From assembly GCF_032444005.1 (NCBI RefSeq), contig NC_091288.1, positions 187,240,001 to 187,304,000 on the forward strand: a stretch of DNA of 64,000 nt. The letters are read 5' to 3'. The notes beneath the pieces are model-generated. The model did not search any database. It saw only the letters and a program-made list of their open reading frames with translations, and was not told where the DNA came from. The position numbers and the translations under genes were made by a program. Of the stretch, positions 1 through 64,000 are shown piece after piece. Positions within the stretch are counted from its first letter, which is position 1. Each line of letters opens with the position of its first letter. This stretch comes from Ranitomeya imitator. Lineage: Eukaryota.

Positions 1-457
1 TTTTAACCCGTTTGCTGCCAGTACAGTTTTCACATTAAGACAAACAATGAAAAAGAAGCAACCCCCCCCCTAATAATTTGTACTTTACAATTAAGGGCCC
101 ATTCCTGTGATTTTGCATTACTAAAGCATAACATGATATGTAAAAAAATGCATAAAAATGTGTCTTTTTGGTTTGTGAAGGGAGAAATGAAAGTAAAAGA
201 GATGCGCCTGTCATATTGTATGTGACGTGACGGAGGGTTAAACAGTAACTGTGGGGGCATCCTGCTGTGTGGGTATCTTACTGTGTAGGGGGCATCATAC
301 TATGTGGAGGGTAACTGTGGGCATCATCCATTGTGGAGGGTATGATCCATCGTGATCTGGAACAGTAATGACAATATTTGGGATACCCTCAGTCATAAGG
401 GAAGGAAATTGCATATAATAGAAGCTGGAAAAGATAATTGCAGAAACTGAACAATGA

Positions 458-599
458 GCGGGAAATTCAAACTTCCCAACAGTTCTGTATTTAGCCAATC
501 AGCAGAGGAAGGGAGGGGCAAATGTAGATTATGTAAGCCCCGCCCTGGAAAGCGTCATCTCTGAAGTTCTCTCTCTGGTCCATTCTTCCTCCATATAAA
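458..599 (+). promoter_or_regulatory. H4 (type A) promoter: GCGGGAAATTCAAA, CAACAG, CCAAT, GC box, weak H4 site II-like GGTCC, TATAAA
   Basis: gcgggaaattcaaa 458-471, caacag 477-482, ccaat 495-499, tataaa 594-599 upstream of the H4 ATG at 651. Duplicate at +10907. Confidence 0.8.
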
Positions 600-641
600 G
601 GAGCAGTCCGTGCTGTCCAGGAATCAGTTTTTGCTCACTGA

Positions 642-962
<321 letters not shown>

Positions 963-992
963 TTGTGTTCTCTTCTGTCCTCACAACCCAAA

Positions 993-1033
993 GGCTCTTA
1001 TCAGAGCCGCCCACATCTCAGTGAGAGGCTGCA
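993..1033 (+). terminator. Histone 3' stem-loop and HDE-like element of H4
   Basis: GGCTCT-TATC-AGAGCC at 993-1008, then purine-rich gagaggctgc about 15 nt downstream. Confidence 0.9.
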
Positions 1034-1774
1034 CCTTCCTATTCCTGCGCTATGGTTCCTGGTGGTCTTAAAATCTAGGTTAATAAATGGTTTAGAAACC
1101 TTTCACGAGCCACAAACCTCTTCGTGTAAGGCTAAATGTACCTCGCTGTGCTGTGATCTTCTGTCTCCTGTGCGCTGGTGACTTCTCTACGCTCTTATGT
1201 GATTTCGGCAGTGAACAAGGCAAACGCATGTGCAGAAAGACGGATGATGATACCTGACACTAACGGATAAACACTGTTCCGCGGTCCCGGGTACCGACCT
1301 CTGATGCTGGGTATGGGCGGATGGTTCTGTTGTAGCTTTGGGTGTTTGAATTTCCCGCCTTGTGGCTTCAGTTTCTTCCTGCAGCTCGTGGTGTCAGGAC
1401 TGGCGGCTGTAGGACGATGTTTGTGTACAATGATGGCTTGTTCTGAATGAGTGCCTCACATGTATCTAGGCTTCCCAGATAAGGGAGCAATATTCACTGG
1501 ATAGAGCTGGAGCTCAGCAGAGCTGTGGGTTCCCGGTGGAAGGAGTGAAGCCGCATTATCCAGATTCTGGGATGTGCCTGCAGTGTGTGATCTGGGACCA
1601 GGGTCTTTTCCATTATCTTGACCTAGAAAGACTTACCTGGTTTTCCCAAGCAGATCCCTCTACAGCTCTAATAACGGGCAACTCCCGGCGTTTTCTAAAT
1701 CTGATGTTGTCCTAAGATGCTGCTTTTATTGGGCGCTGATTAGTATCGGGCGCAGCGTCTCTGCAGGGCACAAT

Positions 1775-2548
1775 ATCCCCCGTGCGGCTGCCTGTAGTAT
1801 CGGTCACAGCCTGGGACGTGTCTTCTATACTCTCCCCTCTTATTTTCCTCCCCGTCTTTCCATACTAGAGCCGGCACCGCAAACTTCGGGTGATGCGGTT
1901 TGTTCTCATTGATCTATTACATAAACCTCACAGATTTATGGGGGCTATATCCGCACACTGCCTCCCAGAGACCCCTCTATGCAGACAGTACAGACCCCGG
2001 AGTGATGCGGTTACTACAGTCCTGCCGTGAGATGAATGTGTTGATTCTGCTACTTGATGTTATACTGAACAGGGGGCAGCGGATATTCACAGGGGATGTG
2101 GCTGTCTGAGGCAGCTGGATGGACGGACGCCCTGTGTACCGGGTACGGAGACTCCTGTGTGATGGCCACGTCCTGGACACTAAGGTTTCGGATGGATGGC
2201 GCCTCTGAAGACTATTATAACCTCCCCAGAATAATAATGGTAACCGATAAGAAAACCGATCCCCGTGTTTGGGGGCAGACAGATGGGAGGACAGGACCCG
2301 GTATTGGTGATCGCCGCTCCAGCAGAGGGACCGGTAATAATCCGACGGACGAAGAACAGAGATTGAGCGGGAAATTCAAAACCATCAACGGATCTGTAAT
2401 CAGCCAATGAGCGAGAGACATCCGCAGGCGCCGACCAATCCCAGATACAGGAATATCCGCCTCCATTAACTCCTTAGTGGCCGTGTGTGCTGACCCCCAT
2501 TACACACTCGCTTTACAGACCCGGCAGCGTCACATCAGGCTCCGGGCT
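1775..2548 (+). repeat. Diverged paralogue of the H2A upstream spacer (53440-54192)
   Basis: Long colinear blocks shared with 53440-54192, e.g. gatggcgcctctgaagactattataacctccccagaataataatgg. Also at 12682-13455. Confidence 0.85.
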
Positions 2549-2784
2549 TTCTCTCTCTCTCGCAGGCAGAGCTGATCAATCCTTCATGTCAGCACCTCTC
2601 CAGAATGAGGCTGATGCACTAGATTTTCTCGGCACCGCCATCCGCACGTGGGGTGCTGCTGTAATCCCGTTCATTATCCTCAATTTTCCTCTGCACATCT
2701 CCACATCCAGCCAAGTGATCGCTGGGACCAGTATACTCATCAGCATTGCCAATACTTCGATATGTAGCAAAGGAGGAGTGGTGT

Positions 2785-3503
2785 AAAAATTTGGGGGGCA
2801 TTTTGAGGGCAACCCAAACGTTGTGTCCCACCAAAAAATGCCCCGGTTGACCCAAATCATTCTGAAAAAAATTACCACACACTCTTAAAGTGTTCCTCTA
2901 CACACCCTGCGAATTTGTGGTCGACAGACCCAAGCCGGGCTGAGCAGTGACCCTGCGCACCATAGACTTCAATGGGCAGGGTCACTTTGGGGAGTCTCTG
3001 CTCAGCCCAATTTGTGGCTATCAACCACACATTTTCAGGTTGTGTAGCGTACCGTAGCTCTAGTAGACCAGTGCTGTAAAAATTTGGGGGACATTTTGAG
3101 ATCACCCCAAAAATATGCCCACCCCCAAACTTCTGAACAAATTAACCTACACTCTTGAATTGTTCCTCTACACACCCTGAAAATGTGGGGTTGATAGGCA
3201 CAAATCAGGCTGAGCAGTGACACTGTGCGCGATAGGCTTCAATGGGCAGGGCAGCTTTGGGGGGTAACTGCTCAGACCAGATTGGGGCTATCTACCTGAA
3301 ATTTTCATAGTGTGTAGAGGAACAATTCATTAGTTGGGCTATTTTTTCAGAATTGTTAGGTTAATAGGAAGGAGGCTTTTTTTTTTTTTTGGGGGGGGGG
3401 GGGGGCATAACTTTTGGGGTGCCCTCAAAGTGCCACCCTCAATTTTTTACACTATTGGTTCGCTAGGGGTACTCTACACACCCTGAAAATTTGGGGTTGA
3501 TAG
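2785..3503. repeat. Tandem imperfect palindromes (~270-bp period), MITE-like non-coding repeat
   Basis: Palindromes at 2898-3047 and 3157-3329 (18-bp perfect outer arms tgaattgttcctctacac) centred on (c)atag(a/g)cttcaatgg; third partial copy at 3474-3503. Duplicated near 13.7-14.4 kb and 59.7-60.4 kb. Confidence 0.6.
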
Positions 3504-3662
3504 CCCCCACATCGTACAATCAGCTCCCTGTGCGATAGACATTGGAGTAAAGGTCCCTGTGATGGAGACAAGAGCCGGGAACAGGAGGAACGAGCTCCCG
3601 CAGCAGATTTATCTCCCCGGTACACAGTGAGGTGCAGATCGGGAGGACGGCGGCGATGATCC

Positions 3663-4350
3663 TAATCTGAAAGAATGTTTCGGCACTCAAAATTTATATG
3701 CTTGAAAAAAAGAAAATTTTATTGGAGATATATGTTTCAGAAAATCGTTGTAACGTTTCGGTCATAACATTGACCTTCGTCAAACTGGAGTACATAAAAC
3801 AGAAAGAGATAATATCTTAATATAATACAATCAGTGTCCATCAAAAATGGAAATACAGTATTGAACCAAAATTCATATCAATAAAAATACAAAAGAATAT
3901 TTTTGGAAAAAAGAGAACAGTTCTAGTCTGGTCTAGATAAGACGTTAAATCGGTGATGATTAGCTGCAGAACAGTTTCACATAGATTTAATATAAATGTT
4001 ATATGGCATAATATATGTTCTGATAATAGGTTTACACAGGACAATTGAGATCACATTAGTCATGATTTTTTTTTATATATCAGATGTCTCCAATTCTGAG
4101 AGGAAATATTGAAAAAAACAACCAAGTAAAAACAGAAAATAAAAAATAAAAAAAGGAAAGAAAAAAATAGATGGACTTAGGTCTTACCAAGTATATTAAA
4201 CGTGCATAATCATGTGTGCGGTCCTATTTATCTCTGTGAGTGGGAAAGGACCATCTATGTCCTAATCCTAAAGACAAAGAAACGGAATACCTAATTGTAC
4301 TAAACTGGTATATCAAGATAGGTGATATTCACAATCAGAAACATCGGGCA
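3663..4350 (-). mobile_element. Probable Penelope-like element (pLTR/3' end) remnant
   Basis: AT-rich block with a hammerhead motif followed by AATAAA on the minus strand. No coding domain recognised. Confidence 0.35.
3745..3790 (-). ncRNA. Degenerate Penelope-type hammerhead ribozyme motif
   Basis: Minus strand reads TTGACGA-A-GGTCA-atgtta-TGACC-GAAAC-GTTA. Stem II is perfect, the core has C3 to U, and stem I is weak. Copies near 14650-14695 and 60664-60709. Confidence 0.5.
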
Positions 4351-4823
4351 GGTGATTGCAATCAGCCCCCGATGTGGATCATCTACTGATGTGCAACACG
4401 TGTCCCCCCCAATACTCTGCACTTATGGGGTACAGTGATATCACAGGTCAGGGAGGGGGCAGTCAGCGGAGGCCGTCGCCTGTGTTACCCTTCTGGGTTC
4501 TCAGCAGCTCCAGCTCGTCCCCACATCGTACAATCAGCTTCCTGTGCGATAAACATTGGAGTAAAGATCCCTGTGATGGTGACAAGAGCCGGGGACAGGA
4601 GGAACGAGCTCCCGCAGCAGATTTATCTCCCCGGGTACACAGTGAGGTGCAGATCGGGAGGACGGCGGCGATGATCCCGGGATATTCTCTCCGCTCTTTC
4701 CCGGCATCTCTGCTAGTGACGGCTACAAATGGCCGGTGGAGATGTTGGAGAAGGGGAGGCGACGGAGGAAGCGCGCTCTGCTGTCCGGTGTTAGCCGGTA
4801 AAGGGCTTTTATCCCGGGCAGGG

Positions 4824-4958
4824 AAACACAAGGGGAGAGCGGAGCTTAACCCGGACTCAGCTGGGAGGAGGCGGGGCCTGTGTCCAGTGTCAGCCAATAG
4901 AAGCTCAGGACGGTGCAGCTCAGCAGCCAATCAGTGCGCAGTAAGCCTGTACATATAA
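4824..4958 (+). promoter_or_regulatory. H1 promoter: AC box, GC box, two CCAAT boxes, TATA-like
   Basis: AAACACA 4824-4830 (H1-specific AC box), gaggcggggc 4868-4877, ccaat 4894 and 4927, catataa 4952-4958. Duplicate at +10905. Confidence 0.85.
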
Positions 4959-5033
4959 CAGGCGCCTCCAGCTCCGGCCTCAGTATTTTCCTTCCTGTCA
5001 AGAAGTATTTTCGTTTTGCTTCTGCAGCACATG

Positions 5034-5669
5034 ATGGCAGAGACCGCGCCAGCCGCCGCTCCACCTCCCGCAGAACCGGCCGCCAAATCCAAGAAGCAGC
5101 CGAAGAAATCCGCCGCCAAGAAGAGCAATAAACCCTCCGGCCCCAGCGTCTCCGAGCTGATCGTGAAAGCCGTGTCCGCCTCCAAGGAGCGCAGCGGGGT
5201 GTCTCTGGCCGCCCTGAAGAAGGCTCTGTCTGCCGGAGGATACGATGTAGAGAAGAACAACAGCCGCCTGAAGCTGGCCGTCAGGTCTCTGGTCACCAAG
5301 GGCGCCCTCCTCCAGGTGAAGGGCAGCGGCGCCTCCGGGTCCTTCAAGCTGAACAAGAAGCAGGAGACGAAGGACAAAGTGGCCAAGAAGAAGCCAGCAG
5401 CTGCGGCCAAACCCAAGAAACCCGCTGCTGCCAAGAAAGCCGCCAAATCTCCGAAGAAGCCCAAAAAGGCTCCGACCGCGGCCAAGAAGAGCCCGAAAAA
5501 GGCCAAGAAGCCCGCAGCTGCCAAGAAAGCGGCCAAGAGCCCCAAGAAGCCGAAAGCCGCTCCCAAGCCCAAGAAGGTGACGAAGAGTCCGGCTAAGAAG
5601 GCGGCCAAACCCGCCAAGAGTCCGGCTAAGAAGGCTGCGAAAGCCAAGAAGCCCGCGGCTAAGAAATAA
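5034..5669 (+). CDS. H1: Linker histone H1 (somatic, replication-dependent type), 211 aa
   Basis: [12 protein letters not shown]-terminus, globular domain ([26 protein letters not shown]...[10 protein letters not shown]), Lys/Ala/Pro tail with SPKK motifs. An in-frame ATG at 5031 is an alternative start. Confidence 0.98.
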
Positions 5670-5697
5670 GCTGCAGCCCCTGTTCTGTTACCACAAA

Positions 5698-5738
5698 GGC
5701 TCTTATAAGAGCCACCACCTCCTCCCCGCAGAGCTGTA
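5698..5738 (+). terminator. H1 3' stem-loop and HDE
   Basis: GGCTCT-TATA-AGAGCC at 5698-5713, ACCAC, AGAGCTGTA at 5730-5738. Confidence 0.92.
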
Positions 5739-6438
5739 TGATCAGTGCCACCACCTCCTCCCCGCAAAGCTGTATGATCAGTGCCATCACCTCCTCCCCG
5801 CAGAGCTGTATGATCAGTGCCACCACCTCCTCCCCGCAGAGCTGTATGATCAGTGCCACCACCTCCTCCCCGCAGAGCTGTATGATCAGTGCCACCACCT
5901 CCTCCCCGCAGAGCTGTATGATCAGTGCCACCACCTCCTCCCCGCAGAGCTGTATGATCAGAGCCATCACCTCCTCCCCGCAGAGCTGTATGATCAGAGC
6001 CATCACCTTTTCCCCGCAGAGCTGTATGATCAGAGCCACCTTCTCCACGCAGAGCTGTATGATCAGTGCCACCACCTCCTCCTCGCAGAGCTGTATGATC
6101 AGAGCCACCACCTCCTCCCCGCAGAGCTGTATGATCAGAGCCATCACCTCCCCGCAGAGCTGTATGATCAGAGCCATCGCCTTCTCCCCGCAGAGCTGTA
6201 TGATCAGTGCCACCACCTCCTCGCAGAGCTGTATGATCAGTGCCACCTTCTCCCCGCAGAGCTGTATGATCAGAGCCATCACCTTCTCCTCGCAGAGCTG
6301 TATGATCAGTGCCACCACCTCCTCGCCGAGCTGTATGATCAGTGCCACCTTCTCCCCGCAGAGCTGTATGATCAGAGCCATCACCTTCCCGCAGAGCTGT
6401 ATGATCAGAGCCATCACCTTCCCGCAGAGCTGTATGAT
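5714..6438 (+). repeat. H1-3'-end minisatellite array 1 (33/36-bp units, about 21 copies)
   Basis: Tandem (a/t)gccaccacctcctccccGCAGAGCTGTATGATCAG starting right after the stem-loop; ends abruptly at the L2 sequence. Confidence 0.98.
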
Positions 6439-9300
6439 AATACAGTAGGTGAGGGTAGAGATGGTCATGCAGCGGTTTGGTCGATCGGTGGTAACTGCAG
6501 GTTGAAGGCTTGTCTGAAGAGGTGTGTCTTCAGGTTCTTTTTGAAGGTTTCAATGGTAGGCGAGAGTCTGATGTGTTGTGGTAGAGGGTTCCAGAGTAGG
6601 GGTGATACGCGAGAGAAATCTTGTATACGATTGTGGGAAGAGGAGATAAGAGGGGAGTAGAGTAGGAGATCTTGTGAGGATCGGAGGTTGCGAGTAGGTA
6701 AGTACCGGGAGACGAGGTCACAGATGTATGGAGGAGACAGGCTGTGGATGGCTTTGTACGTTAGGGTTTTATAGTGGTGTCTCTGGGCAATGGGGGGCCA
6801 GTTAAGGGATTGACAGAGGGGAGAGGCCGGGGAATAGGGGGGGGACAGGTGGATTAGTCGGGCAGCAGAGTTTAAAATAGATTGGAGGGGTGCGAGAGTG
6901 TTAGAGGGGAGGCCACAGAGCAGGAGGTTGCAGTAGTCAAGGCGAGAGATGAGGGCATGGACTAGGGTTTTTGCAGATTCATGGTTGAGGAATGAACGGA
7001 TTCGGGAAATATTTTTGAGTTGAAGTCGGCAGGAAGTGGAAAGGGCTTGGATATGTGGTTTGAAGGAGAGATCAGCATCAAGGATTACCCCGAGGCAGCG
7101 AGCTTGTGGGACTGGGGAGAGTGGGCAGCCATTTACTGTAATGGATAGGTTCGTTGGGGGGGGTCGCTTGAGATGGGGGAAAGATGATGAATTCTGTTTT
7201 GTCCATGTTAAGTTTCAGAAATCTAGCGGAGAAGGATGAAATAGTGGACAGACATTGAGGGATTCTGGTTAGAAGGGAGGTGATATCTGGTCCAGAGATG
7301 TAGATCTGTGTGTCGTCAGCATACAGGTGATACTGAAAGCCATGAGATTCTATGAGCTGTCCCAGGCCAAAGGTGTAAATGGAGAAGAGCAAGGGCCCAA
7401 GGACTGAACCTTGTGGGACTCCGACAGATAGGGGGCGAGGTGAGGAGGTGGTGTGTGAGTGGGAGACGCTGAATGTCCGGTCTGTTAGGTATGATGAGAT
7501 CCAGGATAGGGCCAAGTCTGCGATGCCAAGGGAGGAGAGGGTTTGTAATAATAGGGAATGGTCCACTGTGTCAAAGGCAGCCGACAGGTCGAGGAGGAGG
7601 AGGACAGAGTAGTGTCGCTTGCTCTTGGCGGTTAAGAGGTCATTGGTGACTTTAGTTAGGGCAGTTTCAGTGGAATGGTGTGACCGGAAGCCAGATTGTA
7701 GGCGGTCAAAGAGGGAGCAAGAAGAGAGATGGGAGGACAGTTCAAGGTAGACGTGTTGTTCCAGTAGTTTTGAGGCAAAGGGGAGAAGTGATATAGGGCG
7801 ATAGCTAGATACAGAGGATGGGTCAAGAGAGGGCTTTTTGAGGATAGGTGTGATTGAGGCGTGTTTAAAGCTTGAGGGGAAAACACCAGTTGTTAGTGAT
7901 AGGTTGAAGAGATGGGTTAGGGTTGGGATGAAGATTGTGGTGAGGTTTGGGATGGGAGTGGGTCAAGTGCACAGGTGGTGAGATGCGATCTTGAGAGTAG
8001 AGTGGAGAGTTGATCTTCTGTAATGGTGGAGAAGTTGGTTTTGGAGGTGGAGGGCTGGGAAATCGGGAGGAAGAGCTCTGGGGGTTGTTGACCAAAACTG
8101 TCTCTAATACTATCAATCTTCTGCTTGAAAAATGAGGCAAAGTCTTCAGCAGAGATAAGTGGGGAGGGAGGAGGTGCTGGGGGACGGAGGAGAGAATTGA
8201 AGGTGTTGAATAACTGTTTAGGGTTGTGAGAGAGAGAGGAGATGAGAAGTAGGTTTGTTTAGCTGTGGCGAGTGTGGTCTTGAAAGTAGTGAGGGACTGT
8301 TTGAATGCGATGAAGTGCTCATTAGAGTGGGATCTTTTCCATCTGCGCTCAGCAGCCCTGGAAGCTCGCCTCAGTTCTTTGGTCAGGCTGGTGTGCCAGG
8401 GCTGTCTATTGATTTTGCGAGCTTTGGTATGTGTAAGTGGGGCAGCAGATTCCAAAGCTAGAGCTATTGTGGTGTTATATAGAGCAGCAGCGTCATCCGC
8501 ATTGTGTATGGAACTTATGCCTGTGAGGGGGAGGAGGGATTCAGAGAATGAGTGTAGGTCAAGATGTTTAATATTTCTGCGAGGGTGTGAAAGTTTGTGG
8601 GGTGGGGATTGTAGACATGGAGTGGAGAGAGATGAGAATGTGACAAGGTTGTGGTCAGAAAGTGGAAGAGGTGAGTTAGAGAGGTTAGATAGAGAGCAGA
8701 GGCGGGTGAAGATGAGGTCCAATGTGTGACCGTCTTTGTGAGTGGCTGCAGAAGACCATTGAGTGAGGCCGAAGGAGGAAGTGAGAGTTAGAAGTTTAGT
8801 GGCAGCTGAGAGGGAAGTGTCAATGGGGATGTTGAAGTCACCCATGATGATAGTGGGGATGTCCGCAGAAAGGAAATGAAGTAGCCAGGTGGTGAAGTGG
8901 TCAAAGAAGATGGTGGCTGGCCCTGGGGGGCGGTAAATGACAGCCAGTTGGAGGTTGGTGGGGGAATAGATGCGCACAGAGTGCACCTCAAAGGAAGGGA
9001 GGGTGGCAGTGGGATTGGGGTGAAGGAACAGTTATCTGACAGGAGAAAACCAACTCCTCCGCCATGTTTGCTGCTGGGGCGGGGTGTGTGGGAAAGGTGG
9101 AAGCCACCGTAAGAGAGTGCAGCAGGGGAGACTGTGTCAGAAGGGGTGAGCCAGGTTTCGGTGATGGCGAGGAAGGAAAGTTTGGTAGTAACAAAGAGAT
9201 CATGGATGTAGGAGAGCTTGTTGCAGACAGAGCGGGCGTTCCCTGTTAGTGGGACTGGGGAGGCGGGGGATGTGCAAATGGGTATAAGGTTAGAGAGGTT
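6439..9300 (-). mobile_element. L2/CR1-class non-LTR retrotransposon, frameshifted, 3' tail missing
   Basis: APE endonuclease motifs (IYRPPG, IIMGDFN, HKDGHTLDLIF, SDHNL) in ORF 7865-8986; RT motifs ([21 protein letters not shown]) in ORF 7078-7566. Confidence 0.93.
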
Positions 9301-9814
9301 ACGGACGTTTGTGCTAGAGCGAGTGTCGTCTGCGAAGCTCGCAGGAAATGTCCCCTCATTAGTGTCTGATACTCCGCGCTGAGGTCTACATGTAGTTAGG
9401 ACCTGCCGGAGTATCGGACCGGGCGGGTGATTCTCCTCATCAGTGACGGCGCCTTCTCTGGGAGGACAGGACTCCGCGCTGTTCCGGGTGTGACCGGATT
9501 GTGATCTCCGCTATCAGCAGTGACCGGTAACAATCCTCCCGAGATTATGAGCAGGAAATTCAAATCTCCCAACGGATCCTGTGATCAGACAATGAGCGGG
9601 CAGCCTTGGGAAAGCTCAGCCTTGAAAATAGGAAGTTAAATGGAGGAGAGACGTCTACGTACATCAGGCACACATACGTGTCTCCTCCGTTTAACTTCTT
9701 ATTTCCCGTGTTCCAGCTGATCTTTCATTATCAGAGTATCCACAGATGCGGCACCTTCACCCCAGGCCCCGGTAGCGCTGTGTCCCCTATACACCGCAAA
9801 CAATGTATACACTG

Positions 9815-9817
<3 letters not shown>

Positions 9818-9882
<65 letters not shown>
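9818..9882. repeat. (TA)n microsatellite
   Basis: Pure TA run. A shorter paralogous run lies at 58860-58921. Confidence 0.98.
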
Positions 9883-9887
<5 letters not shown>

Positions 9888-11548
9888 GAAAGGGGCTGTA
9901 GAGGGCAGAACCAACACCTGTGTTCCCCGTACACTGCACTAACTGGATATATATCTACGTGACAGGACCTCCAATCACTCCGCCGCGGCTGCAGGACCTC
10001 GAAGCACATGTACCCGGCTGTCGGATCTGCCCCTCCACAGCTGTTAGATCTGGAAATGCGCTGTCCTGCTGCCAGACCTCCAAACGCACCTGCTCGGCTG
10101 TCGGACTTCGAAACACACCGTGACTTTGGTAAAGGTGTTTACGGTTTGGCTAAGGATTCCTATATGTCACAAATATTGGAGATGGGACCGTCCCTACCGT
10201 GCCCTTACACTATAGAGCTGCCATCTAGCAGAACCTCAGCTTCCATCTCAGACGCTCTGGTTACATGTGAAGGAGTCCGGCTTTTCCAGGCCTTATTTAT
10301 TTGTCTTTGTGACTGTGACCGGCCAGTGGCATTGAAGGCTTGTGAAATCCTTCTCGCCGTGTAGCCCAAACTGCAATGGGGACACCGATCCCTCCGAACA
10401 GCATGGAAGGGACTGGCTGGAGCACACGATAACAGAAACGCAAAAGGAAGGCGGGGACGGTGCTGGGGACCGGCAGGAGCGCCCACCAGAATGGGCCACT
10501 GGGGTCATAAAGACAATGGATTTGGATAACATGAAATGCTCCTTGCCGAAAAACAGCGATTATCTTCGCTAGACTCCCCTGCCACTGCTGCAGGACGTCA
10601 AAACCACTTTATGGGGGGATGCAAGATGCATATTGCTACTGGTGTGGATGTTAGAGGGACTTTTCTTAATCAGATTTCACTGCCAAAAATGCCTTTGTGC
10701 TGTAATTGGCAGTGGATCCGACCTGGTATTTCATACAGTGCCCTACTGGGACCCAGGAGCCATCATACAGCTACTCAGTAACCGACCTGCAGCATTTATT
10801 GGGTTCACTGCCCTAACGCCTAAGAAGGAAGTCCTGGTTGTAAGAGAGTAAATGCCTCTGGCACTATAGAGGACAATGTAGTAGGGATCATGTTTCTGTT
10901 ACTGTTTTTTTAACCCGTTTGCTGCCAGTACAGTTTTCACATTAAGACAAACAATGAAAAAGAAGCAACCCCCCCCCTAATAATTTGTACTTTACAATTA
11001 AGGGCCCATTCCTGTGATTTTGCATTACTAAAGCATAACATGATATGTAAAAAAATGCATAAAAATGTGTCTTTTTGGTTTGTGAAGGGAGAAATGAAAG
11101 TAAAAGAGATGCGCCTGTCATATTGTATGTGACGTGACGGAGGGTTAAACAGTAACTGTGGGGGCATCCTGCTGTGTGGGTATCTTACTGTGTAGGGGGC
11201 ATCATACTATGTGGAGGGTAACTGTGGGCATCATCCATTGTGGAGGGTATGATCCATCGTGATCTGGAACAGTAATGACAATATTTGGGATACCCTCAGT
11301 CATAAGGGAAGGAAATTGCATATAATAGAAGCTGGAAAAGATAATTGCAGAAACTGAACAATGAGCGGGAAATTCAAACTTCCCAACAGTTCTGTATTTA
11401 GCCAATCAGCAGAGGAAGGGAGGGGCAAATGTAGATTATGTAAGCCCCGCCCTGGAAAGCGTCATCTCTGAAGTTCTCTCTCTGGTCCATTCTTCCTCCA
11501 TATAAAGGAGCAGTCCGTGCTGTCCAGGAATCAGTTTTTGCTCACTGA

Positions 11549-11869
<321 letters not shown>

Positions 11870-14800
11870 TTGTGTTCTCTTCTGTCCTCACAACCCAAAG
11901 GCTCTTATCAGAGCCGCCCACATCTCAGTGAGAGGCTGCACCTTCCTATTCCTGCGCTATGGTTCCTGGTGGTCTTAAAATCTAGGTTAATAAATGGTTT
12001 AGAAACCTTTCACGAGCCACAAACCTCTTCGTGTAAGGCTAAATGTACCTCGCTGTGCTGTGATCTTCTGTCTCCTGTGCGCTGGTGACTTCTCTACGCT
12101 CTTATGTGATTTCGGCAGTGAACAAGGCAAACGCATGTGCAGAAAGACGGATGATGATACCTGACACTAACGGATAAACACTGTTCCGCGGTCCCGGGTA
12201 CCGACCTCTGATGCTGGGTATGGGCGGATGGTTCTGTTGTAGCTTTGGGTGTTTGAATTTCCCGCCTTGTGGCTTCAGTTTCTTCCTGCAGCTCGTGGTG
12301 TCAGGACTGGCGGCTGTAGGACGATGTTTGTGTACAATGATGGCTTGTTCTGAATGAGTGCCTCACATGTATCTAGGCTTCCCAGATAAGGGAGCAATAT
12401 TCACTGGATAGAGCTGGAGCTCAGCAGAGCTGTGGGTTCCCGGTGGAAGGAGTGAAGCCGCATTATCCAGATTCTGGGATGTGCCTGCAGTGTGTGATCT
12501 GGGACCAGGGTCTTTTCCATTATCTTGACCTAGAAAGACTTACCTGGTTTTCCCAAGCAGATCCCTCTACAGCTCTAATAACGGGCAACTCCCGGCGTTT
12601 TCTAAATCTGATGTTGTCCTAAGATGCTGCTTTTATTGGGCGCTGATTAGTATCGGGCGCAGCGTCTCTGCAGGGCACAATATCCCCCGTGCGGCTGCCT
12701 GTAGTATCGGTCACAGCCTGGGACGTGTCTTCTATACTCTCCCCTCTTATTTTCCTCCCCGTCTTTCCATACTAGAGCCGGCACCGCAAACTTCGGGTGA
12801 TGCGGTTTGTTCTCATTGATCTATTACATAAACCTCACAGATTTATGGGGGCTATATCCGCACACTGCCTCCCAGAGACCCCTCTATGCAGACAGTACAG
12901 ACCCCGGAGTGATGCGGTTACTACAGTCCTGCCGTGAGATGAATGTGTTGATTCTGCTACTTGATGTTATACTGAACAGGGGGCAGCGGATATTCACAGG
13001 GGATGTGGCTGTCTGAGGCAGCTGGATGGACGGACGCCCTGTGTACCGGGTACGGAGACTCCTGTGTGATGGCCACGTCCTGGACACTAAGGTTTCGGAT
13101 GGATGGCGCCTCTGAAGACTATTATAACCTCCCCAGAATAATAATGGTAACCGATAAGAAAACCGATCCCCGTGTTTGGGGGCAGACAGATGGGAGGACA
13201 GGACCCGGTATTGGTGATCGCCGCTCCAGCAGAGGGACCGGTAATAATCCGACGGACGAAGAACAGAGATTGAGCGGGAAATTCAAAACCATCAACGGAT
13301 CTGTAATCAGCCAATGAGCGAGAGACATCCGCAGGCGCCGACCAATCCCAGATACAGGAATATCCGCCTCCATTAACTCCTTAGTGGCCGTGTGTGCTGA
13401 CCCCCATTACACACTCGCTTTACAGACCCGGCAGCGTCACATCAGGCTCCGGGCTTTCTCTCTCTCTCGCAGGCAGAGCTGATCAATCCTTCATGTCAGC
13501 ACCTCTCCAGAATGAGGCTGATGCACTAGATTTTCTCGGCACCGCCATCCGCACGTGGGGTGCTGCTGTAATCCCGTTCATTATCCTCAATTTTCCTCTG
13601 CACATCTCCACATCCAGCCAAGTGATCGCTGGGACCAGTATACTCATCAGCATTGCCAATACTTCGATATGTAGCAAAGGAGGAGTGGTGTAAAAATTTG
13701 GGGGGCATTTTGAGGGCAACCCAAACGTTGTGCCCCACCAAAAAATGCCCCGGTTGACCCAAATCATTCTGAAAAAAATTACCACACACTCTTAAAGTGT
13801 TCCTCTACACACCCTGCGAATTTGTGGTCGACAGACCCAAGCCGGGCTGAGCAGTGACCCTGCGCACCATAGACTTCAATGGGCAGGGTCACTTTGGGGA
13901 GTCTCTGCTCAGCCCAATTTGTGGCTATCAACCACACATTTTCAGGTTGTGTAGCGTACCGTAGCTCTAGTAGACCAGTGCTGTAAAAATTTGGGGGACA
14001 TTTTGAGATCACCCCAAAAATATGCCCACCCCCAAACTTCTGAACAAATTAACCTACACTCTTGAATTGTTCCTCTACACACCCTGAAAATGTGGGGTTG
14101 ATAGGCACAAATCAGGCTGAGCAGTGACACTGTGCGCGATAGGCTTCAATGGGCAGGGCAGCTTTGGGGGGTAACTGCTCAGACCAGATTGGGGCTATCT
14201 ACCTGAAATTTTCATAGTGTGTAGAGGAACAATTCATTAGTTGGGCTATTTTTTCAGAATTGTTAGGTTAATAGGAAGGAGGCTTTTTTTTTTTTTGGGG
14301 GGGGGGGGGGCATAACTTTTGGGGTGCCCTCAAAGTGCCACCCTCAATTTTTTACACTATTGGTTCGCTAGGGGTACTCTACACACCCTGAAAATTTGGG
14401 GTTGATAGCCCCCACATCGTACAATCAGCTCCCTGTGCGATAGACATTGGAGTAAAGGTCCCTGTGATGGAGACAAGAGCCGGGAACAGGAGGAACGAGC
14501 TCCCGCAGCAGATTTATCTCCCCGGTACACAGTGAGGTGCAGATCGGGAGGACGGCGGCGATGATCCTAATCTGAAAGAATGTTTCGGCACTCAAAATTT
14601 ATATGCTTGAAAAAAAGAAAATTTTATTGGAGATATATGTTTCAGAAAATCGTTGTAACGTTTCGGTCATAACATTGACCTTCGTCAAACTGGAGTACAT
14701 AAAACAGAAAGAGATAATATCTTAATATAATACAATCAGTGTCCATCAAAAATGGAAATACAGTATTGAACCAAAATTCATATCAATAAAAATACAAAAG

Positions 14801-15938
14801 AATATTTTTGGTAAAAAGAGAACAGTTCTAGTCTGGTCTAGATAAGACGTTAAATCGGTGATGATTAGCTGCAGAACAGTTTCACATAGATTTAATATAA
14901 ATGTTATATGGCATAATATATGTTCTGATAATAGGTTTACACAGGACAATTGAGATCACATTAGTCATGATTTTTTTTTATATATCAGATGTCTCCAATT
15001 CTGAGAGGAAATATTGAAAAAAACAACCAAGTAAAAACAGAAAATAAAAAATAAAAAAAGGAAAGAAAAAAATAGATGGACTTAGGTCTTACCAAGTATA
15101 TTAAACGTGCATAATCATGTGTGCGGTCCTATTTATCTCTGTGAGTGGGAAAGGACCATCTATGTCCTAATCCTAAAGACAAAGAAACGGAATACCTAAT
15201 TGTACTAAACTGGTATATCAAGATAGGTGATATTCACAATCAGAAACATCGGGCAGGTGATTGCAATCAGCCCCCGATGTGGATCATCTACTAATGTGCA
15301 ACACGTGTCCCCCCCAATACTCTGCACTTATGGGGTACAGTGATATCACAGGTCAGGGAGGGGGCAGTCAGCGGAGGCCGTCGCCTGTGTTACCCTTCTG
15401 GGTTCTCAGCAGCTCCAGCTCGTCCCCACATCTTACAATCAGCTTCCTGTGCGATAAACATTGGAGTAAAGATCCCTGTGATGGTGACAAGAGCCGGGGA
15501 CAGGAGGAACGAGCTCCCGCAGCAGATTTATCTCCCCGGGTACACAGTGAGGTGCAGATCGGGAGGACGGCGGCGATGATCCCGGGATATTCTCTCCGCT
15601 CTTTCCCGGCATCTCTGCTAGTGACGGCTACAAATGGCCGGTGGAGATGTTGGAGAAGGGGAGGCGACGGAGGAAGCGCGCTCTGCTGTCTGGTGTTAGC
15701 CGGTAAAGGGCTTTTATCCCGGGCAGGGAAACACAAGGGGAGAGCGGAGCTTAACCCGGACTCAGCTGGGAGGAGGCGGGGCCTGTGTCCAGTGTCAGCC
15801 AATAGAAGCTCAGGACGGTGCAGCTCAGCAGCCAATCAGTGCGCAGTAAGCCTGTACATATAACAGGCGCCTCCAGCTCCGGCCTCAGTATTTTCCTTCC
15901 TGTCAAGAAGTATTTTCGTTTTGCTTCTGCAGCACATG

Positions 15939-16574
15939 ATGGCAGAGACCGCGCCAGCCGCCGCTCCACCTCCCGCAGAACCGGCCGCCAAATCCAAGAA
16001 GCAGCCGAAGAAATCCGCCGCCAAGAAGAGCAATAAACCCTCCGGCCCCAGCGTCTCCGAGCTGATCGTGAAAGCCGTGTCCGCCTCCAAGGAGCGCAGC
16101 GGGGTGTCTCTGGCCGCCCTGAAGAAGGCTCTGTCTGCCGGAGGATACGATGTAGAGAAGAACAACAGCCGCCTGAAGCTGGCCGTCAGGTCTCTGGTCA
16201 CCAAGGGCGCCCTCCTCCAGGTGAAGGGCAGCGGCGCCTCCGGGTCCTTCAAGCTGAACAAGAAGCAGGAGACGAAGGACAAAGTGGCCAAGAAGAAGCC
16301 AGCAGCTGCGGCCAAACCCAAGAAACCCGCTGCTGCCAAGAAAGCCGCCAAATCTCCGAAGAAGCCCAAAAAGGCTCCGACCGCGGCCAAGAAGAGCCCG
16401 AAAAAGGCCAAGAAGCCCGCAGCTGCCAAGAAAGCGGCCAAGAGCCCCAAGAAGCCGAAAGCCGCTCCCAAGCCCAAGAAGGTGACGAAGAGTCCGGCTA
16501 AGAAGGCGGCCAAACCCGCCAAGAGTCCGGCTAAGAAGGCTGCGAAAGCCAAGAAGCCCGCGGCTAAGAAATAA
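15939..16574 (+). CDS. H1: Linker histone H1
   Basis: Same protein as 5034-5669; stem-loop GGCTCTTATAAGAGCC at 16603-16618. Confidence 0.98.
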
Positions 16575-16618
16575 GCTGCAGCCCCTGTTCTGTTACCACA
16601 AAGGCTCTTATAAGAGCC

Positions 16619-19600
16619 ACCACCTCCTCCCCGCAGAGCTGTATGATCAGTGCCACCACCTCCTCCCCGCAAAGCTGTATGATCAGTGCCATCACCTCCT
16701 CCCCGCAGAGCTGTATGATCAGTGCCACCACCTCCTCCCCGCAGAGCTGTATGATCAGTGCCACCACCTCCTCCCCGCAGAGCTGTATGATCAGTGCCAC
16801 CACCTCCTCCCCGCAGAGCTGTATGATCAGTGCCACCACCTCCTCCCCGCAGAGCTGTATGATCAGTGCCACCACCTCCTCCCCGCAGAGCTGTATGATC
16901 AGAGCCATCACCTCCTCCCCGCAGAGCTGTATGATCAGAGCCATCACCTTTTCCCCGCAGAGCTGTATGATCAGAGCCACCTTCTCCACGCAGAGCTGTA
17001 TGATCAGTGCCACCACCTCCTCCTCGCAGAGCTGTATGATCAGAGCCACCACCTCCTCCCCGCAGAGCTGTATGATCAGAGCCATCACCTCCCCGCAGAG
17101 CTGTATGATCAGAGCCATCGCCTTCTCCCCGCAGAGCTGTATGATCAGTGCCACCACCTCCTCGCAGAGCTGTATGATCAGTGCCACCTTCTCCCCGCAG
17201 AGCTGTATGATCAGAGCCATCACCTTCTCCTCGCAGAGCTGTATGATCAGTGCCACCACCTCCTCGCCGAGCTGTATGATCAGTGCCACCTTCTCCCCGC
17301 AGAGCTGTATGATCAGAGCCATCACCTTCCCGCAGAGCTGTATGATCAGAGCCATCACCTTCCCGCAGAGCTGTATGATCAGTGCCACCACCTCCTCGCA
17401 GAGCTGTATGATCAGTGCCACCTTCTCCCCGCAGAGCTGTATGATCAGAGCCACCACCTCCTCCCCGCAGAGCTGTATGATCAGAGCCATCACCTCCTCC
17501 CCGCAGAGCTGTATGATCAGTGACACCACCTCCTCGCAGAGCTGTATGATCAGTGCCACCTTCTCCCCGCAGAGCTGTATGATCAGAGCCATCACCTTCT
17601 CCCCGCAGATCTGTATGATCAGAGCCACCTTCTCCCCGCAGAGCTGTATGATCAGAGCCACCTTCTCCCCGCAGAGCTGTATGATCAGAGCCACCACCTC
17701 CTCCACGCAGAGCTGTATGATCAGAGCCACCACCTCCTCCCCGCAGAGCTGTATGATCAGTGCCACCACCTCCTCGCAGAGCTGTATGATCAGAGCCACC
17801 TTCTCCCCGCAGAGCTGTATGATCAGAGCCATCACCTTCTCCCCGCAGAGCTGTATGATCAGAGCCACCTTCTCCCCGCAGAGCTGTATGATCAGTGCCA
17901 CCACCTCCTCGCAGAGCTGTATGATCAGTGCCACCTTCTCCCCGCAGAGCTGTATGATCAGAGCCATCACCTTCCCGCAGAGCTGTATGATCAGAGCCAT
18001 CACCTTCCCGCAGAGCTGTATGATCAGTGCCACCACCTCCTCGCAGAGCTGTATGATCAGTGCCACCTTCTCCCCGCAGAGCTGTATGATCAGAGCCACC
18101 ACCTCCTCCCCGCAGAGCTGTATGATCAGAGCCATCACCTCCTCCCCGCAGAGCTGTATGATCAGTGACACCACCTCCTCGCAGAGCTGTATGATCAGTG
18201 CCACCTTCTCCCCGCAGAGCTGTATGATCAGAGCCATCACCTTCTCCCCGCAGATCTGTATGATCAGAGCCACCTTCTCCCCGCAGAGCTGTATGATCAG
18301 AGCCACCTTCTCCCCGCAGAGCTGTATGATCAGAGCCACCACCTCCTCCACGCAGAGCTGTATGATCAGAGCCACCACCTCCTCCCCGCAGAGCTGTATG
18401 ATCAGTGCCACCACCTCCTCGCAGAGCTGTATGATCAGAGCCACCTTCTCCCCGCAGAGCTGTATGATCAGAGCCATCACCTTCTCCCCGCAGAGCTGTA
18501 TGATCAGAGCCACCTTCTCCCCGCAGAGCTGTATGATCAGTGCCACCACCTCCTCGCAGAGCTGTATGATCAGAGCCACCACCTCCTCCCCGCAGAGCTG
18601 TATGATCAGAGCCATCACCTCCCCGCAGAGCTGTATGATCAGAGCCATCACCTTCTCTCCGCAGAGCTGTATGATCAGAGCCACCTTCTCCCCGCAGAGC
18701 TGTATGACCAGAGCCATCACCTTCTCCCCGCAGAGCTGTATGATCAGTGCCACCACCTCCTCGCAGAGCTGTATGATCAGAGCCACCTTCTCCCCGCAGA
18801 GCTGTATGATCAGAGCCATCACCTTCTCCCCGCAGAGCTGTATGATCAGAGCCACCTTCTCCCCGCAGAGCTGTATGATCAGTGCCACCACCTCCTCGCA
18901 GAGCTGTATGATCAGAGCCACCACCTCCTCCCCGCAGAGCTGTATGATCAGAGCCATCACCTCCCCGCAGAGCTGTATGATCAGAGCCATCACCTTCTCT
19001 CCGCAGAGCTGTATGATCAGAGCCACCTTCTCCCCGCAGAGCTGTATGATCAGAGCCATCACCTTCTCCTCGCAGAGCTGTATGATCAGTGCCACCACCT
19101 CCTCGCAGAGCTGTATGATCATTGCCACCACCTCCTCCCCGCAGAGCTGTATGATCAGTGCCACCACCTCCTCTCCGCAGAGCTGTATGATCAGAGCCAT
19201 CACCTCCTCCCCGCAGAGCTGTATGATCAGAGCCATCACCTTTTCCCCGCAGAGCTGTATGATCAGAGCCACCTTCTCCACGCAGAGCTGTATGATCAGT
19301 GCCACCACCTCCTCCTCGCAGAGCTGTATGATCAGAGCCACCACCTCCTCCCCGCAGAGCTGTATGATCAGAGCCACCTTCTCCCCGCAGAGCTGTATGA
19401 TCAGAGCCACCACCTCCTCCACGCAGAGCTGTATGATCAGTGCCACCACCTCCTCCTCGCAGAGCTGTATGATCAGAGCCACCACCTCCTCCCCGCAGAG
19501 CTGTATGATCAGAGCCATCACCTCCCCGCAGAGCTGTATGATCAGAGCCATCGCCTTCTCCCCGCAGAGCTGTATGATCAGTGCCACCACCTCCTCGCAG

Positions 19601-22600
19601 AGCTGTATGATCAGTGCCACCTTCTCCCCGCAGAGCTGTATGATCAGAGCCATCACCTTCTCCTCGCAGAGCTGTATGATCAGTGCCACCACCTCCTCGC
19701 CGAGCTGTATGATCAGTGCCACCTTCTCCCCGCAGAGCTGTATGATCAGAGCCATCACCTTCCCGCAGAGCTGTATGATCAGAGCCATCACCTTCCCGCA
19801 GAGCTGTATGATCAGTGCCACCACCTCCTCGCAGAGCTGTATGATCAGTGCCACCTTCTCCCCGCAGAGCTGTATGATCAGAGCCACCACCTCCTCCCCG
19901 CAGAGCTGTATGATCAGAGCCATCACCTCCTCCCCGCAGAGCTGTATGATCAGTGACACCACCTCCTCGCAGAGCTGTATGATCAGTGCCACCTTCTCCC
20001 CGCAGAGCTGTATGATCAGAGCCATCACCTTCTCCCCGCAGATCTGTATGATCAGAGCCACCTTCTCCCCGCAGAGCTGTATGATCAGAGCCACCTTCTC
20101 CCCGCAGAGCTGTATGATCAGAGCCACCACCTCCTCCACGCAGAGCTGTATGATCAGAGCCACCACCTCCTCCCCGCAGAGCTGTATGATCAGTGCCACC
20201 ACCTCCTCGCAGAGCTGTATGATCAGAGCCACCTTCTCCCCGCAGAGCTGTATGATCAGAGCCATCACCTTCTCCCCGCAGAGCTGTATGATCAGAGCCA
20301 CCTTCTCCCCGCAGAGCTGTATGATCAGTGCCACCACCTCCTCGCAGAGCTGTATGATCAGAGCCACCACCTCCTCCCCGCAGAGCTGTATGATCAGAGC
20401 CATCACCTCCCCGCAGAGCTGTATGATCAGAGCCATCACCTTCTCTCCGCAGAGCTGTATGATCAGAGCCACCTTCTCCCCGCAGAGCTGTATGATCAGA
20501 GCCATCACCTTCTCCTCGCAGAGCTGTATGATCAGAGCCACCTTCTCCCCGCAGAGCTGTATGATCAGTGCCACCACCTCCTCGCAGAGCTGTATGATCA
20601 GAGCCACCTTCTCCCCGCAGAGCTGTATGATCAGAGCCACCTTCTCCCCGCAGAGCTGTATGATCAGAGCCACCTTCTCCCCGCAGAGCTGTATGATCAG
20701 AGCCATCACCTCCCCGCAGAGCTGTATGATCAGAGCCATCACCTTCTCCCCGCAGAGCTGTATGATCAGAGCCACCTTCTCCCCGCAGAGCTGTATGATC
20801 AGTGCCACCACCTCCTCGCCGAGCTGTATGATCAGTGCCACCTTCTCCCCGCAGAGCTGTATGATCAGAGCCATCACCTTCCCGCAGAGCTGTATGATCA
20901 GTGCCACCACCTCCTCGCAGAGCTGTATGATCAGTGCCACCTTCTCCCCGCAGAGCTGTATGATCAGAGCCACCACCTCCTCGCAGAGCTGTATGATCAG
21001 AGCCATCACCTTCTCCCCGCAGAGCTGTATGATCAGAGCCATCACCTTCTCCCCGCAGAGCTGTATGATCAGAGCCACCTTCTCCCCGCAGAGCTGTATG
21101 ATCAGTGCCACCACCTCCTCGCAGAGCTGTATGATCAGAGCCACCACCTCCTCCCCGCAGAGCTGTATGATCAGAGCCATCACCTCCCCGCAGAGCTGTA
21201 TGATCAGAGCCATCACCTTCTCTCCGCAGAGCTGTATGATCAGAGCCACCTTCTCCCCGCAGAGCTGTATGATCAGTGCCATCACCTCCTCCCCGCAGAG
21301 CTGTATGATCAGTGCCACCACCTCCTCCCCGCAGAGCTGTATGATCAGTGCCACCACCTCCTCCCCGCAGAGCTGTATGATCAGTGCCACCACCTCCTCC
21401 CCGCAGAGCTGTATGATCAGTGCCACCACCTCCTCCCCGCAGAGCTGTATGATCAGAGCCATCACCTCCTCCCCGCAGAGCTGTATGATCAGAGCCATCA
21501 CCTTCTCCCCGCAGAGCTGTATGATCAGAGCCACCTTCTCCACGCAGAGCTGTATGATCAGTGCCACCACCTCCTCCTCGCAGAGCTGTATGATCAGAGC
21601 CACCACCTCCTCCCCGCAGAGCTGTATGATCAGAGCCATCACCTCCCCGCAGAGCTGTATGATCAGTGCCACCACCTCCTCGCAGAGCTGTATGATCAGT
21701 GCCACCTTCTCCCCGCAGAGCTGTATGATCAGAGCCATCACCTTCTCCTCGCAGAGCTGTATGATCAGTGCCACCACCTCCTCGCCGAGCTGTATGATCA
21801 GTGCCACCTTCTCCCCGCAGAGCTGTATGATCAGAGCCATCACCTTCCCGCAGAGCTGTATGATCAGAGCCATCACCTTCCCGCAGAGCTGTATGATCAG
21901 TGCCACCACCTCCTCGCAGAGCTGTATGATCAGTGCCACCTTCTCCCCGCAGAGCTGTATGATCAGAGCCACCACCTCCTCCCCGCAGAGCTGTATGATC
22001 AGAGCCATCACCTCCTCCCCGCAGAGCTGTATGATCAGTGACACCACCTCCTCGCAGAGCTGTATGATCAGTGCCACCTTCTCCCCGCAGAGCTGTATGA
22101 TCAGAGCCATCACCTTCTCCCCGCAGATCTGTATGATCAGAGCCACCTTCTCCCCGCAGAGCTGTATGATCAGAGCCACCTTCTCCCCGCAGAGCTGTAT
22201 GATCAGAGCCACCACCTCCTCCACGCAGAGCTGTATGATCAGAGCCACCACCTCCTCCCCGCAGAGCTGTATGATCAGTGCCACCACCTCCTCGCAGAGA
22301 TGTATGATCAGAGCCACCTTCTCCCCGCAGAGCTGTATGATCAGAGCCATCACCTTCTCCCCGCAGAGCTGTATGATCAGAGCCACCTTCTCCCCGCAGA
22401 GCTGTATGATCAGTGCCACCACCTCCTCGCAGAGCTGTATGATCAGAGCCACCACCTCCTCCCCGCAGAGCTGTATGATCAGAGCCATCACCTCCCCGCA
22501 GAGCTGTATGATCAGAGCCATCACCTTCTCTCCGCAGAGCTGTATGATCAGAGCCACCTTCTCCCCGCAGAGCTGTATGATCAGAGCCATCACCTTCTCC

Positions 22601-25600
22601 TCGCAGAGCTGTATGATCAGAGCCACCTTCTCCCCGCAGAGCTGTATGATCAGTGCCACCACCTCCTCGCAGAGCTGTATGATCAGAGCCACCTTCTCCC
22701 CGCAGAGCTGTATGATCAGTGCCACCACCTCCTCGCCGAGCTGTATGATCAGTGCCACCTTCTCCCCGCAGAGCTGTATGATCAGAGCCATCACCTCCCC
22801 GCAGAGCTGTATGATCAGAGCCATCACCTCCCCGCAGAGCTGTATGATCAGAGCCATCACCTTCTCCCCGCAGAGCTGTATGATCAGAGCCACCTTCTCC
22901 CCGCAGAGCTGTATGATCAGTGCCACCACCTCCTCGCCGAGCTGTATGATCAGTGCCACCTTCTCCCCGCAGAGCTGTATGATCAGAGCCATCACCTTCC
23001 CGCAGAGCTGTATGATCAGTGCCACCACCTCCTCGCAGAGCTGTATGATCAGTGCCACCTTCTCCCCGCAGAGCTGTATGATCAGAGCCACCACCTCCTC
23101 GCAGAGCTGTATGATCAGAGCCATCACCTTCTCCCCGCAGAGCTGTATGATCAGAGCCATCACCTTCTCCCCGCAGAGCTGTATGATCAGAGCCACCTTC
23201 TCCCCGCAGAGCTGTATGATCAGTGCCACCACCTCCTCGCAGAGCTGTATGATCAGAGCCACCACCTCCTCCCCGCAGAGCTGTATGATCAGAGCCATCA
23301 CCTCCCCGCAGAGCTGTATGATCAGAGCCATCACCTTCTCTCCGCAGAGCTGTATGATCAGAGCCACCTTCTCCCCGCAGAGCTGTATGATCAGTGCCAC
23401 CACCTCCTCGCAGAGCTGTATGATCAGTGCCACTTTCTCCCCGCAGAGCTGTATGATCAGAGCCATCACCTTCTCCTCGCAGAGCTGTATGATCAGAGCC
23501 ACCTTCTCCCCGCAGAGCTGTATGATCAGTGCCACCACCTCCTCGCAGAGCTGTATGATCAGAGCCACCTTCTCCCTGCAGAGCTGTATGATCAGAGCCA
23601 TCACCTCCCCGCAGAGCTGTATGATCAGAGCCATCACCTTCTCCCCACAGAGCTGTATGATCAGAGCCACCTTCTCCCCGCAGAGCTGTATGATCAGTGC
23701 CACCACCTCCTCGCAGAGCTGTATGATCAGAGCCACCTTCTCCCCGCAGAGCTGTATGATCAGAGCCATCACCTTCCCGCAGAGCTGTATGATCAGTGTC
23801 ACCACCTCCTCGCAGAGCTGTATGATCAGTGTCACCACCTCCTCGTCGCAGAGCTGTATGATCAGAGCCACCTTCTCCCCGCAGAGCTGTATGATCAGAG
23901 CCATCACTTCCTCCCCGCAGAGCTGTATGATCAGAGCCATCACCTCCCCGCAGAGCTGTATGATCAGAGCCATCACCTTCTCCTCGCAGAGCTGTATGAT
24001 CAGTGCCACCACCTCCTCGCCGAGCTGTATGATCAGTGCCACCTTCTCCCCGCAGAGCTGTATGATCAGAGCCATCACCTTCCCGCAGAGCTGTATGATC
24101 AGAGCCATCACCTTCCCGCAGAGCTGTATGATCAGTGCCACCACCTCCTCGCAGAGCTGTATGATCAGTGCCACCTTCTCCCCGCAGAGCTGTATGATCA
24201 GAGCCACCACCTCCTCCCCGCAGAGCTGTATGATCAGAGCCATCACCTCCTCCCCGCAGAGCTGTATGATCAGTGACACCACCTCCTCGCAGAGCTGTAT
24301 GATCAGTGCCACCTTCTCCCCGCAGAGCTGTATGATCAGAGCCATCACCTTCTCCCCGCAGATCTGTATGATCAGAGCCACCTTCTCCCCGCAGAGCTGT
24401 ATGATCAGAGCCACCTTCTCCCCGCAGAGCTGTATGATCAGAGCCACCACCTCCTCCACGCAGAGCTGTATGATCAGAGCCACCACCTCCTCCCCGCAGA
24501 GCTGTATGATCAGTGCCACCACCTCCTCGCAGAGCTGTATGATCAGAGCCACCTTCTCCCCGCAGAGCTGTATGATCAGAGCCATCACCTTCTCCCCGCA
24601 GAGCTGTATGATCAGAGCCACCTTCTCCCCGCAGAGCTGTATGATCAGTGCCACCACCTCCTCGCAGAGCTGTATGATCAGAGCCACCACCTCCTCCCCG
24701 CAGAGCTGTATGATCAGAGCCATCACCTCCCCGCAGAGCTGTATGATCAGAGCCATCACCTTCTCTCCGCAGAGCTGTATGATCAGAGCCACCTTCTCCC
24801 CGCAGAGCTGTATGATCAGAGCCATCACCTTCTCCTCGCAGAGCTGTATGATCAGAGCCACCTTCTCCCCGCAGAGCTGTATGATCAGTGCCACCACCTC
24901 CTCGCAGAGCTGTATGATCAGAGCCACCTTCTCCCCGCAGAGCTGTATGATCAGAGCCACCTTCTCCCCGCAGAGCTGTATGATCAGAGCCATCACCTCC
25001 CCGCAGAGCTGTATGATCAGAGCCATCACCTTCTCCCCGCAGAGCTGTATGATCAGAGCCACCTTCTCCCCGCAGAGCTGTATGATCAGTGCCACCACCT
25101 CCTCGCCGAGCTGTATGATCAGTGCCACCTTCTCCCCGCAGAGCTGTATGATCAGAGCCATCACCTTCCCGCAGAACTGTATGATCAGTGCCACCACCTC
25201 CTCGCAGAGCTGTATGATCAGTGCCACCTTCTCCCCGCAGAGCTGTATGATCAGAGCCACCACCTCCTCGCAGAGCTGTATGATCAGAGCCATCACCTTC
25301 TCCCCGCAGAGCTGTATGATCAGAGCCATCACCTTCTCCCCGCAGAGCTGTATGATCAGAGCCACCTTCTCCCCGCAGAGCTGTATGATCAGTGCCACCA
25401 CATCCTCGCAGAGCTGTATGATCAGAGCCACCACCTCCTCCCCGCAGAGCTGTATGATCAGAGCCATCACCTCCCCGCAGAGCTGTATGATCAGAGCCAT
25501 CACCTTCTCTCCGCAGAGCTGTATGATCAGAGCCACCTTCTCCCCGCAGAGCTGTATGATCAGTGCCATCACCTCCTTCCCGCAGAGCTGTATGATCAGT

Positions 25601-28600
25601 GCCACCACCTCCTCCCCGCAGAGCTGTATGATCAGTGCCACCACCTCCTCCCCGCAGAGCTGTATGATCAGTGCCACCACCTCCTCCCCGCAGAGCTGTA
25701 TGATCAGTGCCACCACCTCCTCCCCGCAGAGCTGTATGATCAGAGCCATCACCTCCTCCCCGCAGAGCTGTATGATCAGAGCCATCACCTTCTCCCCGCA
25801 GAGCTGTATGATCAGAGCCACCTTCTCCACGCAGAGCTGTATGATCAGTGCCACCACCTCCTCCTCGCAGAGCTGTATGATCAGAGCCACCACCTCCTCC
25901 CCGCAGAGCTGTATGATCAGAGCCATCACCTCCCCGCAGAGCTGTATGATCAGTGCCACCACCTCCTCGCAGAGCTGTATGATCAGTGCCACCTTCTCCC
26001 CGCAGAGCTGTATGATCAGAGCCATCACCTTCTCCTCGCAGAGCTGTATGATCAGTGCCACCACCTCCTCGCCGAGCTGTATGATCAGTGCCACCTTCTC
26101 CCCGCAGAGCTGTATGATCAGAGCCATCACCTTCCCGCAGAGCTGTATGATCAGAGCCATCACCTTCCCGCAGAGCTGTATGATCAGTGCCACCACCTCC
26201 TCGCAGAGCTGTATGATCAGTGCCACCTTCTCCCCGCAGAGCTGTATGATCAGAGCCACCACCTCCTCCCCGCAGAGCTGTATGATCAGAGCCATCACCT
26301 CCTCCCCGCAGAGCTGTATGATCAGTGACACCACCTCCTCGCAGAGCTGTATGATCAGTGCCACCTTCTCCCCGCAGAGCTGTATGATCAGAGCCATCAC
26401 CTTCTCCCCGCAGATCTGTATGATCAGAGCCACCTTCTCCCCGCAGAGCTGTATGATCAGAGCCACCTTCTCCCCGCAGAGCTGTATGATCAGAGCCACC
26501 ACCTCCTCCACGCAGAGCTGTATGATCAGAGCCACCACCTCCTCCCCGCAGAGCTGTATGATCAGTGCCACCACCTCCTCGCAGAGATGTATGATCAGAG
26601 CCACCTTCTCCCCGCAGAGCTGTATGATCAGAGCCATCACCTTCTCCCCGCAGAGCTGTATGATCAGAGCCACCTTCTCCCCGCAGAGCTGTATGATCAG
26701 TGCCACCACCTCCTCGCAGAGCTGTATGATCAGAGCCACCACCTCCTCCCCGCAGAGCTGTATGATCAGAGCCATCACCTCCCCGCAGAGCTGTATGATC
26801 AGAGCCATCACCTTCTCTCCGCAGAGCTGTATGATCAGAGCCACCTTCTCCCCGCAGAGCTGTATGATCAGAGCCATCACCTTCTCCTCGCAGAGCTGTA
26901 TGATCAGAGCCACCTTCTCCCCGCAGAGCTGTATGATCAGTGCCACCACCTCCTCGCAGAGCTGTATGATCAGAGCCACCTTCTCCCCGCAGAGCTGTAT
27001 GATCAGAGCCACCTTCTCCCCGCAGAGCTGTATGATCAGTGCCACCACCTCCTCGCCGAGCTGTATGATCAGTGCCACCTTCTCCCCGCAGAGCTGTATG
27101 ATCAGAGCCATCACCTCCCCGCAGAGCTGTATGATCAGAGCCATCACCTCCCCGCAGAGCTGTATGATCAGAGCCATCACCTTCTCCCCGCAGAGCTGTA
27201 TGATCAGAGCCACCTTCTCCCCGCAGAGCTGTATGATCAGTGCCACCACCTCCTCGCCGAGCTGTATGATCAGTGCCACCTTCTCCCCGCAGAGCTGTAT
27301 GATCAGAGCCATCACCTTCCCGCAGAGCTGTATGATCAGTGCCACCACCTCCTCGCAGAGCTGTATGATCAGTGCCACCTTCTCCCCGCAGAGCTGTATG
27401 ATCAGAGCCACCACCTCCTCGCAGAGCTGTATGATCAGAGCCATCACCTTCTCCCCGCAGAGCTGTATGATCAGAGCCATCACCTTCTCCCCGCAGAGCT
27501 GTATGATCAGAGCCACCTTCTCCCCGCAGAGCTGTATGATCAGTGCCACCACCTCCTCGCAGAGCTGTATGATCAGAGCCACCACCTCCTCCCCGCAGAG
27601 CTGTATGATCAGAGCCATCACCTCCCCGCAGAGCTGTATGATCAGAGCCATCACCTTCTCTCCGCAGAGCTGTATGATCAGAGCCACCTTCTCCCCGCAG
27701 AGCTGTATGATCAGTGCCACCACATCCTCGCAGAGCTGTATGATCAGTGCCACTTTCTCCCCGCAGAGCTGTATGATCAGAGCCATCACCTTCTCCTCGC
27801 AGAGCTGTATGATCAGAGCCACCTTCTCCCCGCAGAGCTGTATGATCAGTGCCACCACCTCCTCGCAGAGCTGTATGATCAGAGCCACCTTCTCCCTGCA
27901 GAGCTGTATGATCAGAGCCATCACCTCCCCGCAGAGCTGTATGATCAGAGCCATCACCTTCTCCCCACAGAGCTGTATGATCAGAGCCACCTTCTCCCCG
28001 CAGAGCTGTATGATCAGTGTCACCACCTCCTCGCAGAGCTGTATGATCAGTGTCACCACCTCCTCGTCGCAGAGCTGTATGATCAGAGCCACCTTCTCCC
28101 CGCAGAGCTGTATGATCAGAGCCATCACTTCCTCCCCGCAGAGCTGTATGATCAGAGCCATCACCTCCCCGCAGAGCTGTATGATCAGAGGTATCACCTT
28201 CTCCCCGAAGAGCTGTATGATCAGAGCCATCACCTCCCCGCAGAGCTGTATGATCAGAGCCATCACCTTCTCTCCGCAGAGCTGTATGATCAGAGCCACC
28301 TTCTCCCCGCAGAGCTGTATGATCAGTGCCACAACCTCCTCGCAGAGCTGTATGATCAGTGCCACTTTCTTCCCGCAGAGCTGTATGATCAGAGCCATCA
28401 CCTTCTCCTCGCAGAGCTGTATGATCAGAGCCACCTTCTCCCCGCAGAGCTGTATGATCAGTGCCACCACCTCCTCGCAGAGCTGTATGATCAGAGCCAC
28501 CTTCTCCCCGCAGAGCTGTATGATCAGTGCCACCACCTCCTCGCAGAGCTGTATGATCAGAGCCACCACCTCCTCCCCGCAGAGCTGTATGATCAGTGCC

Positions 28601-31600
28601 ACCACCTCCTCGCAGAGCTGTATGATCAGTGCCACTTTCTCCCCGCAGAGCTGTATGATCAGAGCCATCACCTTCTCCTCGCAGAGCTGTATGATCAGTG
28701 CCACCACCTCCTCGCAGAGCTGTATGATCAGAGCCACCTTCTCCCCGCAGAGCTGTATGATCAGAGCCATCACCTCCCCGCAGAGCTGTATGATCAGAGC
28801 CATCACCTTCTCCCCACAGAGCTGTATGTTCAGAGCCACCTTCTCCCCGCAGAGCTGTATGATCAGAGCCATCACCTTCTCTCCGCAGAGCTGTATGATC
28901 AGAGCCACCTTCTCCCCGCAGAGCTGTATGATCAGTGCCACAACCTCCTCGCAGAGCTGTATGATCAGTGCCACTTTCTTCCCGCAGAGCTGTATGATCA
29001 GAGCCATCACCTTCTCCTCGCAGAGCTGTATGATCAGAGCCACCTTCTCCCCGCAGAGCTGTATGATCAGTGCCACCACCTCCTCGCAGAGCTGTATGAT
29101 CAGAGCCACCTTCTCCCCGCAGAGCTGTATGATCAGTGCCACCACCTCCTCGCAGAGCTGTATGATCAGAGCCACCACCTCCTCCCCGCAGAGCTGTATG
29201 ATCAGTGCCACCACCTCCTCGCAGAGCTGTATGATCAGTGCCACTTTCTCCCCGCAGAGCTGTATGATCAGAGCCATCACCTTCTCCTCGCAGAGCTGTA
29301 TGATCAGTGCCACCACCTCCTCGCAGAGCTGTATGATCAGAGCCACCTTCTCCCCGCAGAGCTGTATGATCAGAGCCATCACCTCCCCGCAGAGCTGTAT
29401 GATCAGAGCCATCACCTTCTCCCCACAGAGCTGTATGTTCAGAGCCACCTTCTCCCCGCAGAGCTGTATGATCAGTGCCACCACCTCCTCGCAGAGCTGT
29501 ATGATCAGAGCCACCTTCTCCCCGCAGAGCTGTATGATCAGAGCCATCACCTTCCCGCAGAGCTGTATGATCAGTGTCACCACCTCCTCGCAGAGCTGTA
29601 TGATCAGTGTCACCACCTCCTCGTCGCAGAGCTGTATGATCAGAGCCACCTTCTCCCCGCAGAGCTGTATGATCAGAGCCATCACTTCCTCCCCGCAGAG
29701 CTGTATGATCAGAGCCATCACCTCCCCGCAGAGCTGTATGATCAGAGGTATCACCTTCTCCCCGAAGAGCTGTATGATCAGAGACATCACCTCCCCGCAG
29801 AGCTGTATGATCAGAGCCATCACCTTCTCTCCGCAGAGCTGTATGATCAGAGCCACCTTCTCCCCGCAGAGCTGTATGATCAGTGCCACAACCTCCTCGC
29901 AGAGCTGTATGATCAGTGCCACTTTCTTCCCGCAGAGCTGTATGATCAGAGCCATCACCTTCTCCTCGCAGAGCTGTATGATCAGAGCCACCTTCTCCCC
30001 GCAGAGCTGTATGATCAGTGCCACCACCTCCTCGCAGAGCTGTATGATCAGAGCCACCTTCTCCCCGCAGAGCTGTATGATCAGTGCCACCACCTCCTCG
30101 CAGAGCTGTATGATCAGAGCCACCACCTCCTCCCCGCAGAGCTGTATGATCAGTGCCACCACCTCCTCGCAGAGCTGTATGATCAGTGCCACTTTCTCCC
30201 CGCAGAGCTGTATGATCAGAGCCATCACCTTCTCCTCGCAGAGCTGTATGATCAGTGCCACCACCTCCTCGCAGAGCTGTATGATCAGAGCCACCTTCTC
30301 CCCGCAGAGCTGTATGATCAGAGCCATCACCTCCCCGCAGAGCTGTATGATCAGAGCCATCACCTTCTCCCCACAGAGCTGTATGTTCAGAGCCACCTTC
30401 TCCCCGCAGAGCTGTATGATCAGTGCCACCACCTCCTCGCAGAGCTGTATGATCAGAGCCACCACCTCCTCCCCGCAGAGCTGTATGATCAGAGCCATCA
30501 CCTCCCCGCAGAGCTGTATGATCAGAGCCATCACCTTCTCCCCGCAGAGCTGTATGATCAGAGCCACCTTCTCCCCGCAGAGCTGTATGATCAGTGCCAC
30601 CACCTCCTCGCCGAGCTGTATGATCAGTGCCACCTTCTCCCCGCAGAGCTGTATGATCAGAGCCATCACCTTCCCGCAGAGCTGTATGATCAGTGCCACC
30701 ACCTCCTCGCAGAGCTGTATGATCAGTGCCACCTTCTCCCCGCAGAGCTGTATGATCAGAGCCACCACCTCCTCGCAGAGCTGTATGATCAGAGCCATCA
30801 CCTTCTCCCCGCAGAGCTGTATGATCAGAGCCATCACCTTCTCCCCGCAGAGCTGTATGATCAGAGCCACCTTCTCCCCGCAGAGCTGTATGATCAGTGC
30901 CACCACCTCCTCGCAGAGCTGTATGATCAGAGCCACCACCTCCTCCCCGCAGAGCTGTATGATCAGAGCCACCACCTCCTCCCCGCAGAGCTGTATGATC
31001 AGAGCCACCTTCTCCCCGCAGAGCTGTATGATCAGTGCCACCACCTCCTCGCAGAGCTGTATGATCAGAGCCACCACCTCCTCCCCGCAGAGCTGTATGA
31101 TCAGTGCCATCACCTCCTCCCCGCAGAGCTGTATGATCAGTGCCACCACCTCCTCCCCGCAGAGCTGTATGATCAGTGCCACCACCTCCTCCCCGCAGAG
31201 CTGTATGATCAGTGCCACCACCTCCTCCCCGCAGAGCTGTATGATCAGTGCCACCACCTCCTCCCCGCAGAGCTGTATGATCAGAGCCATCACCTCCTCC
31301 CCGCAGAGCTGTATGATCAGAGCCATCACCTTCTCCCCGCAGAGCTGTATGATCAGAGCCACCTTCTCCACGCAGAGCTGTATGATCAGTGCCACCACCT
31401 CCTCCTCGCAGAGCTGTATGATCAGAGCCACCACCTCCTCCCCGCAGAGCTGTATGATCAGAGCCATCACCTCCCCGCAGAGCTGTATGATCAGTGCCAC
31501 CACCTCCTCGCAGAGCTGTATGATCAGTGCCACCTTCTCCCCGCAGAGCTGTATGATCAGAGCCATCACCTTCTCCTCGCAGAGCTGTATGATCAGTGCC

Positions 31601-34600
31601 ACCACCTCCTCGCCGAGCTGTATGATCAGTGCCACCTTCTCCCCGCAGAGCTGTATGATCAGAGCCATCACCTTCCCGCAGAGCTGTATGATCAGAGCCA
31701 TCACCTTCCCGCAGAGCTGTATGATCAGTGCCACCACCTCCTCGCAGAGCTGTATGATCAGTGCCACCTTCTCCCCGCAGAGCTGTATGATCAGAGCCAC
31801 CACCTCCTCCCCGCAGAGCTGTATGATCAGTGACACCACCTCCTCGCAGAGCTGTATGATCAGTGCCACCTTCTCCCCGCAGAGCTGTATGATCAGAGCC
31901 ATCACCTTCTCCCCGCAGATCTGTATGATCAGAGCCACCTTCTCCCCGCAGAGCTGTATGATCAGAGCCACCTTCTCCCCGCAGAGCTGTATGATCAGAG
32001 CCACCACCTCCTCCACGCAGAGCTGTATGATCAGAGCCACCACCTCCTCCCCGCAGAGCTGTATGATCAGAGCCATCACCTCCCCGCAGAGCTGTATGAT
32101 CAGAGCCATCACCTTCTCTCCGCAGAGCTGTATGATCAGAGCCACCTTCTCCCCGCAGAGCTGTATGATCAGAGCCATCACCTTCTCCTCGCAGAGCTGT
32201 ATGATCAGAGCCACCTTCTCCCCGCAGAGCTGTATGATCAGTGCCACCACCTCCTCGCAGAGCTGTATGATCAGAGCCACCTTCTCCCCGCAGAGCTGTA
32301 TGATCAGAGCCACCTTCTCCCCGCAGAGCTGTATGATCAGTGCCACCACCTCCTCGCCGAGCTGTATGATCAGTGCCACCTTCTCCCCGCAGAGCTGTAT
32401 GATCAGAGCCATCACCTCCCCGCAGAGCTGTATGATCAGAGCCATCACCTCCCCGCAGAGCTGTATGATCAGAGCCATCACCTTCTCCCCGCAGAGCTGT
32501 ATGATCAGAGCCACCTTCTCCCCGCAGAGCTGTATGATCAGTGCCACCACCTCCTCGCCGAGCTGTATGATCAGTGCCACCTTCTCCCCGCAGAGCTGTA
32601 TGATCAGAGCCATCACCTTCCCGCAGAGCTGTATGATCAGTGCCACCACCTCCTCGCAGAGCTGTATGATCAGTGCCACCTTCTCCCCGCAGAGCTGTAT
32701 GATCAGAGCCACCACCTCCTCGCAGAGCTGTATGATCAGAGCCATCACCTTCTCCCCGCAGAGCTGTATGATCAGAGCCATCACCTTCTCCCCGCAGAGC
32801 TGTATGATCAGAGCCACCTTCTCCCCGCAGAGCTGTATGATCAGTGCCACCACCTCCTCGCAGAGCTGTATGATCAGAGCCACCACCTCCTCCCCGCAGA
32901 GCTGTATGATCAGAGCCATCACCTCCCCGCAGAGCTGTATGATCAGAGCCATCACCTTCTCTCCGCAGAGCTGTATGATCAGAGCCACCTTCTCCCCGCA
33001 GAGCTGTATGATCAGTGCCACCACCTCCTCGCAGAGCTGTATGATCAGTGCCACTTTCTCCCCGCAGAGCTGTATGATCAGAGCCATCACCTTCTCCTCG
33101 CAGAGCTGTATGATCAGAGCCACCTTCTCCCCGCAGAGCTGTATGATCAGTGCCACCACCTCCTCGCAGAGCTGTATGATCAGAGCCACCTTCTCCCTGC
33201 AGAGCTGTATGATCAGAGCCATCACCTCCCCGCAGAGCTGTATGATCAGAGCCATCACCTTCTCCCCACAGAGCTGTATCATCAGAGCCACCTTCTCCCC
33301 GCAGAGCTGTATGATCAGTGCCACCACCTCCTCGCAGAGCTGTATGATCAGAGCCACCTTCTCCCCGCAGAGCTGTATGATCAGAGCCATCACCTTCCCG
33401 CAGAGCTGTATGATCAGTGTCACCACCTCCTCGCAGAGCTGTATGATCAGTGTCACCACCTCCTCGTCGCAGAGCTGTATGATCAGAGCCACCTTCTCCC
33501 CGCAGAGCTGTATGATCAGAGCCATCACTTCCTCCCCGCAGAGCTGTATGATCAGAGCCATCACCTCCCCGCAGAGCTGTATGATCAGAGGTATCACCTT
33601 CTCCCCGAAGAGCTGTATGATCAGAGCCATCACCTCCCCGCAGAGCTGTATGATCAGAGCCATCACCTTCTCTCCGCAGAGCTGTATGATCAGAGCCACC
33701 TTCTCCCCGCAGAGCTGTATGATCAGTGCCACAACCTCCTCGCAGAGCTGTATGATCAGTGCCACTTTCTTCCCGCAGAGCTGTATGATCAGAGCCATCA
33801 CCTTCTCCTCGCAGAGCTGTATGATCAGAGCCACCTTCTCCCCGCAGAGCTGTATGATCAGTGCCACCACCTCCTCGCAGAGCTGTATGATCAGAGCCAC
33901 CTTCTCCCCGCAGAGCTGTATGATCAGTGCCACCACCTCCTCGCAGAGCTGTATGATCAGAGCCACCACCTCCTCCCCGCAGAGCTGTATGATCAGTGCC
34001 ACCACCTCCTCGCAGAGCTGTATGATCAGTGCCACTTTCTCCCCGCAGAGCTGTATGATCAGAGCCATCACCTTCTCCTCGCAGAGCTGTATGATCAGTG
34101 CCACCACCTCCTCGCAGAGCTGTATGATCAGAGCCACCTTCTCCCCGCAGAGCTGTATGATCAGAGCCATCACCTCCCCGCAGAGCTGTATGATCAGAGC
34201 CATCACCTTCTCCCCACAGAGCTGTATGTTCAGAGCCACCTTCTCCCCGCAGAGCTGTATGATCAGTGCCACCACCTCCTCGCAGAGCTGTATGATCAGA
34301 GCCACCTTCTCCCCGCAGAGCTGTATGATCAGAGCCATCACCTTCCCGCAGAGCTGTATGATCAGTGTCACCACCTCCTCGCAGAGCTGTATGATCAGTG
34401 TCACCACCTCCTCGTCGCAGAGCTGTATGATCAGAGCCACCTTCTCCCCGCAGAGCTGTATGATCAGAGCCATCACTTCCTCACCGCAGAGCTGTATGAT
34501 CAGAGCCATCACCTCCCCGCAGAGCTGTATGATCAGAGGTATCACCTTCTCCCCGAAGAGCTGCATGATCAGTGCCACCACCTCCTCGCAGAGCTGTATG

Positions 34601-37600
34601 ATCAGAGCCACCTTCTCCCCGCAGAGCTGTATGATCAGAGCCATCACCTTCTCCCCGCAGAGCTGTATGATCAGAGCCACCTTCTCCCCGCAGAGCTGTA
34701 TGATCAGTGCCACCACCTCCTCGCAGAGCTGTATGATCAGAGCCACCACCTCCTCCCCGCAGAGCTGTATGATCAGAGCCATCACCTCCCCGCAGAGCTG
34801 TATGATCAGAGCCATCACCTTCTCTCCGCAGAGCTGTATGATCAGAGCCACCTTCTCCCCGCAGAGCTGTATGATCAGAGCCATCACCTTCTCCTCGCAG
34901 AGCTGTATGATCAGAGCCACCTTCTCCCCGCAGAGCTGTATGATCAGTGCCACCACCTCCTCGCAGAGCTGTATGATCAGAGCCACCTTCTCCCCGCAGA
35001 GCTGTATGATCAGAGCCATCACCTTCCCGCAGAGCTGTATGATCAGTGTCACCACCTCCTCGCAGAGCTGTATGATCAGTGTCACCACCTCCTCGTCGCA
35101 GAGCTGTATGATCAGAGCCACCTTCTCCCCGCAGAGCTGTATGATCAGAGCCATCACTTCCTCCCCGCAGAGCTGTATGATCAGAGCCATCACCTCCCCG
35201 CAGAGCTGTATGATCAGAGGTATCACCTTCTCCCCGAAGAGCTGTATGATCAGAGCCATCACCTCCCCGCAGAGCTGTATGATCAGAGCCATCACCTTCT
35301 CTCCGCAGAGCTGTATGATCAGAGCCACCTTCTCCCCGCAGAGCTGTATGATCAGTGCCACAACCTCCTCGCAGAGCTGTATGATCAGTGCCACTTTCTT
35401 CCCGCAGAGCTGTATGATCAGAGCCATCACCTTCTCCTCGCAGAGCTGTATGATCAGAGCCACCTTCTCCCCGCAGAGCTGTATGATCAGTGCCACCACC
35501 TCCTCGCAGAGCTGTATGATCAGAGCCACCTTCTCCCCGCAGAGCTGTATGATCAGTGCCACCACCTCCTCGCAGAGCTGTATGATCAGAGCCACCACCT
35601 CCTCCCCGCAGAGCTGTATGATCAGTGCCACCACCTCCTCGCAGAGCTGTATGATCAGTGCCACTTTCTCCCCGCAGAGCTGTATGATCAGAGCCATCAC
35701 CTTCTCCTCGCAGAGCTGTATGATCAGTGCCACCACCTCCTCGCAGAGCTGTATGATCAGAGCCACCTTCTCCCCGCAGAGCTGTATGATCAGAGCCATC
35801 ACCTCCCCGCAGAGCTGTATGATCAGAGCCATCACCTTCTCCCCACAGAGCTGTATGTTCAGAGCCACCTTCTCCCCGCAGAGCTGTATGATCAGTGCCA
35901 CCACCTCCTCGCAGAGCTGTATGATCAGAGCCACCTTCTCCCCGCAGAGCTGTATGATCAGAGCCACCTTCTCCCCGCAGAGCTGTATGATCAGAGCCAC
36001 CTTCTCCCCGCAGAGCTGTATGATCAGTGCCACCACCTCCTCGCAGAGCTGTATGATCAGAGCCACCACCTCCTCCCCGCAGAGCTGTATGATCAGAGCC
36101 ATCACCTCCCCGCAGAGCTGTATGATCAGAGCCATCACCTTCTCTCCGCAGAGCTGTATGATCAGAGCCACCTTCTCCCCGCAGAGCTGTATGATCAGTG
36201 CCACCACCTCCTCGCAGAGCTGTATGATCAGTGCCACTTTCTCCCCGCAGAGCTGTATGATCAGAGCCATCACCTTCTCCTCGCAGAGCTGTATGATCAG
36301 AGCCACCTTCTCCCCGCAGAGCTGTGTGATCAGTGCCACCACCTCCTCGCAGAGCTGTATGATCAGAGCCACCTTCTCCCCGCAGAGCTGTATGATCAGA
36401 GCCACCTTCTCCCCGCAGAGCTGTATGATCAGTGCCACCACCTCCTCGCCGAGCTGTATGATCAGTGCCACCTTCTCCCCGCAGAGCTGTATGATCAGAG
36501 CCATCACCTCCCCGCAGAGCTGTATGATCAGAGCCATCACCTCCCCGCAGAGCTGTAGGATCAGAGCCATCACCTTCTCCCCGCAGAGCTGTATGATCAG
36601 TGCCACCACCTCCTCGCAGAGCTGTATGATCAGTGCCACCTTCTCCCCGCAGAGCTGTATGATCAGAGCCATCACCTTCCCGCAGAGCTGTATGATCAGT
36701 GCCACCACCTCCTCGCAGAGCTGTATGATCAGTGCCACCTTCTCCCCGCAGAGCTGTATGATCAGAGCCATCACCTTCCCGCAGAGCTGTATGATCAGTG
36801 CCACCACCTCCTCGCAGAGCTGTATGATCAGTGCCACCTTCTCCCCGCAGAGCTGTATGATCAGAGCCATCACCTTCCCGCAGAGCTGTATGATCAGAGC
36901 CACCACCTCCTCGCAGAGCTGTATGATCAGAGCCACCTTCTCCCCGCAGAGCTGTATGATCAGAGCCATCACCTTCTCCCCGCAGAGCTGTATGATCAGA
37001 GCCACCTTCTCCCCGCAGAGCTGTATGATCAGTGCCACCACCTCCTCGCAGAGCTGTATGATCAGAGCCACCACCTCCTCCCCGCAGAGCTGTATGATCA
37101 GAGCCATCACCTCCCCGCAGAGCTGTATGATCAGAGCCATCACCTTCTCTCCGCAGAGCTGTATGATCAGAGCCACCTTCTCCCCGCAGAGCTGTATGAT
37201 CAGTGCCACCACCTCCTCGCAGAGCTGTATGATCAGTGCCACTTTCTCCCCGCAGAGCTGTATGATCAGAGCCATCACCTTCTCCTCGTAGAGCTGTATG
37301 ATCAGAGCCACCTTCTCCCCGCAGAGCTGTATGATCAGTGTCACCACCTCCTCGCAGAGCTGTATGATCAGAGCCACCTTCTCCCCGCAGAGCTGTATGA
37401 TCAGAGCCATCACCTCCCCGCAGAGCTGTATGATCAGAGCCATCACCTTCTCCCCACATAGCTGTATGATCAGAGCCACCTTCTCCCCGCAGAGCTGTAT
37501 GATCAGTGCCACCACCTCCTCGCAGAGCTGTATGATCAGAGCCACCTTCTCCCCGCAGAGCTGTATGATCAGAGCCACCTTCTCCCCGCAGAGCTGTATG

Positions 37601-38940
37601 ATCAGAGCCATCACCTCCCCGCAGAGCTGTATGATCAGTGCCACCACCTCCTCGCAGAGCTGTATGATCAGTGCCACCTTCTCCCCGCAGAGCTGTATGA
37701 TCAGAGCCACCACCTCCTCGCAGAGCTGTATGATCAGAGCCACCTTCTCCCCGCAGAGCTGTATGATCAGTGCCATCACCTCCTCGCAGAGCTGTATGAT
37801 CAGAGCCACCTTCTCCCCGCAGAGCTGTATGATCAGAGCCATCACCTCCTCCCCGCAGAGCTGTATGATCAGAGCCATCACCTCCTCCCCGCAGAGCTGT
37901 ATGATCAGTGACACCACCTCCTCGCAGAGCTGTATGATCAGTGCCACCTTCTCCCCGCAGAGCTGTATGATCAGAGCCATCACCTTCTCCCCGCAGAGCT
38001 GTATGATCAGAGCCACCTTCTCCACGCAGAGCTGTATGATCAGAGCCACCTTCTCCCCGCAGAGCTGTATGATCAGAGCCACCACCTCCTCCACGCAGAG
38101 CTGTATGATCAGAGCCACCACCTCCTCCCCGCAGAGCTGTATGATCAGTGCCACCACCTCCTCCCCGCAGAGCTGTATGATCAGAGCCACCACCTCCTCC
38201 CCGCAGAGCTGTATGATCAGTGCCACCACCTCCTCGCAGAGCTGTATGATCAGAGCCACCTTCTCCCCGCAGAGCTGTATGATCAGAGCCACCACCTTCT
38301 CCTCGCAGAGCTGTATGATCAGAGCCACCTTCTCCCCGCAGAGCTGTATGATCAGTGCCACCACCTCCTCGCAGAGCTGTATGATCAGAGCCACCACCTC
38401 CTCCCCGCAGAGCTGTATGATCAGAGCCATCACCTCCCCGCAGAGCTGTATGATCAGAGCCATCACCTTCTCTCCGCAGAGCTGTATGATCAGTGCCACC
38501 ACCTCCTCGCAGAGCTGTATGATCAGTGCCACTTTCTCCCCGCAGAGCTGTATGATCAGAGCCATCACCTTCTCCTCGCAGAGCTGTATGATCAGAGCCA
38601 CCTTCTCCCCGCAGAGCTGTATGATCAGTGCCACCACCTCCTCGTAGAGCTGTATGATCAGAGCCACCTTCTCCCCGCAGAGCTGTATGATCAGAGCCAT
38701 CACCTTCCCGCAGAGCTGTATGATCAGTGCCACCACCTCCTCGCAGAGCTGTATGATCAGTGTCACCACCTCCTCGTCGCAGAGCTGTATGGTCAGAGCC
38801 ACCACCTCCTCCCCGCAGAGCTGTATCATCAGAGCCATCACTTCCTCCCCGCAGAGCTGTATGATCAGAGCCATCACTTCTTCCCCGCAGAGCTGTATGA
38901 TCAGAGCCATCACTTCCTCCTCGCAGAGCTGTATGATCAG
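16619..38940 (+). repeat. H1-3'-end satellite array 2, 22.3 kb, roughly 650 units of 33/36 bp
   Basis: Uninterrupted tandem units with a near-invariant GCAGAGCTGTATGATCAG and a variable C-rich spacer; ends ...gtatgatcag|ttctcggact. Copy number estimated from length. Confidence 0.99.
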
Positions 38941-39317
38941 TTCTCGGACTTGTAATGATTTTAATATAACAGACGCTGGTCGCAGTTTCAGGATGGGGGG
39001 TGGGGTGATCTGATGATAATGCGGGAGCTGCAGTGTACAGCGCTATATACGGGGACATTTCAGCACAGATACACCAGCTGCTCCAGCAGCGGCAAATAAT
39101 CAATAAGCGCCTCAGAAAAGTGGGGTCGAGATAACACTGGTATAGCCCCCCTATTAATATTACCCAGATGTCTCGGGTTATAAGGACAACTCCAATAAAC
39201 ATACAAAACCAAAGAAAGGAGTGAACCAGTCCCACAAAACATAATACAAATCAATAATGCTTTATTATTACAGAAAATTATATCCACAAAAATACATAAA
39301 ACACATAAATCCAGTAA

Positions 39318-40004
<687 letters not shown>

Positions 40005-40994
40005 ATCTGCCCCGACAGCGACCACAACACAAAGGCTCTTTTCAGAGCCACCAAATCCTCCCACAAATGAGCCGAGTCCTGAACGGTCCCTCTTCTGCGC
40101 GTATTCTCCGTGTAGGAAGCGCAGGCACGGCCGATCAGTTAATAGACGGCGGCTGCTGCTTCAGATATTGTAGGTGATCAGCGATATTAGTTATTAAAGG
40201 ACGGGGTAAAGTGTGTACAGTGCACAGCCCAGGTCTGTGGTTGTGGATATGCGGTTCCTGTACAGCACAAAGTAAATGGGGTGGATCTGCAGGAACGCGG
40301 TCACTAAGGAGTTAATGGAGTAAAAGTAATCGGTGATTGGTCGGTTCCTGAGCACGGTTCTTTAGGTTGATGTTTTGTGGTCATTTACCGATCCGGTGGA
40401 TTTGAAATTGCTGCTCGCGCTCCCGAGGATCATAACCGATCACAATCTGCTGTCGCACGCGCTGGGTCCTAGTGCCGCCTTCTCAGTCCTGCGGCTTTAG
40501 GTTGTTTTCTATTTTTCTGATCGGAGATCTCTGCGCTTAGTTTCTGTTAATAACCTCATTTGTCCCCCAGATCGGTTAAGGCGCCTTTATGTGAATCTAT
40601 TCTGCCTGACACTGATCTGAGCAGATCCCTCCGTGTGCTGCGATGGTCGCTACAGATCACATTTGTGGTGGGTCGTTATGTAATTCTGGAATATTTGACT
40701 TTTCCCATCTTCTCCAGGGCTGGACCCGCAGGGGGACTGGTTACATGCAGCTCCCTGCTCTGAGGGACTGGTAATGGCCGGCACCACGTGTAATGATGAG
40801 TGACTGCCGGGGAGCAGATGAGTTCTCTGTAGATCATTGTCCCTAAAATATACTTTTATTCTACTTTCTAACATTTGGCAGAAGCTGGAAACTAGCAACA
40901 GAAATAACAATGAAAAAAATCTAGATGACCAACAGATCGAGCAGCGGCGCCGAGATTAGAAGAATAGAGAAGCGGGAAAATAAGAGCACAATAA

Positions 40995-41505
<511 letters not shown>

Positions 41506-42016
41506 TTGTGTTCTGTCCTCACAACCCAAAGGCTCTTATCAGAGCCGCCCACATCTCAGTGAGAGGCTGCACCTGACTGCTCGGACCTGACTTCTGCGCT
41601 CCCTTGGTGCTATCGCTGTAATGCTGGTACAATGCTCATCAGTGCCGACTTCTCCGCATACTACGGGGTCGGAAATCTTACATTGTGGCGGATGGTAATT
41701 CTGACACTGCTCCGCGGTCCCGGTACCGTCCTCTGATGCTGTGTGGGCGGATGGTTCTGTTGCTCTTATCAGAGCCGCCACATTGATAAGAACAAGCTGT
41801 GATCTCCGCTGTGTGATGCGGCATCTGCTGTAATATGCGCCACCGGCGGCTAAACCGGAAGATCATCGGATGGAATATCCACAGCTATATACATTTATAT
41901 TTCAGCACTGGGCACTTACTGCACTATACCGCTGTATCACAGTGTGCAGCACTATATGGGGGTACAAAGAACTGTTCGGAAAGATGCATTACTGTATAGA
42001 GGTGATTATTCGTATT

Positions 42017-42073
42017 CACATGTAAAGCGCCATGGAATATATGGCGCTATAAAAATGTATAATAATAATAAAA
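42017..42073 (+). mobile_element. Short L2-type 3' tail fragment
   Basis: tgtaaagcgccatggaatatatggcgctat...aataataataa (hairpin plus (AAT)n), resembling the L2 tail at 55308. Copies near 45777 and 49573. Confidence 0.55.
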
Positions 42074-43077
42074 AATATTTCTACATGGAAGGTTCACAGC
42101 TGTATGTGGGGATTTCTGCATTACAGGGGGCATACAGCGGTATACAGATGGGCACTGCATTGTTATATGGAGGTATACAGAATTACACGGGGTTCCCAGC
42201 ACCATCTGGAGACATTACTGCAATATACGGAGTGTAACATGTCGGCGCTGCACTGTAACTGTCTGCATAATGTGGCACAATCATTTGTCAGTAAGTTGTA
42301 GTATATGGGGGTACTGTGCACTATACAGATGAATAGCAGCACTATATTGGAGTATACTGCAGCACATGAAGGGTAAACAGAGCTACATGAACACATAGAG
42401 CACTATATGAGGGTGCACTGCGGTATATGGCGCTTCACAGCACTATTTAGATGTATTCAGCATTATATGTGCTTTACAGCGCTATATGGAGGGTGCTGAA
42501 AAGCGAAATATCAGCTGCAGAACCACCAATGAGCTGCAGTGGGCGGAGCGTAAGACGGTCCCATTGGTCACATGACTTCATCACCCAATAGCACGGCGGT
42601 CTGACAGCAGCGCTCATCTGCATGGCCGGGCTATCACTTCCTCCCCGCAGAGCTGTATGATCAGAGCCATCACTTCCTCCTCGCAGAGCTGTATGATCAG
42701 TTCTCGGACTTGTAATGATTTTAATATAACAGACGCTGGTCGCAGTTTCAGGATGGGGGGTGGGGTGATCTGATGATAATGCGGGAGCTGCAGTGTACAG
42801 CGCTATATACGGGGACATTTCAGCACAGATACACCAGCTGCTCCAGCAGCGGCAAATAATCAATAAGCGCCTCAGAAAAGTGGGGTCGAGATAACACTGG
42901 TATAGCCCCCCTATTAATATTACCCAGATGTCTCGGGTTATAAGGACAACTCCAATAAACATACAAAACCAAAGAAAGGAGTGAACCAGTCCCACAAAAC
43001 ATAATACAAATCAATAATGCTTTATTATTACAGAAAATTATATCCACAAAAATACATAAAACACATAAATCCAGTAA

Positions 43078-43764
<687 letters not shown>

Positions 43765-44902
43765 ATCTGCCCCGACAGCGACCACAACACAAAGGCTCTT
43801 TTCAGAGCCACCAAATCCTCCCACAAATGAGCCGAGTCCTGAACGGTCCCTCTTCTGCGCGTATTCTCCGTGTAGGAAGCGCAGGCACGGCCGATCAGTT
43901 AATAGACGGCGGCTGCTGCTTCAGATATTGTAGGTGATCAGCGATATTAGTTATTAAAGGACGGGGTAAAGTGTGTACAGTGCACAGCCCAGGTCTGTGG
44001 TTGTGGATATGCGGTTCCTGTACAGCACAAAGTAAATGGGGTGGATCTGCAGGAACGCGGTCACTAAGGAGTTAATGGAGTAAAAGTAATCGGTGATTGG
44101 TCGGTTCCTGAGCACGGTTCTTTAGGTTGATGTTTTGTGGTCATTTACCGATCCGGTGGATTTGAAATTGCTGCTCGCGCTCCCGAGGATCATAACCGAT
44201 CACAATCTGCTGTCGCACGCGCTGGGTCCTAGTGCCGCCTTCTCAGTCCTGCGGCTTTAGGTTGTTTTCTATTTTTCTGATCGGAGATCTCTGCGCTTAG
44301 TTTCTGTTAATAACCTCATTTGTCCCCCAGATCGGTTAAGGCGCCTTTATGTGAATCTATTCTGCCTGACACTGATCTGAGCAGATCCCTCCGTGTGCTG
44401 CGATGGTCGCTACAGATCACATTTGTGGTGGGTCGTTATGTAATTCTGGAATATTTGACTTTTCCCATCTTCTCCAGGGCTGGACCCGCAGGGGGACTGG
44501 TTACATGCAGCTCCCTGCTCTGAGGGACTGGTAATGGCCGGCACCACGTGTAATGATGAGTGACTGCCGGGGAGCAGATGAGTTCTCTGTAGATCATTGT
44601 CCCTAAAATATACTTTTATTCTACTTTCTAACATTTGGCAGAAGCTGGAAACTAGCAACAGAAATAACAATGAAAAAAATCTAGATGACCAACAGATCGA
44701 GCAGCGGCGCCGAGATTAGAAGAATAGAGAAGCGGGAAAATAAGAGCACAATAAGCGGGAAATTCAAAATTAGCAACTGTTCTGTGCTCAACCAATCAGA
44801 GACTAAAGGGAGGAGCTAACTGTAAATTCAGTACCAGAAATCTCGCCCCGGAAACGCGTCATCTCTGCGGTTCTCGCTCCGGTCCGCTCACTCTCTATAT
44901 AA

Positions 44903-45265
<363 letters not shown>

Positions 45266-46873
45266 TTGTGTTCTGTCCTCACAACCCAAAGGCTCTTATC
45301 AGAGCCGCCCACATCTCAGTGAGAGGCTGCACCTGACTGCTCGGACCTGACTTCTGCGCTCCCTTGGTGCTATCGCTGTAATGCTGGTACAATGCTCATC
45401 AGTGCCGACTTCTCCGCATACTACGGGGTCGGAAATCTTACATTGTGGCGGATGGTAATTCTGACACTGCTCCGCGGTCCCGGTACCGTCCTCTGATGCT
45501 GTGTGGGCGGATGGTTCTGTTGCTCTTATCAGAGCCGCCACATTGATAAGAACAAGCTGTGATCTCCGCTGTGTGATGCGGCATCTGCTGTAATATGCGC
45601 CACCGGCGGCTAAACCGGAAGATCATCGGATGGAATATCCACAGCTATATACATTTATATTTCCGCACTGGGCACTTACTGCACTATACCGCTGTATCAC
45701 AGTGTGCAGCACTATATGGGGGTACAAAGAACTGTTCGGAAAGATGCATTACTGTATAGAGGTGATTATTCGTATTCACATGTAAAGCGCCATGGAATAT
45801 ATGGCGCTATAAAAATGTATAATAATAATAAAAAATATTTCTACATGGAAGGTTCACAGCTGTATGTGGGGATTTCTGCATTACAGGGGGCATACAGCGG
45901 TATACAGATGGGCACTGCATTGTTATATGGAGGTATACAGAATTACACGGGGTTCCCAGCACCATCTGGAGACATTACTGCAATATACGGAGTGTAACAT
46001 GTCGGCGCTGCACTGTAACTGTCTGCATAATGTGGCACAATCATTTGTCAGTAAGTTGTAGTATATGGGGGTACTGTGCACTATACAGATGAATAGCAGC
46101 ACTATATTGGAGTATACTGCAGCACATGAAGGGTAAACAGAGCTACATGAACACATAGAGCACTATATGAGGGTGCACTGCGGTATATGGCGCTTCACAG
46201 CACTATTTAGATGTATTCAGCATTATATGTGCTTTACAGCGCTATATGGAGGGTGCTGAAAAGCGAAATATCAGCTGCAGAACCACCAATGAGCTGCAGT
46301 GGGCGGAGCGTAAGACGGTCCCATTGGTCACATGACTTCATCACCCAATAGCACGGCGGTCTGACAGCAGCGCTCATCTGCATGGCCGGGCTATCACTTC
46401 CTCCCCGCAGAGCTGTATGATCAGAGCCATCACTTCTTCCCCGCAGAGATGTATGATCAGAGCCATCACTTCCTCCTCGCAGAGCTGTATGATCAGTTCT
46501 CGGACTTGTAATGATTTTAATATAACAGACGCTGGTCGCAGTTTCAGGATGGGGGGTGGGGTGATCTGATGATAATGCGGGAGCTGCAGTGTACAGCGCT
46601 ATATACGGGGACATTTCAGCACAGATACACCAGCTGCTCCAGCAGCGGCAAATAATCAATAAGCGCCTCAGAAAAGTGGGGTCGAGATAACACTGGTATA
46701 GCCCCCCTATTAATATTACCCAGATGTCTCGGGTTATAAGGACAACTCCAATAAACATACAAAACCAAAGAAAGGAGTGAACCAGTCCCACAAAACATAA
46801 TACAAATCAATAATGCTTTATTATTACAGAAAATTATATCCACAAAAATACATAAAACACATAAATCCAGTAA

Positions 46874-47560
<687 letters not shown>

Positions 47561-48698
47561 ATCTGCCCCGACAGCGACCACAACACAAAGGCTCTTTTCA
47601 GAGCCACCAAATCCTCCCACAAATGAGCCGAGTCCTGAACGGTCCCTCTTTTGCGCGTATTCTCCGTGTAGGAAGCGCAGGCACGGCCGATCAGTTAATA
47701 GACGGCGGCTGCTGCTTCAGATATTGTAGGTGATCAGCGATATTAGTTATTAAAGGACGGGGTAAAGTGTGTACAGTGCACAGCCCAGGTCTGTGGTTGT
47801 GGATATGCGGTTCCTGTACAGCACAAAGTAAATGGGGTGGATCTGCAGGAACGCGGTCACTAAGGAGTTAATGGAGTAAAAGTAATCGGTGATTGGTCGG
47901 TTCCTGAGCACGGTTCTTTAGGTTGATGTTTTGTGGTCATTTACCGATCCGGTGGATTTGAAATTGCTGCTCGCGCTCCCGAGGATCATAACCGATCACA
48001 ATCTGCTGTCGCACGCGCTGGGTCCTAGTGCCGCCTTCTCAGTCCTGCGGCTTTAGGTTGTTTTCTATTTTTCTGATCGGAGATCTCTGCGCTTAGTTTC
48101 TGTTAATAACCTCATTTGTCCCCCAGATCGGTTAAGGCGCCTTTATGTGAATCTATTCTGCCTGACACTGATCTGAGCAGATCCCTCCGTGTGCTGCGAT
48201 GGTCGCTACAGATCACATTTGTGGTGGGTCGTTATGTAATTCTGGAATATTTGACTTTTCCCATCTTCTCCAGGGCTGGACCCGCAGGGGGACTGGTTAC
48301 ATGCAGCTCCCTGCTCTGAGGGACTGGTAATGGCCGGCACCACGTGTAATGATGAGTGACTGCCGGGGAGCAGATGAGTTCTCTGTAGATCATTGTCCCT
48401 AAAATATACTTTTATTCTACTTTCTAACATTTGGCAGAAGCTGGAAACTAGCAACAGAAATAACAATGAAAAAAATCTAGATGACCAACAGATCGAGCAG
48501 CGGCGCCGAGATTAGAAGAATAGAGAAGCGGGAAAATAAGAGCACAATAAGCGGGAAATTCAAAATTAGCAACTGTTCTGTGCTCAACCAATCAGAGACT
48601 AAAGGGAGGAGCTAACTGTAAATTCAGTACCAGAAATCTCGCCCCGGAAACGCGTCATCTCTGCGGTTCTCGCTCCGGTCCGCTCACTCTCTATATAA

Positions 48699-49061
<363 letters not shown>

Positions 49062-50081
49062 TTGTGTTCTGTCCTCACAACCCAAAGGCTCTTATCAGAG
49101 CCGCCCACATCTCCGTGAGAGGCTGCACCTGACTGCTCGGATCTGACTTCTGCTCTCCCCTGGTGCTATCGCTGTAATGCTGGTACAATGCTCATCAGTG
49201 CCGACTTCTCCGCATACTACGGGGTCGGAAATCTTACATTGTGGCGGATGGTAATTCTGACACTGCTCCGCGGTCCCGGTACCGTCCTCTGATGCTGTGT
49301 GGGCGGATGGTTCTGTTGCTCTTATCAGAGCCGCCACATTGATAAGAACAAGCTGTGATCTCCGCTGTGTGATGCGGCATCTGCTGTAATATGCGCCACC
49401 GGCGGCTAAACCGGAAGATCATCGGATGGAATATCCACAGCTATATACATTTATATTTCCGCACTGGGCACTTACTGCACTATACCGCTGTATCACAGTG
49501 TGCAGCACTATATGGGGGTACAAAGAACTGTTCGGAAAGATGCATTACTGTATAGAGGTGATTATTCGTATTCACATGTAAAGCGCCATGGAATATATGG
49601 CGCTATAAAAATGTATAATAATAATAAAAAATATTTCTACATGGAAGGTTCACAGCTGTATGTGGGGATTTCTGCATTACAGGGGGCATACAGCGGTATA
49701 CAGATGGGCACTGCATTGTTATATGGAGGTATACAGAATTACACGGGGTTCCCAGCACCATCTGGAGACATTACTGCAATATACGGAGTGTAACATGTCG
49801 GCGCTGCACTGTAACTGTCTGCATAATGTGGCACAATCATTTGTCAGTAAGTTGTAGTATATGGGGGTACTGTGCACTATACAGATGAATAGCAGCACTA
49901 TATTGGAGTATACTGCAGCACATGAAGGGTAAACAGAGCTACATGAACACATAGAGCACTATATGAGGGTGCACTGCGGTATATGGCGCTTCACAGCACT
50001 ATTTAGATGTATTCAGCATTATATGTGCTTTACAGCGCTATATGGAGGGTGCTGAAAAGCGAAATATCAGCTGCAGAACCA

Positions 50082-50637
<556 letters not shown>

Positions 50638-50741
50638 TCGGCTCCGTGCTCTGCTCCTCACCCCAAACACTTAGATAGGAGAAAAAAGGATCATCCCCGC
50701 GCTGCCGCATGAAGAATTTCAAAAATTGTAGAGGTTTCAAC

Positions 50742-50797
50742 GTGGTTTATTCTACGCGTTTCAGGGTTCAGGTGACCCCTTCATCAGGACATACCAC
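50742..50797 (-). ncRNA. Mirror-image hammerhead ribozyme
   Basis: Exact reverse complement of 50816-50871 within the palindrome. Confidence 0.72.
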
Positions 50798-50815
50798 AAA
50801 TATTGTACAATATTT

Positions 50816-50871
50816 GTGGTATGTCCTGATGAAGGGGTCACCTGAACCCTGAAACGCGTAGAATAAACCAC
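50816..50871 (+). ncRNA. Type I hammerhead ribozyme (PLE minimal type)
   Basis: CTGATGA 50826-50832, stem II AGGG/CCCT, GAAA 50851-50854, palindromic stem III ACGCGT, GUA cleavage triplet ending at 50860, stem I gtggt/accac. Confidence 0.75.
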
Positions 50872-51116
50872 GTTGAAACCTCTACAATTTTTGAAATTCT
50901 TCATGCGGCAGCGCGGGGATGATCCTTTTTTCTCCTATCTAAGTGTGTGCTTCAATCAGGTCCTGCACTGACCTGTGGATCTGCAGCAGCCGCCATTAAT
51001 ATATGTCCTTCCTTCAATCTCACCAGGTGAGTAGTTCTCTTGGTGGGCAACTTTGTGTAACGTTTGATAAGACCCTATTTGCGCTTTTGTGTCTCCCTCT
51101 TTTCCCTCACCCCAAA

Positions 51117-51132
51117 GGCTCTTCTAAGAGCC
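51117..51132 (+). terminator. H2B 3' stem-loop (displaced about 480 nt from the stop codon)
   Basis: GGCTCT-TCTA-AGAGCC followed by ACCCA. Confidence 0.9.
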
Positions 51133-52112
51133 ACCCACAGCCTCGCTATAAGAGCCACCCACAGCCTCGCTATAAGAGCCACCCACAGCCTCGCTATAAG
51201 AGCCACCCGCAGCCTCGCTATAAGAGCCACCCGCAGCCTCGCTATAAGAGCCACCCGCAGCCTCACTATAAGAGCCACCCGCACCCTCACTATAAGAGCC
51301 CCCCACAGCCTCACTATAAGAGCCACCCACAGCCTCGCTATAAGAGCCACCCACAGCCTCGCTATAAGAGCCACCCACAGCCTCGCTATAAGAGCCACCC
51401 GCAGCCTCGCTATAAGAGCCACCCGCAGCCTCGCTATAAGAGCCACCCGCAGCCTCGCTATAAGAGCCACCCGCACCCTCACTATAAGAGCCCCCCACAG
51501 CCTCACTATAAGAGCCACCCACAGCCTCACTATAAGAGCCCCCCACAGCCTCGCTATAAGAGCCCCCCACAGCCTCGCTATAAGAGCCACCCACAGCCTC
51601 GCTATAAGAGCCCCCCACAGCCTCGCTATAAGAGCCCCCCACAGCCTCACTATAAGAGCCCCCCACAGCCTCACTATAAGAGCCACCCACAGCCTCACTA
51701 TAAGAGCCCCCCACAGCCTCACTATAAGAGCCCCCCACAGCCTCACTATAAGAGCCACCCACAGCCTCACTATAAGAGCCCCCCACAGCCTCACTATAAG
51801 AGCCACCCACAGCCTCACTATAAGAGCCCCCCACAGCCTCACTATAAGAGCCACCCACACCCTCACTATAAGAGCCCCCCACAGCCTCACTATAAGAGCC
51901 CCCCACAGCCTCACTATAAGAGCCCCCCACAGCCTCACTATAAGAGCCCCCCACAGCCTCACTATAAGAGCCCCCCACAGCCTCACTATAAGAGCCACCC
52001 ACAGCCTCGCTATAAGAGCCACCCACACCCTCGCTATAAGAGCCCCCCACACCCTCACTATAAGAGCCCCCCACACCCTCAGAGCCACCCACAGCCTCAC
52101 TATAAGAGCTGC
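51126..52112 (+). repeat. H2B-3'-end minisatellite, 24-bp unit, about 41 copies
   Basis: AAGAGCC(A/C)CCC(A/G)CA(G/C)CCTC(G/A)CTAT tandem from the stem-loop arm to a terminal AAGAGCTGC at 52104-52112. Length 978 = 40x24+18. Confidence 0.98.
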
Positions 52113-52569
52113 GGCTTCTCCGGTGTCCTCTCCCGTCTCCCCGATGTGTCTGCTCGCACCGCCCGGGGCTCTGCACCTGGTGATGAGGGAGATGGGGAGA
52201 AAACCTCAGGAATAATAATCTGGGCATTTCTCAGCGAGTTGCTGTGTATTCAAGGACTTCTCTTATTTAACCCCTTGCTGCACAGATCTCGGCATTCTGG
52301 GGGAACATTTATTATGATTCCTGTTCTCCACTTGCTGTGATGTGCCCGTGTGTCTGACATGGAGACGATCAGATCGTCCCTTTCCCATCACAATCAATAT
52401 TGTGGAGACGATATACTGGTCAGGGACGTATCCTACAAGAGACATTTCAGGGAAGACCAATTCTGCCCTTCCCAGCAGATCCCACCATGTCTCCCCATTA
52501 TAGATCAGTCCTACGGCTGCAGGCAGGAGGTCAGTGATGGGAAATGTACGATCATGTGTAGATCCTCAT

Positions 52570-52730
52570 AGTCTATAATCTTGCGAGCAGGGCCCTCATT
52601 CCTCTTGGTATCTATTTTGAACTGTGCTTTCTGTTATGCTGTAATATCTATTGTCTGTACAAGTCCCCTCTATAAATTGTAAAGCGCCGCGGAATATGTT
52701 GGCGCTATATAAATAAAATTATTATTATTA
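52570..52730 (+). mobile_element. L2-type LINE/SINE 3' end fragment
   Basis: ...tgtaaagcgccgcggaatatgttggcgctatataaataaa(att)n tail. Confidence 0.65.
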
Positions 52731-54536
52731 AGATTGCTGAGAGTTCCCTGCTCAGAACATTACCCTGTGGTGTCGGGATCTCACAGGTCAGACAGTTACA
52801 TTATCGGTGTCACATCCTCCTCACAGGATCCCTGCTCAGTTACTGATCGTCCTTCTGTTCTATCACTTTTTCTCCCCCGCTTCATCCAGTGTCAGGACTG
52901 GCGTCTCTCGGGCAATATATCCACATGTAGAAGCTCCGAGAATGAGGAGGGGAACAACGATTCTTAGGAGAAATATCCCAATATAATCGCAGGATAAGAT
53001 CCTCTAGCACCGGATGTAATGATGAATAACGAATGTCACAGATCTCGGAGGAGACTGTTCAGGGTGACAAACGGAGAAGCCAAAAACAAGAGTCAGACCC
53101 AAACATCAACCACCATCAGCAAAAATGAAAATAGTGGGTCCATCAATGATCGGGTGCCACCATGTGCCCGGAAAGCAAAGGGTTAATATAACATGAGATA
53201 AAATCACTGCAGTGCAGAGAGCTCCGATCACAAATCTGACTGTAAGATGCCCAAGTACTGGTGACCTCATCATAGCACAAATGTCACTAATGCCGGGAAT
53301 ATAAGGACTGATCTCCTGCAGAAGAGCCAGGAAAAAAGAGCAAGTGGGATGAGTCCTGGGGTTAATGGAATGTTCTCTGTGGAAACCGAAGATCCTGAGG
53401 ACGGGGCCGGTGTCGGGCTGTGTCTATGCCGGTGTGAGATCCCCTGTGCGGCTGCCTGTAATATCCGCAGTGGTCACAGCCTGGGCAGTGTCCGTTATAT
53501 CCTCCTGACATATACTGGGGCGGTGTCTGCTCCCTTTACTATTTTTGATCTCCCGTCATTCATCTTGGAACTGGTCCGCTGACGTCGTGTGATGCGGTCT
53601 CTTCATATTGATCTATAAAATATAACACGGATTTACAGGGGAACAGGCTGTACAGTAATATTCTCCTGATCAGATCCGTGTGGGGTGAATAGGGCAGCAA
53701 ATATTCACAGGGGATGTGGCTGTGTGAGGCAGCTGGATAGACGGACGCCCTGTGTACCGGGTACGGAGACTCCTGTGTGATGACCACGTCCCGGACACTA
53801 ATGTTTCGGATGGATGGCGCCTCTGAAGACTATTATAACCTCCCCAGAATAATAATGGCCACCGATAAGAAAACCGATCCCCGTGTTTGGGGGCAGACAG
53901 ATGGGAGGACAGGACCCGGTATTATCGGTGATCGCCCCTCCAGCAGAGGGGCCGGTAATAATCCGACGGACAAAGAACAGAGATTGAGCGGGAAATTCAA
54001 AACCATCAACGGATCTGCAATAAGCCAATGAGCGAGAGACATCCGCAGGCGCCGACCAATCCCAGATACAGGAATATCCGCCTCCATTTAACTCTTTAGT
54101 GGCCGTGTGTGCTGACCCCCACTACACACTCGCTTTACAGATCCGGCGACTTCCCCCACCCGAGACCCGGCAGCGTCACATCAGGCTCCGGGCAGAACAT
54201 AGGAGACTTGTCTCAGTCAGGCTGTGATAGGATCAGCGCGGACACCACAGGGGATCTGCACAGGATAATAAGCGGGTGAGAGAGGAGCCTCCTCCTGTGC
54301 AGATGGAGCGGAGGAGAAGCACTGACAGGGATTAACCCCTCACCCGCCCGACTGTCATTGTAATTTATTGCTGATAGCAGTCACAAATTCAACAAGTGCA
54401 AACTACAAATCAACAGAATATTTCTGCATTTCCTTCTGCTCCATGACAAATATCTGTTTTCACCCCTTATCTATTCTGTTCAAAACAAACGTTTTCTATT
54501 GGGTGAGAAACTCATTTGAGCAAGGAGCAGTAATAA

Positions 54537-55091
<555 letters not shown>

Positions 55092-55120
55092 GCGCTGCCG
55101 CCAATCTCTACCAAACCAAA

Positions 55121-55162
55121 GGCTCTTCTAAGAGCCACCCACACCGTCACCACAAGAGCCGG
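55121..55162 (+). terminator. H2A stem-loop and HDE-like element
   Basis: GGCTCT-TCTA-AGAGCC at 55121-55136, ACCCA, AAGAGCCGG at 55154-55162. Confidence 0.9.
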
Positions 55163-55307
55163 CGCCGCCTATCTCGGGGGTCCTCACGTGAGGCTGATGG
55201 TACATACACCATTGACGCCACCAGTTCGTGTGTTGGTGCACATATCCACAGAATAATAGGAGATGAATGGGTCAATCCCACACGGAGTCTCAGACCCTCA
55301 GGTGGAG

Positions 55308-58300
55308 TATTATTATTTATTATATTTGTTCCATGGCGCTTTACATGTGAGGAGGGGTATACATAATGAAAACAAGTACAATAATCTTAAACAATACAAG
55401 TCATAACTGGTACAGGAGGAATGAGGACCCTGCCCACGAAGGCTCACAATCTACAAGGGATGGGTGAGAATACAGTAGGTGAGGGTAGAGATGGTCATGC
55501 AGCGGTTTGGTCGATCGGTGGTAACTGCAGGTTGTAGGCTTGTCTGAAGAGGTGTGTCTTCAGGTTCTTTTTGAAGGTTTCAATGGTAGGCGAGAGTCTG
55601 ATGTGTTGTGGTAGAGGGTTCCAGAGTAGGGGTGATACGCGAGAGAAATCTTGTATACGATTGTGGGAAGAGGAGATAAGAGGGGAGTAGAGTAGGAGAT
55701 CTTGTGAGGATCGGAGGTTGCGAGTAGGTAAGTACCGGGAGACGAGGTCACAGATGTATGGAGGAGACAGGCTGTGGATGGCTTTGTACGTTAGGGTTTT
55801 ATAGTGGAGTCTCTGGGCAATGGGGGGCCAGTGAAGGGATTGACAGAGGGGAGAGGCCGGGGAATAGGGGGGGACAGGTGGATTAGTCGGGCAGCAGAGT
55901 TTAAAATAGATTGGAGGGGTGCGAGAGTGTTAGAGGGGAGGCCACAGAGCAGGAGGTTGCAGTAGTCAAGGCGAGAGATGAGGGCATGGACTAGGGTTTT
56001 TGCAGATTCATGGTTGAGGAATGAACGGATTCGGGAAATATTTTTGAGTTGAAGTCGGCAGGAAGTGGAAAGGGCTTGGATATGTGGTTTGAAGGAGAGA
56101 TCAGCATCAAGGATTACCCCGAGGCAGCGAGCTTGTGGGACTGGGGAGAGTGGGCAGCCATTTACTGTAATGGATAGGTTCGTTGGGGGGGGGTCGCTTG
56201 AGATGGGGGAAAGATGATGAATTCTGTTTTGTCCATGTTAAGTTTCAGAAATCTAGCGGAGAAGGATGAAATAGTGGACAGACATTGAGGGATTCTGGTT
56301 AGAAGGGAGGTGATATCTGGTCCAGAGATGTAGATCTGTGTGTCGTCAGCATACAGGTGATACTGAAAGCCATGAGATTCTATGAGCTGTCCCAGGCCAA
56401 AGGTGTAAATGGAGAAGAGCAAGGGCCCAAGGACTGAACCTTGTGGGACTCCGACAGATAGGGGGCGAGGTGAGGAGGTGGTGTGTGAGTGGGAGACGCT
56501 GAATGTCCGGTCTGTTAGGTATAATGAGATCCAGGATAGGGCCAAGTCTGCGATGCCAAGGGAGGAGAGGGTTTGTAATAATAGGGAATGGTCCACTGTG
56601 TCAAAGGCAGCCGACAGGTCGAGGAGGACAGAGTAGTGTCGCTTGCTCTTGGCGGTTAAGAGGTCATTGGTGACTTTAGTTAGGGCAGTTTCGGTGGAAT
56701 GGTGTGACCGGAAGCCAGATTGTAGGCGGTCAAAGAGGGAGCAAGAAGAGAGATGGGAGGACAGTTCAAGGTAGACGTGTTGTTCCAGTAGTTTTGAGGC
56801 AAAGGGGAGAAGTGATATAGGGCGATAGCTAGATACAGAGGATGGGTCAAGAGAGGGCTTTTTGAGGATAGGTGTGATTGAGGCATGTTTAAAGCTTGAG
56901 GGGAAAACACCAGTTGTTAGTGATAGGTTGAAGAGATGGGTTAGGGTTGGGATGAAGATTGTGGTGAGGTGTGGGATGGGAGTGGGTCAAGTGCACAGGT
57001 GGTGAGATGCGATCTTGAGAGTAGAGTGGAGAGTTGATCTTCTGTAATGGTGGAGAAGTTGGTTTTGGAGGTGGAGGGCTGGGAAATCGGGAGGAAGAGC
57101 TCTGGGGGTTTTTGACCAAAACTGTCTCTAATACTATCAATCTTCTGCTTGAAAAATGAGGCAAAGTCTTCAGCAGAGATAAGTGGGGAGGGAGGAGGTG
57201 CTGGGGGACGGAGGAGAGAATTGAAGGTGTTGAATAACTGTTTAGGGTTGTGAGAGAGAGAGGAGATGAGAAGTAGGTTTGTTTAGCTGTGGCGAGTGTG
57301 GTCTTGAAAGTAGTGAGGGACTGTTTGAATGCGATGAAGTGCTCGTTAGAGTGGGATCTTTTCCATCTGCGCTCAGCAGCCCTGGAAGCTCGCCTCAGTT
57401 CTTTGGTCAGGCTGGTGTGCCAGGGCTGTCTATTGATTTTGCGAGCTTTGGTATGTGTAAGTGGGGCAGCAGATTCCAAAGCTAGAGCTATTGTGGTGTT
57501 ATATAGAGCAGCAGCGTCATCCGCATTGTGTATGGAACTTATGCCTGTGAGGGGGAGGAGGGATTCAGAGAATGAGTGTAGGTCAAGATGTTTAATATTT
57601 CTGCGAGGGTGTGAAAGTTTGTGGGGTGGGGATTGTAGACATGGAGTGGAGAGAGATGAGAATGTGAGAAGGTTGTGGTCAGAGAGTGGAAGAGGTGAGT
57701 TAGAGGTGTTAGATAGAGAGCAGAGGCGGGTGAAGATGAGGTCCAATGTGTGACCGTCTTTGTGAGTGGCTGCAGAAGACCATTGAGTGAGGCCGAAGGA
57801 GGAAGTGAGAGTTAGAAGTTTAGTGGCAGCTGAGAGGGAAGTGTCAATGGGGATGTTGAAGTCACCCATGATGATAGTGGGGATGTCCGCAGAAAGGAAA
57901 TGAAGTAGCCAGGTGGTGAAGTGGTCAAAGAAGATGGTGGCTGGCCCTGGGGGGCGGTAAATGACAGCCAGTTGGAGGTTGGTGGGGGAATAGATGCGCA
58001 CAGAGTGCACCTCAAAGGAAGGGAGGGTAACAGAGGGTGGCAGTGGGATTGGGGTGAAGGAACAGTTATCTGACAGGAGAAAACCAACTCCTCCGCCATG
58101 TTTGCTGCTGGGGCGGGGTGTGTGGGAAAGGTGGAAGCCACCATAAGAGAGTGCAGCAGGGGAGACTGTGTCAGAAGGGGTGAGCAAGGTTTCGGTGATG
58201 GCGAGGAAGGAAAGTTTGGTAGTAACAAAGAGATCATGGATGTAGGAGAGCTTGTTGCAGACAGAGTGGGCGTTCCACAGAGCTCCTGTTAGTGGGACTG

Positions 58301-58343
58301 GGGAGGCGGGGGATGTGCAAATGGGTATAAGGTTAGAGAGGTT
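55308..58343 (-). mobile_element. L2/CR1-class LINE, frameshifted, with intact 3' tail
   Basis: APE (ORF 56889-58187) and RT (ORF 56162-56596) motifs; tail ...tgtaaagcgccatggaac..(aat)n on the minus strand at 55308-55345. From 55469 onward it is near-identical to 6439 onward. Confidence 0.94.
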
Positions 58344-58857
58344 ACGGACGTTTGTGCTAGAGCGAGTGTCGTCTGCGAAGCTCGCAGGAAATGTCCCCTC
58401 ATTAGTGTCTGATACTCCGCGCTGAGGTCTACATGTAGTTAGGACGTGCCGGAGTATCGGACTGGGCGGGTGATTCTCCTCATCAGTGACGGCGCCTTCT
58501 CTGGGAGGACAGGACTCCGCGCTGTTCCGGGTGTGACCGGATTGTGATCTCCGCTATCAGCAGTGACCGGTAACAATCCTTCCGAGATTATGAGCAGGAA
58601 ATTCAAATCTCCCAACGGATCCTGTGATCAGACAATGAGCGGGCAGCCTTGGGAAAGCTCAGCCTTGAAAATAGGAAGTTAAATGGAGGAGAGACGTCTA
58701 CGTACATCAGGCACACATACGTGTCTCCTCCGTTTAACTTCTTATTTCCCGTGTTCCAGCTGATCTTTCATTATCAGAGTATCCACAGATGCGGCACCTT
58801 CACCCCAGGCCCCGGTAGCGCTGTGTCCCCTATACACCGCAAACAATGTATACACTG

Positions 58858-58859
<2 letters not shown>

Positions 58860-58919
<60 letters not shown>

Positions 58920-58921
58920 TA
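58860..58921. repeat. (TA)n microsatellite
   Basis: TA run with one CA interruption. Confidence 0.97.
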
Positions 58922-59282
58922 CAGGACAGGGGCTGTAGAGGGCAGAACCAACACCTGTGTTCCCCGTACACTGCACTAACTGGATATATATCTACGTGAC
59001 AGGACCTCCAATCACTCCGCCGCAGCTGCAGGACCTCGAAGCACATGTACCCGGCTGTCGGATCTGCCCCTCCACAGCTGTTAGATCTGGAAATGCGCTG
59101 TCCTGCTGCCAGACCTCCAAACGCACCTGCTCGGCTGTCGGACTTCGAAACACACCGTGACTTTGGTAAAGGTGTTTACGGTTTGGCTAAGGATTCCTAT
59201 ATGTCACAAATATTGGAGATGGGACCGTCCCTACCGTGCCCTTACACTATAGAGCTGCCATCTAGCAGAACCTCAGCTTCCA

Positions 59283-62200
59283 AATTCAAAACCATCAACG
59301 GATCTGTAATCAGCCAATGAGCGAGAGACATCCGCAGGCGCCGACCAATCCCAGATACAGGAATATCCGCCTCCATTAACTCCTTAGTGGCCGTGTGTGC
59401 TGACCCCCATTACACACTCGCTTTACAGACCCGGCAGCGTCACATCAGGCTCCGGGCTTTCTCTCTCTCTCGCAGGGAGAGCTGATCAATCCTTCATGTC
59501 AGCACCTCTCCAGAATGAGGCTGATGCACTAGATTTTCTCGGCACCGCCATCCGCACGTGGGGTGCTGCTGTAATCCCGTTCATTATCCTCAATTTTCCT
59601 CTGCACATCTCCACATCCAGCCAAGTGATCGCTGGGACCAGTATACTAATCAGCATTGCCAATACTTCGATATGTAGCAAAGGAGGAGTGGTGTAAAAAT
59701 TTGGGGGGCATTTTGAGGGCAACCCAAACGTTGTGCCCCACCAAAAAATGCCCCGGTTGACCCAAAACATTCTGAAAAAAATTACCACACACTCTTAAAG
59801 TGTTCCTCTACACACCCTGCGAATTTGTGGTCGACAGACCCAAGCCGGGCTGAGCAGTGACCCTGCGCACCATAGACTTCAATGGGCAGGGTCACTTTGG
59901 GGAGTCTCTGCTCAGCCCAATTTGTGGCTATCAACCACACATTTTCAGGTTGTGTAGCGTACCCGTAGCTCTAGTAGACCAGTGCTGTAAAAATTTGGGG
60001 GACATTTTGAGATCACCCCAAAAATATGCCCCCCCCACCCCCAAACTTCTGAACAAATTACCCTACACTCTTGAATTGTTCCTCTACACACCCTGAAAAT
60101 GTGGGGTTGATAGGCACAAATCAGGCTGAGCAGTGACGCTGTGCGCGATAGGCTTCAATGGGCAGGGCAGCTTTGGGGGGTAACTGCTCAGCCCAGATTG
60201 GGGCTATCTACCTGAAATTTTCATAGTGTGTAGAGGAACAATTCATTAGTTGGGCTATTTTTTCAGAATTGTTAGGTTAATTGGAAGGAGGCTTTTTTTT
60301 TTTTTAGGGGGGGGGGGGGGGGGGCATAACTTTTGGGGTGCCCTCAAAGTGCCACCCTCAATTTTTTACACTATTGGTTCGCTAGGGGTACTCTACACAC
60401 CCTGAAAATTTGGGGTTGATGGCCCCCACATCGTACAATCAGCTCCCTGTGCGATAGACATTGGAGTAAAGGTCCCTGTGATGGAGACAAGAGCCGGGAA
60501 CAGGAGGAACGAGCTCCCGCAGCAGATTTATCTCCCCGGTACACAGTGAGGTGCAGATCGGGAGGACGGCGGCGATGATCCTAATCTGAAAGAATGTTTC
60601 GGCACTCAAAATTTATATGCTTGAAAAAAATAAAATTTTATTGGAGATATATGTTTCAGAAAATCGTTGTAACGTTTCGGTCATAACATTGACCTTCGTC
60701 AAACTGGAGTACATAAAACAGAAAGAGATAATATCTTAATATAATACAATCAGTGTCCATCAAAAATGGAAATACAGTATTGAACCAAAATTCATATCAA
60801 TAAAAATACAAAAGAATATTTTTGGAAAAAAGAGAACAGTTCTAGTCTGGTCTAGATAAGACGTTAAATCGGTGATGATTAGCTGCAGAACAGTTTCACA
60901 TAGATTTAATATAAATGTTATATGGCATAATATATGTTCTGATAATAGGTTTACACAGGACAATTGAGATCACATTAGTCATGATTTTTTTTTATATATC
61001 AGATGTCTCCAATTCTGAGAGGAAATATTGAAAAAAACAACCAAGTAAAAACAGAAAATAAAAAATAAAAAAAGGAAAGAAAAAAATAGATGGACTTAGG
61101 TCTTACCAAGTATATTAAACGTGCATAATCATGTGTGCGGTCCTATTTATCTCTGTGAGTGGGAAAGGACCATCTATGTCCTAATCCTAAAGAAACGGAA
61201 TACCTAATTGTACTAAACTGGTATATCAAGATAGGTGATATTCACAATCAGAAACATCGGACAGGTGATTGCAATCAGCCCCCGATGTGGATCATCTACT
61301 GATGTGGAACACGTGTCCCCCCCAATACTCTGCACTTATGGGGTACAGTGATATCACAGGTCAGGGAGGGGGCAGTCAGCGGAGGCCGTCGCCTGTGTTA
61401 CCCTTCTGGGTTCTCAGCAGCTCCAGCTCGTCCCCACATCGTACAATCAGCTTCCTGTGCGATAAACATTGGAGTAAAGATCCCTGTGATGGTGACAAGA
61501 GCCGGGGACAGGAGGAACGAGCTCCCGCAGCAGATTTATCTCCCCGGGTACACAGTGAGGTGCAGATCGGGAGGACGGCGGCGATGATCCCGGGATATTC
61601 TCTCCGCTCTTTCCCGGCATCTCTGCTAGTGACGGCTACAAATGGCCGGTGGAGATGTTGGAGAAGGGGAGGCGACGGAGGAAGCGCGCTCTGCTGTCCG
61701 GTGTTAGCCGGTAAAGGGCTTTTATCCCGGGCAGGGAAGCACAAGGGGAGAGCGGAGCTTAACCCGGACTCAGCTGGGAGGAGGCGGGGCCTGTGTCCAG
61801 TGTCAGCCAATAGAAGCTCAGGACGGTGAAGCTCAGCAGCCAATCAGTGCGCAGTAAGCCTGTACATATAACAGGCGCCTCCAGCTCCGGCCTCAGTATT
61901 TTCCTTCCTATCAAGAAGTATTTTCGTTTTGCTTCTGCAGCACATGATGGCAGAGACCGCGCCAGCCGCCGCTCCCCCTCCCGCAGAACCGGCCGCCAAA
62001 TCCAAGAAGCAGCCGAAGAAATCCGCCGCCAAGAAGAGCAATAAACCCTCCGGCCCCAGCGTCTCCGAGCTGATCGTGAAAGCCGTGTCCGCCTCCAAGG
62101 AGCGCAGGGGGGTGTCTCTGGCCGCCCTGAAGAAGGTTCTGTCTGCCGGAGGATACGATGTAGAGAAGAACAACAGCCGCCTGAAGCTGGCCGTCAGGTC

Positions 62201-62626
62201 TCTGGTCACCAAGGGCGCCCTCCTCCAGGTGAAGGGCAGCGGCGCCTCCGGGTCCTTCAAGCTGAACAAGAAGCAGGAGACGAAGGATAAAGTGGCCAAG
62301 AAGAAGCCAGCAGCTGCGGCCAAACCCAAGAAACCCGCTGCTGCCAAGAAAGCCGCCAAATCTCCGAAGAAGCCCAAAAAGGCTCCGACCGCGGCCAAGA
62401 AGAGCCCGAAAAAGGCCAAGAAGCCCGCAGCTGCCAAGAAAGCGGCCAAGAGCCCCAAGAAGCCGAAAGCCGCTCCCAAGCCCAAGAAGGTGACGAAGAG
62501 TCCGGCTAAGAAGGCGGCCAAACCCGCCAAGAGTCCGGCTAAGAAGGCTGCGAAAGCCAAGAAGCCCGCGGCTAAGAAATAAGCTGCAGCCCCTGTTCTG
62601 TTACCACAAAGGCTCTTATAAGAGCC
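59283..62626 (+). repeat. Third copy of the H1 upstream/H1 segment (equivalent to about 2373-5713)
   Basis: Colinear with the first two copies, with more substitutions and small indels. Confidence 0.95.
61947..62582 (+). CDS. H1: Linker histone H1, variant copy (S54R, A64V)
   Basis: Intact ORF with KERRGVS and LKKVLS in the globular domain; stem-loop at 62611-62626. Confidence 0.96.
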
Positions 62627-64000
62627 ACCACCTCCTCCCCGCAGAGCTGTATGATCAGTGCCACCACCTCCTCCCCGCAGAGCTGTATGATCAGTGCCAT
62701 CACCTCCTCCCCGCAGAGCTGTATGATCAGTGCCACCACCTCCTCCCCGCAGAGCTGTATGATCAGTGCCACCACCTCCTCCCCGCAGAGCTGTATGATC
62801 AGAGCCATCACCTCCCCGCAGAGCTGTATGATCAGAGCCATCACCTCCCCGCAGAGCTGTATGATCAGAGCCATCGCCTTCTCCCCGCAGAGCTGTATGA
62901 TCAGTGCCACCACCTCCTCGCAGAGCTGTATGATCAGTGCCACTTTCTCCCCGCAGAGCTGTATGATCAGAGCCATCACCTTCTCCTCGCAGAGCTGTAT
63001 GATCAGAGCCACCTTCTCCCCGCAGAGCTGTATGATCAGTGCCACCACCTCCTCGCAGAGCTGTATGATCAGAGCCACCTTCTCCCCGCAGAGCTGTATG
63101 ATCAGAGCCATCACCTCCCCGCAGAGCTGTATGATCAGAGCCATCACCTTCTCCCCACAGAGCTGTATGATCAGAGCCACCTTCTCCCCGCAGAGCTGTA
63201 TGATCAGTGCCACCACCTCCTCGCAGAGCTGTATGATCAGAGCCACCTTCTCCCCGCAGAGCTGTATGATCAGAGCCATCACCTTCCCGCAGAGCTGTAT
63301 GATCAGTGTCACCACCTCCTCGCAGAGCTGTATGATCAGTGTCACCACCTCCTCGTCGCAGAGCTGTATGATCAGAGCCACCTTCTCCCCGCAGAGCTGT
63401 ATGATCAGAGCCATCACTTCCTCACCGCAGAGCTGTATGATCAGAGCCATCACCTCCCCGCAGAGCTGTATGATCAGAGGTATCACCTTCTCCCCGAAGA
63501 GCTGTATGATCAGTGCCACCACCTCCTCGCAGAGCTGTATGATCAGAGCCACCTTCTCCCCGCAGAGCTGTATGATCAGAGCCATCACCTTCTCCCCGCA
63601 GAGCTGTATGATCAGAGCCACCTTCTCCCAGCAGAGCTGTATGATCAGTGCCACCACCTCCTCGCAGAGCTGTATGATCAGAGCCACCACCTCCTCCCCG
63701 CAGAGCTGTATGATCAGAGCCATCACCTCGCCGCAGAGCTGTATGATCAGAGCCATCACCTTCTCTCCGCAGAGCTGTATGATCAGAGCCACCTTCTCCC
63801 CGCAGAGCTGTATGATCAGTGCCATCACCTCCTCGCAGAGCTGTATGATCAGAGCCACCTTCTCCCAGCAGAGCTGTATGATCAGAGCCATCACCTCCTC
63901 CCCGCAGAGCTGTATGATCAGAGCCATCACCTCCTCCCCGCAGAGCTGTATGATCAGTGACACCACCTCCTCCCCGCAGAGCTGTATGATCAGAGCCATC
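62627..64000 (+). repeat. H1-3'-end satellite array 3 (runs off the window)
   Basis: Same 33/36-bp unit starting right after the stem-loop. Confidence 0.98.

Follow-up and report, generated by a model that had tools for sequence, protein, structure and literature searches.

Why should a histone H1 gene be followed by some 22 kb of short tandem repeats that resemble its own 3'-processing signal? The question is raised by a histone cluster of Ranitomeya imitator, which we analysed in a window of 64,000 nucleotides (GCF_032444005.1 NC_091288.1:187240001-187304000; all positions are counted from its first letter). The original prediction for this locus proposed a U7 device: read-through RNA would represent a polymer of U7 sites, which could be cut into phased 33/36-nt pieces, serve as a fail-safe terminator, titrate U7 or contribute to the nucleation of histone locus bodies. 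Our results point to a different answer: with a probability of about 70%, the H1 array is a locus-specific satellite of mutational origin, upheld and enlarged by unequal crossing-over and without demonstrable selection for U7 binding.

Structure of the array downstream of histone H1

The parent gene, its 3' signal and the main array are located as follows:

15936-16574, plus strand: coding sequence of the middle-copy histone H1, which seeds the main array with its 3' end (open reading frame; Pfam Linker_histone PF00538, E=2e-22)
16603-16618, plus strand: H1 3' stem-loop GGCTCTTATAAGAGCC (GGCTCT-TATA-AGAGCC), the sole complete stem-loop of the array region
16613-38940, plus strand: main H1 array, 656 units, ~22 kb (own parse and Tandem Repeats Finder)
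16635-16643, plus strand: native H1 HDE core AGAGCTGTA, with the stem 16 nt and ACCAC 11 nt upstream
38941-39012, plus strand: unique flank of ~70 nt directly 3' of the last main-array unit

The array is a genuine repeat, far above chance expectation. Our own parse resolved 656 uninterrupted units that are all either 33 bp (430) or 36 bp (225) long, and Tandem Repeats Finder recovered the tract from 16620 to 38940 with a period of 33, 655.9 copies and 86% matches; the predicted 22-kb array of about 650 units 3' of H1 is thereby confirmed, for this one assembly, up to position 38940. Each unit reads AG(A/T)GCC, followed by an 11/14-nt pyrimidine-rich spacer and GC-AGAGCTGTA-TGATC, and represents the cassette of the adjoining H1 gene from the 3' stem arm to the HDE. 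The 5' stem arm is left out, as had been foreseen: GGCTCT does not occur within the array. The stem-loop architecture (16 nt, 6-bp stem, 4-nt loop) is complete only at the native site, and this hairpin is the only stable one when the H1 end and the array are folded. The proposal that the array starts at the last base of the stem-loop was right about the stem-loop but slightly too late, since the repeat homology is already present in the loop and 3' arm (ATAAGAGCC in the stem-loop vs ATCAGAGCC in the unit), which places the array start within the stem-loop.

The 3' arm AGAGCC is unaltered in 416 units (63%) and reads AGTGCC in nearly all others. The cleavage-region motif across 655 units is ACCAC in 225, ATCAC in 214 and ACCTT in 193 of them. 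The anatomy that had been described for the unit is therefore accurate with respect to AG(A/T)GCC, spacer and HDE, but its ACCAC holds for 225 of 655 units only. Likewise, the 11-nt spacing from the ACCAC-type motif to AGAG is found in the 36-bp units, whereas it amounts to 8 nt in the 33-bp majority. The spacer exhibits a strong purine/pyrimidine strand asymmetry with a C-rich sense strand and GGGGAGGAGGTGGTGG-type runs on the opposite one.

The array is also crossed by open frames with lengths of 6882 and 7449 aa, and its long ORFs on both strands together with unit lengths that are all multiples of three might suggest that it encodes a giant repetitive protein. This coding interpretation was rejected on frame statistics and Pfam noise, and we regard it as practically negligible. 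Within the unit, a stop codon closes just one frame per strand, which leaves four frames open in every array of this type, and the 3-nt steps in unit length are explained by CCA/CCT triplet slippage. The Pfam matches represent low-complexity noise with no stretch passing by itself, and array variants with 1-2-nt indels occur in the independent DNA run X7.

Sequence variation and block duplication

Of the 656 units, 606 contain the 18-mer GCAGAGCTGTATGATCAG without any change, and 0.48% of its positions deviate from the consensus, whereas the 15/18-nt spacer occurs in 36 variants, ten of which are present in at least 20 copies each. This is the contrast between a nearly invariant 18-mer and a variable spacer that the original prediction had pointed out, and it is what selection for U7 binding would lead one to expect. 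However, the conservation of the HDE does not exceed that of the adjoining non-HDE half of the 18-mer: its nine positions show eight variant types in 30 non-consensus copies, the nine adjacent positions nine types in 27 copies. The comparison of HDE with other positions, which had been proposed in advance as a test of function, thus speaks largely against it. The density of rare variants per site is ~0.94 in the 18-mer and ~1.2-1.5 in the spacer.

Recent block duplication accounts for the uniformity of the array. Exact duplicates of at least 600 bp, with lags of 1.6-9.6 kb, make up 71% of the main array; consequently, the 656 units do not count as independent and should be uniform even in the absence of selection. 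No simple higher-order repeat emerged from the main array, where the unit-level autocorrelation does not exceed 0.18 and block duplication is irregular and of multi-kb scale instead. The most divergent units are those of the distal edge. Old high-frequency variation is confined to the ten major types of the spacer and absent from the 18-mer, a distribution less even than uniform neutral mutation would produce. Constraint on the HDE-containing box could be the source of this contrast between spacer and 18-mer, which concerns the H1 array as well as the H2B array described below.

Array copies, remnants and an array-less H1 variant

As predicted, all three H1 genes of the window carry the array at their 3' side (5711-6438, 16620-38940 and 62628 to the window end). 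Further traces of it are found at the H3-H4 repeats, and its absence is documented by an H1 variant:

5698-6438, plus strand: H1 copy 1, stem-loop and 21-unit array with the terminus ...GTATGATAAT
62611-64000, plus strand: H1 copy 3, stem-loop and array of at least 40 units that runs into the window end
42633-42700, plus strand: two residual units from the distal end of the array, located on the 5' border of an H3-H4 repeat
46393-46496, plus strand: three residual units from the distal end of the array, on the 5' border of the H3-H4 repeat that comes next
39010-39194, plus strand: flank that is fused straight to the first H1 HDE in the array-less variant (run X2), with a 3-nt CTG overlap at the joint

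The three paralogous H1 copies share the same stem-loop/array junction, and the copy-1 array matches the beginning of the main array exactly over its first 264 nt. The unit numbers then diverge to 21, 656 and at least 40. About 0.6 kb beyond the copy-1 array lies a LINE-like fragment (7078-8986, minus strand). The array-less variant is a contig of 919 nt in the RNA-like run X2 that ranges from the 5' UTR to 185 nt beyond the HDE; its sequence GCTGATGATAAT lacks one base compared with the unit-type GCTGTATGATAAT that ends the copy-1 array. The expression of an H1 variant devoid of the array, as seen in this RNA-like run, argues against a selected U7 polymer.

The array lies where the H1 block meets the H3-H4 repeats, and units from its distal end have been copied together with the latter. 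This position is compatible with a role at the level of DNA, i.e. as a spacer or boundary, as a barrier to replication forks or transcription, or as a recombination hotspot, with the polypyrimidine/polypurine tract and the 18-mer as a protein-binding box. The strand asymmetry of the spacer fits such a role, and so does the combination of a conserved box and a variable domain in each unit, which is also known from the frog satellite PcP190. We nevertheless consider it improbable, and more so than a role in U7 binding: no binding factor or motif for the array was identified, and the array length differs at least 30-fold among neighbouring H1 genes, which argues against a dosage-sensitive role.

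U7 complementarity and predicted processing competence

The complementarity of the HDE to the U7 5' region is borne out for mammalian U7. UACAGCUCU occurs in the published human and mouse U7 snRNA sequences, and AGAGCTGTA forms nine perfect bp with the human/mouse U7 5' region, which was taken from PMC7026596 and may differ from the U7 of this species (-14.0 kcal/mol; shuffles -6.9 +/- 2.2, z ~ -3.3). Duplex energies against mammalian U7 rank it first among the U7 complements of the entire histone cluster, and it is intact in 625 of 655 units. The motif AGAGCTG is common to the HDEs of H1 and H2B and fits a conserved CAGCUCU core. An Rfam scan of the window found no U7 gene; only the three H3 stem-loops exceeded the gathering threshold.

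Folding predictions for multi-unit array RNA are no better than those for shuffles (z +0.95), hence sense array RNA would be unstructured and accessible. Together with the 9-bp duplex and a cleavage-type motif 11 or 8 nt away from the HDE, this prediction favours a polymer of U7 sites, and read-through transcripts of H1 may present repeated accessible 9-nt sites that bind U7 weakly. If array RNA were cleaved by U7, its ends should be phased by 33/36 nt and located ~8-11 nt upstream of AGAGCUGUA. The published biochemistry speaks against efficient cleavage: without SLBP, a duplex of ~15-16 bp is required, and cleavage of a substrate with nine uninterrupted bp that had lost the purine core stayed below 5% although a stem-loop was present (PMC7026596). 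The array units cannot bind SLBP because their 5' stem arm is missing, and two thirds of them are devoid of ACCAC. By analogy with these assays, the units are expected to be poor substrates, since stem-loop and SLBP are missing and the duplex comprises only nine bp.

DNA depth and RNA-like contigs

The array is abundant in independent DNA. Array words reach ~10^3 times the depth of the H1 gene in DNA run X7, where the summed depth of array bins is 45,000-419,000 compared with ~200 for the H1 gene and 217-535 for the H1 promoter bins. The H1-plus-array stretch is present in 20 runs from ten studies, and array words were found in runs labelled as several different organisms, which indicates that the satellite is not ephemeral. 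These data bear on the suspicion that the repeat has been over-expanded or misjoined during assembly. The long exact blocks, which comprise 71% of the array, could be inflated by assemblers, and run X7 lacks a contig over 38964-39050 and exhibits an alternative joint from 38920 to 39473. An artefact is nonetheless very improbable in view of the array depth in independent DNA contigs, of the number of runs and studies that contain the H1-plus-array stretch, of contigs that bridge the stem-loop into unit 1, and of a junction that agrees among the three paralogous copies.

The literature provides a plausible setting for transcription of the array, and the statements of the original prediction on this background are correct. 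Histone-promoter read-through into satellite DNA has been reported from oocytes of Notophthalmus and Xenopus, and read-through histone transcription is documented for amphibian oocytes and embryos (PMC11602149); furthermore, U7-containing bodies are located at amphibian histone loci (PMC12046345). Three RNA-like contigs pass from the H1 gene or its stem-loop across the cleavage site into units 1-2 (X12, 16367-16645 and 16616-81; X2, 15905-16641), which is in line with the proposed U7 function. The read-through that is visible in these runs, which represent contigs of guessed library type from material other than oocyte nuclei and whose depth does not equal expression level, reaches the first one or two units only. 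The flank at 38941-39012 beyond the array has zero depth in the three RNA-like runs, and these runs show no sign of array-length transcripts. In the RNA-like data of organism A, the array depth does not exceed the gene depth, although the DNA contains ~10^3 times more array. We do not accept array words in the RNA-like runs as evidence of transcription: the H1 promoter bins have a depth of 0 there, a DNA admixture far below the detection limit of the promoter would suffice for the observed depths, and trace genomic DNA could thus explain the words that were seen.

A sister array downstream of H2B

A second array was found 3' of an H2B gene of the same cluster:

51117-52111, plus strand: H2B stem-loop (51117-51132) and, on its 3' side, an array of 40 24-bp units

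Its internal units consist of CTATAAGAGCC-ACCCAC, and the final unit closes with the true HDE CTATAAGAGCTG (AAGAGCTG at 52104). The true HDE is restricted to this last unit, while the internal ones have AAGAGCC in its place. CTATAAGAGCC is invariant, and the spacer contains four polymorphic sites. The period of the array equals the distance between the TAAGAGC of the stem-loop and the TAAGAGC of the HDE. Judged from its sequence, the H2B array is of independent and plainly recombinational origin, apparently born by an exchange between stem-loop arm and HDE, which share TAAGAGC. The presence of this second array suggests that the histone 3'-processing cassette is intrinsically prone to duplication, or at least it appears so. 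The loss of the HDE from the internal H2B units argues against selection for U7 sites as a common cause of both arrays.

The functional part of the original prediction accordingly finds no support in the variation of the HDE, the RNA-like runs, the published biochemistry or the H2B sister array. We regard it as unlikely that the H1 array, and perhaps that of H2B, is a selected and retained cis-element. Its nascent RNA in oocytes and early embryos, stages for which histone read-through is documented, would expose hundreds of accessible U7-complementary sites in cis and thereby titrate U7 snRNP or concentrate it at the cluster, seed or enlarge the histone locus body, and/or enforce fail-safe cleavage and termination 3' of H1.

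Proposed origin of the H1 array

The features described above are the hallmarks of a satellite, namely a long head-to-tail array, a high copy number, block duplication, variation between copies and degenerate edges. Whereas anatomy, copy number, block duplications and the differences between paralogues can be read directly from the window, we infer the mechanism of the duplication and its neutrality. The founding event would have been the tandem duplication of a 36-bp segment that ranges from the H1 loop and 3' arm through cleavage region and spacer to just past the HDE. A tentative route is microhomology between two ATAA motifs, one in the loop and the other 36 bp downstream in ATGATAAT, the ancestral flank behind the HDE; GCTGATGATAAT of the array-less variant is one base short of GCTGTATGATAAT. 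The 33-bp units probably arose by triplet slippage within the CCA/CCT-rich spacer, and repeated multi-kb unequal exchanges would have driven the growth to ~10^3 units per H1 gene. An exchange between stem-loop arm and HDE, as proposed for H2B, was considered for H1 and rejected: it would result in a period of 22 bp (AGAGC at 16613 and 16635), and each H1 unit holds both motifs.

If a satellite of mutational origin is the correct explanation, the H1 array represents a clean natural case of a short cis-signal that has seeded a satellite, and the H2B array shows the homology between arm and HDE at work. The H1 array also provides a ready-made test for the role of multimerised HDEs in U7 snRNP recruitment and in building the histone locus body of vertebrates. 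Should it be inert, it calls for caution in annotation and U7-target prediction and may serve as a marker of histone 3'-end instability.

Comparison with known systems

Satellites that flank amphibian histone genes are already known from newts, and frog satellites derived from multigene families are known from PcP190. The H1-linked array seems to be new to the literature. In agreement with the original prediction, which knew of no HDE-derived satellite, the searchable literature did not yield a satellite that is built of the U7/HDE half-signal and still attached to its parent gene, and the unit sequence is absent from the literature searched. Histone gene organisation was surveyed across more than 250 species in a 2026 study, which mentions neither a satellite nor an HDE array, and the text of a paper on tandem repeats of Rana temporaria contains nothing relevant to it.

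The satellite that flanks the histone genes of the newt has a unit of ~220 bp, and we know of no report that it is a derivative of a histone 3' signal. The histone clusters of Notophthalmus viridescens are embedded in satellite DNA and give rise to giant read-through units on lampbrush loops (Diaz & Gall 1985, as cited in PMC11602149). Both systems share long tandem arrays directly 3' of amphibian histone genes, with read-through as the obvious route of transcription, and a histone locus that serves as attachment site of U7-containing bodies. Unlike in the newt, the 33/36-bp unit of the H1 array consists of the stem-loop's 3' half and the HDE of the adjoining gene, and it is known here as DNA.

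PcP190 is a satellite of hyloid frogs that is derived from 5S rDNA (PMC11675491, PMC4201667). It resembles the H1 array as a frog satellite that traces back to a functional element within a tandem multigene family and combines a conserved with a hypervariable region. However, its ~190-bp units stem from an RNA gene and are dispersed over many chromosomal sites and families, whereas the H1 array represents an mRNA-processing signal that is, as far as seen, attached to its parent gene; the two show no sequence relationship.

The units share with the canonical histone 3' signal (stem-loop, ACCCA and HDE, served by SLBP and U7 snRNP/CPSF73) the 3' arm, an ACCAC/ATCAC that resembles the cleavage region, the spacer length and the U7-complementary core. 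They differ from it in the absence of the 5' arm and SLBP site, in pairing with U7 over nine bp, and in the ACCAC that two thirds of them do not contain.

The spacer of Xenopus rDNA contains 60/81-bp enhancer repeats and spacer promoters that are derived from the gene promoter and have a demonstrated enhancer function. As in the H1 array, a cis-signal of a tandem multigene family has been multiplied in the neighbouring spacer, but the rDNA repeats are of promoter origin with enhancer activity, whereas the repeated H1 element is an RNA signal for 3'-end formation with a candidate function only.

Repeat-rich RNAs are known as sponges or as seeds of condensates. The circular RNA CDR1as acts as a sponge with many sites for miR-7, and the LL2R repeat, from lampbrush chromosomes of the chicken, is an example of the architectural RNAs composed of tandem repeats (bioRxiv 10.64898/2026.03.19.712899). 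If it is transcribed, the RNA of the H1 array would resemble both as a polymer of binding sites for a single small RNP, an analogy by design only.

Organization of the histone cluster and its satellite arrays

The window represents a replication-dependent histone cluster of vertebrate, amphibian-type organization, and a 16-nt stem-loop follows every gene of the cluster.

Features of the window
651, 11558, 41194, 44954 and 48750: H4 genes
5031-5669, 15936-16574 and 61944-62582: three copies of the H1 coding sequence (Pfam check)
39-50 kb: three H3-H4 repeats of 3.76 kb each (Pfam check for H3)
50257 (start): H2B, partly masked by a 275-N run inside its coding region (50358-50632)
54699-55091: H2A (Pfam check)
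16603-16618: H1 stem-loop GGCTCT-TATA-AGAGCC
16620-38940: main H1 array, period 33, 655.9 copies, 86% matches (Tandem Repeats Finder)
5711-6438 and 62628 to the window end: the same repeat (Tandem Repeats Finder), the length of the latter being a lower bound because it runs into the window end
51125-52109 (51117-52111 with stem-loop): H2B array, 40 units of 24 bp, 3' of the H2B stem-loop
7078-8986 and 56162-58187, minus strand: LINE-like fragments with APE-type endonuclease (PF03372) and reverse transcriptase (PF00078)
9818-9882 and 58861-58921: (AT)n microsatellites, one after each LINE-like fragment

The 21-unit array of H1 copy 1 ends about 0.6 kb before the first LINE-like fragment. All H3-H4 repeats carry a second, degenerate stem-loop TGCTCTTATCAGAGCC about 230 nt 3' of the H4 stem-loop (41761-41810, 45521-45570, 49317-49366), followed by an HDE-like AACAAGCTGTGA (-13.3 kcal/mol with mammalian U7); the H4 genes at 651 and 11558 lack it. 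Such a stem-loop may have remained from a histone gene since lost, or may act as a back-up site for processing.

The main array was parsed without interruption into 656 units, 430 of 33 bp and 225 of 36 bp; no other length occurs, because the spacer is a slippage-prone CCA/CCT triplet tract. Downstream of the H1 stem-loop follow ACCAC, a pyrimidine-rich spacer, GC, the histone downstream element (HDE) AGAGCTGTA (16635-16643), TGATC and the AG(A/T)GCC of the next unit. By this order of elements, the unit is the 3' portion of the processing cassette, from the 3' stem arm through cleavage region and spacer to the HDE. The anatomy of the original prediction thus holds with four corrections. Repeat homology already sets in within the loop and arm, so that the array start is not strictly the terminal base of the stem-loop. 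The 3' arm AGAGCC is unaltered in 416 of 655 units (the HDE in 625 of 655), ACCAC is kept in only 225 and replaced by ATCAC in 214 and ACCTT in 193, and the 11-nt distance from ACCAC to AGAG applies to the 36-bp units, the commoner 33-bp units having 8 nt. Gene predictors may call open reading frames of 7449 aa (minus strand, 16564-38913) and 6882 aa (plus strand, 16643-37291) across the array. They are trivial, as unit lengths are multiples of 3 and a stop codon occurs in one frame per strand only, and a coding array deserves next to no credence.

The long array is also found in independent DNA data. The H1-plus-array stretch is present in 20 public runs from 10 studies with several coded organism labels, and array words alone occur in runs with further labels. 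In the DNA run X7, contig depth is about 200 for the H1 gene and 217-535 for its promoter, and the summed depth of the array bins reaches 45,000-419,000. This implies roughly 10^3 units for each H1 gene, and long arrays are therefore real and typical; an assembly artefact is accordingly highly improbable. Together with the 656-unit parse and the repeat finder, the X7 depth confirms the H1-cassette satellite as such. No X7 contig covers 38964-39050, and one links a distal unit (38920) directly to the H3 upstream region (39473), omitting 552 bp; either the distal structure is polymorphic or contigs were filtered out.

Sequence variation and growth of the H1 array

The conserved 18-mer GCAGAGCTGTATGATCAG consists of GC, the HDE and TGATCAG. 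An unaltered copy is present in 606 of 656 units, only 0.48% of all 18-mer positions being non-consensus, and the spacer of 15 or 18 nt occurs in 36 variants, ten of them with at least 20 copies. The HDE does not stand out from the rest of the 18-mer: its nine positions show 8 variant types in 30 non-consensus copies, the other nine 9 types in 27 copies. The HDE-specific constraint of the original prediction is thus largely contradicted, the HDE varying no less than its non-repetitive neighbors. Counting each rare variant once, there are about 0.94 types per site in the 18-mer and about 1.2-1.5 in the spacer, which puts recent mutational input at a similar level in both. Every old, high-frequency difference between units falls in the spacer.

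Exact repeats of at least 600 bp cover 71% of the array at lags of 1.6-9.6 kb. Multi-kb duplications of very recent date thus account for most of the 22 kb and are the hallmark of unequal crossing-over; the concentration of the most divergent units at the distal edge is a further sign of such exchange. The 656 units are strongly interdependent. No selection is required for their uniformity, and selection on one unit among hundreds would be negligible. A role of the array at the DNA level appears very unlikely. The three paralogous arrays have their proximal sequence in common, and those of H1 copies 1 and 2 are identical over 264 nt before unit numbers differ. Each H3-H4 repeat (39000-50200) opens with two to three distal H1-array units followed by the same flank, and the array edge is therefore older than the triplication.

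The first duplication may tentatively be ascribed to microhomology between the ATAA of the loop and that of the post-HDE flank. ATGATAAT follows the HDE where array 1 ends distally and also in an array-less variant, and its ATAA lies 36 bp from the loop ATAA; we remain tentative since the contig of that variant is shorter by one base in this flank. The origin differs from that of the H2B array because the H1 unit contains both motifs, arm and HDE.

Internal units of the H2B array read CTATAAGAGCC-ACCCAC..., and the final one ends with CTATAAGAGCTGCGG, the true HDE; AAGAGCTG is kept in this last unit only. CTATAAGAGCC is invariant, and two of the four polymorphic spacer sites are CpG transitions. 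The period equals the distance between two copies of TAAGAGC, one spanning loop and 3' arm and the other within the HDE; the H2B array was born through arm-HDE exchange at TAAGAGC. Arm and HDE are presumably alike because the anti-HDE of U7 resembles the 5' arm. The internal units no longer have the G of AAGAGCTG, so that selection for U7 sites does not account for both the H1 and the H2B array; a cassette prone to duplication is the better shared explanation.

U7 pairing and transcription

Human and mouse U7 snRNA start with (C/A)AGUGUUACAGCUCUUUUAG (PMC7026596). Duplex energies refer to this 5' region and may differ for the U7 of this species, whose gene was not found within the 64-kb window.

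Duplex energies with the human/mouse U7 5' region (kcal/mol)
H1 site and all unit types: -14.0 (perfect 9-bp duplex)
H4 HDE: -12.4
H2A HDE: -11.8
H2B HDE: -11.7
H3 HDE: -7.4
Shuffled units (control): -6.9 +/- 2.2

The original prediction was right in its structural half, a unit whose HDE is complementary to mammalian U7. AGAGCTG, common to the true HDEs of H1 and H2B (the latter at 52104), would fit a conserved CAGCUCU core in the U7 of this species. RNA of several units shows no more structure than shuffled sequences (z +0.95 sense, +1.39 antisense), so the folding model predicts that the sites would be accessible.

Cleavage free of SLBP, the stem-loop partner in processing, and of the stem-loop has been observed with U7 duplexes of 15-16 bp in mouse extracts and with semi-recombinant U7 snRNP, and a purine-core replacement that left 9 bp of the 15-bp uninterrupted duplex brought cleavage below 5% even with a stem-loop (PMC7026596). 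The array units, with 9-bp complementarity and no stem-loop, would be weak substrates at best; transient U7 binding is conceivable.

The runs X2, X12 and X19 are RNA-like Logan contigs whose library type is guessed, zero H1-promoter depth being in line with RNA. Contigs link the H1 coding sequence with the first HDE across the stem-loop and the cleavage site (X12 16367-16645, X2 15905-16641), and one of low depth (2.2) reaches the second unit (X12 16616-16681). If the libraries are RNA, some H1 transcripts are therefore unprocessed or read through, a behavior already known from frog histone genes (PMC11602149, citing Masi & Johnson 2003). Array depth in X12 does not exceed gene depth, versus about 1000 times more array than gene in DNA, and the unique 70-nt flank after the array has zero depth in all three runs. 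Array words are about 10-fold in excess in X19; DNA admixture below promoter detection would be enough to account for every array word, this excess included.

A 919-nt contig of X2 joins the first H1 HDE (16641) to 39010-39194, a flank that in the window is separated from the array by 70 nt, and represents, on the same guess of library type, an expressed H1 variant without array. It extends at least 185 nt past the HDE and is thus read-through RNA. The CTG overlap at the joint is only 3 nt, and a k-mer artefact was rejected.

A single 22-kb read-through transcript would bear about 650 U7-complementary sites, and U7 is a low-abundance snRNP (PMC5054213); frequent read-through would thus matter or be harmful, which cuts both ways. 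A selected U7-related role is unlikely, and the proposed U7 device is unsupported by HDE constraint, flank depth or the 9-bp pairing of units without stem-loop. A satellite of mutational origin, enlarged by unequal crossing-over with the HDE copies riding as passengers, is the best explanation (probability about 0.7).

Comparison with known systems

The unit sequence did not occur in the literature searched, and satellites and HDE arrays go unmentioned in a 2026 survey that covers histone gene organization in more than 250 species. We rate the array as a gene-element-derived, locus-bound satellite. The closest precedents are the newt histone clusters, which are embedded in satellite DNA with giant read-through units (PMC11602149), the U7-containing bodies at amphibian histone loci (PMC12046345), and PcP190, a frog satellite derived from 5S rDNA that combines a conserved with a hypervariable region.

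What the first reader, a model, noticed from the sequence alone, without database searches (positions are those of the whole stretch)
50656..51116. Perfect 280-bp palindrome with twin hammerhead ribozymes inserted between the H2B stop codon and its stem-loop
Seen: 50667-50946 is a spacer-less perfect inverted repeat centred on GTAC (50805-50808). Each arm has a hammerhead core (CTGATGA...GAAAC-GC-GTA). The insert is flanked by a 12-bp duplication (cctcaccccaaa), and removing it restores a normal ~30-nt UTR. A sense AATAAA lies at 50862-50867 and an AG|GTGAGT site near 51026. Established: Penelope-like elements carry minimal type I hammerheads with palindromic stem III and often have inverted terminal segments. 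Inference: this H2B transcript has competing fates before the stem-loop: a 140-bp dsRNA hairpin (Dicer/ADAR substrate that would also mask the ribozyme), self-cleavage at 50860, polyadenylation, or normal processing. The DNA could also extrude a cruciform.
Basis: partly seen in the sequence, partly recalled or inferred. Interest (0 to 1): 0.8.

Follow-up and report, generated by a model that had tools for sequence, protein, structure and literature searches.

The report
Fold-back hammerhead retroelement in H2B tail
A young, truncated copy of a very abundant frog mobile element that carries a hammerhead ribozyme motif landed just in front of the stem-loop of one histone H2B gene and was folded back on itself as it went in; the kind is known and this frog genome has many similar insertions.

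Summary
50667-50946 is a perfect, spacer-less 280-bp palindrome. A 12-bp target duplication brackets a 437-bp insert, and removing the insert restores a 30-nt H2B 3' UTR ending in a normal stem-loop. A complete hammerhead core lies at 50826-50860 (+) and mirrored at 50753-50787 (-).

Corrections:
- The two hammerheads are on opposite strands. Any one transcript has one ribozyme plus its perfect antisense, so they are not twins in cis.
- The palindrome is not native to the element. Contigs from three public runs continue upstream of 50803 with other sequence, and a mirrored loose end appears in a fourth. This copy is therefore 5'-truncated and inverted at a native 8-nt palindrome, TTGTACAA.
- Rfam's hammerhead models give no hit. 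The motif does fit the published dimer-dependent amphibian and Penelope-type architecture, and it is very rare by chance.

The family is very high-copy and young, and many copies share a 3' end at about 51104. This is a Penelope-type, TSD-flanked, 5'-truncated insertion with an inverted arm, which is a known kind. The scan had already noted at least six similar palindromic hammerhead insertions in this genome.

No indexed public run holds this junction.

The parts
50257..50637 (+). Histone H2B coding region (126 codons; 50358-50632 masked as N), stop codon TGA at 50635-50637
   Evidence: ORF list; sequence
50656..50667 (+). Left copy of the 12-bp target-site duplication CCTCACCCCAAA (original 3' UTR end, 5' flank of the stem-loop)
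   Evidence: the repeat finder family D2
50668..50806 (-). Inverted arm: reverse complement of element positions 50807-50945. It carries the hammerhead motif on the minus strand (50753-50787).
50803..50810 (.). Inversion joint. TTGTACAA is an 8-nt palindrome native to the element, because canonical copies match down to 50803 and then continue with ...CCTATGACTC upstream.
   Evidence: read laying loose ends at 50803 (X1, X3, X7) and mirrored at 50810 (X16)
50807..51104 (+). Direct, 5'-truncated element copy (298 bp), ending at the family's shared 3' boundary
   Evidence: contigs X1 50803-51097 and X7 50803-51104; 12 X16 contigs diverge after 51104
50815..50872 (+). Hammerhead motif. Helix I is 50815-50825 with 50861-50872 (10 pairs, two bulges). 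Core CUGAUGA is 50826-50832. Helix II is 50833-50850. GAAA is 50851-50854. The palindromic loop CGCG is 50855-50858, U16.1 is 50859 and A17 is 50860. The predicted cut lies between 50860 and 50861.
   Evidence: sequence; pair list and energies; descriptor scan; no Rfam hit
50862..50867 (+). AATAAA, which is part of the 3' strand of helix I (native to the element)
51024..51032 (+). CAG|GTGAGT, a consensus splice-donor-like 9-mer 24 nt after an ATG at 51003. PLE pLTRs are known to carry introns, but its use here is untested.
   Evidence: ORF 51003..; no homologue for the 34-aa peptide
51105..51116 (+). Right copy of the 12-bp target-site duplication
51112..51156 (+). Histone 3' stem-loop (GGCTCTTCTAAGAGCC at 51117-51132) with intact CCAAA 5' flank and ACCCA 3' flank
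   Evidence: Rfam RF00032, 32.4 bits (gathering score 34)

Best explanation
This is one young insertion, 50668-51104 (437 bp) with a 12-bp TSD, of a very abundant non-coding retroelement that carries a type I hammerhead motif. The element is either a 5'-truncated Penelope-like element (pLTR-type fragment) or a PLE-mobilised non-autonomous relative (retrozyme-like).

Proposed mechanism (inferred):
- Reverse transcription was primed at the nicked target immediately 5' of the H2B stem-loop.
- It copied the element RNA from its usual 3' boundary (about 51104) back to about 50803-50807.
- At a native palindromic octamer, TTGTACAA, the nascent cDNA either snapped back on itself (GTAC loop) or annealed to a second cDNA primed from the other target strand.
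- About 139 nt were copied in the opposite sense before joining to the upstream target end.
- This gives rc(X)-X-Y with a spacer-less perfect palindrome.

The palindrome is a by-product of integration. It is not a device of the element or the host. For the host it is most likely a neutral or mildly damaging hit in one copy of a highly repeated histone gene. The stem-loop and its flanks stay intact, but the 3' UTR grows from 30 to 479 nt (50638-51116). In H2B-sense RNA the single sense hammerhead would be paired to its antisense arm, so self-cleavage is unlikely.

Shown: the anatomy, the copy number, the native continuation upstream and the shared 3' end. Inferred: the snap-back or dual-priming step, and all consequences for the RNA.
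For: - Palindrome and TSD.
- Excising the insert restores ...CCTCACCCCAAA|GGCTCTTCTAAGAGCCACCCA; stem-loop 32.4 bits.
- Hammerhead core, helices and 1-bp helix III with a CGCG loop.
- A general descriptor finds only these two sites in 64 kb, against 0.003 per 64 kb in 300 random sequences.
- The architecture matches published descriptions of amphibian and metazoan type I and PLE hammerheads (PMC7229834; PMC4209133).
- Family evidence: word depth in DNA run X16 is 2,500-20,000 over the element against about 35 in the flank bin. 152 of 327 contigs are at least 99% alike. Contigs from X1, X3 and X7 continue upstream of 50803 with the same foreign 30 nt. Twelve X16 contigs diverge after 51104.
- A variant that is rare in the family (A at 50903, where nearly all copies have T) is present in both arms, since the arms are perfectly complementary. 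This fits the arms being copied from one template.
- PLE insertions are typically 5'-truncated with an adjacent inverted 5'-truncated copy (PMC8557442). A purified Poseidon PLE protein nicks and extends both target strands (PMC11167929).
- The scan noted at least six other TSD-flanked palindromic hammerhead insertions in this genome.
- Hairpin energy -318 kcal/mol, z = -27.9.
Against: - No Rfam hammerhead family matches, even at E<=10 on a 93-nt slice.
- The monomer hammerhead fold (-7.8 to -9.1 kcal/mol) is not the MFE (-14.9), and the arm folds no better than shuffles (z = -0.23).
- No covariation evidence is possible, because the copies are nearly identical.
- No RT or GIY-YIG ORF and no tandem arrangement is seen in this copy. 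The 34-aa ORF at the element's end has no real homologue. The link to PLEs therefore rests on anatomy and literature.
- The specific junctions are not seen in any indexed public run. Contigs over the H2B side were absent, possibly filtered, so the insertion is confirmed only by the assembly itself.
- The target is C-rich, unlike the AT-rich preference reported for one PLE.
Confidence: 0.8

Rival explanations
1. Functional reading. The insert reprogrammes this H2B transcript. The hammerhead cuts at 50860, or AATAAA at 50862 polyadenylates it, or the 143-bp hairpin feeds Dicer or ADAR. All of these compete with stem-loop processing.
For: All the sequence signals exist. The hairpin is extremely stable. 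The insert lies inside the transcribed 3' UTR, upstream of an intact stem-loop. The 2026 preprint notes that exon-overlapping retrozymes tend to lie in 3' UTRs.
Against: No RNA run holds the junction words; the best share is 0.33-0.50. Hammerheads with a 1-bp helix III are weak as monomers and need a second sense copy, and here the only partner in cis is the antisense. AATAAA is buried in the same duplex. This is one copy among very many histone genes (scan notes).
Confidence: 0.08
2. Assembly artefact. The palindrome comes from a fold-back (missing-adapter or duplex) long read or from a mis-join inside a repeat.
For: Perfect spacer-less palindromes are a known artefact class. No independent run was found to carry the junction or the centre. 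PLE inverted structures are known to trouble assemblies.
Against: The palindrome is internal and only 280 bp long. Unique element sequence follows it, and an exact 12-bp TSD brackets the whole insert so that excision restores a canonical histone 3' end. A fold-back read would invert the flanking H2B sequence, not create a TSD. The scan noted several similar TSD-flanked palindromic inserts elsewhere in this genome. X16 has other contigs that switch from one arm to the other (table 5).
Confidence: 0.05
3. A DNA transposon, fold-back element or MITE whose inverted repeats are its own termini.
For: It has long inverted repeats and a TSD.
Against: The inverted repeats are adjacent at one end. They are followed by 158 bp of unique sequence and are not at both termini. 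Canonical copies lack the left arm and run on upstream with other sequence. Copies share a 3' end, and this one is cut short at its 5' end, which is the retroelement pattern. It carries a hammerhead motif as PLEs and retrozymes do.
Confidence: 0.04

Closest known systems
Penelope-like elements (Poseidon/Neptune-type of vertebrates): 5'-truncated copies with an adjacent inverted 5'-truncated copy and a hammerhead in the pLTR
   Same: It has a hammerhead with a tiny palindromic helix III, 5' truncation, an inverted arm abutting the 5' end, a TSD longer than 10 bp, a high copy number and a shared 3' boundary. The (T/A)CTGAC that follows 51104 in many copies may be the short extra 'tail' described for PLEs. 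A consensus splice-donor-like site lies near the 3' end, and PLE pLTRs are known to hold introns.
   Different: No RT or GIY-YIG ORF is present or linked here. The hammerhead is 244 nt from the 3' boundary, not overlapping an ORF start as in Poseidon_Ac. The target is C-rich, not AT-rich. The inversion joint sits on a native 8-nt palindrome and gives a spacer-less perfect palindrome.
Animal non-LTR retrozymes / newt satellite 2 (tandem 170-400-nt units with type I hammerheads; PMC7229834, bioRxiv 10.64898/2026.07.22.740005)
   Same: It is non-coding and abundant in amphibians. It has the same hammerhead style as HHR_Amex1 (single-pair helix III capped by a palindromic tetraloop). It is thought to be mobilised by PLEs, and exonic copies of this class are biased to 3' UTRs.
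   Different: There is no head-to-tail repeat in this copy. A 516-nt contig of the family shows no internal repeat, so the unit is longer than 516 nt or is not tandem. Loop 2 is 10 nt, or helix II is a longer bulged helix, unlike the 4-bp helix plus 6-nt loop of canonical retrozyme hammerheads. The inversion joint is not at the ribozyme cut site, unlike some copies the scan described in this genome.
L1 'twin priming' 5' inversions
   Same: An inverted 5' segment lies next to a direct 3' segment inside one TSD, with microhomology at the joint.
   Different: In twin priming the inverted and direct segments are neighbouring, different parts of the element (this rests on my own knowledge, not on a tool result). 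Here both arms are the same 139 nt. That needs snap-back or two templates.

Membership tests
Hammerhead ribozyme, type I (dimer-dependent metazoan/PLE style) | Conserved core C3 U4 G5 A6 N7 G8 A9, G12 A13 A14, A15.1-U16.1, H17 not G | tested here: met
   CUGAUGA 50826-32, GAAA 50851-54, U 50859, A17 50860
Hammerhead ribozyme, type I (dimer-dependent metazoan/PLE style) | Helix II of at least 4 bp directly between A9 and G12 | tested here: met
   Either AGGG/CCCU (4 bp with a 10-nt loop), or a G.U-started register with one unpaired 5' A giving 6 pairs with a bulge
Hammerhead ribozyme, type I (dimer-dependent metazoan/PLE style) | Helix I formed by the sequences 5' of C3 and 3' of the cut site | tested here: met
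   10 pairs, 50815-25 with 50861-72, with a 1-nt and a 2-nt bulge. The descriptor's requirement of at least 5 pairs was passed.
Hammerhead ribozyme, type I (dimer-dependent metazoan/PLE style) | Short helix III (1-2 bp) capped by a 2-4-nt palindromic loop, allowing an intermolecular helix III | tested here: met
   A-U pair closing CGCG; ACGCGU is a 6-nt palindrome. Criterion taken.
Hammerhead ribozyme, type I (dimer-dependent metazoan/PLE style) | Match to a curated covariance model (Rfam hammerhead families) | tested here: not met
   No hammerhead hit at the gathering score or at E<=10, on the whole window, on 1 kb or on a 93-nt slice
Hammerhead ribozyme, type I (dimer-dependent metazoan/PLE style) | Occurrence beyond chance | tested here: met
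   The descriptor finds only the 2 mirrored sites in 64 kb; 0.003 per 64 kb in 300 first-order Markov sequences
Hammerhead ribozyme, type I (dimer-dependent metazoan/PLE style) | Self-cleavage after H17 | not testable with these tools
   Needs in vitro transcription of monomer and head-to-tail dimer constructs
Penelope-like element insertion / PLE-mobilised non-autonomous element | TSD-flanked, 5'-truncated copies sharing a 3' boundary; dispersed and high-copy | tested here: met
   12-bp TSD. Canonical copies extend upstream of 50803; many contigs diverge after 51104; depth is in the thousands.
Penelope-like element insertion / PLE-mobilised non-autonomous element | Inverted 5'-truncated copy abutting the 5' end | tested here: met
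   Left arm 50668-50806 is the reverse complement of 50807-50945. Criterion from PMC8557442.
Penelope-like element insertion / PLE-mobilised non-autonomous element | Telomerase-like RT plus GIY-YIG endonuclease ORF (autonomous element) | tested here: not met
   Stops in all six frames of 50807-51104, except a 34-codon ORF at the 3' end with no true homologue. This is expected for a truncated or non-autonomous copy. Full-length family members could not be fetched.
Non-LTR retrozyme | Head-to-tail tandem units, each with a hammerhead | tested here: not met
   No direct repeat of the element in this locus. The 516-nt X1 contig has 221 nt unlike the stretch.
Replication-dependent histone 3' end | 16-nt stem-loop with CCAAA 5' flank, ACCCA 3' flank and a downstream purine-rich HDE | tested here: inconclusive
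   RF00032 scores 32.4 bits against a gathering score of 34, and the flanks are intact. The consensus-like HDE AAGAGCTG lies only at 52104-52111, after a 24-bp array whose units carry AAGAGCC.
Fold-back DNA transposon / MITE | Inverted repeats at both termini of every copy | tested here: not met
   The arms are adjacent at one end only, and canonical copies lack the left arm

The most novel reading that the evidence does not exclude
The native octamer TTGTACAA just upstream of the hammerhead may be a preferred snap-back or strand-exchange point for the Penelope-type reverse transcriptase. If so, this family would repeatedly generate spacer-less perfect palindromes. This H2B copy may also be expressed, which would make a natural histone mRNA with a 143-bp perfect dsRNA hairpin between the stop codon and the stem-loop. 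That would be a ready-made test of how SLBP/U7 processing, ADAR and Dicer deal with such an RNA.
Probability: 0.1. Interest if true: 0.5.

Novelty: new member of a known kind. Interest (0 to 1): 0.3.

Why it matters
The finding is mainly a clean, dated snapshot of how Penelope-type retroelements integrate. The TSD is intact, the arms have no mismatches, and the inversion joint can be placed on an 8-nt native palindrome, because canonical copies in public data show what the element looks like without the fold-back. That anatomy bears on an open mechanistic question raised in PMC8557442 and PMC11167929: how do PLEs make inverted 5' copies? It does not reveal a new kind of element or a host function. 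Perfect palindromes of this size are expected to be fragile (my own knowledge), so the locus is also a marker of a very recent event. Its position in a histone 3' UTR is a curiosity, not a regulatory device, unless expression is shown.

Tried and rejected
- Rfam at the gathering score and at E<=10, on the whole window, on 1 kb and on 93 nt, gave no hammerhead. It returned only spurious miRNA-precursor hits caused by the long hairpin.
- Exact-pattern scans for the hammerhead in metagenome and viral contig collections found nothing.
- A full-text search for the motif string in papers found nothing. No supplements are held for the 2014 PLE-hammerhead paper.
- I tested whether the ORF starting at 51003 (34 codons to the element end) is the start of a PLE protein, by analogy with Poseidon_Ac, where RT starts 111-118 nt into the ORF. 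The only hit, P0001, is an unrelated repetitive 1,511-aa protein that matches a 12-residue repeat. The idea is neither supported nor excluded.
The junction query gave no holder above 0.50.
- I rejected the idea that 50807 is a recurrent cDNA stop. Several X16 joints have 'to = 50807', but the reference has no canonical sequence left of the centre, so those alignments would break there anyway.
- BLAST of the element against the window found no other copy.

Full report
**What is in the sequence**

The window is a frog histone gene cluster (H4, H1, H3, H2B and H2A ORFs). Earlier notes of this scan call the species a poison frog. The H2B gene occupies 50257-50637. Most of its coding part is masked as N, and I left that untouched.

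After the stop codon come 30 nt of 3' UTR ending in CCTCACCCCAAA (50656-50667). An insert of 437 bp follows (50668-51104), then the same 12 nt again (51105-51116). Directly after that is GGCTCTTCTAAGAGCC-ACCCA, a histone stem-loop scoring 32.4 bits against Rfam Histone3, whose gathering score is 34. Removing the insert and one repeat copy leaves a normal 30-nt UTR with the CCAAA flank that precedes histone stem-loops. The insert therefore went in exactly at the 5' edge of the stem-loop, and the duplication kept the stem-loop's flank intact.

The first 280 bp of the region (50667-50946) are a perfect palindrome with no spacer. With one mismatch, at 50666, it extends to 143-nt arms. The remaining 158 bp (50947-51104) are unique in the window.

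**The hammerhead**

On the + strand, the right arm reads:
- helix I, 5' strand: 50815-50825
- core CUGAUGA: 50826-50832
- helix II: 50833-50850
- GAAA: 50851-50854
- CGCG loop: 50855-50858
- U16.1: 50859
- A17: 50860
- helix I, 3' strand: 50861-50872

All invariant core positions are present. Helix II can be drawn as 4 bp with a 10-nt loop. It can also be drawn as a longer bulged helix with one unpaired 5' nucleotide, which is the Penelope-type look. Helix I has 10 pairs interrupted by two bulges. Helix III is a single A-U pair capped by the palindromic tetraloop CGCG.

Published descriptions match this. [quoted passage not shown] Metazoan type I and PLE hammerheads in general have a tiny palindromic helix III and are active as dimers (PMC4209133).

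A general descriptor finds only this site and its mirror image in the 64-kb window. The descriptor asks for the core, a helix II of at least 4 bp, a 1-bp helix III with a palindromic loop, H17, and a helix I of at least 5 pairs. In 300 random sequences of the same composition it gives 0.003 hits per 64 kb.

Several results count against the motif or leave it unproven:
- Rfam's hammerhead models give nothing, even at E<=10 on a 93-nt slice.
- The monomer hammerhead fold (-7.8 to -9.1 kcal/mol) is not the minimum-energy fold (-14.9).
- The arm folds no better than shuffles.

The last two points are expected for a dimer-dependent motif, but cleavage remains an inference.

One correction to the finding follows from the geometry. 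The left arm is the reverse complement of the right arm, so the second hammerhead is on the other strand. An H2B-sense RNA would contain one ribozyme and its perfect antisense. It would not contain two ribozymes that could dimerise.

**What the element is**

Contigs of four public runs were laid on 50633-51124.
- In a large DNA run (X16) the element has word depths of 2,500-20,000, against about 35 in the flanking bin.
- 152 of 327 contigs are at least 99% alike.
- A low-coverage DNA run labelled as another organism (X7) carries a contig that differs by one letter and one gap.

So this is a very abundant, young family shared by labelled organisms A and B; the run index also lists holders labelled C and D.

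Contigs from X1, X3 and X7 match from 50803 rightwards. To the left they all continue with the same foreign sequence (...CCTGTATACCTATGACTC), and X16 shows the mirror image of this at 50810. This has three consequences:
- The left arm is not part of the canonical element.
- This copy is truncated at its 5' end.
- The octamer TTGTACAA (50803-50810) at the centre is native to the element.

At the other end, twelve X16 contigs and several from the other runs diverge right after 51104, often after a shared (T/A)CTGAC. That marks the family's 3' boundary and coincides with the TSD edge here.

A 516-nt contig has 221 nt upstream that do not match the stretch. The unit is therefore longer than 516 nt or is not tandemly arranged. 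I could not fetch full-length relatives. A 34-codon ORF at the element's end found no true homologue.

The element's features are these:
- a TSD longer than 10 bp
- a shared 3' end
- 5' truncation
- an inverted 5'-truncated copy abutting the 5' end
- a hammerhead
- a consensus splice-donor-like site (51024-51032) near the 3' end

Together they are the published anatomy of Penelope-like element insertions and their non-autonomous relatives (PMC8557442; PMC4209133; bioRxiv 10.64898/2026.07.22.740005).

**How the palindrome arose (inferred)**

cDNA synthesis primed on the nicked bottom strand copied the RNA from about 51104 leftwards. At the native octamer the cDNA 3' end reads TTGTACAA, which is self-complementary. 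Two routes are possible from there:
- It folds back with GTAC as the loop and the reverse transcriptase copies the nascent cDNA.
- It pairs with a second cDNA primed from the other target strand. This is plausible because a purified Poseidon PLE protein nicks and extends both strands (PMC11167929).

Either route gives rc(X)-X-Y with a centre that is itself palindromic, hence no spacer. The left arm stops after 139 nt and is joined to the upstream target with 1-4 nt of overlap.

Our copy carries A at 50903, where nearly all family contigs have T. Because the arms are perfectly complementary, both arms carry this rare variant. That fits copying from one template.

The arms and the TSD have no mismatches, which points to a very recent event.

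**Consequences for H2B**

The stem-loop and its flanks are intact, and the 24-bp array that follows supplies HDE-like AAGAGCC units. A consensus-like AAGAGCTG lies only at 52104-52111.

If this copy is transcribed, the mature mRNA would carry a 3' UTR of 479 nt (50638-51116) dominated by a 143-bp perfect hairpin. The minimum free energy of 50638-51140 is -318 kcal/mol, z = -27.9. That duplex buries the hammerhead and the AATAAA.

I found no evidence of expression. A query in which about half the words span the insert/stem-loop junction found no run above a 0.50 share, and the organism A DNA runs reached only 0.33. No contig covered the H2B side, but the tool filters human-like histone sequence, so that gap proves nothing.

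The specific insertion is thus supported only by the assembly. It may be private or polymorphic. An assembly artefact is unlikely, because a fold-back read would not create a TSD that restores a canonical histone 3' end.

**Comparison and verdict**

The scan has already followed up several hammerhead retrozyme insertions in this genome, some with inverted arms. It has noted at least six other TSD-flanked palindromic hammerhead insertions. This is another member of that known kind.

What this copy adds is a precise inversion joint on a native 8-nt palindrome, 54 nt upstream of the predicted ribozyme cut and not at the cut site itself. Its position also abuts a histone stem-loop. Its classification is supported, but its functional scenario is untested and, for self-cleavage, unlikely.

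Noticed in passing
window 51125-52111: A 24-bp array (41 copies) starts at the 3' arm of the H2B stem-loop and ends in AAGAGCTG (52104-52111), a consensus-like HDE. The unit looks like a duplication between the stem arm AAGAGCC and the HDE. The scan had already noted this (s1-294775).
   Followed up: partly
window 51104-51110 versus contigs: In most family copies the sequence after 51104 is (T/A)CTGAC before flanks diverge. Here the TSD begins CCTCAC at that place, which is 4 of 6 identical. This could be microhomology between the target primer and the RNA 3' end, or the PLE 'tail' being absent from this copy.
   Followed up: no
window 50750-50794 (mirror 50819-50863), run X16, table 5c: One low-depth contig joins 50749 to 50795. 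In element coordinates this removes almost exactly the hammerhead. It may be a hammerhead-deleted variant of the family or an alignment artefact on the palindrome.
   Followed up: no
window 16620-38940, 5711-6438, 62628-64000: Large arrays of a 33-36-bp unit (CCACC...CCCCGCAGAGCTGTATGATCAGAG) lie behind the H1 genes. They are built from histone 3'-processing signals. The scan had already followed these up (s1-294673).
   Followed up: no
window 7078-8986 (-) and 56162-58187 (-): Two copies of a LINE fragment with endonuclease and RT-like ORF pieces (YADD motif). They sit at equivalent places of the large histone repeat. They are not Penelope-like.
   Followed up: no
window 39450-50000: Three near-identical H3-H4 sub-units spaced about 3.76-3.80 kb apart (stem-loops at 40029, 43789 and 47585). 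The middle H3 copy differs by one residue (RKIPFQ where the others have RKLPFQ).
   Followed up: no
window 50754-50859: Rfam miRNA-precursor models (MIR395, mir-2329, mir-547 and others) hit the palindrome centre at E of about 1e-9, but below their gathering scores. These are generic long-hairpin matches, not miRNA genes.
   Followed up: yes

Follow-up and report, generated by a model that had tools for sequence, protein, structure and literature searches.

How does a satellite array come to lie inside the 3'-processing signal of a histone gene, and what does it do to that signal? The question is raised by a frog histone cluster in which the 3' end of an H2B gene runs directly into a 24-bp tandem repeat. 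The cluster fills the window, i.e., the whole 64-kb stretch of DNA that was analyzed, and contains H4, H1, H3, H2B and H2A genes together with fragments of LINE elements. An earlier note on this DNA, which was made from the sequence alone, described the array and proposed both an origin for it and an effect on processing; these proposals are considered below along with the alternatives.

The H2B gene and its locus

The coordinates of the features are collected in Table 1. Within the H2B coding sequence, 275 bases (50358-50632) are masked as N, and the stop codon, TGA, is present at 50635-50637. The region upstream of H2B contains a TATA element at 50188, two CCAAT boxes and ATCTGCAT, which matches the octamer element at seven of its eight positions. 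The exact H2A protein of the locus is encoded in four anuran assemblies according to an exact-protein look-up.

Several other elements occur around the genes. A 72-bp element located upstream of H2B (50076-50147) has an inverted copy with 79% identity upstream of H2A (54496-54566), and it also recurs downstream of H4 in the H3-H4 sub-repeats described below. This element is probably a shared promoter module. Two cluster units carry, on their minus strand, open reading frame fragments that encode LINE-type reverse transcriptase and endonuclease (7078-8986 and 56162-58237), and (AT)n microsatellites (9818-9882 and 58861-58921) adjoin them.

Table 1. Features of the H2B locus and of the related histone 3' ends in the window
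Feature	Position	Strand	Basis or remark
H2B coding sequence, 126 codons and stop	50257-50637	+	Open reading frame list: N-terminal tail, frame open across the mask
Left 12-bp target-site duplication, CCTCACCCCAAA, original 3' UTR end	50656-50667	+	Identical to 51105-51116
Dispersed-repeat insertion, 437 bp, between stop codon and hairpin	50668-51104		Target-site duplication, run contigs
Right target-site duplication copy	51105-51116	+	Identical to 50656-50667
H2B histone stem-loop, GGCTCTTCTAAGAGCC	51117-51132	+	GGCTCT-TCTA-AGAGCC; 6-bp stem, loop TCTA
ACCCA after H2B hairpin	51133-51137	+	Read from the sequence; identical pentamer in H2A
24-bp tandem array, 40 full units and one 18-bp unit	51126-52103	+	Tandem Repeats Finder, split on AAGAGC
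Two 8-unit, 192-bp higher-order blocks (51126-51317 and 51318-51509)	51126-51509	+	AAABBCDE versus AAABBBDE
First AAGAGCC copy, putative HDE position	51150-51156	+	12 nt past ACCCA, spacing as in H2A
Shortened 18-bp unit, 6-bp deletion	52062-52079	+	Tandem Repeats Finder and unit split
AAGAGCTGC, best U7-complementary H2B element, likely ancestral HDE	52104-52112	+	Predicted duplex -16.4 kcal/mol
H2A 3' end, comparison state, unexpanded AAGAGCC pair 24 nt apart	55121-55162	+	Sequence comparison, Rfam
H1-linked 33/36-bp array, 0.7 kb	5711-6438
H1-linked 33/36-bp array, 22 kb	16620-38940
H1-linked 33/36-bp array, >1.4 kb, past the window end	62628-64000

Processing elements at the H2B 3' end

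The H2B hairpin has the form of a histone hairpin: a 16-nt stem-loop with a 6-bp stem and a loop of 4 nt in which positions 1 and 3 are U. The Rfam model Histone3 matches it at 51112-51156 with 32.4 bits (E 1.6e-6; gathering score 34), which is close to the 33.2 bits obtained for the H2A hairpin. No further hairpins were matched by Histone3 inside the 24-bp array. The pentamer ACCCA that follows the hairpin is the expected cleavage region, and the first AAGAGCC copy of the array supplies a purine-rich U7-complementary element (HDE) 12 nt further on, within the distance of about 10-15 nt that is usual for an HDE. The gene-proximal end of H2B therefore has the layout of a processing signal, with the same spacing between ACCCA and AAGAGCC as in the neighboring H2A. 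The best U7 match of H2B is now about 1 kb off, beyond the last unit of the array.

Structure of the array

The array of about 41 copies ending in an HDE-like sequence, as described in the earlier note, was confirmed by Tandem Repeats Finder (51125-52109, period 24, 41.3 copies, 94% matches, score 1585) and by splitting the sequence on AAGAGC. The split yielded 39 exact 24-bp units from 51126, followed by a 42-bp stretch composed of an 18-bp unit and a full unit. At the distal end the array passes into AAGAGCTG at 52104; in the split, the last full unit is followed at this position by AAGAGCTGCGG. The array had been placed after the stem of the H2B hairpin; its position at the hairpin holds, but it begins within the 3' arm of the stem-loop, which the first unit overlaps. 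Outside the H2B array, the 24-mer core was not found in the 64-kb window.

Only four of the 24 unit columns vary, namely column 8 (A/C), column 12 (A/G), column 15 (G/C) and column 20 (G/A). The G/A column of the unit as first written is thus real, but it is not the only variable one. Columns 12 and 20 are alternatives between CpG and CpA. All of the variable columns are outside the AAGAGCC core, which is invariant across the units.

The string of unit types along the array is AAABBCDE AAABBBDE FGGAGEEFEEFEFEHEEEEEAIJ. The first two groups of eight units (units 1-8 and 9-16) form blocks of 192 bp that differ by one mismatch in 192, and a three-unit EEF pattern occurs after them. The blocks and the EEF pattern point to recent unequal exchange or duplication of several units at a time, beyond slippage of single units. 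The A-to-C change in column 8 was observed in 17 of 39 units within 51294-52061, mostly in the distal half of the array; it converts ACCCA into a run of six C (six G on the opposite strand), so that the ACCCA consensus is lost in these units.

Origin of the array

The period of 24 is the distance between two built-in direct repeats, namely AAGAGCC of the stem arm and the HDE-like AAGAGCT, and the array is delimited by TAAGAGCC (51125) on one side and TAAGAGCT (52103) on the other. The proposal that the unit length is the distance from stem arm to HDE is borne out by the array period and by these boundaries. When the array is collapsed, so that the H2B hairpin runs straight on into the last unit and then the flank beyond it, the result is a histone 3' end of the usual kind, as had been expected: in a gapless comparison, 37 of 45 positions match the neighboring H2A 3' end.

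The origin comparison took in all five histone classes of the window. The H2A 3' end contains the hairpin as in H2B, ACCCA, a 12-nt spacer and AAGAGCC, and thus carries a 7-bp direct repeat at a distance of 24 nt without expansion. The H3 3' end contains GAGCC twice, also 24 nt apart. The ancestral H2B state was reconstructed from H2A and from the two ends of the array. In the general model, a minisatellite arises when slippage or unequal exchange involves two short direct repeats that flank an interval. The suggested origin, in which TAAGAGCC slipped against TAAGAGCT, fits both the array boundaries and the unexpanded seed in H2A.

A mechanism can be outlined on this basis. The vertebrate histone 3' end carries a built-in direct repeat, because the AAGAGCC arm pairs with GGCUCUU of the hairpin while the HDE core AAGAGCU pairs with AGCUCUU of U7. 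These two RNA-pairing constraints impose the similarity between arm and HDE, and the seed repeat consequently recurs across histone classes. In the H2B lineage, in which arm and HDE lie 24 nt apart, slippage or unequal exchange probably doubled the 24-bp interval, and later unequal exchange involving several units, to which the higher-order blocks testify, enlarged and partly homogenized the array. Each expansion restores the gene-proximal order of hairpin, ACCCA, 12-nt spacer and AAGAG core. Since the unit spans the interval from stem arm to HDE and this order is rebuilt each time, the array appears to have been tolerated rather than purged.

Birth in place by slippage followed by growth through unequal exchange is, as a reading of the sequence, well supported. 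Taken together with the evidence presented in the following sections, it is likely that the H2B 3'-processing signal itself gave rise to this minisatellite on the spot and that the array represents a tolerated, fast-evolving by-product of a signal prone to slippage.

H1-linked arrays and H3-H4 sub-repeats

Arrays of a 33/36-bp unit are linked to H1, and their lengths are very different between adjacent cluster units. Similar to the H2B array, the H1-linked array starts at the 3' arm of the hairpin stem and ACC and is built from 3'-processing sequence. In contrast, its unit contains a complete HDE, AGAGCTGT, together with extra sequence, and differs from the H2B unit in its period, its unrelated spacer and the far greater length of the resulting array (22 kb). 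The AGAGCTGT element of each H1 unit matches U7 better than does any unit of the H2B array. It had been claimed that the two units are unrelated apart from the stem-arm and ACC part; in agreement with this, their spacers align no better than shuffled sequences, with 1787 of 2000 shuffles reaching the observed score. The H2B and H1 arrays are therefore considered separate expansions at like sites.

An H3-H4 sub-repeat of 3.76 kb is present in three tandem copies at 39450-50200. Copy 1 (39450) directly follows the 22-kb H1 array, and a short remnant of the H1-type 36-bp repeat lies ahead of both copy 2 (near 43210) and copy 3 (near 47006). These remnants were found at 42474-42995, from the translation of open reading frames only, and at 46393-46496, by Tandem Repeats Finder. 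The duplication of the H3-H4 sub-repeat is probably younger than the H1 array.

Abundance in sequencing runs

Words of 31 letters from the array were present in public DNA runs under the labels of organisms A, B, C, E and G. The 24-bp repeat is no invention of the assembly, since its words occur in these independent runs. In run X1 (DNA, organism A), the summed word depth was about 460,000 for the array and about 2,500-17,000 for the flanking insertion, while in run X6 (DNA, organism B) the corresponding values were 148 and 8. The array contigs of organism B were 2-4 letters off the window sequence in about 37. The 24-mer is a high-copy family that occurs across several organism labels and is not private to this H2B copy. 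No match to a dimer of the unit was obtained in metagenome contigs (0 matches). Array words were nearly absent from RNA: a single 54-nt contig at depth 2.2 was found in one run, and none (0) in the other.

Possible effect of the array on processing: U7 pairing and folding

The earlier note suggested that AAGAGCC, as a weaker element in the HDE position, could reduce processing efficiency. Pairing energies were calculated with the 5' end of mouse/human U7 (PMC7026596) as a proxy, from which the frog's own U7 may differ. With this mammalian proxy, the elements of the H2B first unit, H2A, H4, H1 and H3 gave -11.7, -11.8, -11.7, -14.0 and -7.4 kcal/mol, respectively, and the terminal AAGAGCTG of H2B gave -16.4 kcal/mol. 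As had been supposed, the first unit pairs less strongly than the putative ancestral HDE of H2B (-11.7 versus -16.4), but it equals the elements of H2A and H4 and surpasses that of H3, and its 12-nt spacing is the same as in H2A. The comparison, made with the mammalian U7, does not support a loss of processing through a weak HDE. The H3 3' end (40034-40075; also at 43794 and 47590) shows the weakest pairing with the proxy; its HDE-like element is AAATGAGCC, in which GAGCC occurs again 24 nt after the stem arm, and its canonical stem probability is only 0.59.

The array might impair processing in another way. The 5' arm of the hairpin can pair perfectly with any AAGAGCC copy, and if it did so with a downstream one, the SLBP site as well as the HDE-like element could be hidden and processing would be poor. 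Partition-function folding gave a canonical H2B stem probability of 0.97 without further units and of 0.04-0.24 with one or more. The values for H2A, H1, the collapsed H2B and H4 were 0.97, 0.97, 0.97 and 0.96, respectively. With the array, an alternative long hairpin was predicted at -12.8 kcal/mol versus -9.4 kcal/mol for the canonical one, whereas H2A has no such alternative. The prediction is thus that downstream copies rival the 3' arm of the hairpin for pairing with its 5' arm, and this predicted destabilization would argue against regarding the array as free of cost. The calculation, however, is an equilibrium prediction only. During transcription the local hairpin is the first structure to form, and SLBP then locks it, so that co-transcriptional folding and SLBP binding would favor it over the equilibrium alternative. 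In addition, one published study (PMC1635294) reports that SLBP binding remodels the structure of the histone 3' UTR so that U7 can anchor. Impairment of processing by the array is judged unlikely, and a tolerated minisatellite remains the preferred explanation.

The insertion in the H2B 3' UTR

The H2B hairpin is 480 nt from the stop codon, compared with the few tens of nucleotides expected for a histone hairpin, because of the 437-bp insertion; without the insertion the distance would be 30 nt, in line with the other histone genes. In the other histone genes of the window, the 3' UTR ends in CAAA immediately 5' of GGCTC. Contigs from the runs were matched to 50633-51210, a region that includes the insertion, the hairpin and the first units. 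In X1, 868 contigs fell on this region, 519 of which were only 90-95% alike, and the word depth was in the thousands across the insertion. Twelve X1 contigs depart exactly after 51104 into differing flanks.

The insertion holds a near-perfect palindrome of 282 bp at about 50664-50949 (self-BLAST: 282 bp inverted, 99.6%). Motifs of the type CUGAUGA...GAAAC are present in the palindrome, and the mirror arm would compete with them. A reading of the palindrome as twin hammerheads was rejected, as Rfam gave no match to a hammerhead model even at E values as high as 1; the only Rfam matches were generic, of the hairpin-type miRNA kind, and below gathering scores.

A hairpin located several hundred nucleotides from the stop codon impairs regulated histone mRNA decay. 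This H2B copy may therefore be functionally compromised by the insertion. It could be asked further whether the insertion disabled the gene and the repeat then grew under relaxed selection, given that the hairpin is 480 nt past the stop codon, that a 282-nt hairpin was added to the 3' UTR and that no RNA contig bridges the H2B 3' UTR or hairpin. In RNA runs X3 and X17, for which contigs only were searched, no contig covered either feature. Both RNA runs contain the 437-bp repeat, and the RNA contigs on it come from other loci, since they also diverge at 51104. Against a dead gene copy, the H2B frame length, stop codon and promoter elements look intact despite the insertion, and gaps in contig coverage prove nothing. 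Furthermore, the array is found under other organism labels, which makes it older than the insertion in this copy. Growth of the array on a disabled gene is for these reasons considered quite unlikely.

Does the array have a function?

A functional role can be imagined in which AAGAG-rich read-through RNA holds U7 snRNP or processing factors, and the array serves as a fail-safe for termination or as a platform on which the histone locus body, or sphere, nucleates. In amphibians, U7-rich spheres attach to the histone loci, and in newts transcription of the histone clusters continues into satellite DNA. Both facts are in favor of such a role, as are the invariance of AAGAGCC in every unit, the retention of the family under several organism labels and the presence of an analogous array after H1. 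But invariance over 41 recently exchanged units says little on selection, the units are without a 5' stem arm and produce no extra Rfam hairpins, and the match to U7 is short, with a 6-nt core. The array words are also close to absent in the RNA runs (2.2 and 0), yet they are by far the most abundant in DNA. A functional array is thus very unlikely. Most likely, the array has no function of its own and, as it stands, is a tolerated by-product.

The idea that a dispersed satellite already in existence came to lie beside H2B by chance, or that the array is an artifact of assembly, would agree with the very high abundance of the 24-mer in DNA runs but is scarcely credible, because the unit consists of stem arm and ACCCA in seamless register with hairpin and HDE, mirrors the single-copy flank of H2A and occurs as words in independent runs.

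Significance

A minisatellite derived in this way from the H2B 3' end represents a clean, datable case in which a working signal for RNA processing has given rise to a satellite family. The two ancestral ends of the array and an unexpanded sister site in H2A are still visible. The case also suggests why the site is permissive, i.e., each duplication rebuilds the order of hairpin, spacer and HDE. Arrays of zero units and of tens of units constitute a natural series for the influence of HDE strength, HDE distance and competing arms on U7-dependent cleavage. If read-through occurs, the locus would be linked to the classic transcription of amphibian satellites and to the U7-rich bodies at histone loci.

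A far wider proposal is that histone 3' ends are intrinsically prone to satellites, because arm and HDE are both AAGAGC-like, that in this frog lineage the H2B and H1 signals seeded families of up to tens of kb, and that transcripts with U7 cores and decoy arms would tune H2B processing or hold U7 snRNP. As a whole this proposal is a long shot. A full-text search for the 24-mer or its reverse complement found no paper containing either, and a literature search on satellites built from histone stem-loop or HDE sequence, or on those of frog histone clusters, returned nothing relevant.

Comparison with known systems

The H2B 3' end shares the hairpin, ACCCA and an AAGAG core about 12 nt on with the canonical 3' end of replication-dependent histone genes, which is processed by SLBP and the U7 snRNP with a molecular ruler. 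It differs from the canonical end in that a hybrid between stem arm and HDE stands where the HDE belongs, its best U7 match is about 1 kb off and its hairpin is 480 nt from the stop codon.

The array resembles the model of minisatellite birth in several respects. Its period is the spacing of a 7-8-bp repeat, copies of this repeat bound the array, H2A shows the seed and higher-order blocks are present. Unlike in minisatellite birth in general, the seed repeat in H2B is imposed by the similarity between the 5' arm of the stem and the 5' end of U7, and it is therefore conserved and recurrent.

The nearest precedent lies in the satellites of newt histone clusters, which are also amphibian satellite arrays located directly downstream of histone genes. 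Satellite 1 of the newt (Notophthalmus) is histone-linked and is read through on lampbrush chromosomes. The newt satellites differ from the 24-bp array in their units of 222-330 bp, which are not known to derive from a processing signal. For newt satellite 2, one report (PMC2114352) documents read-through from upstream promoters into satellites.
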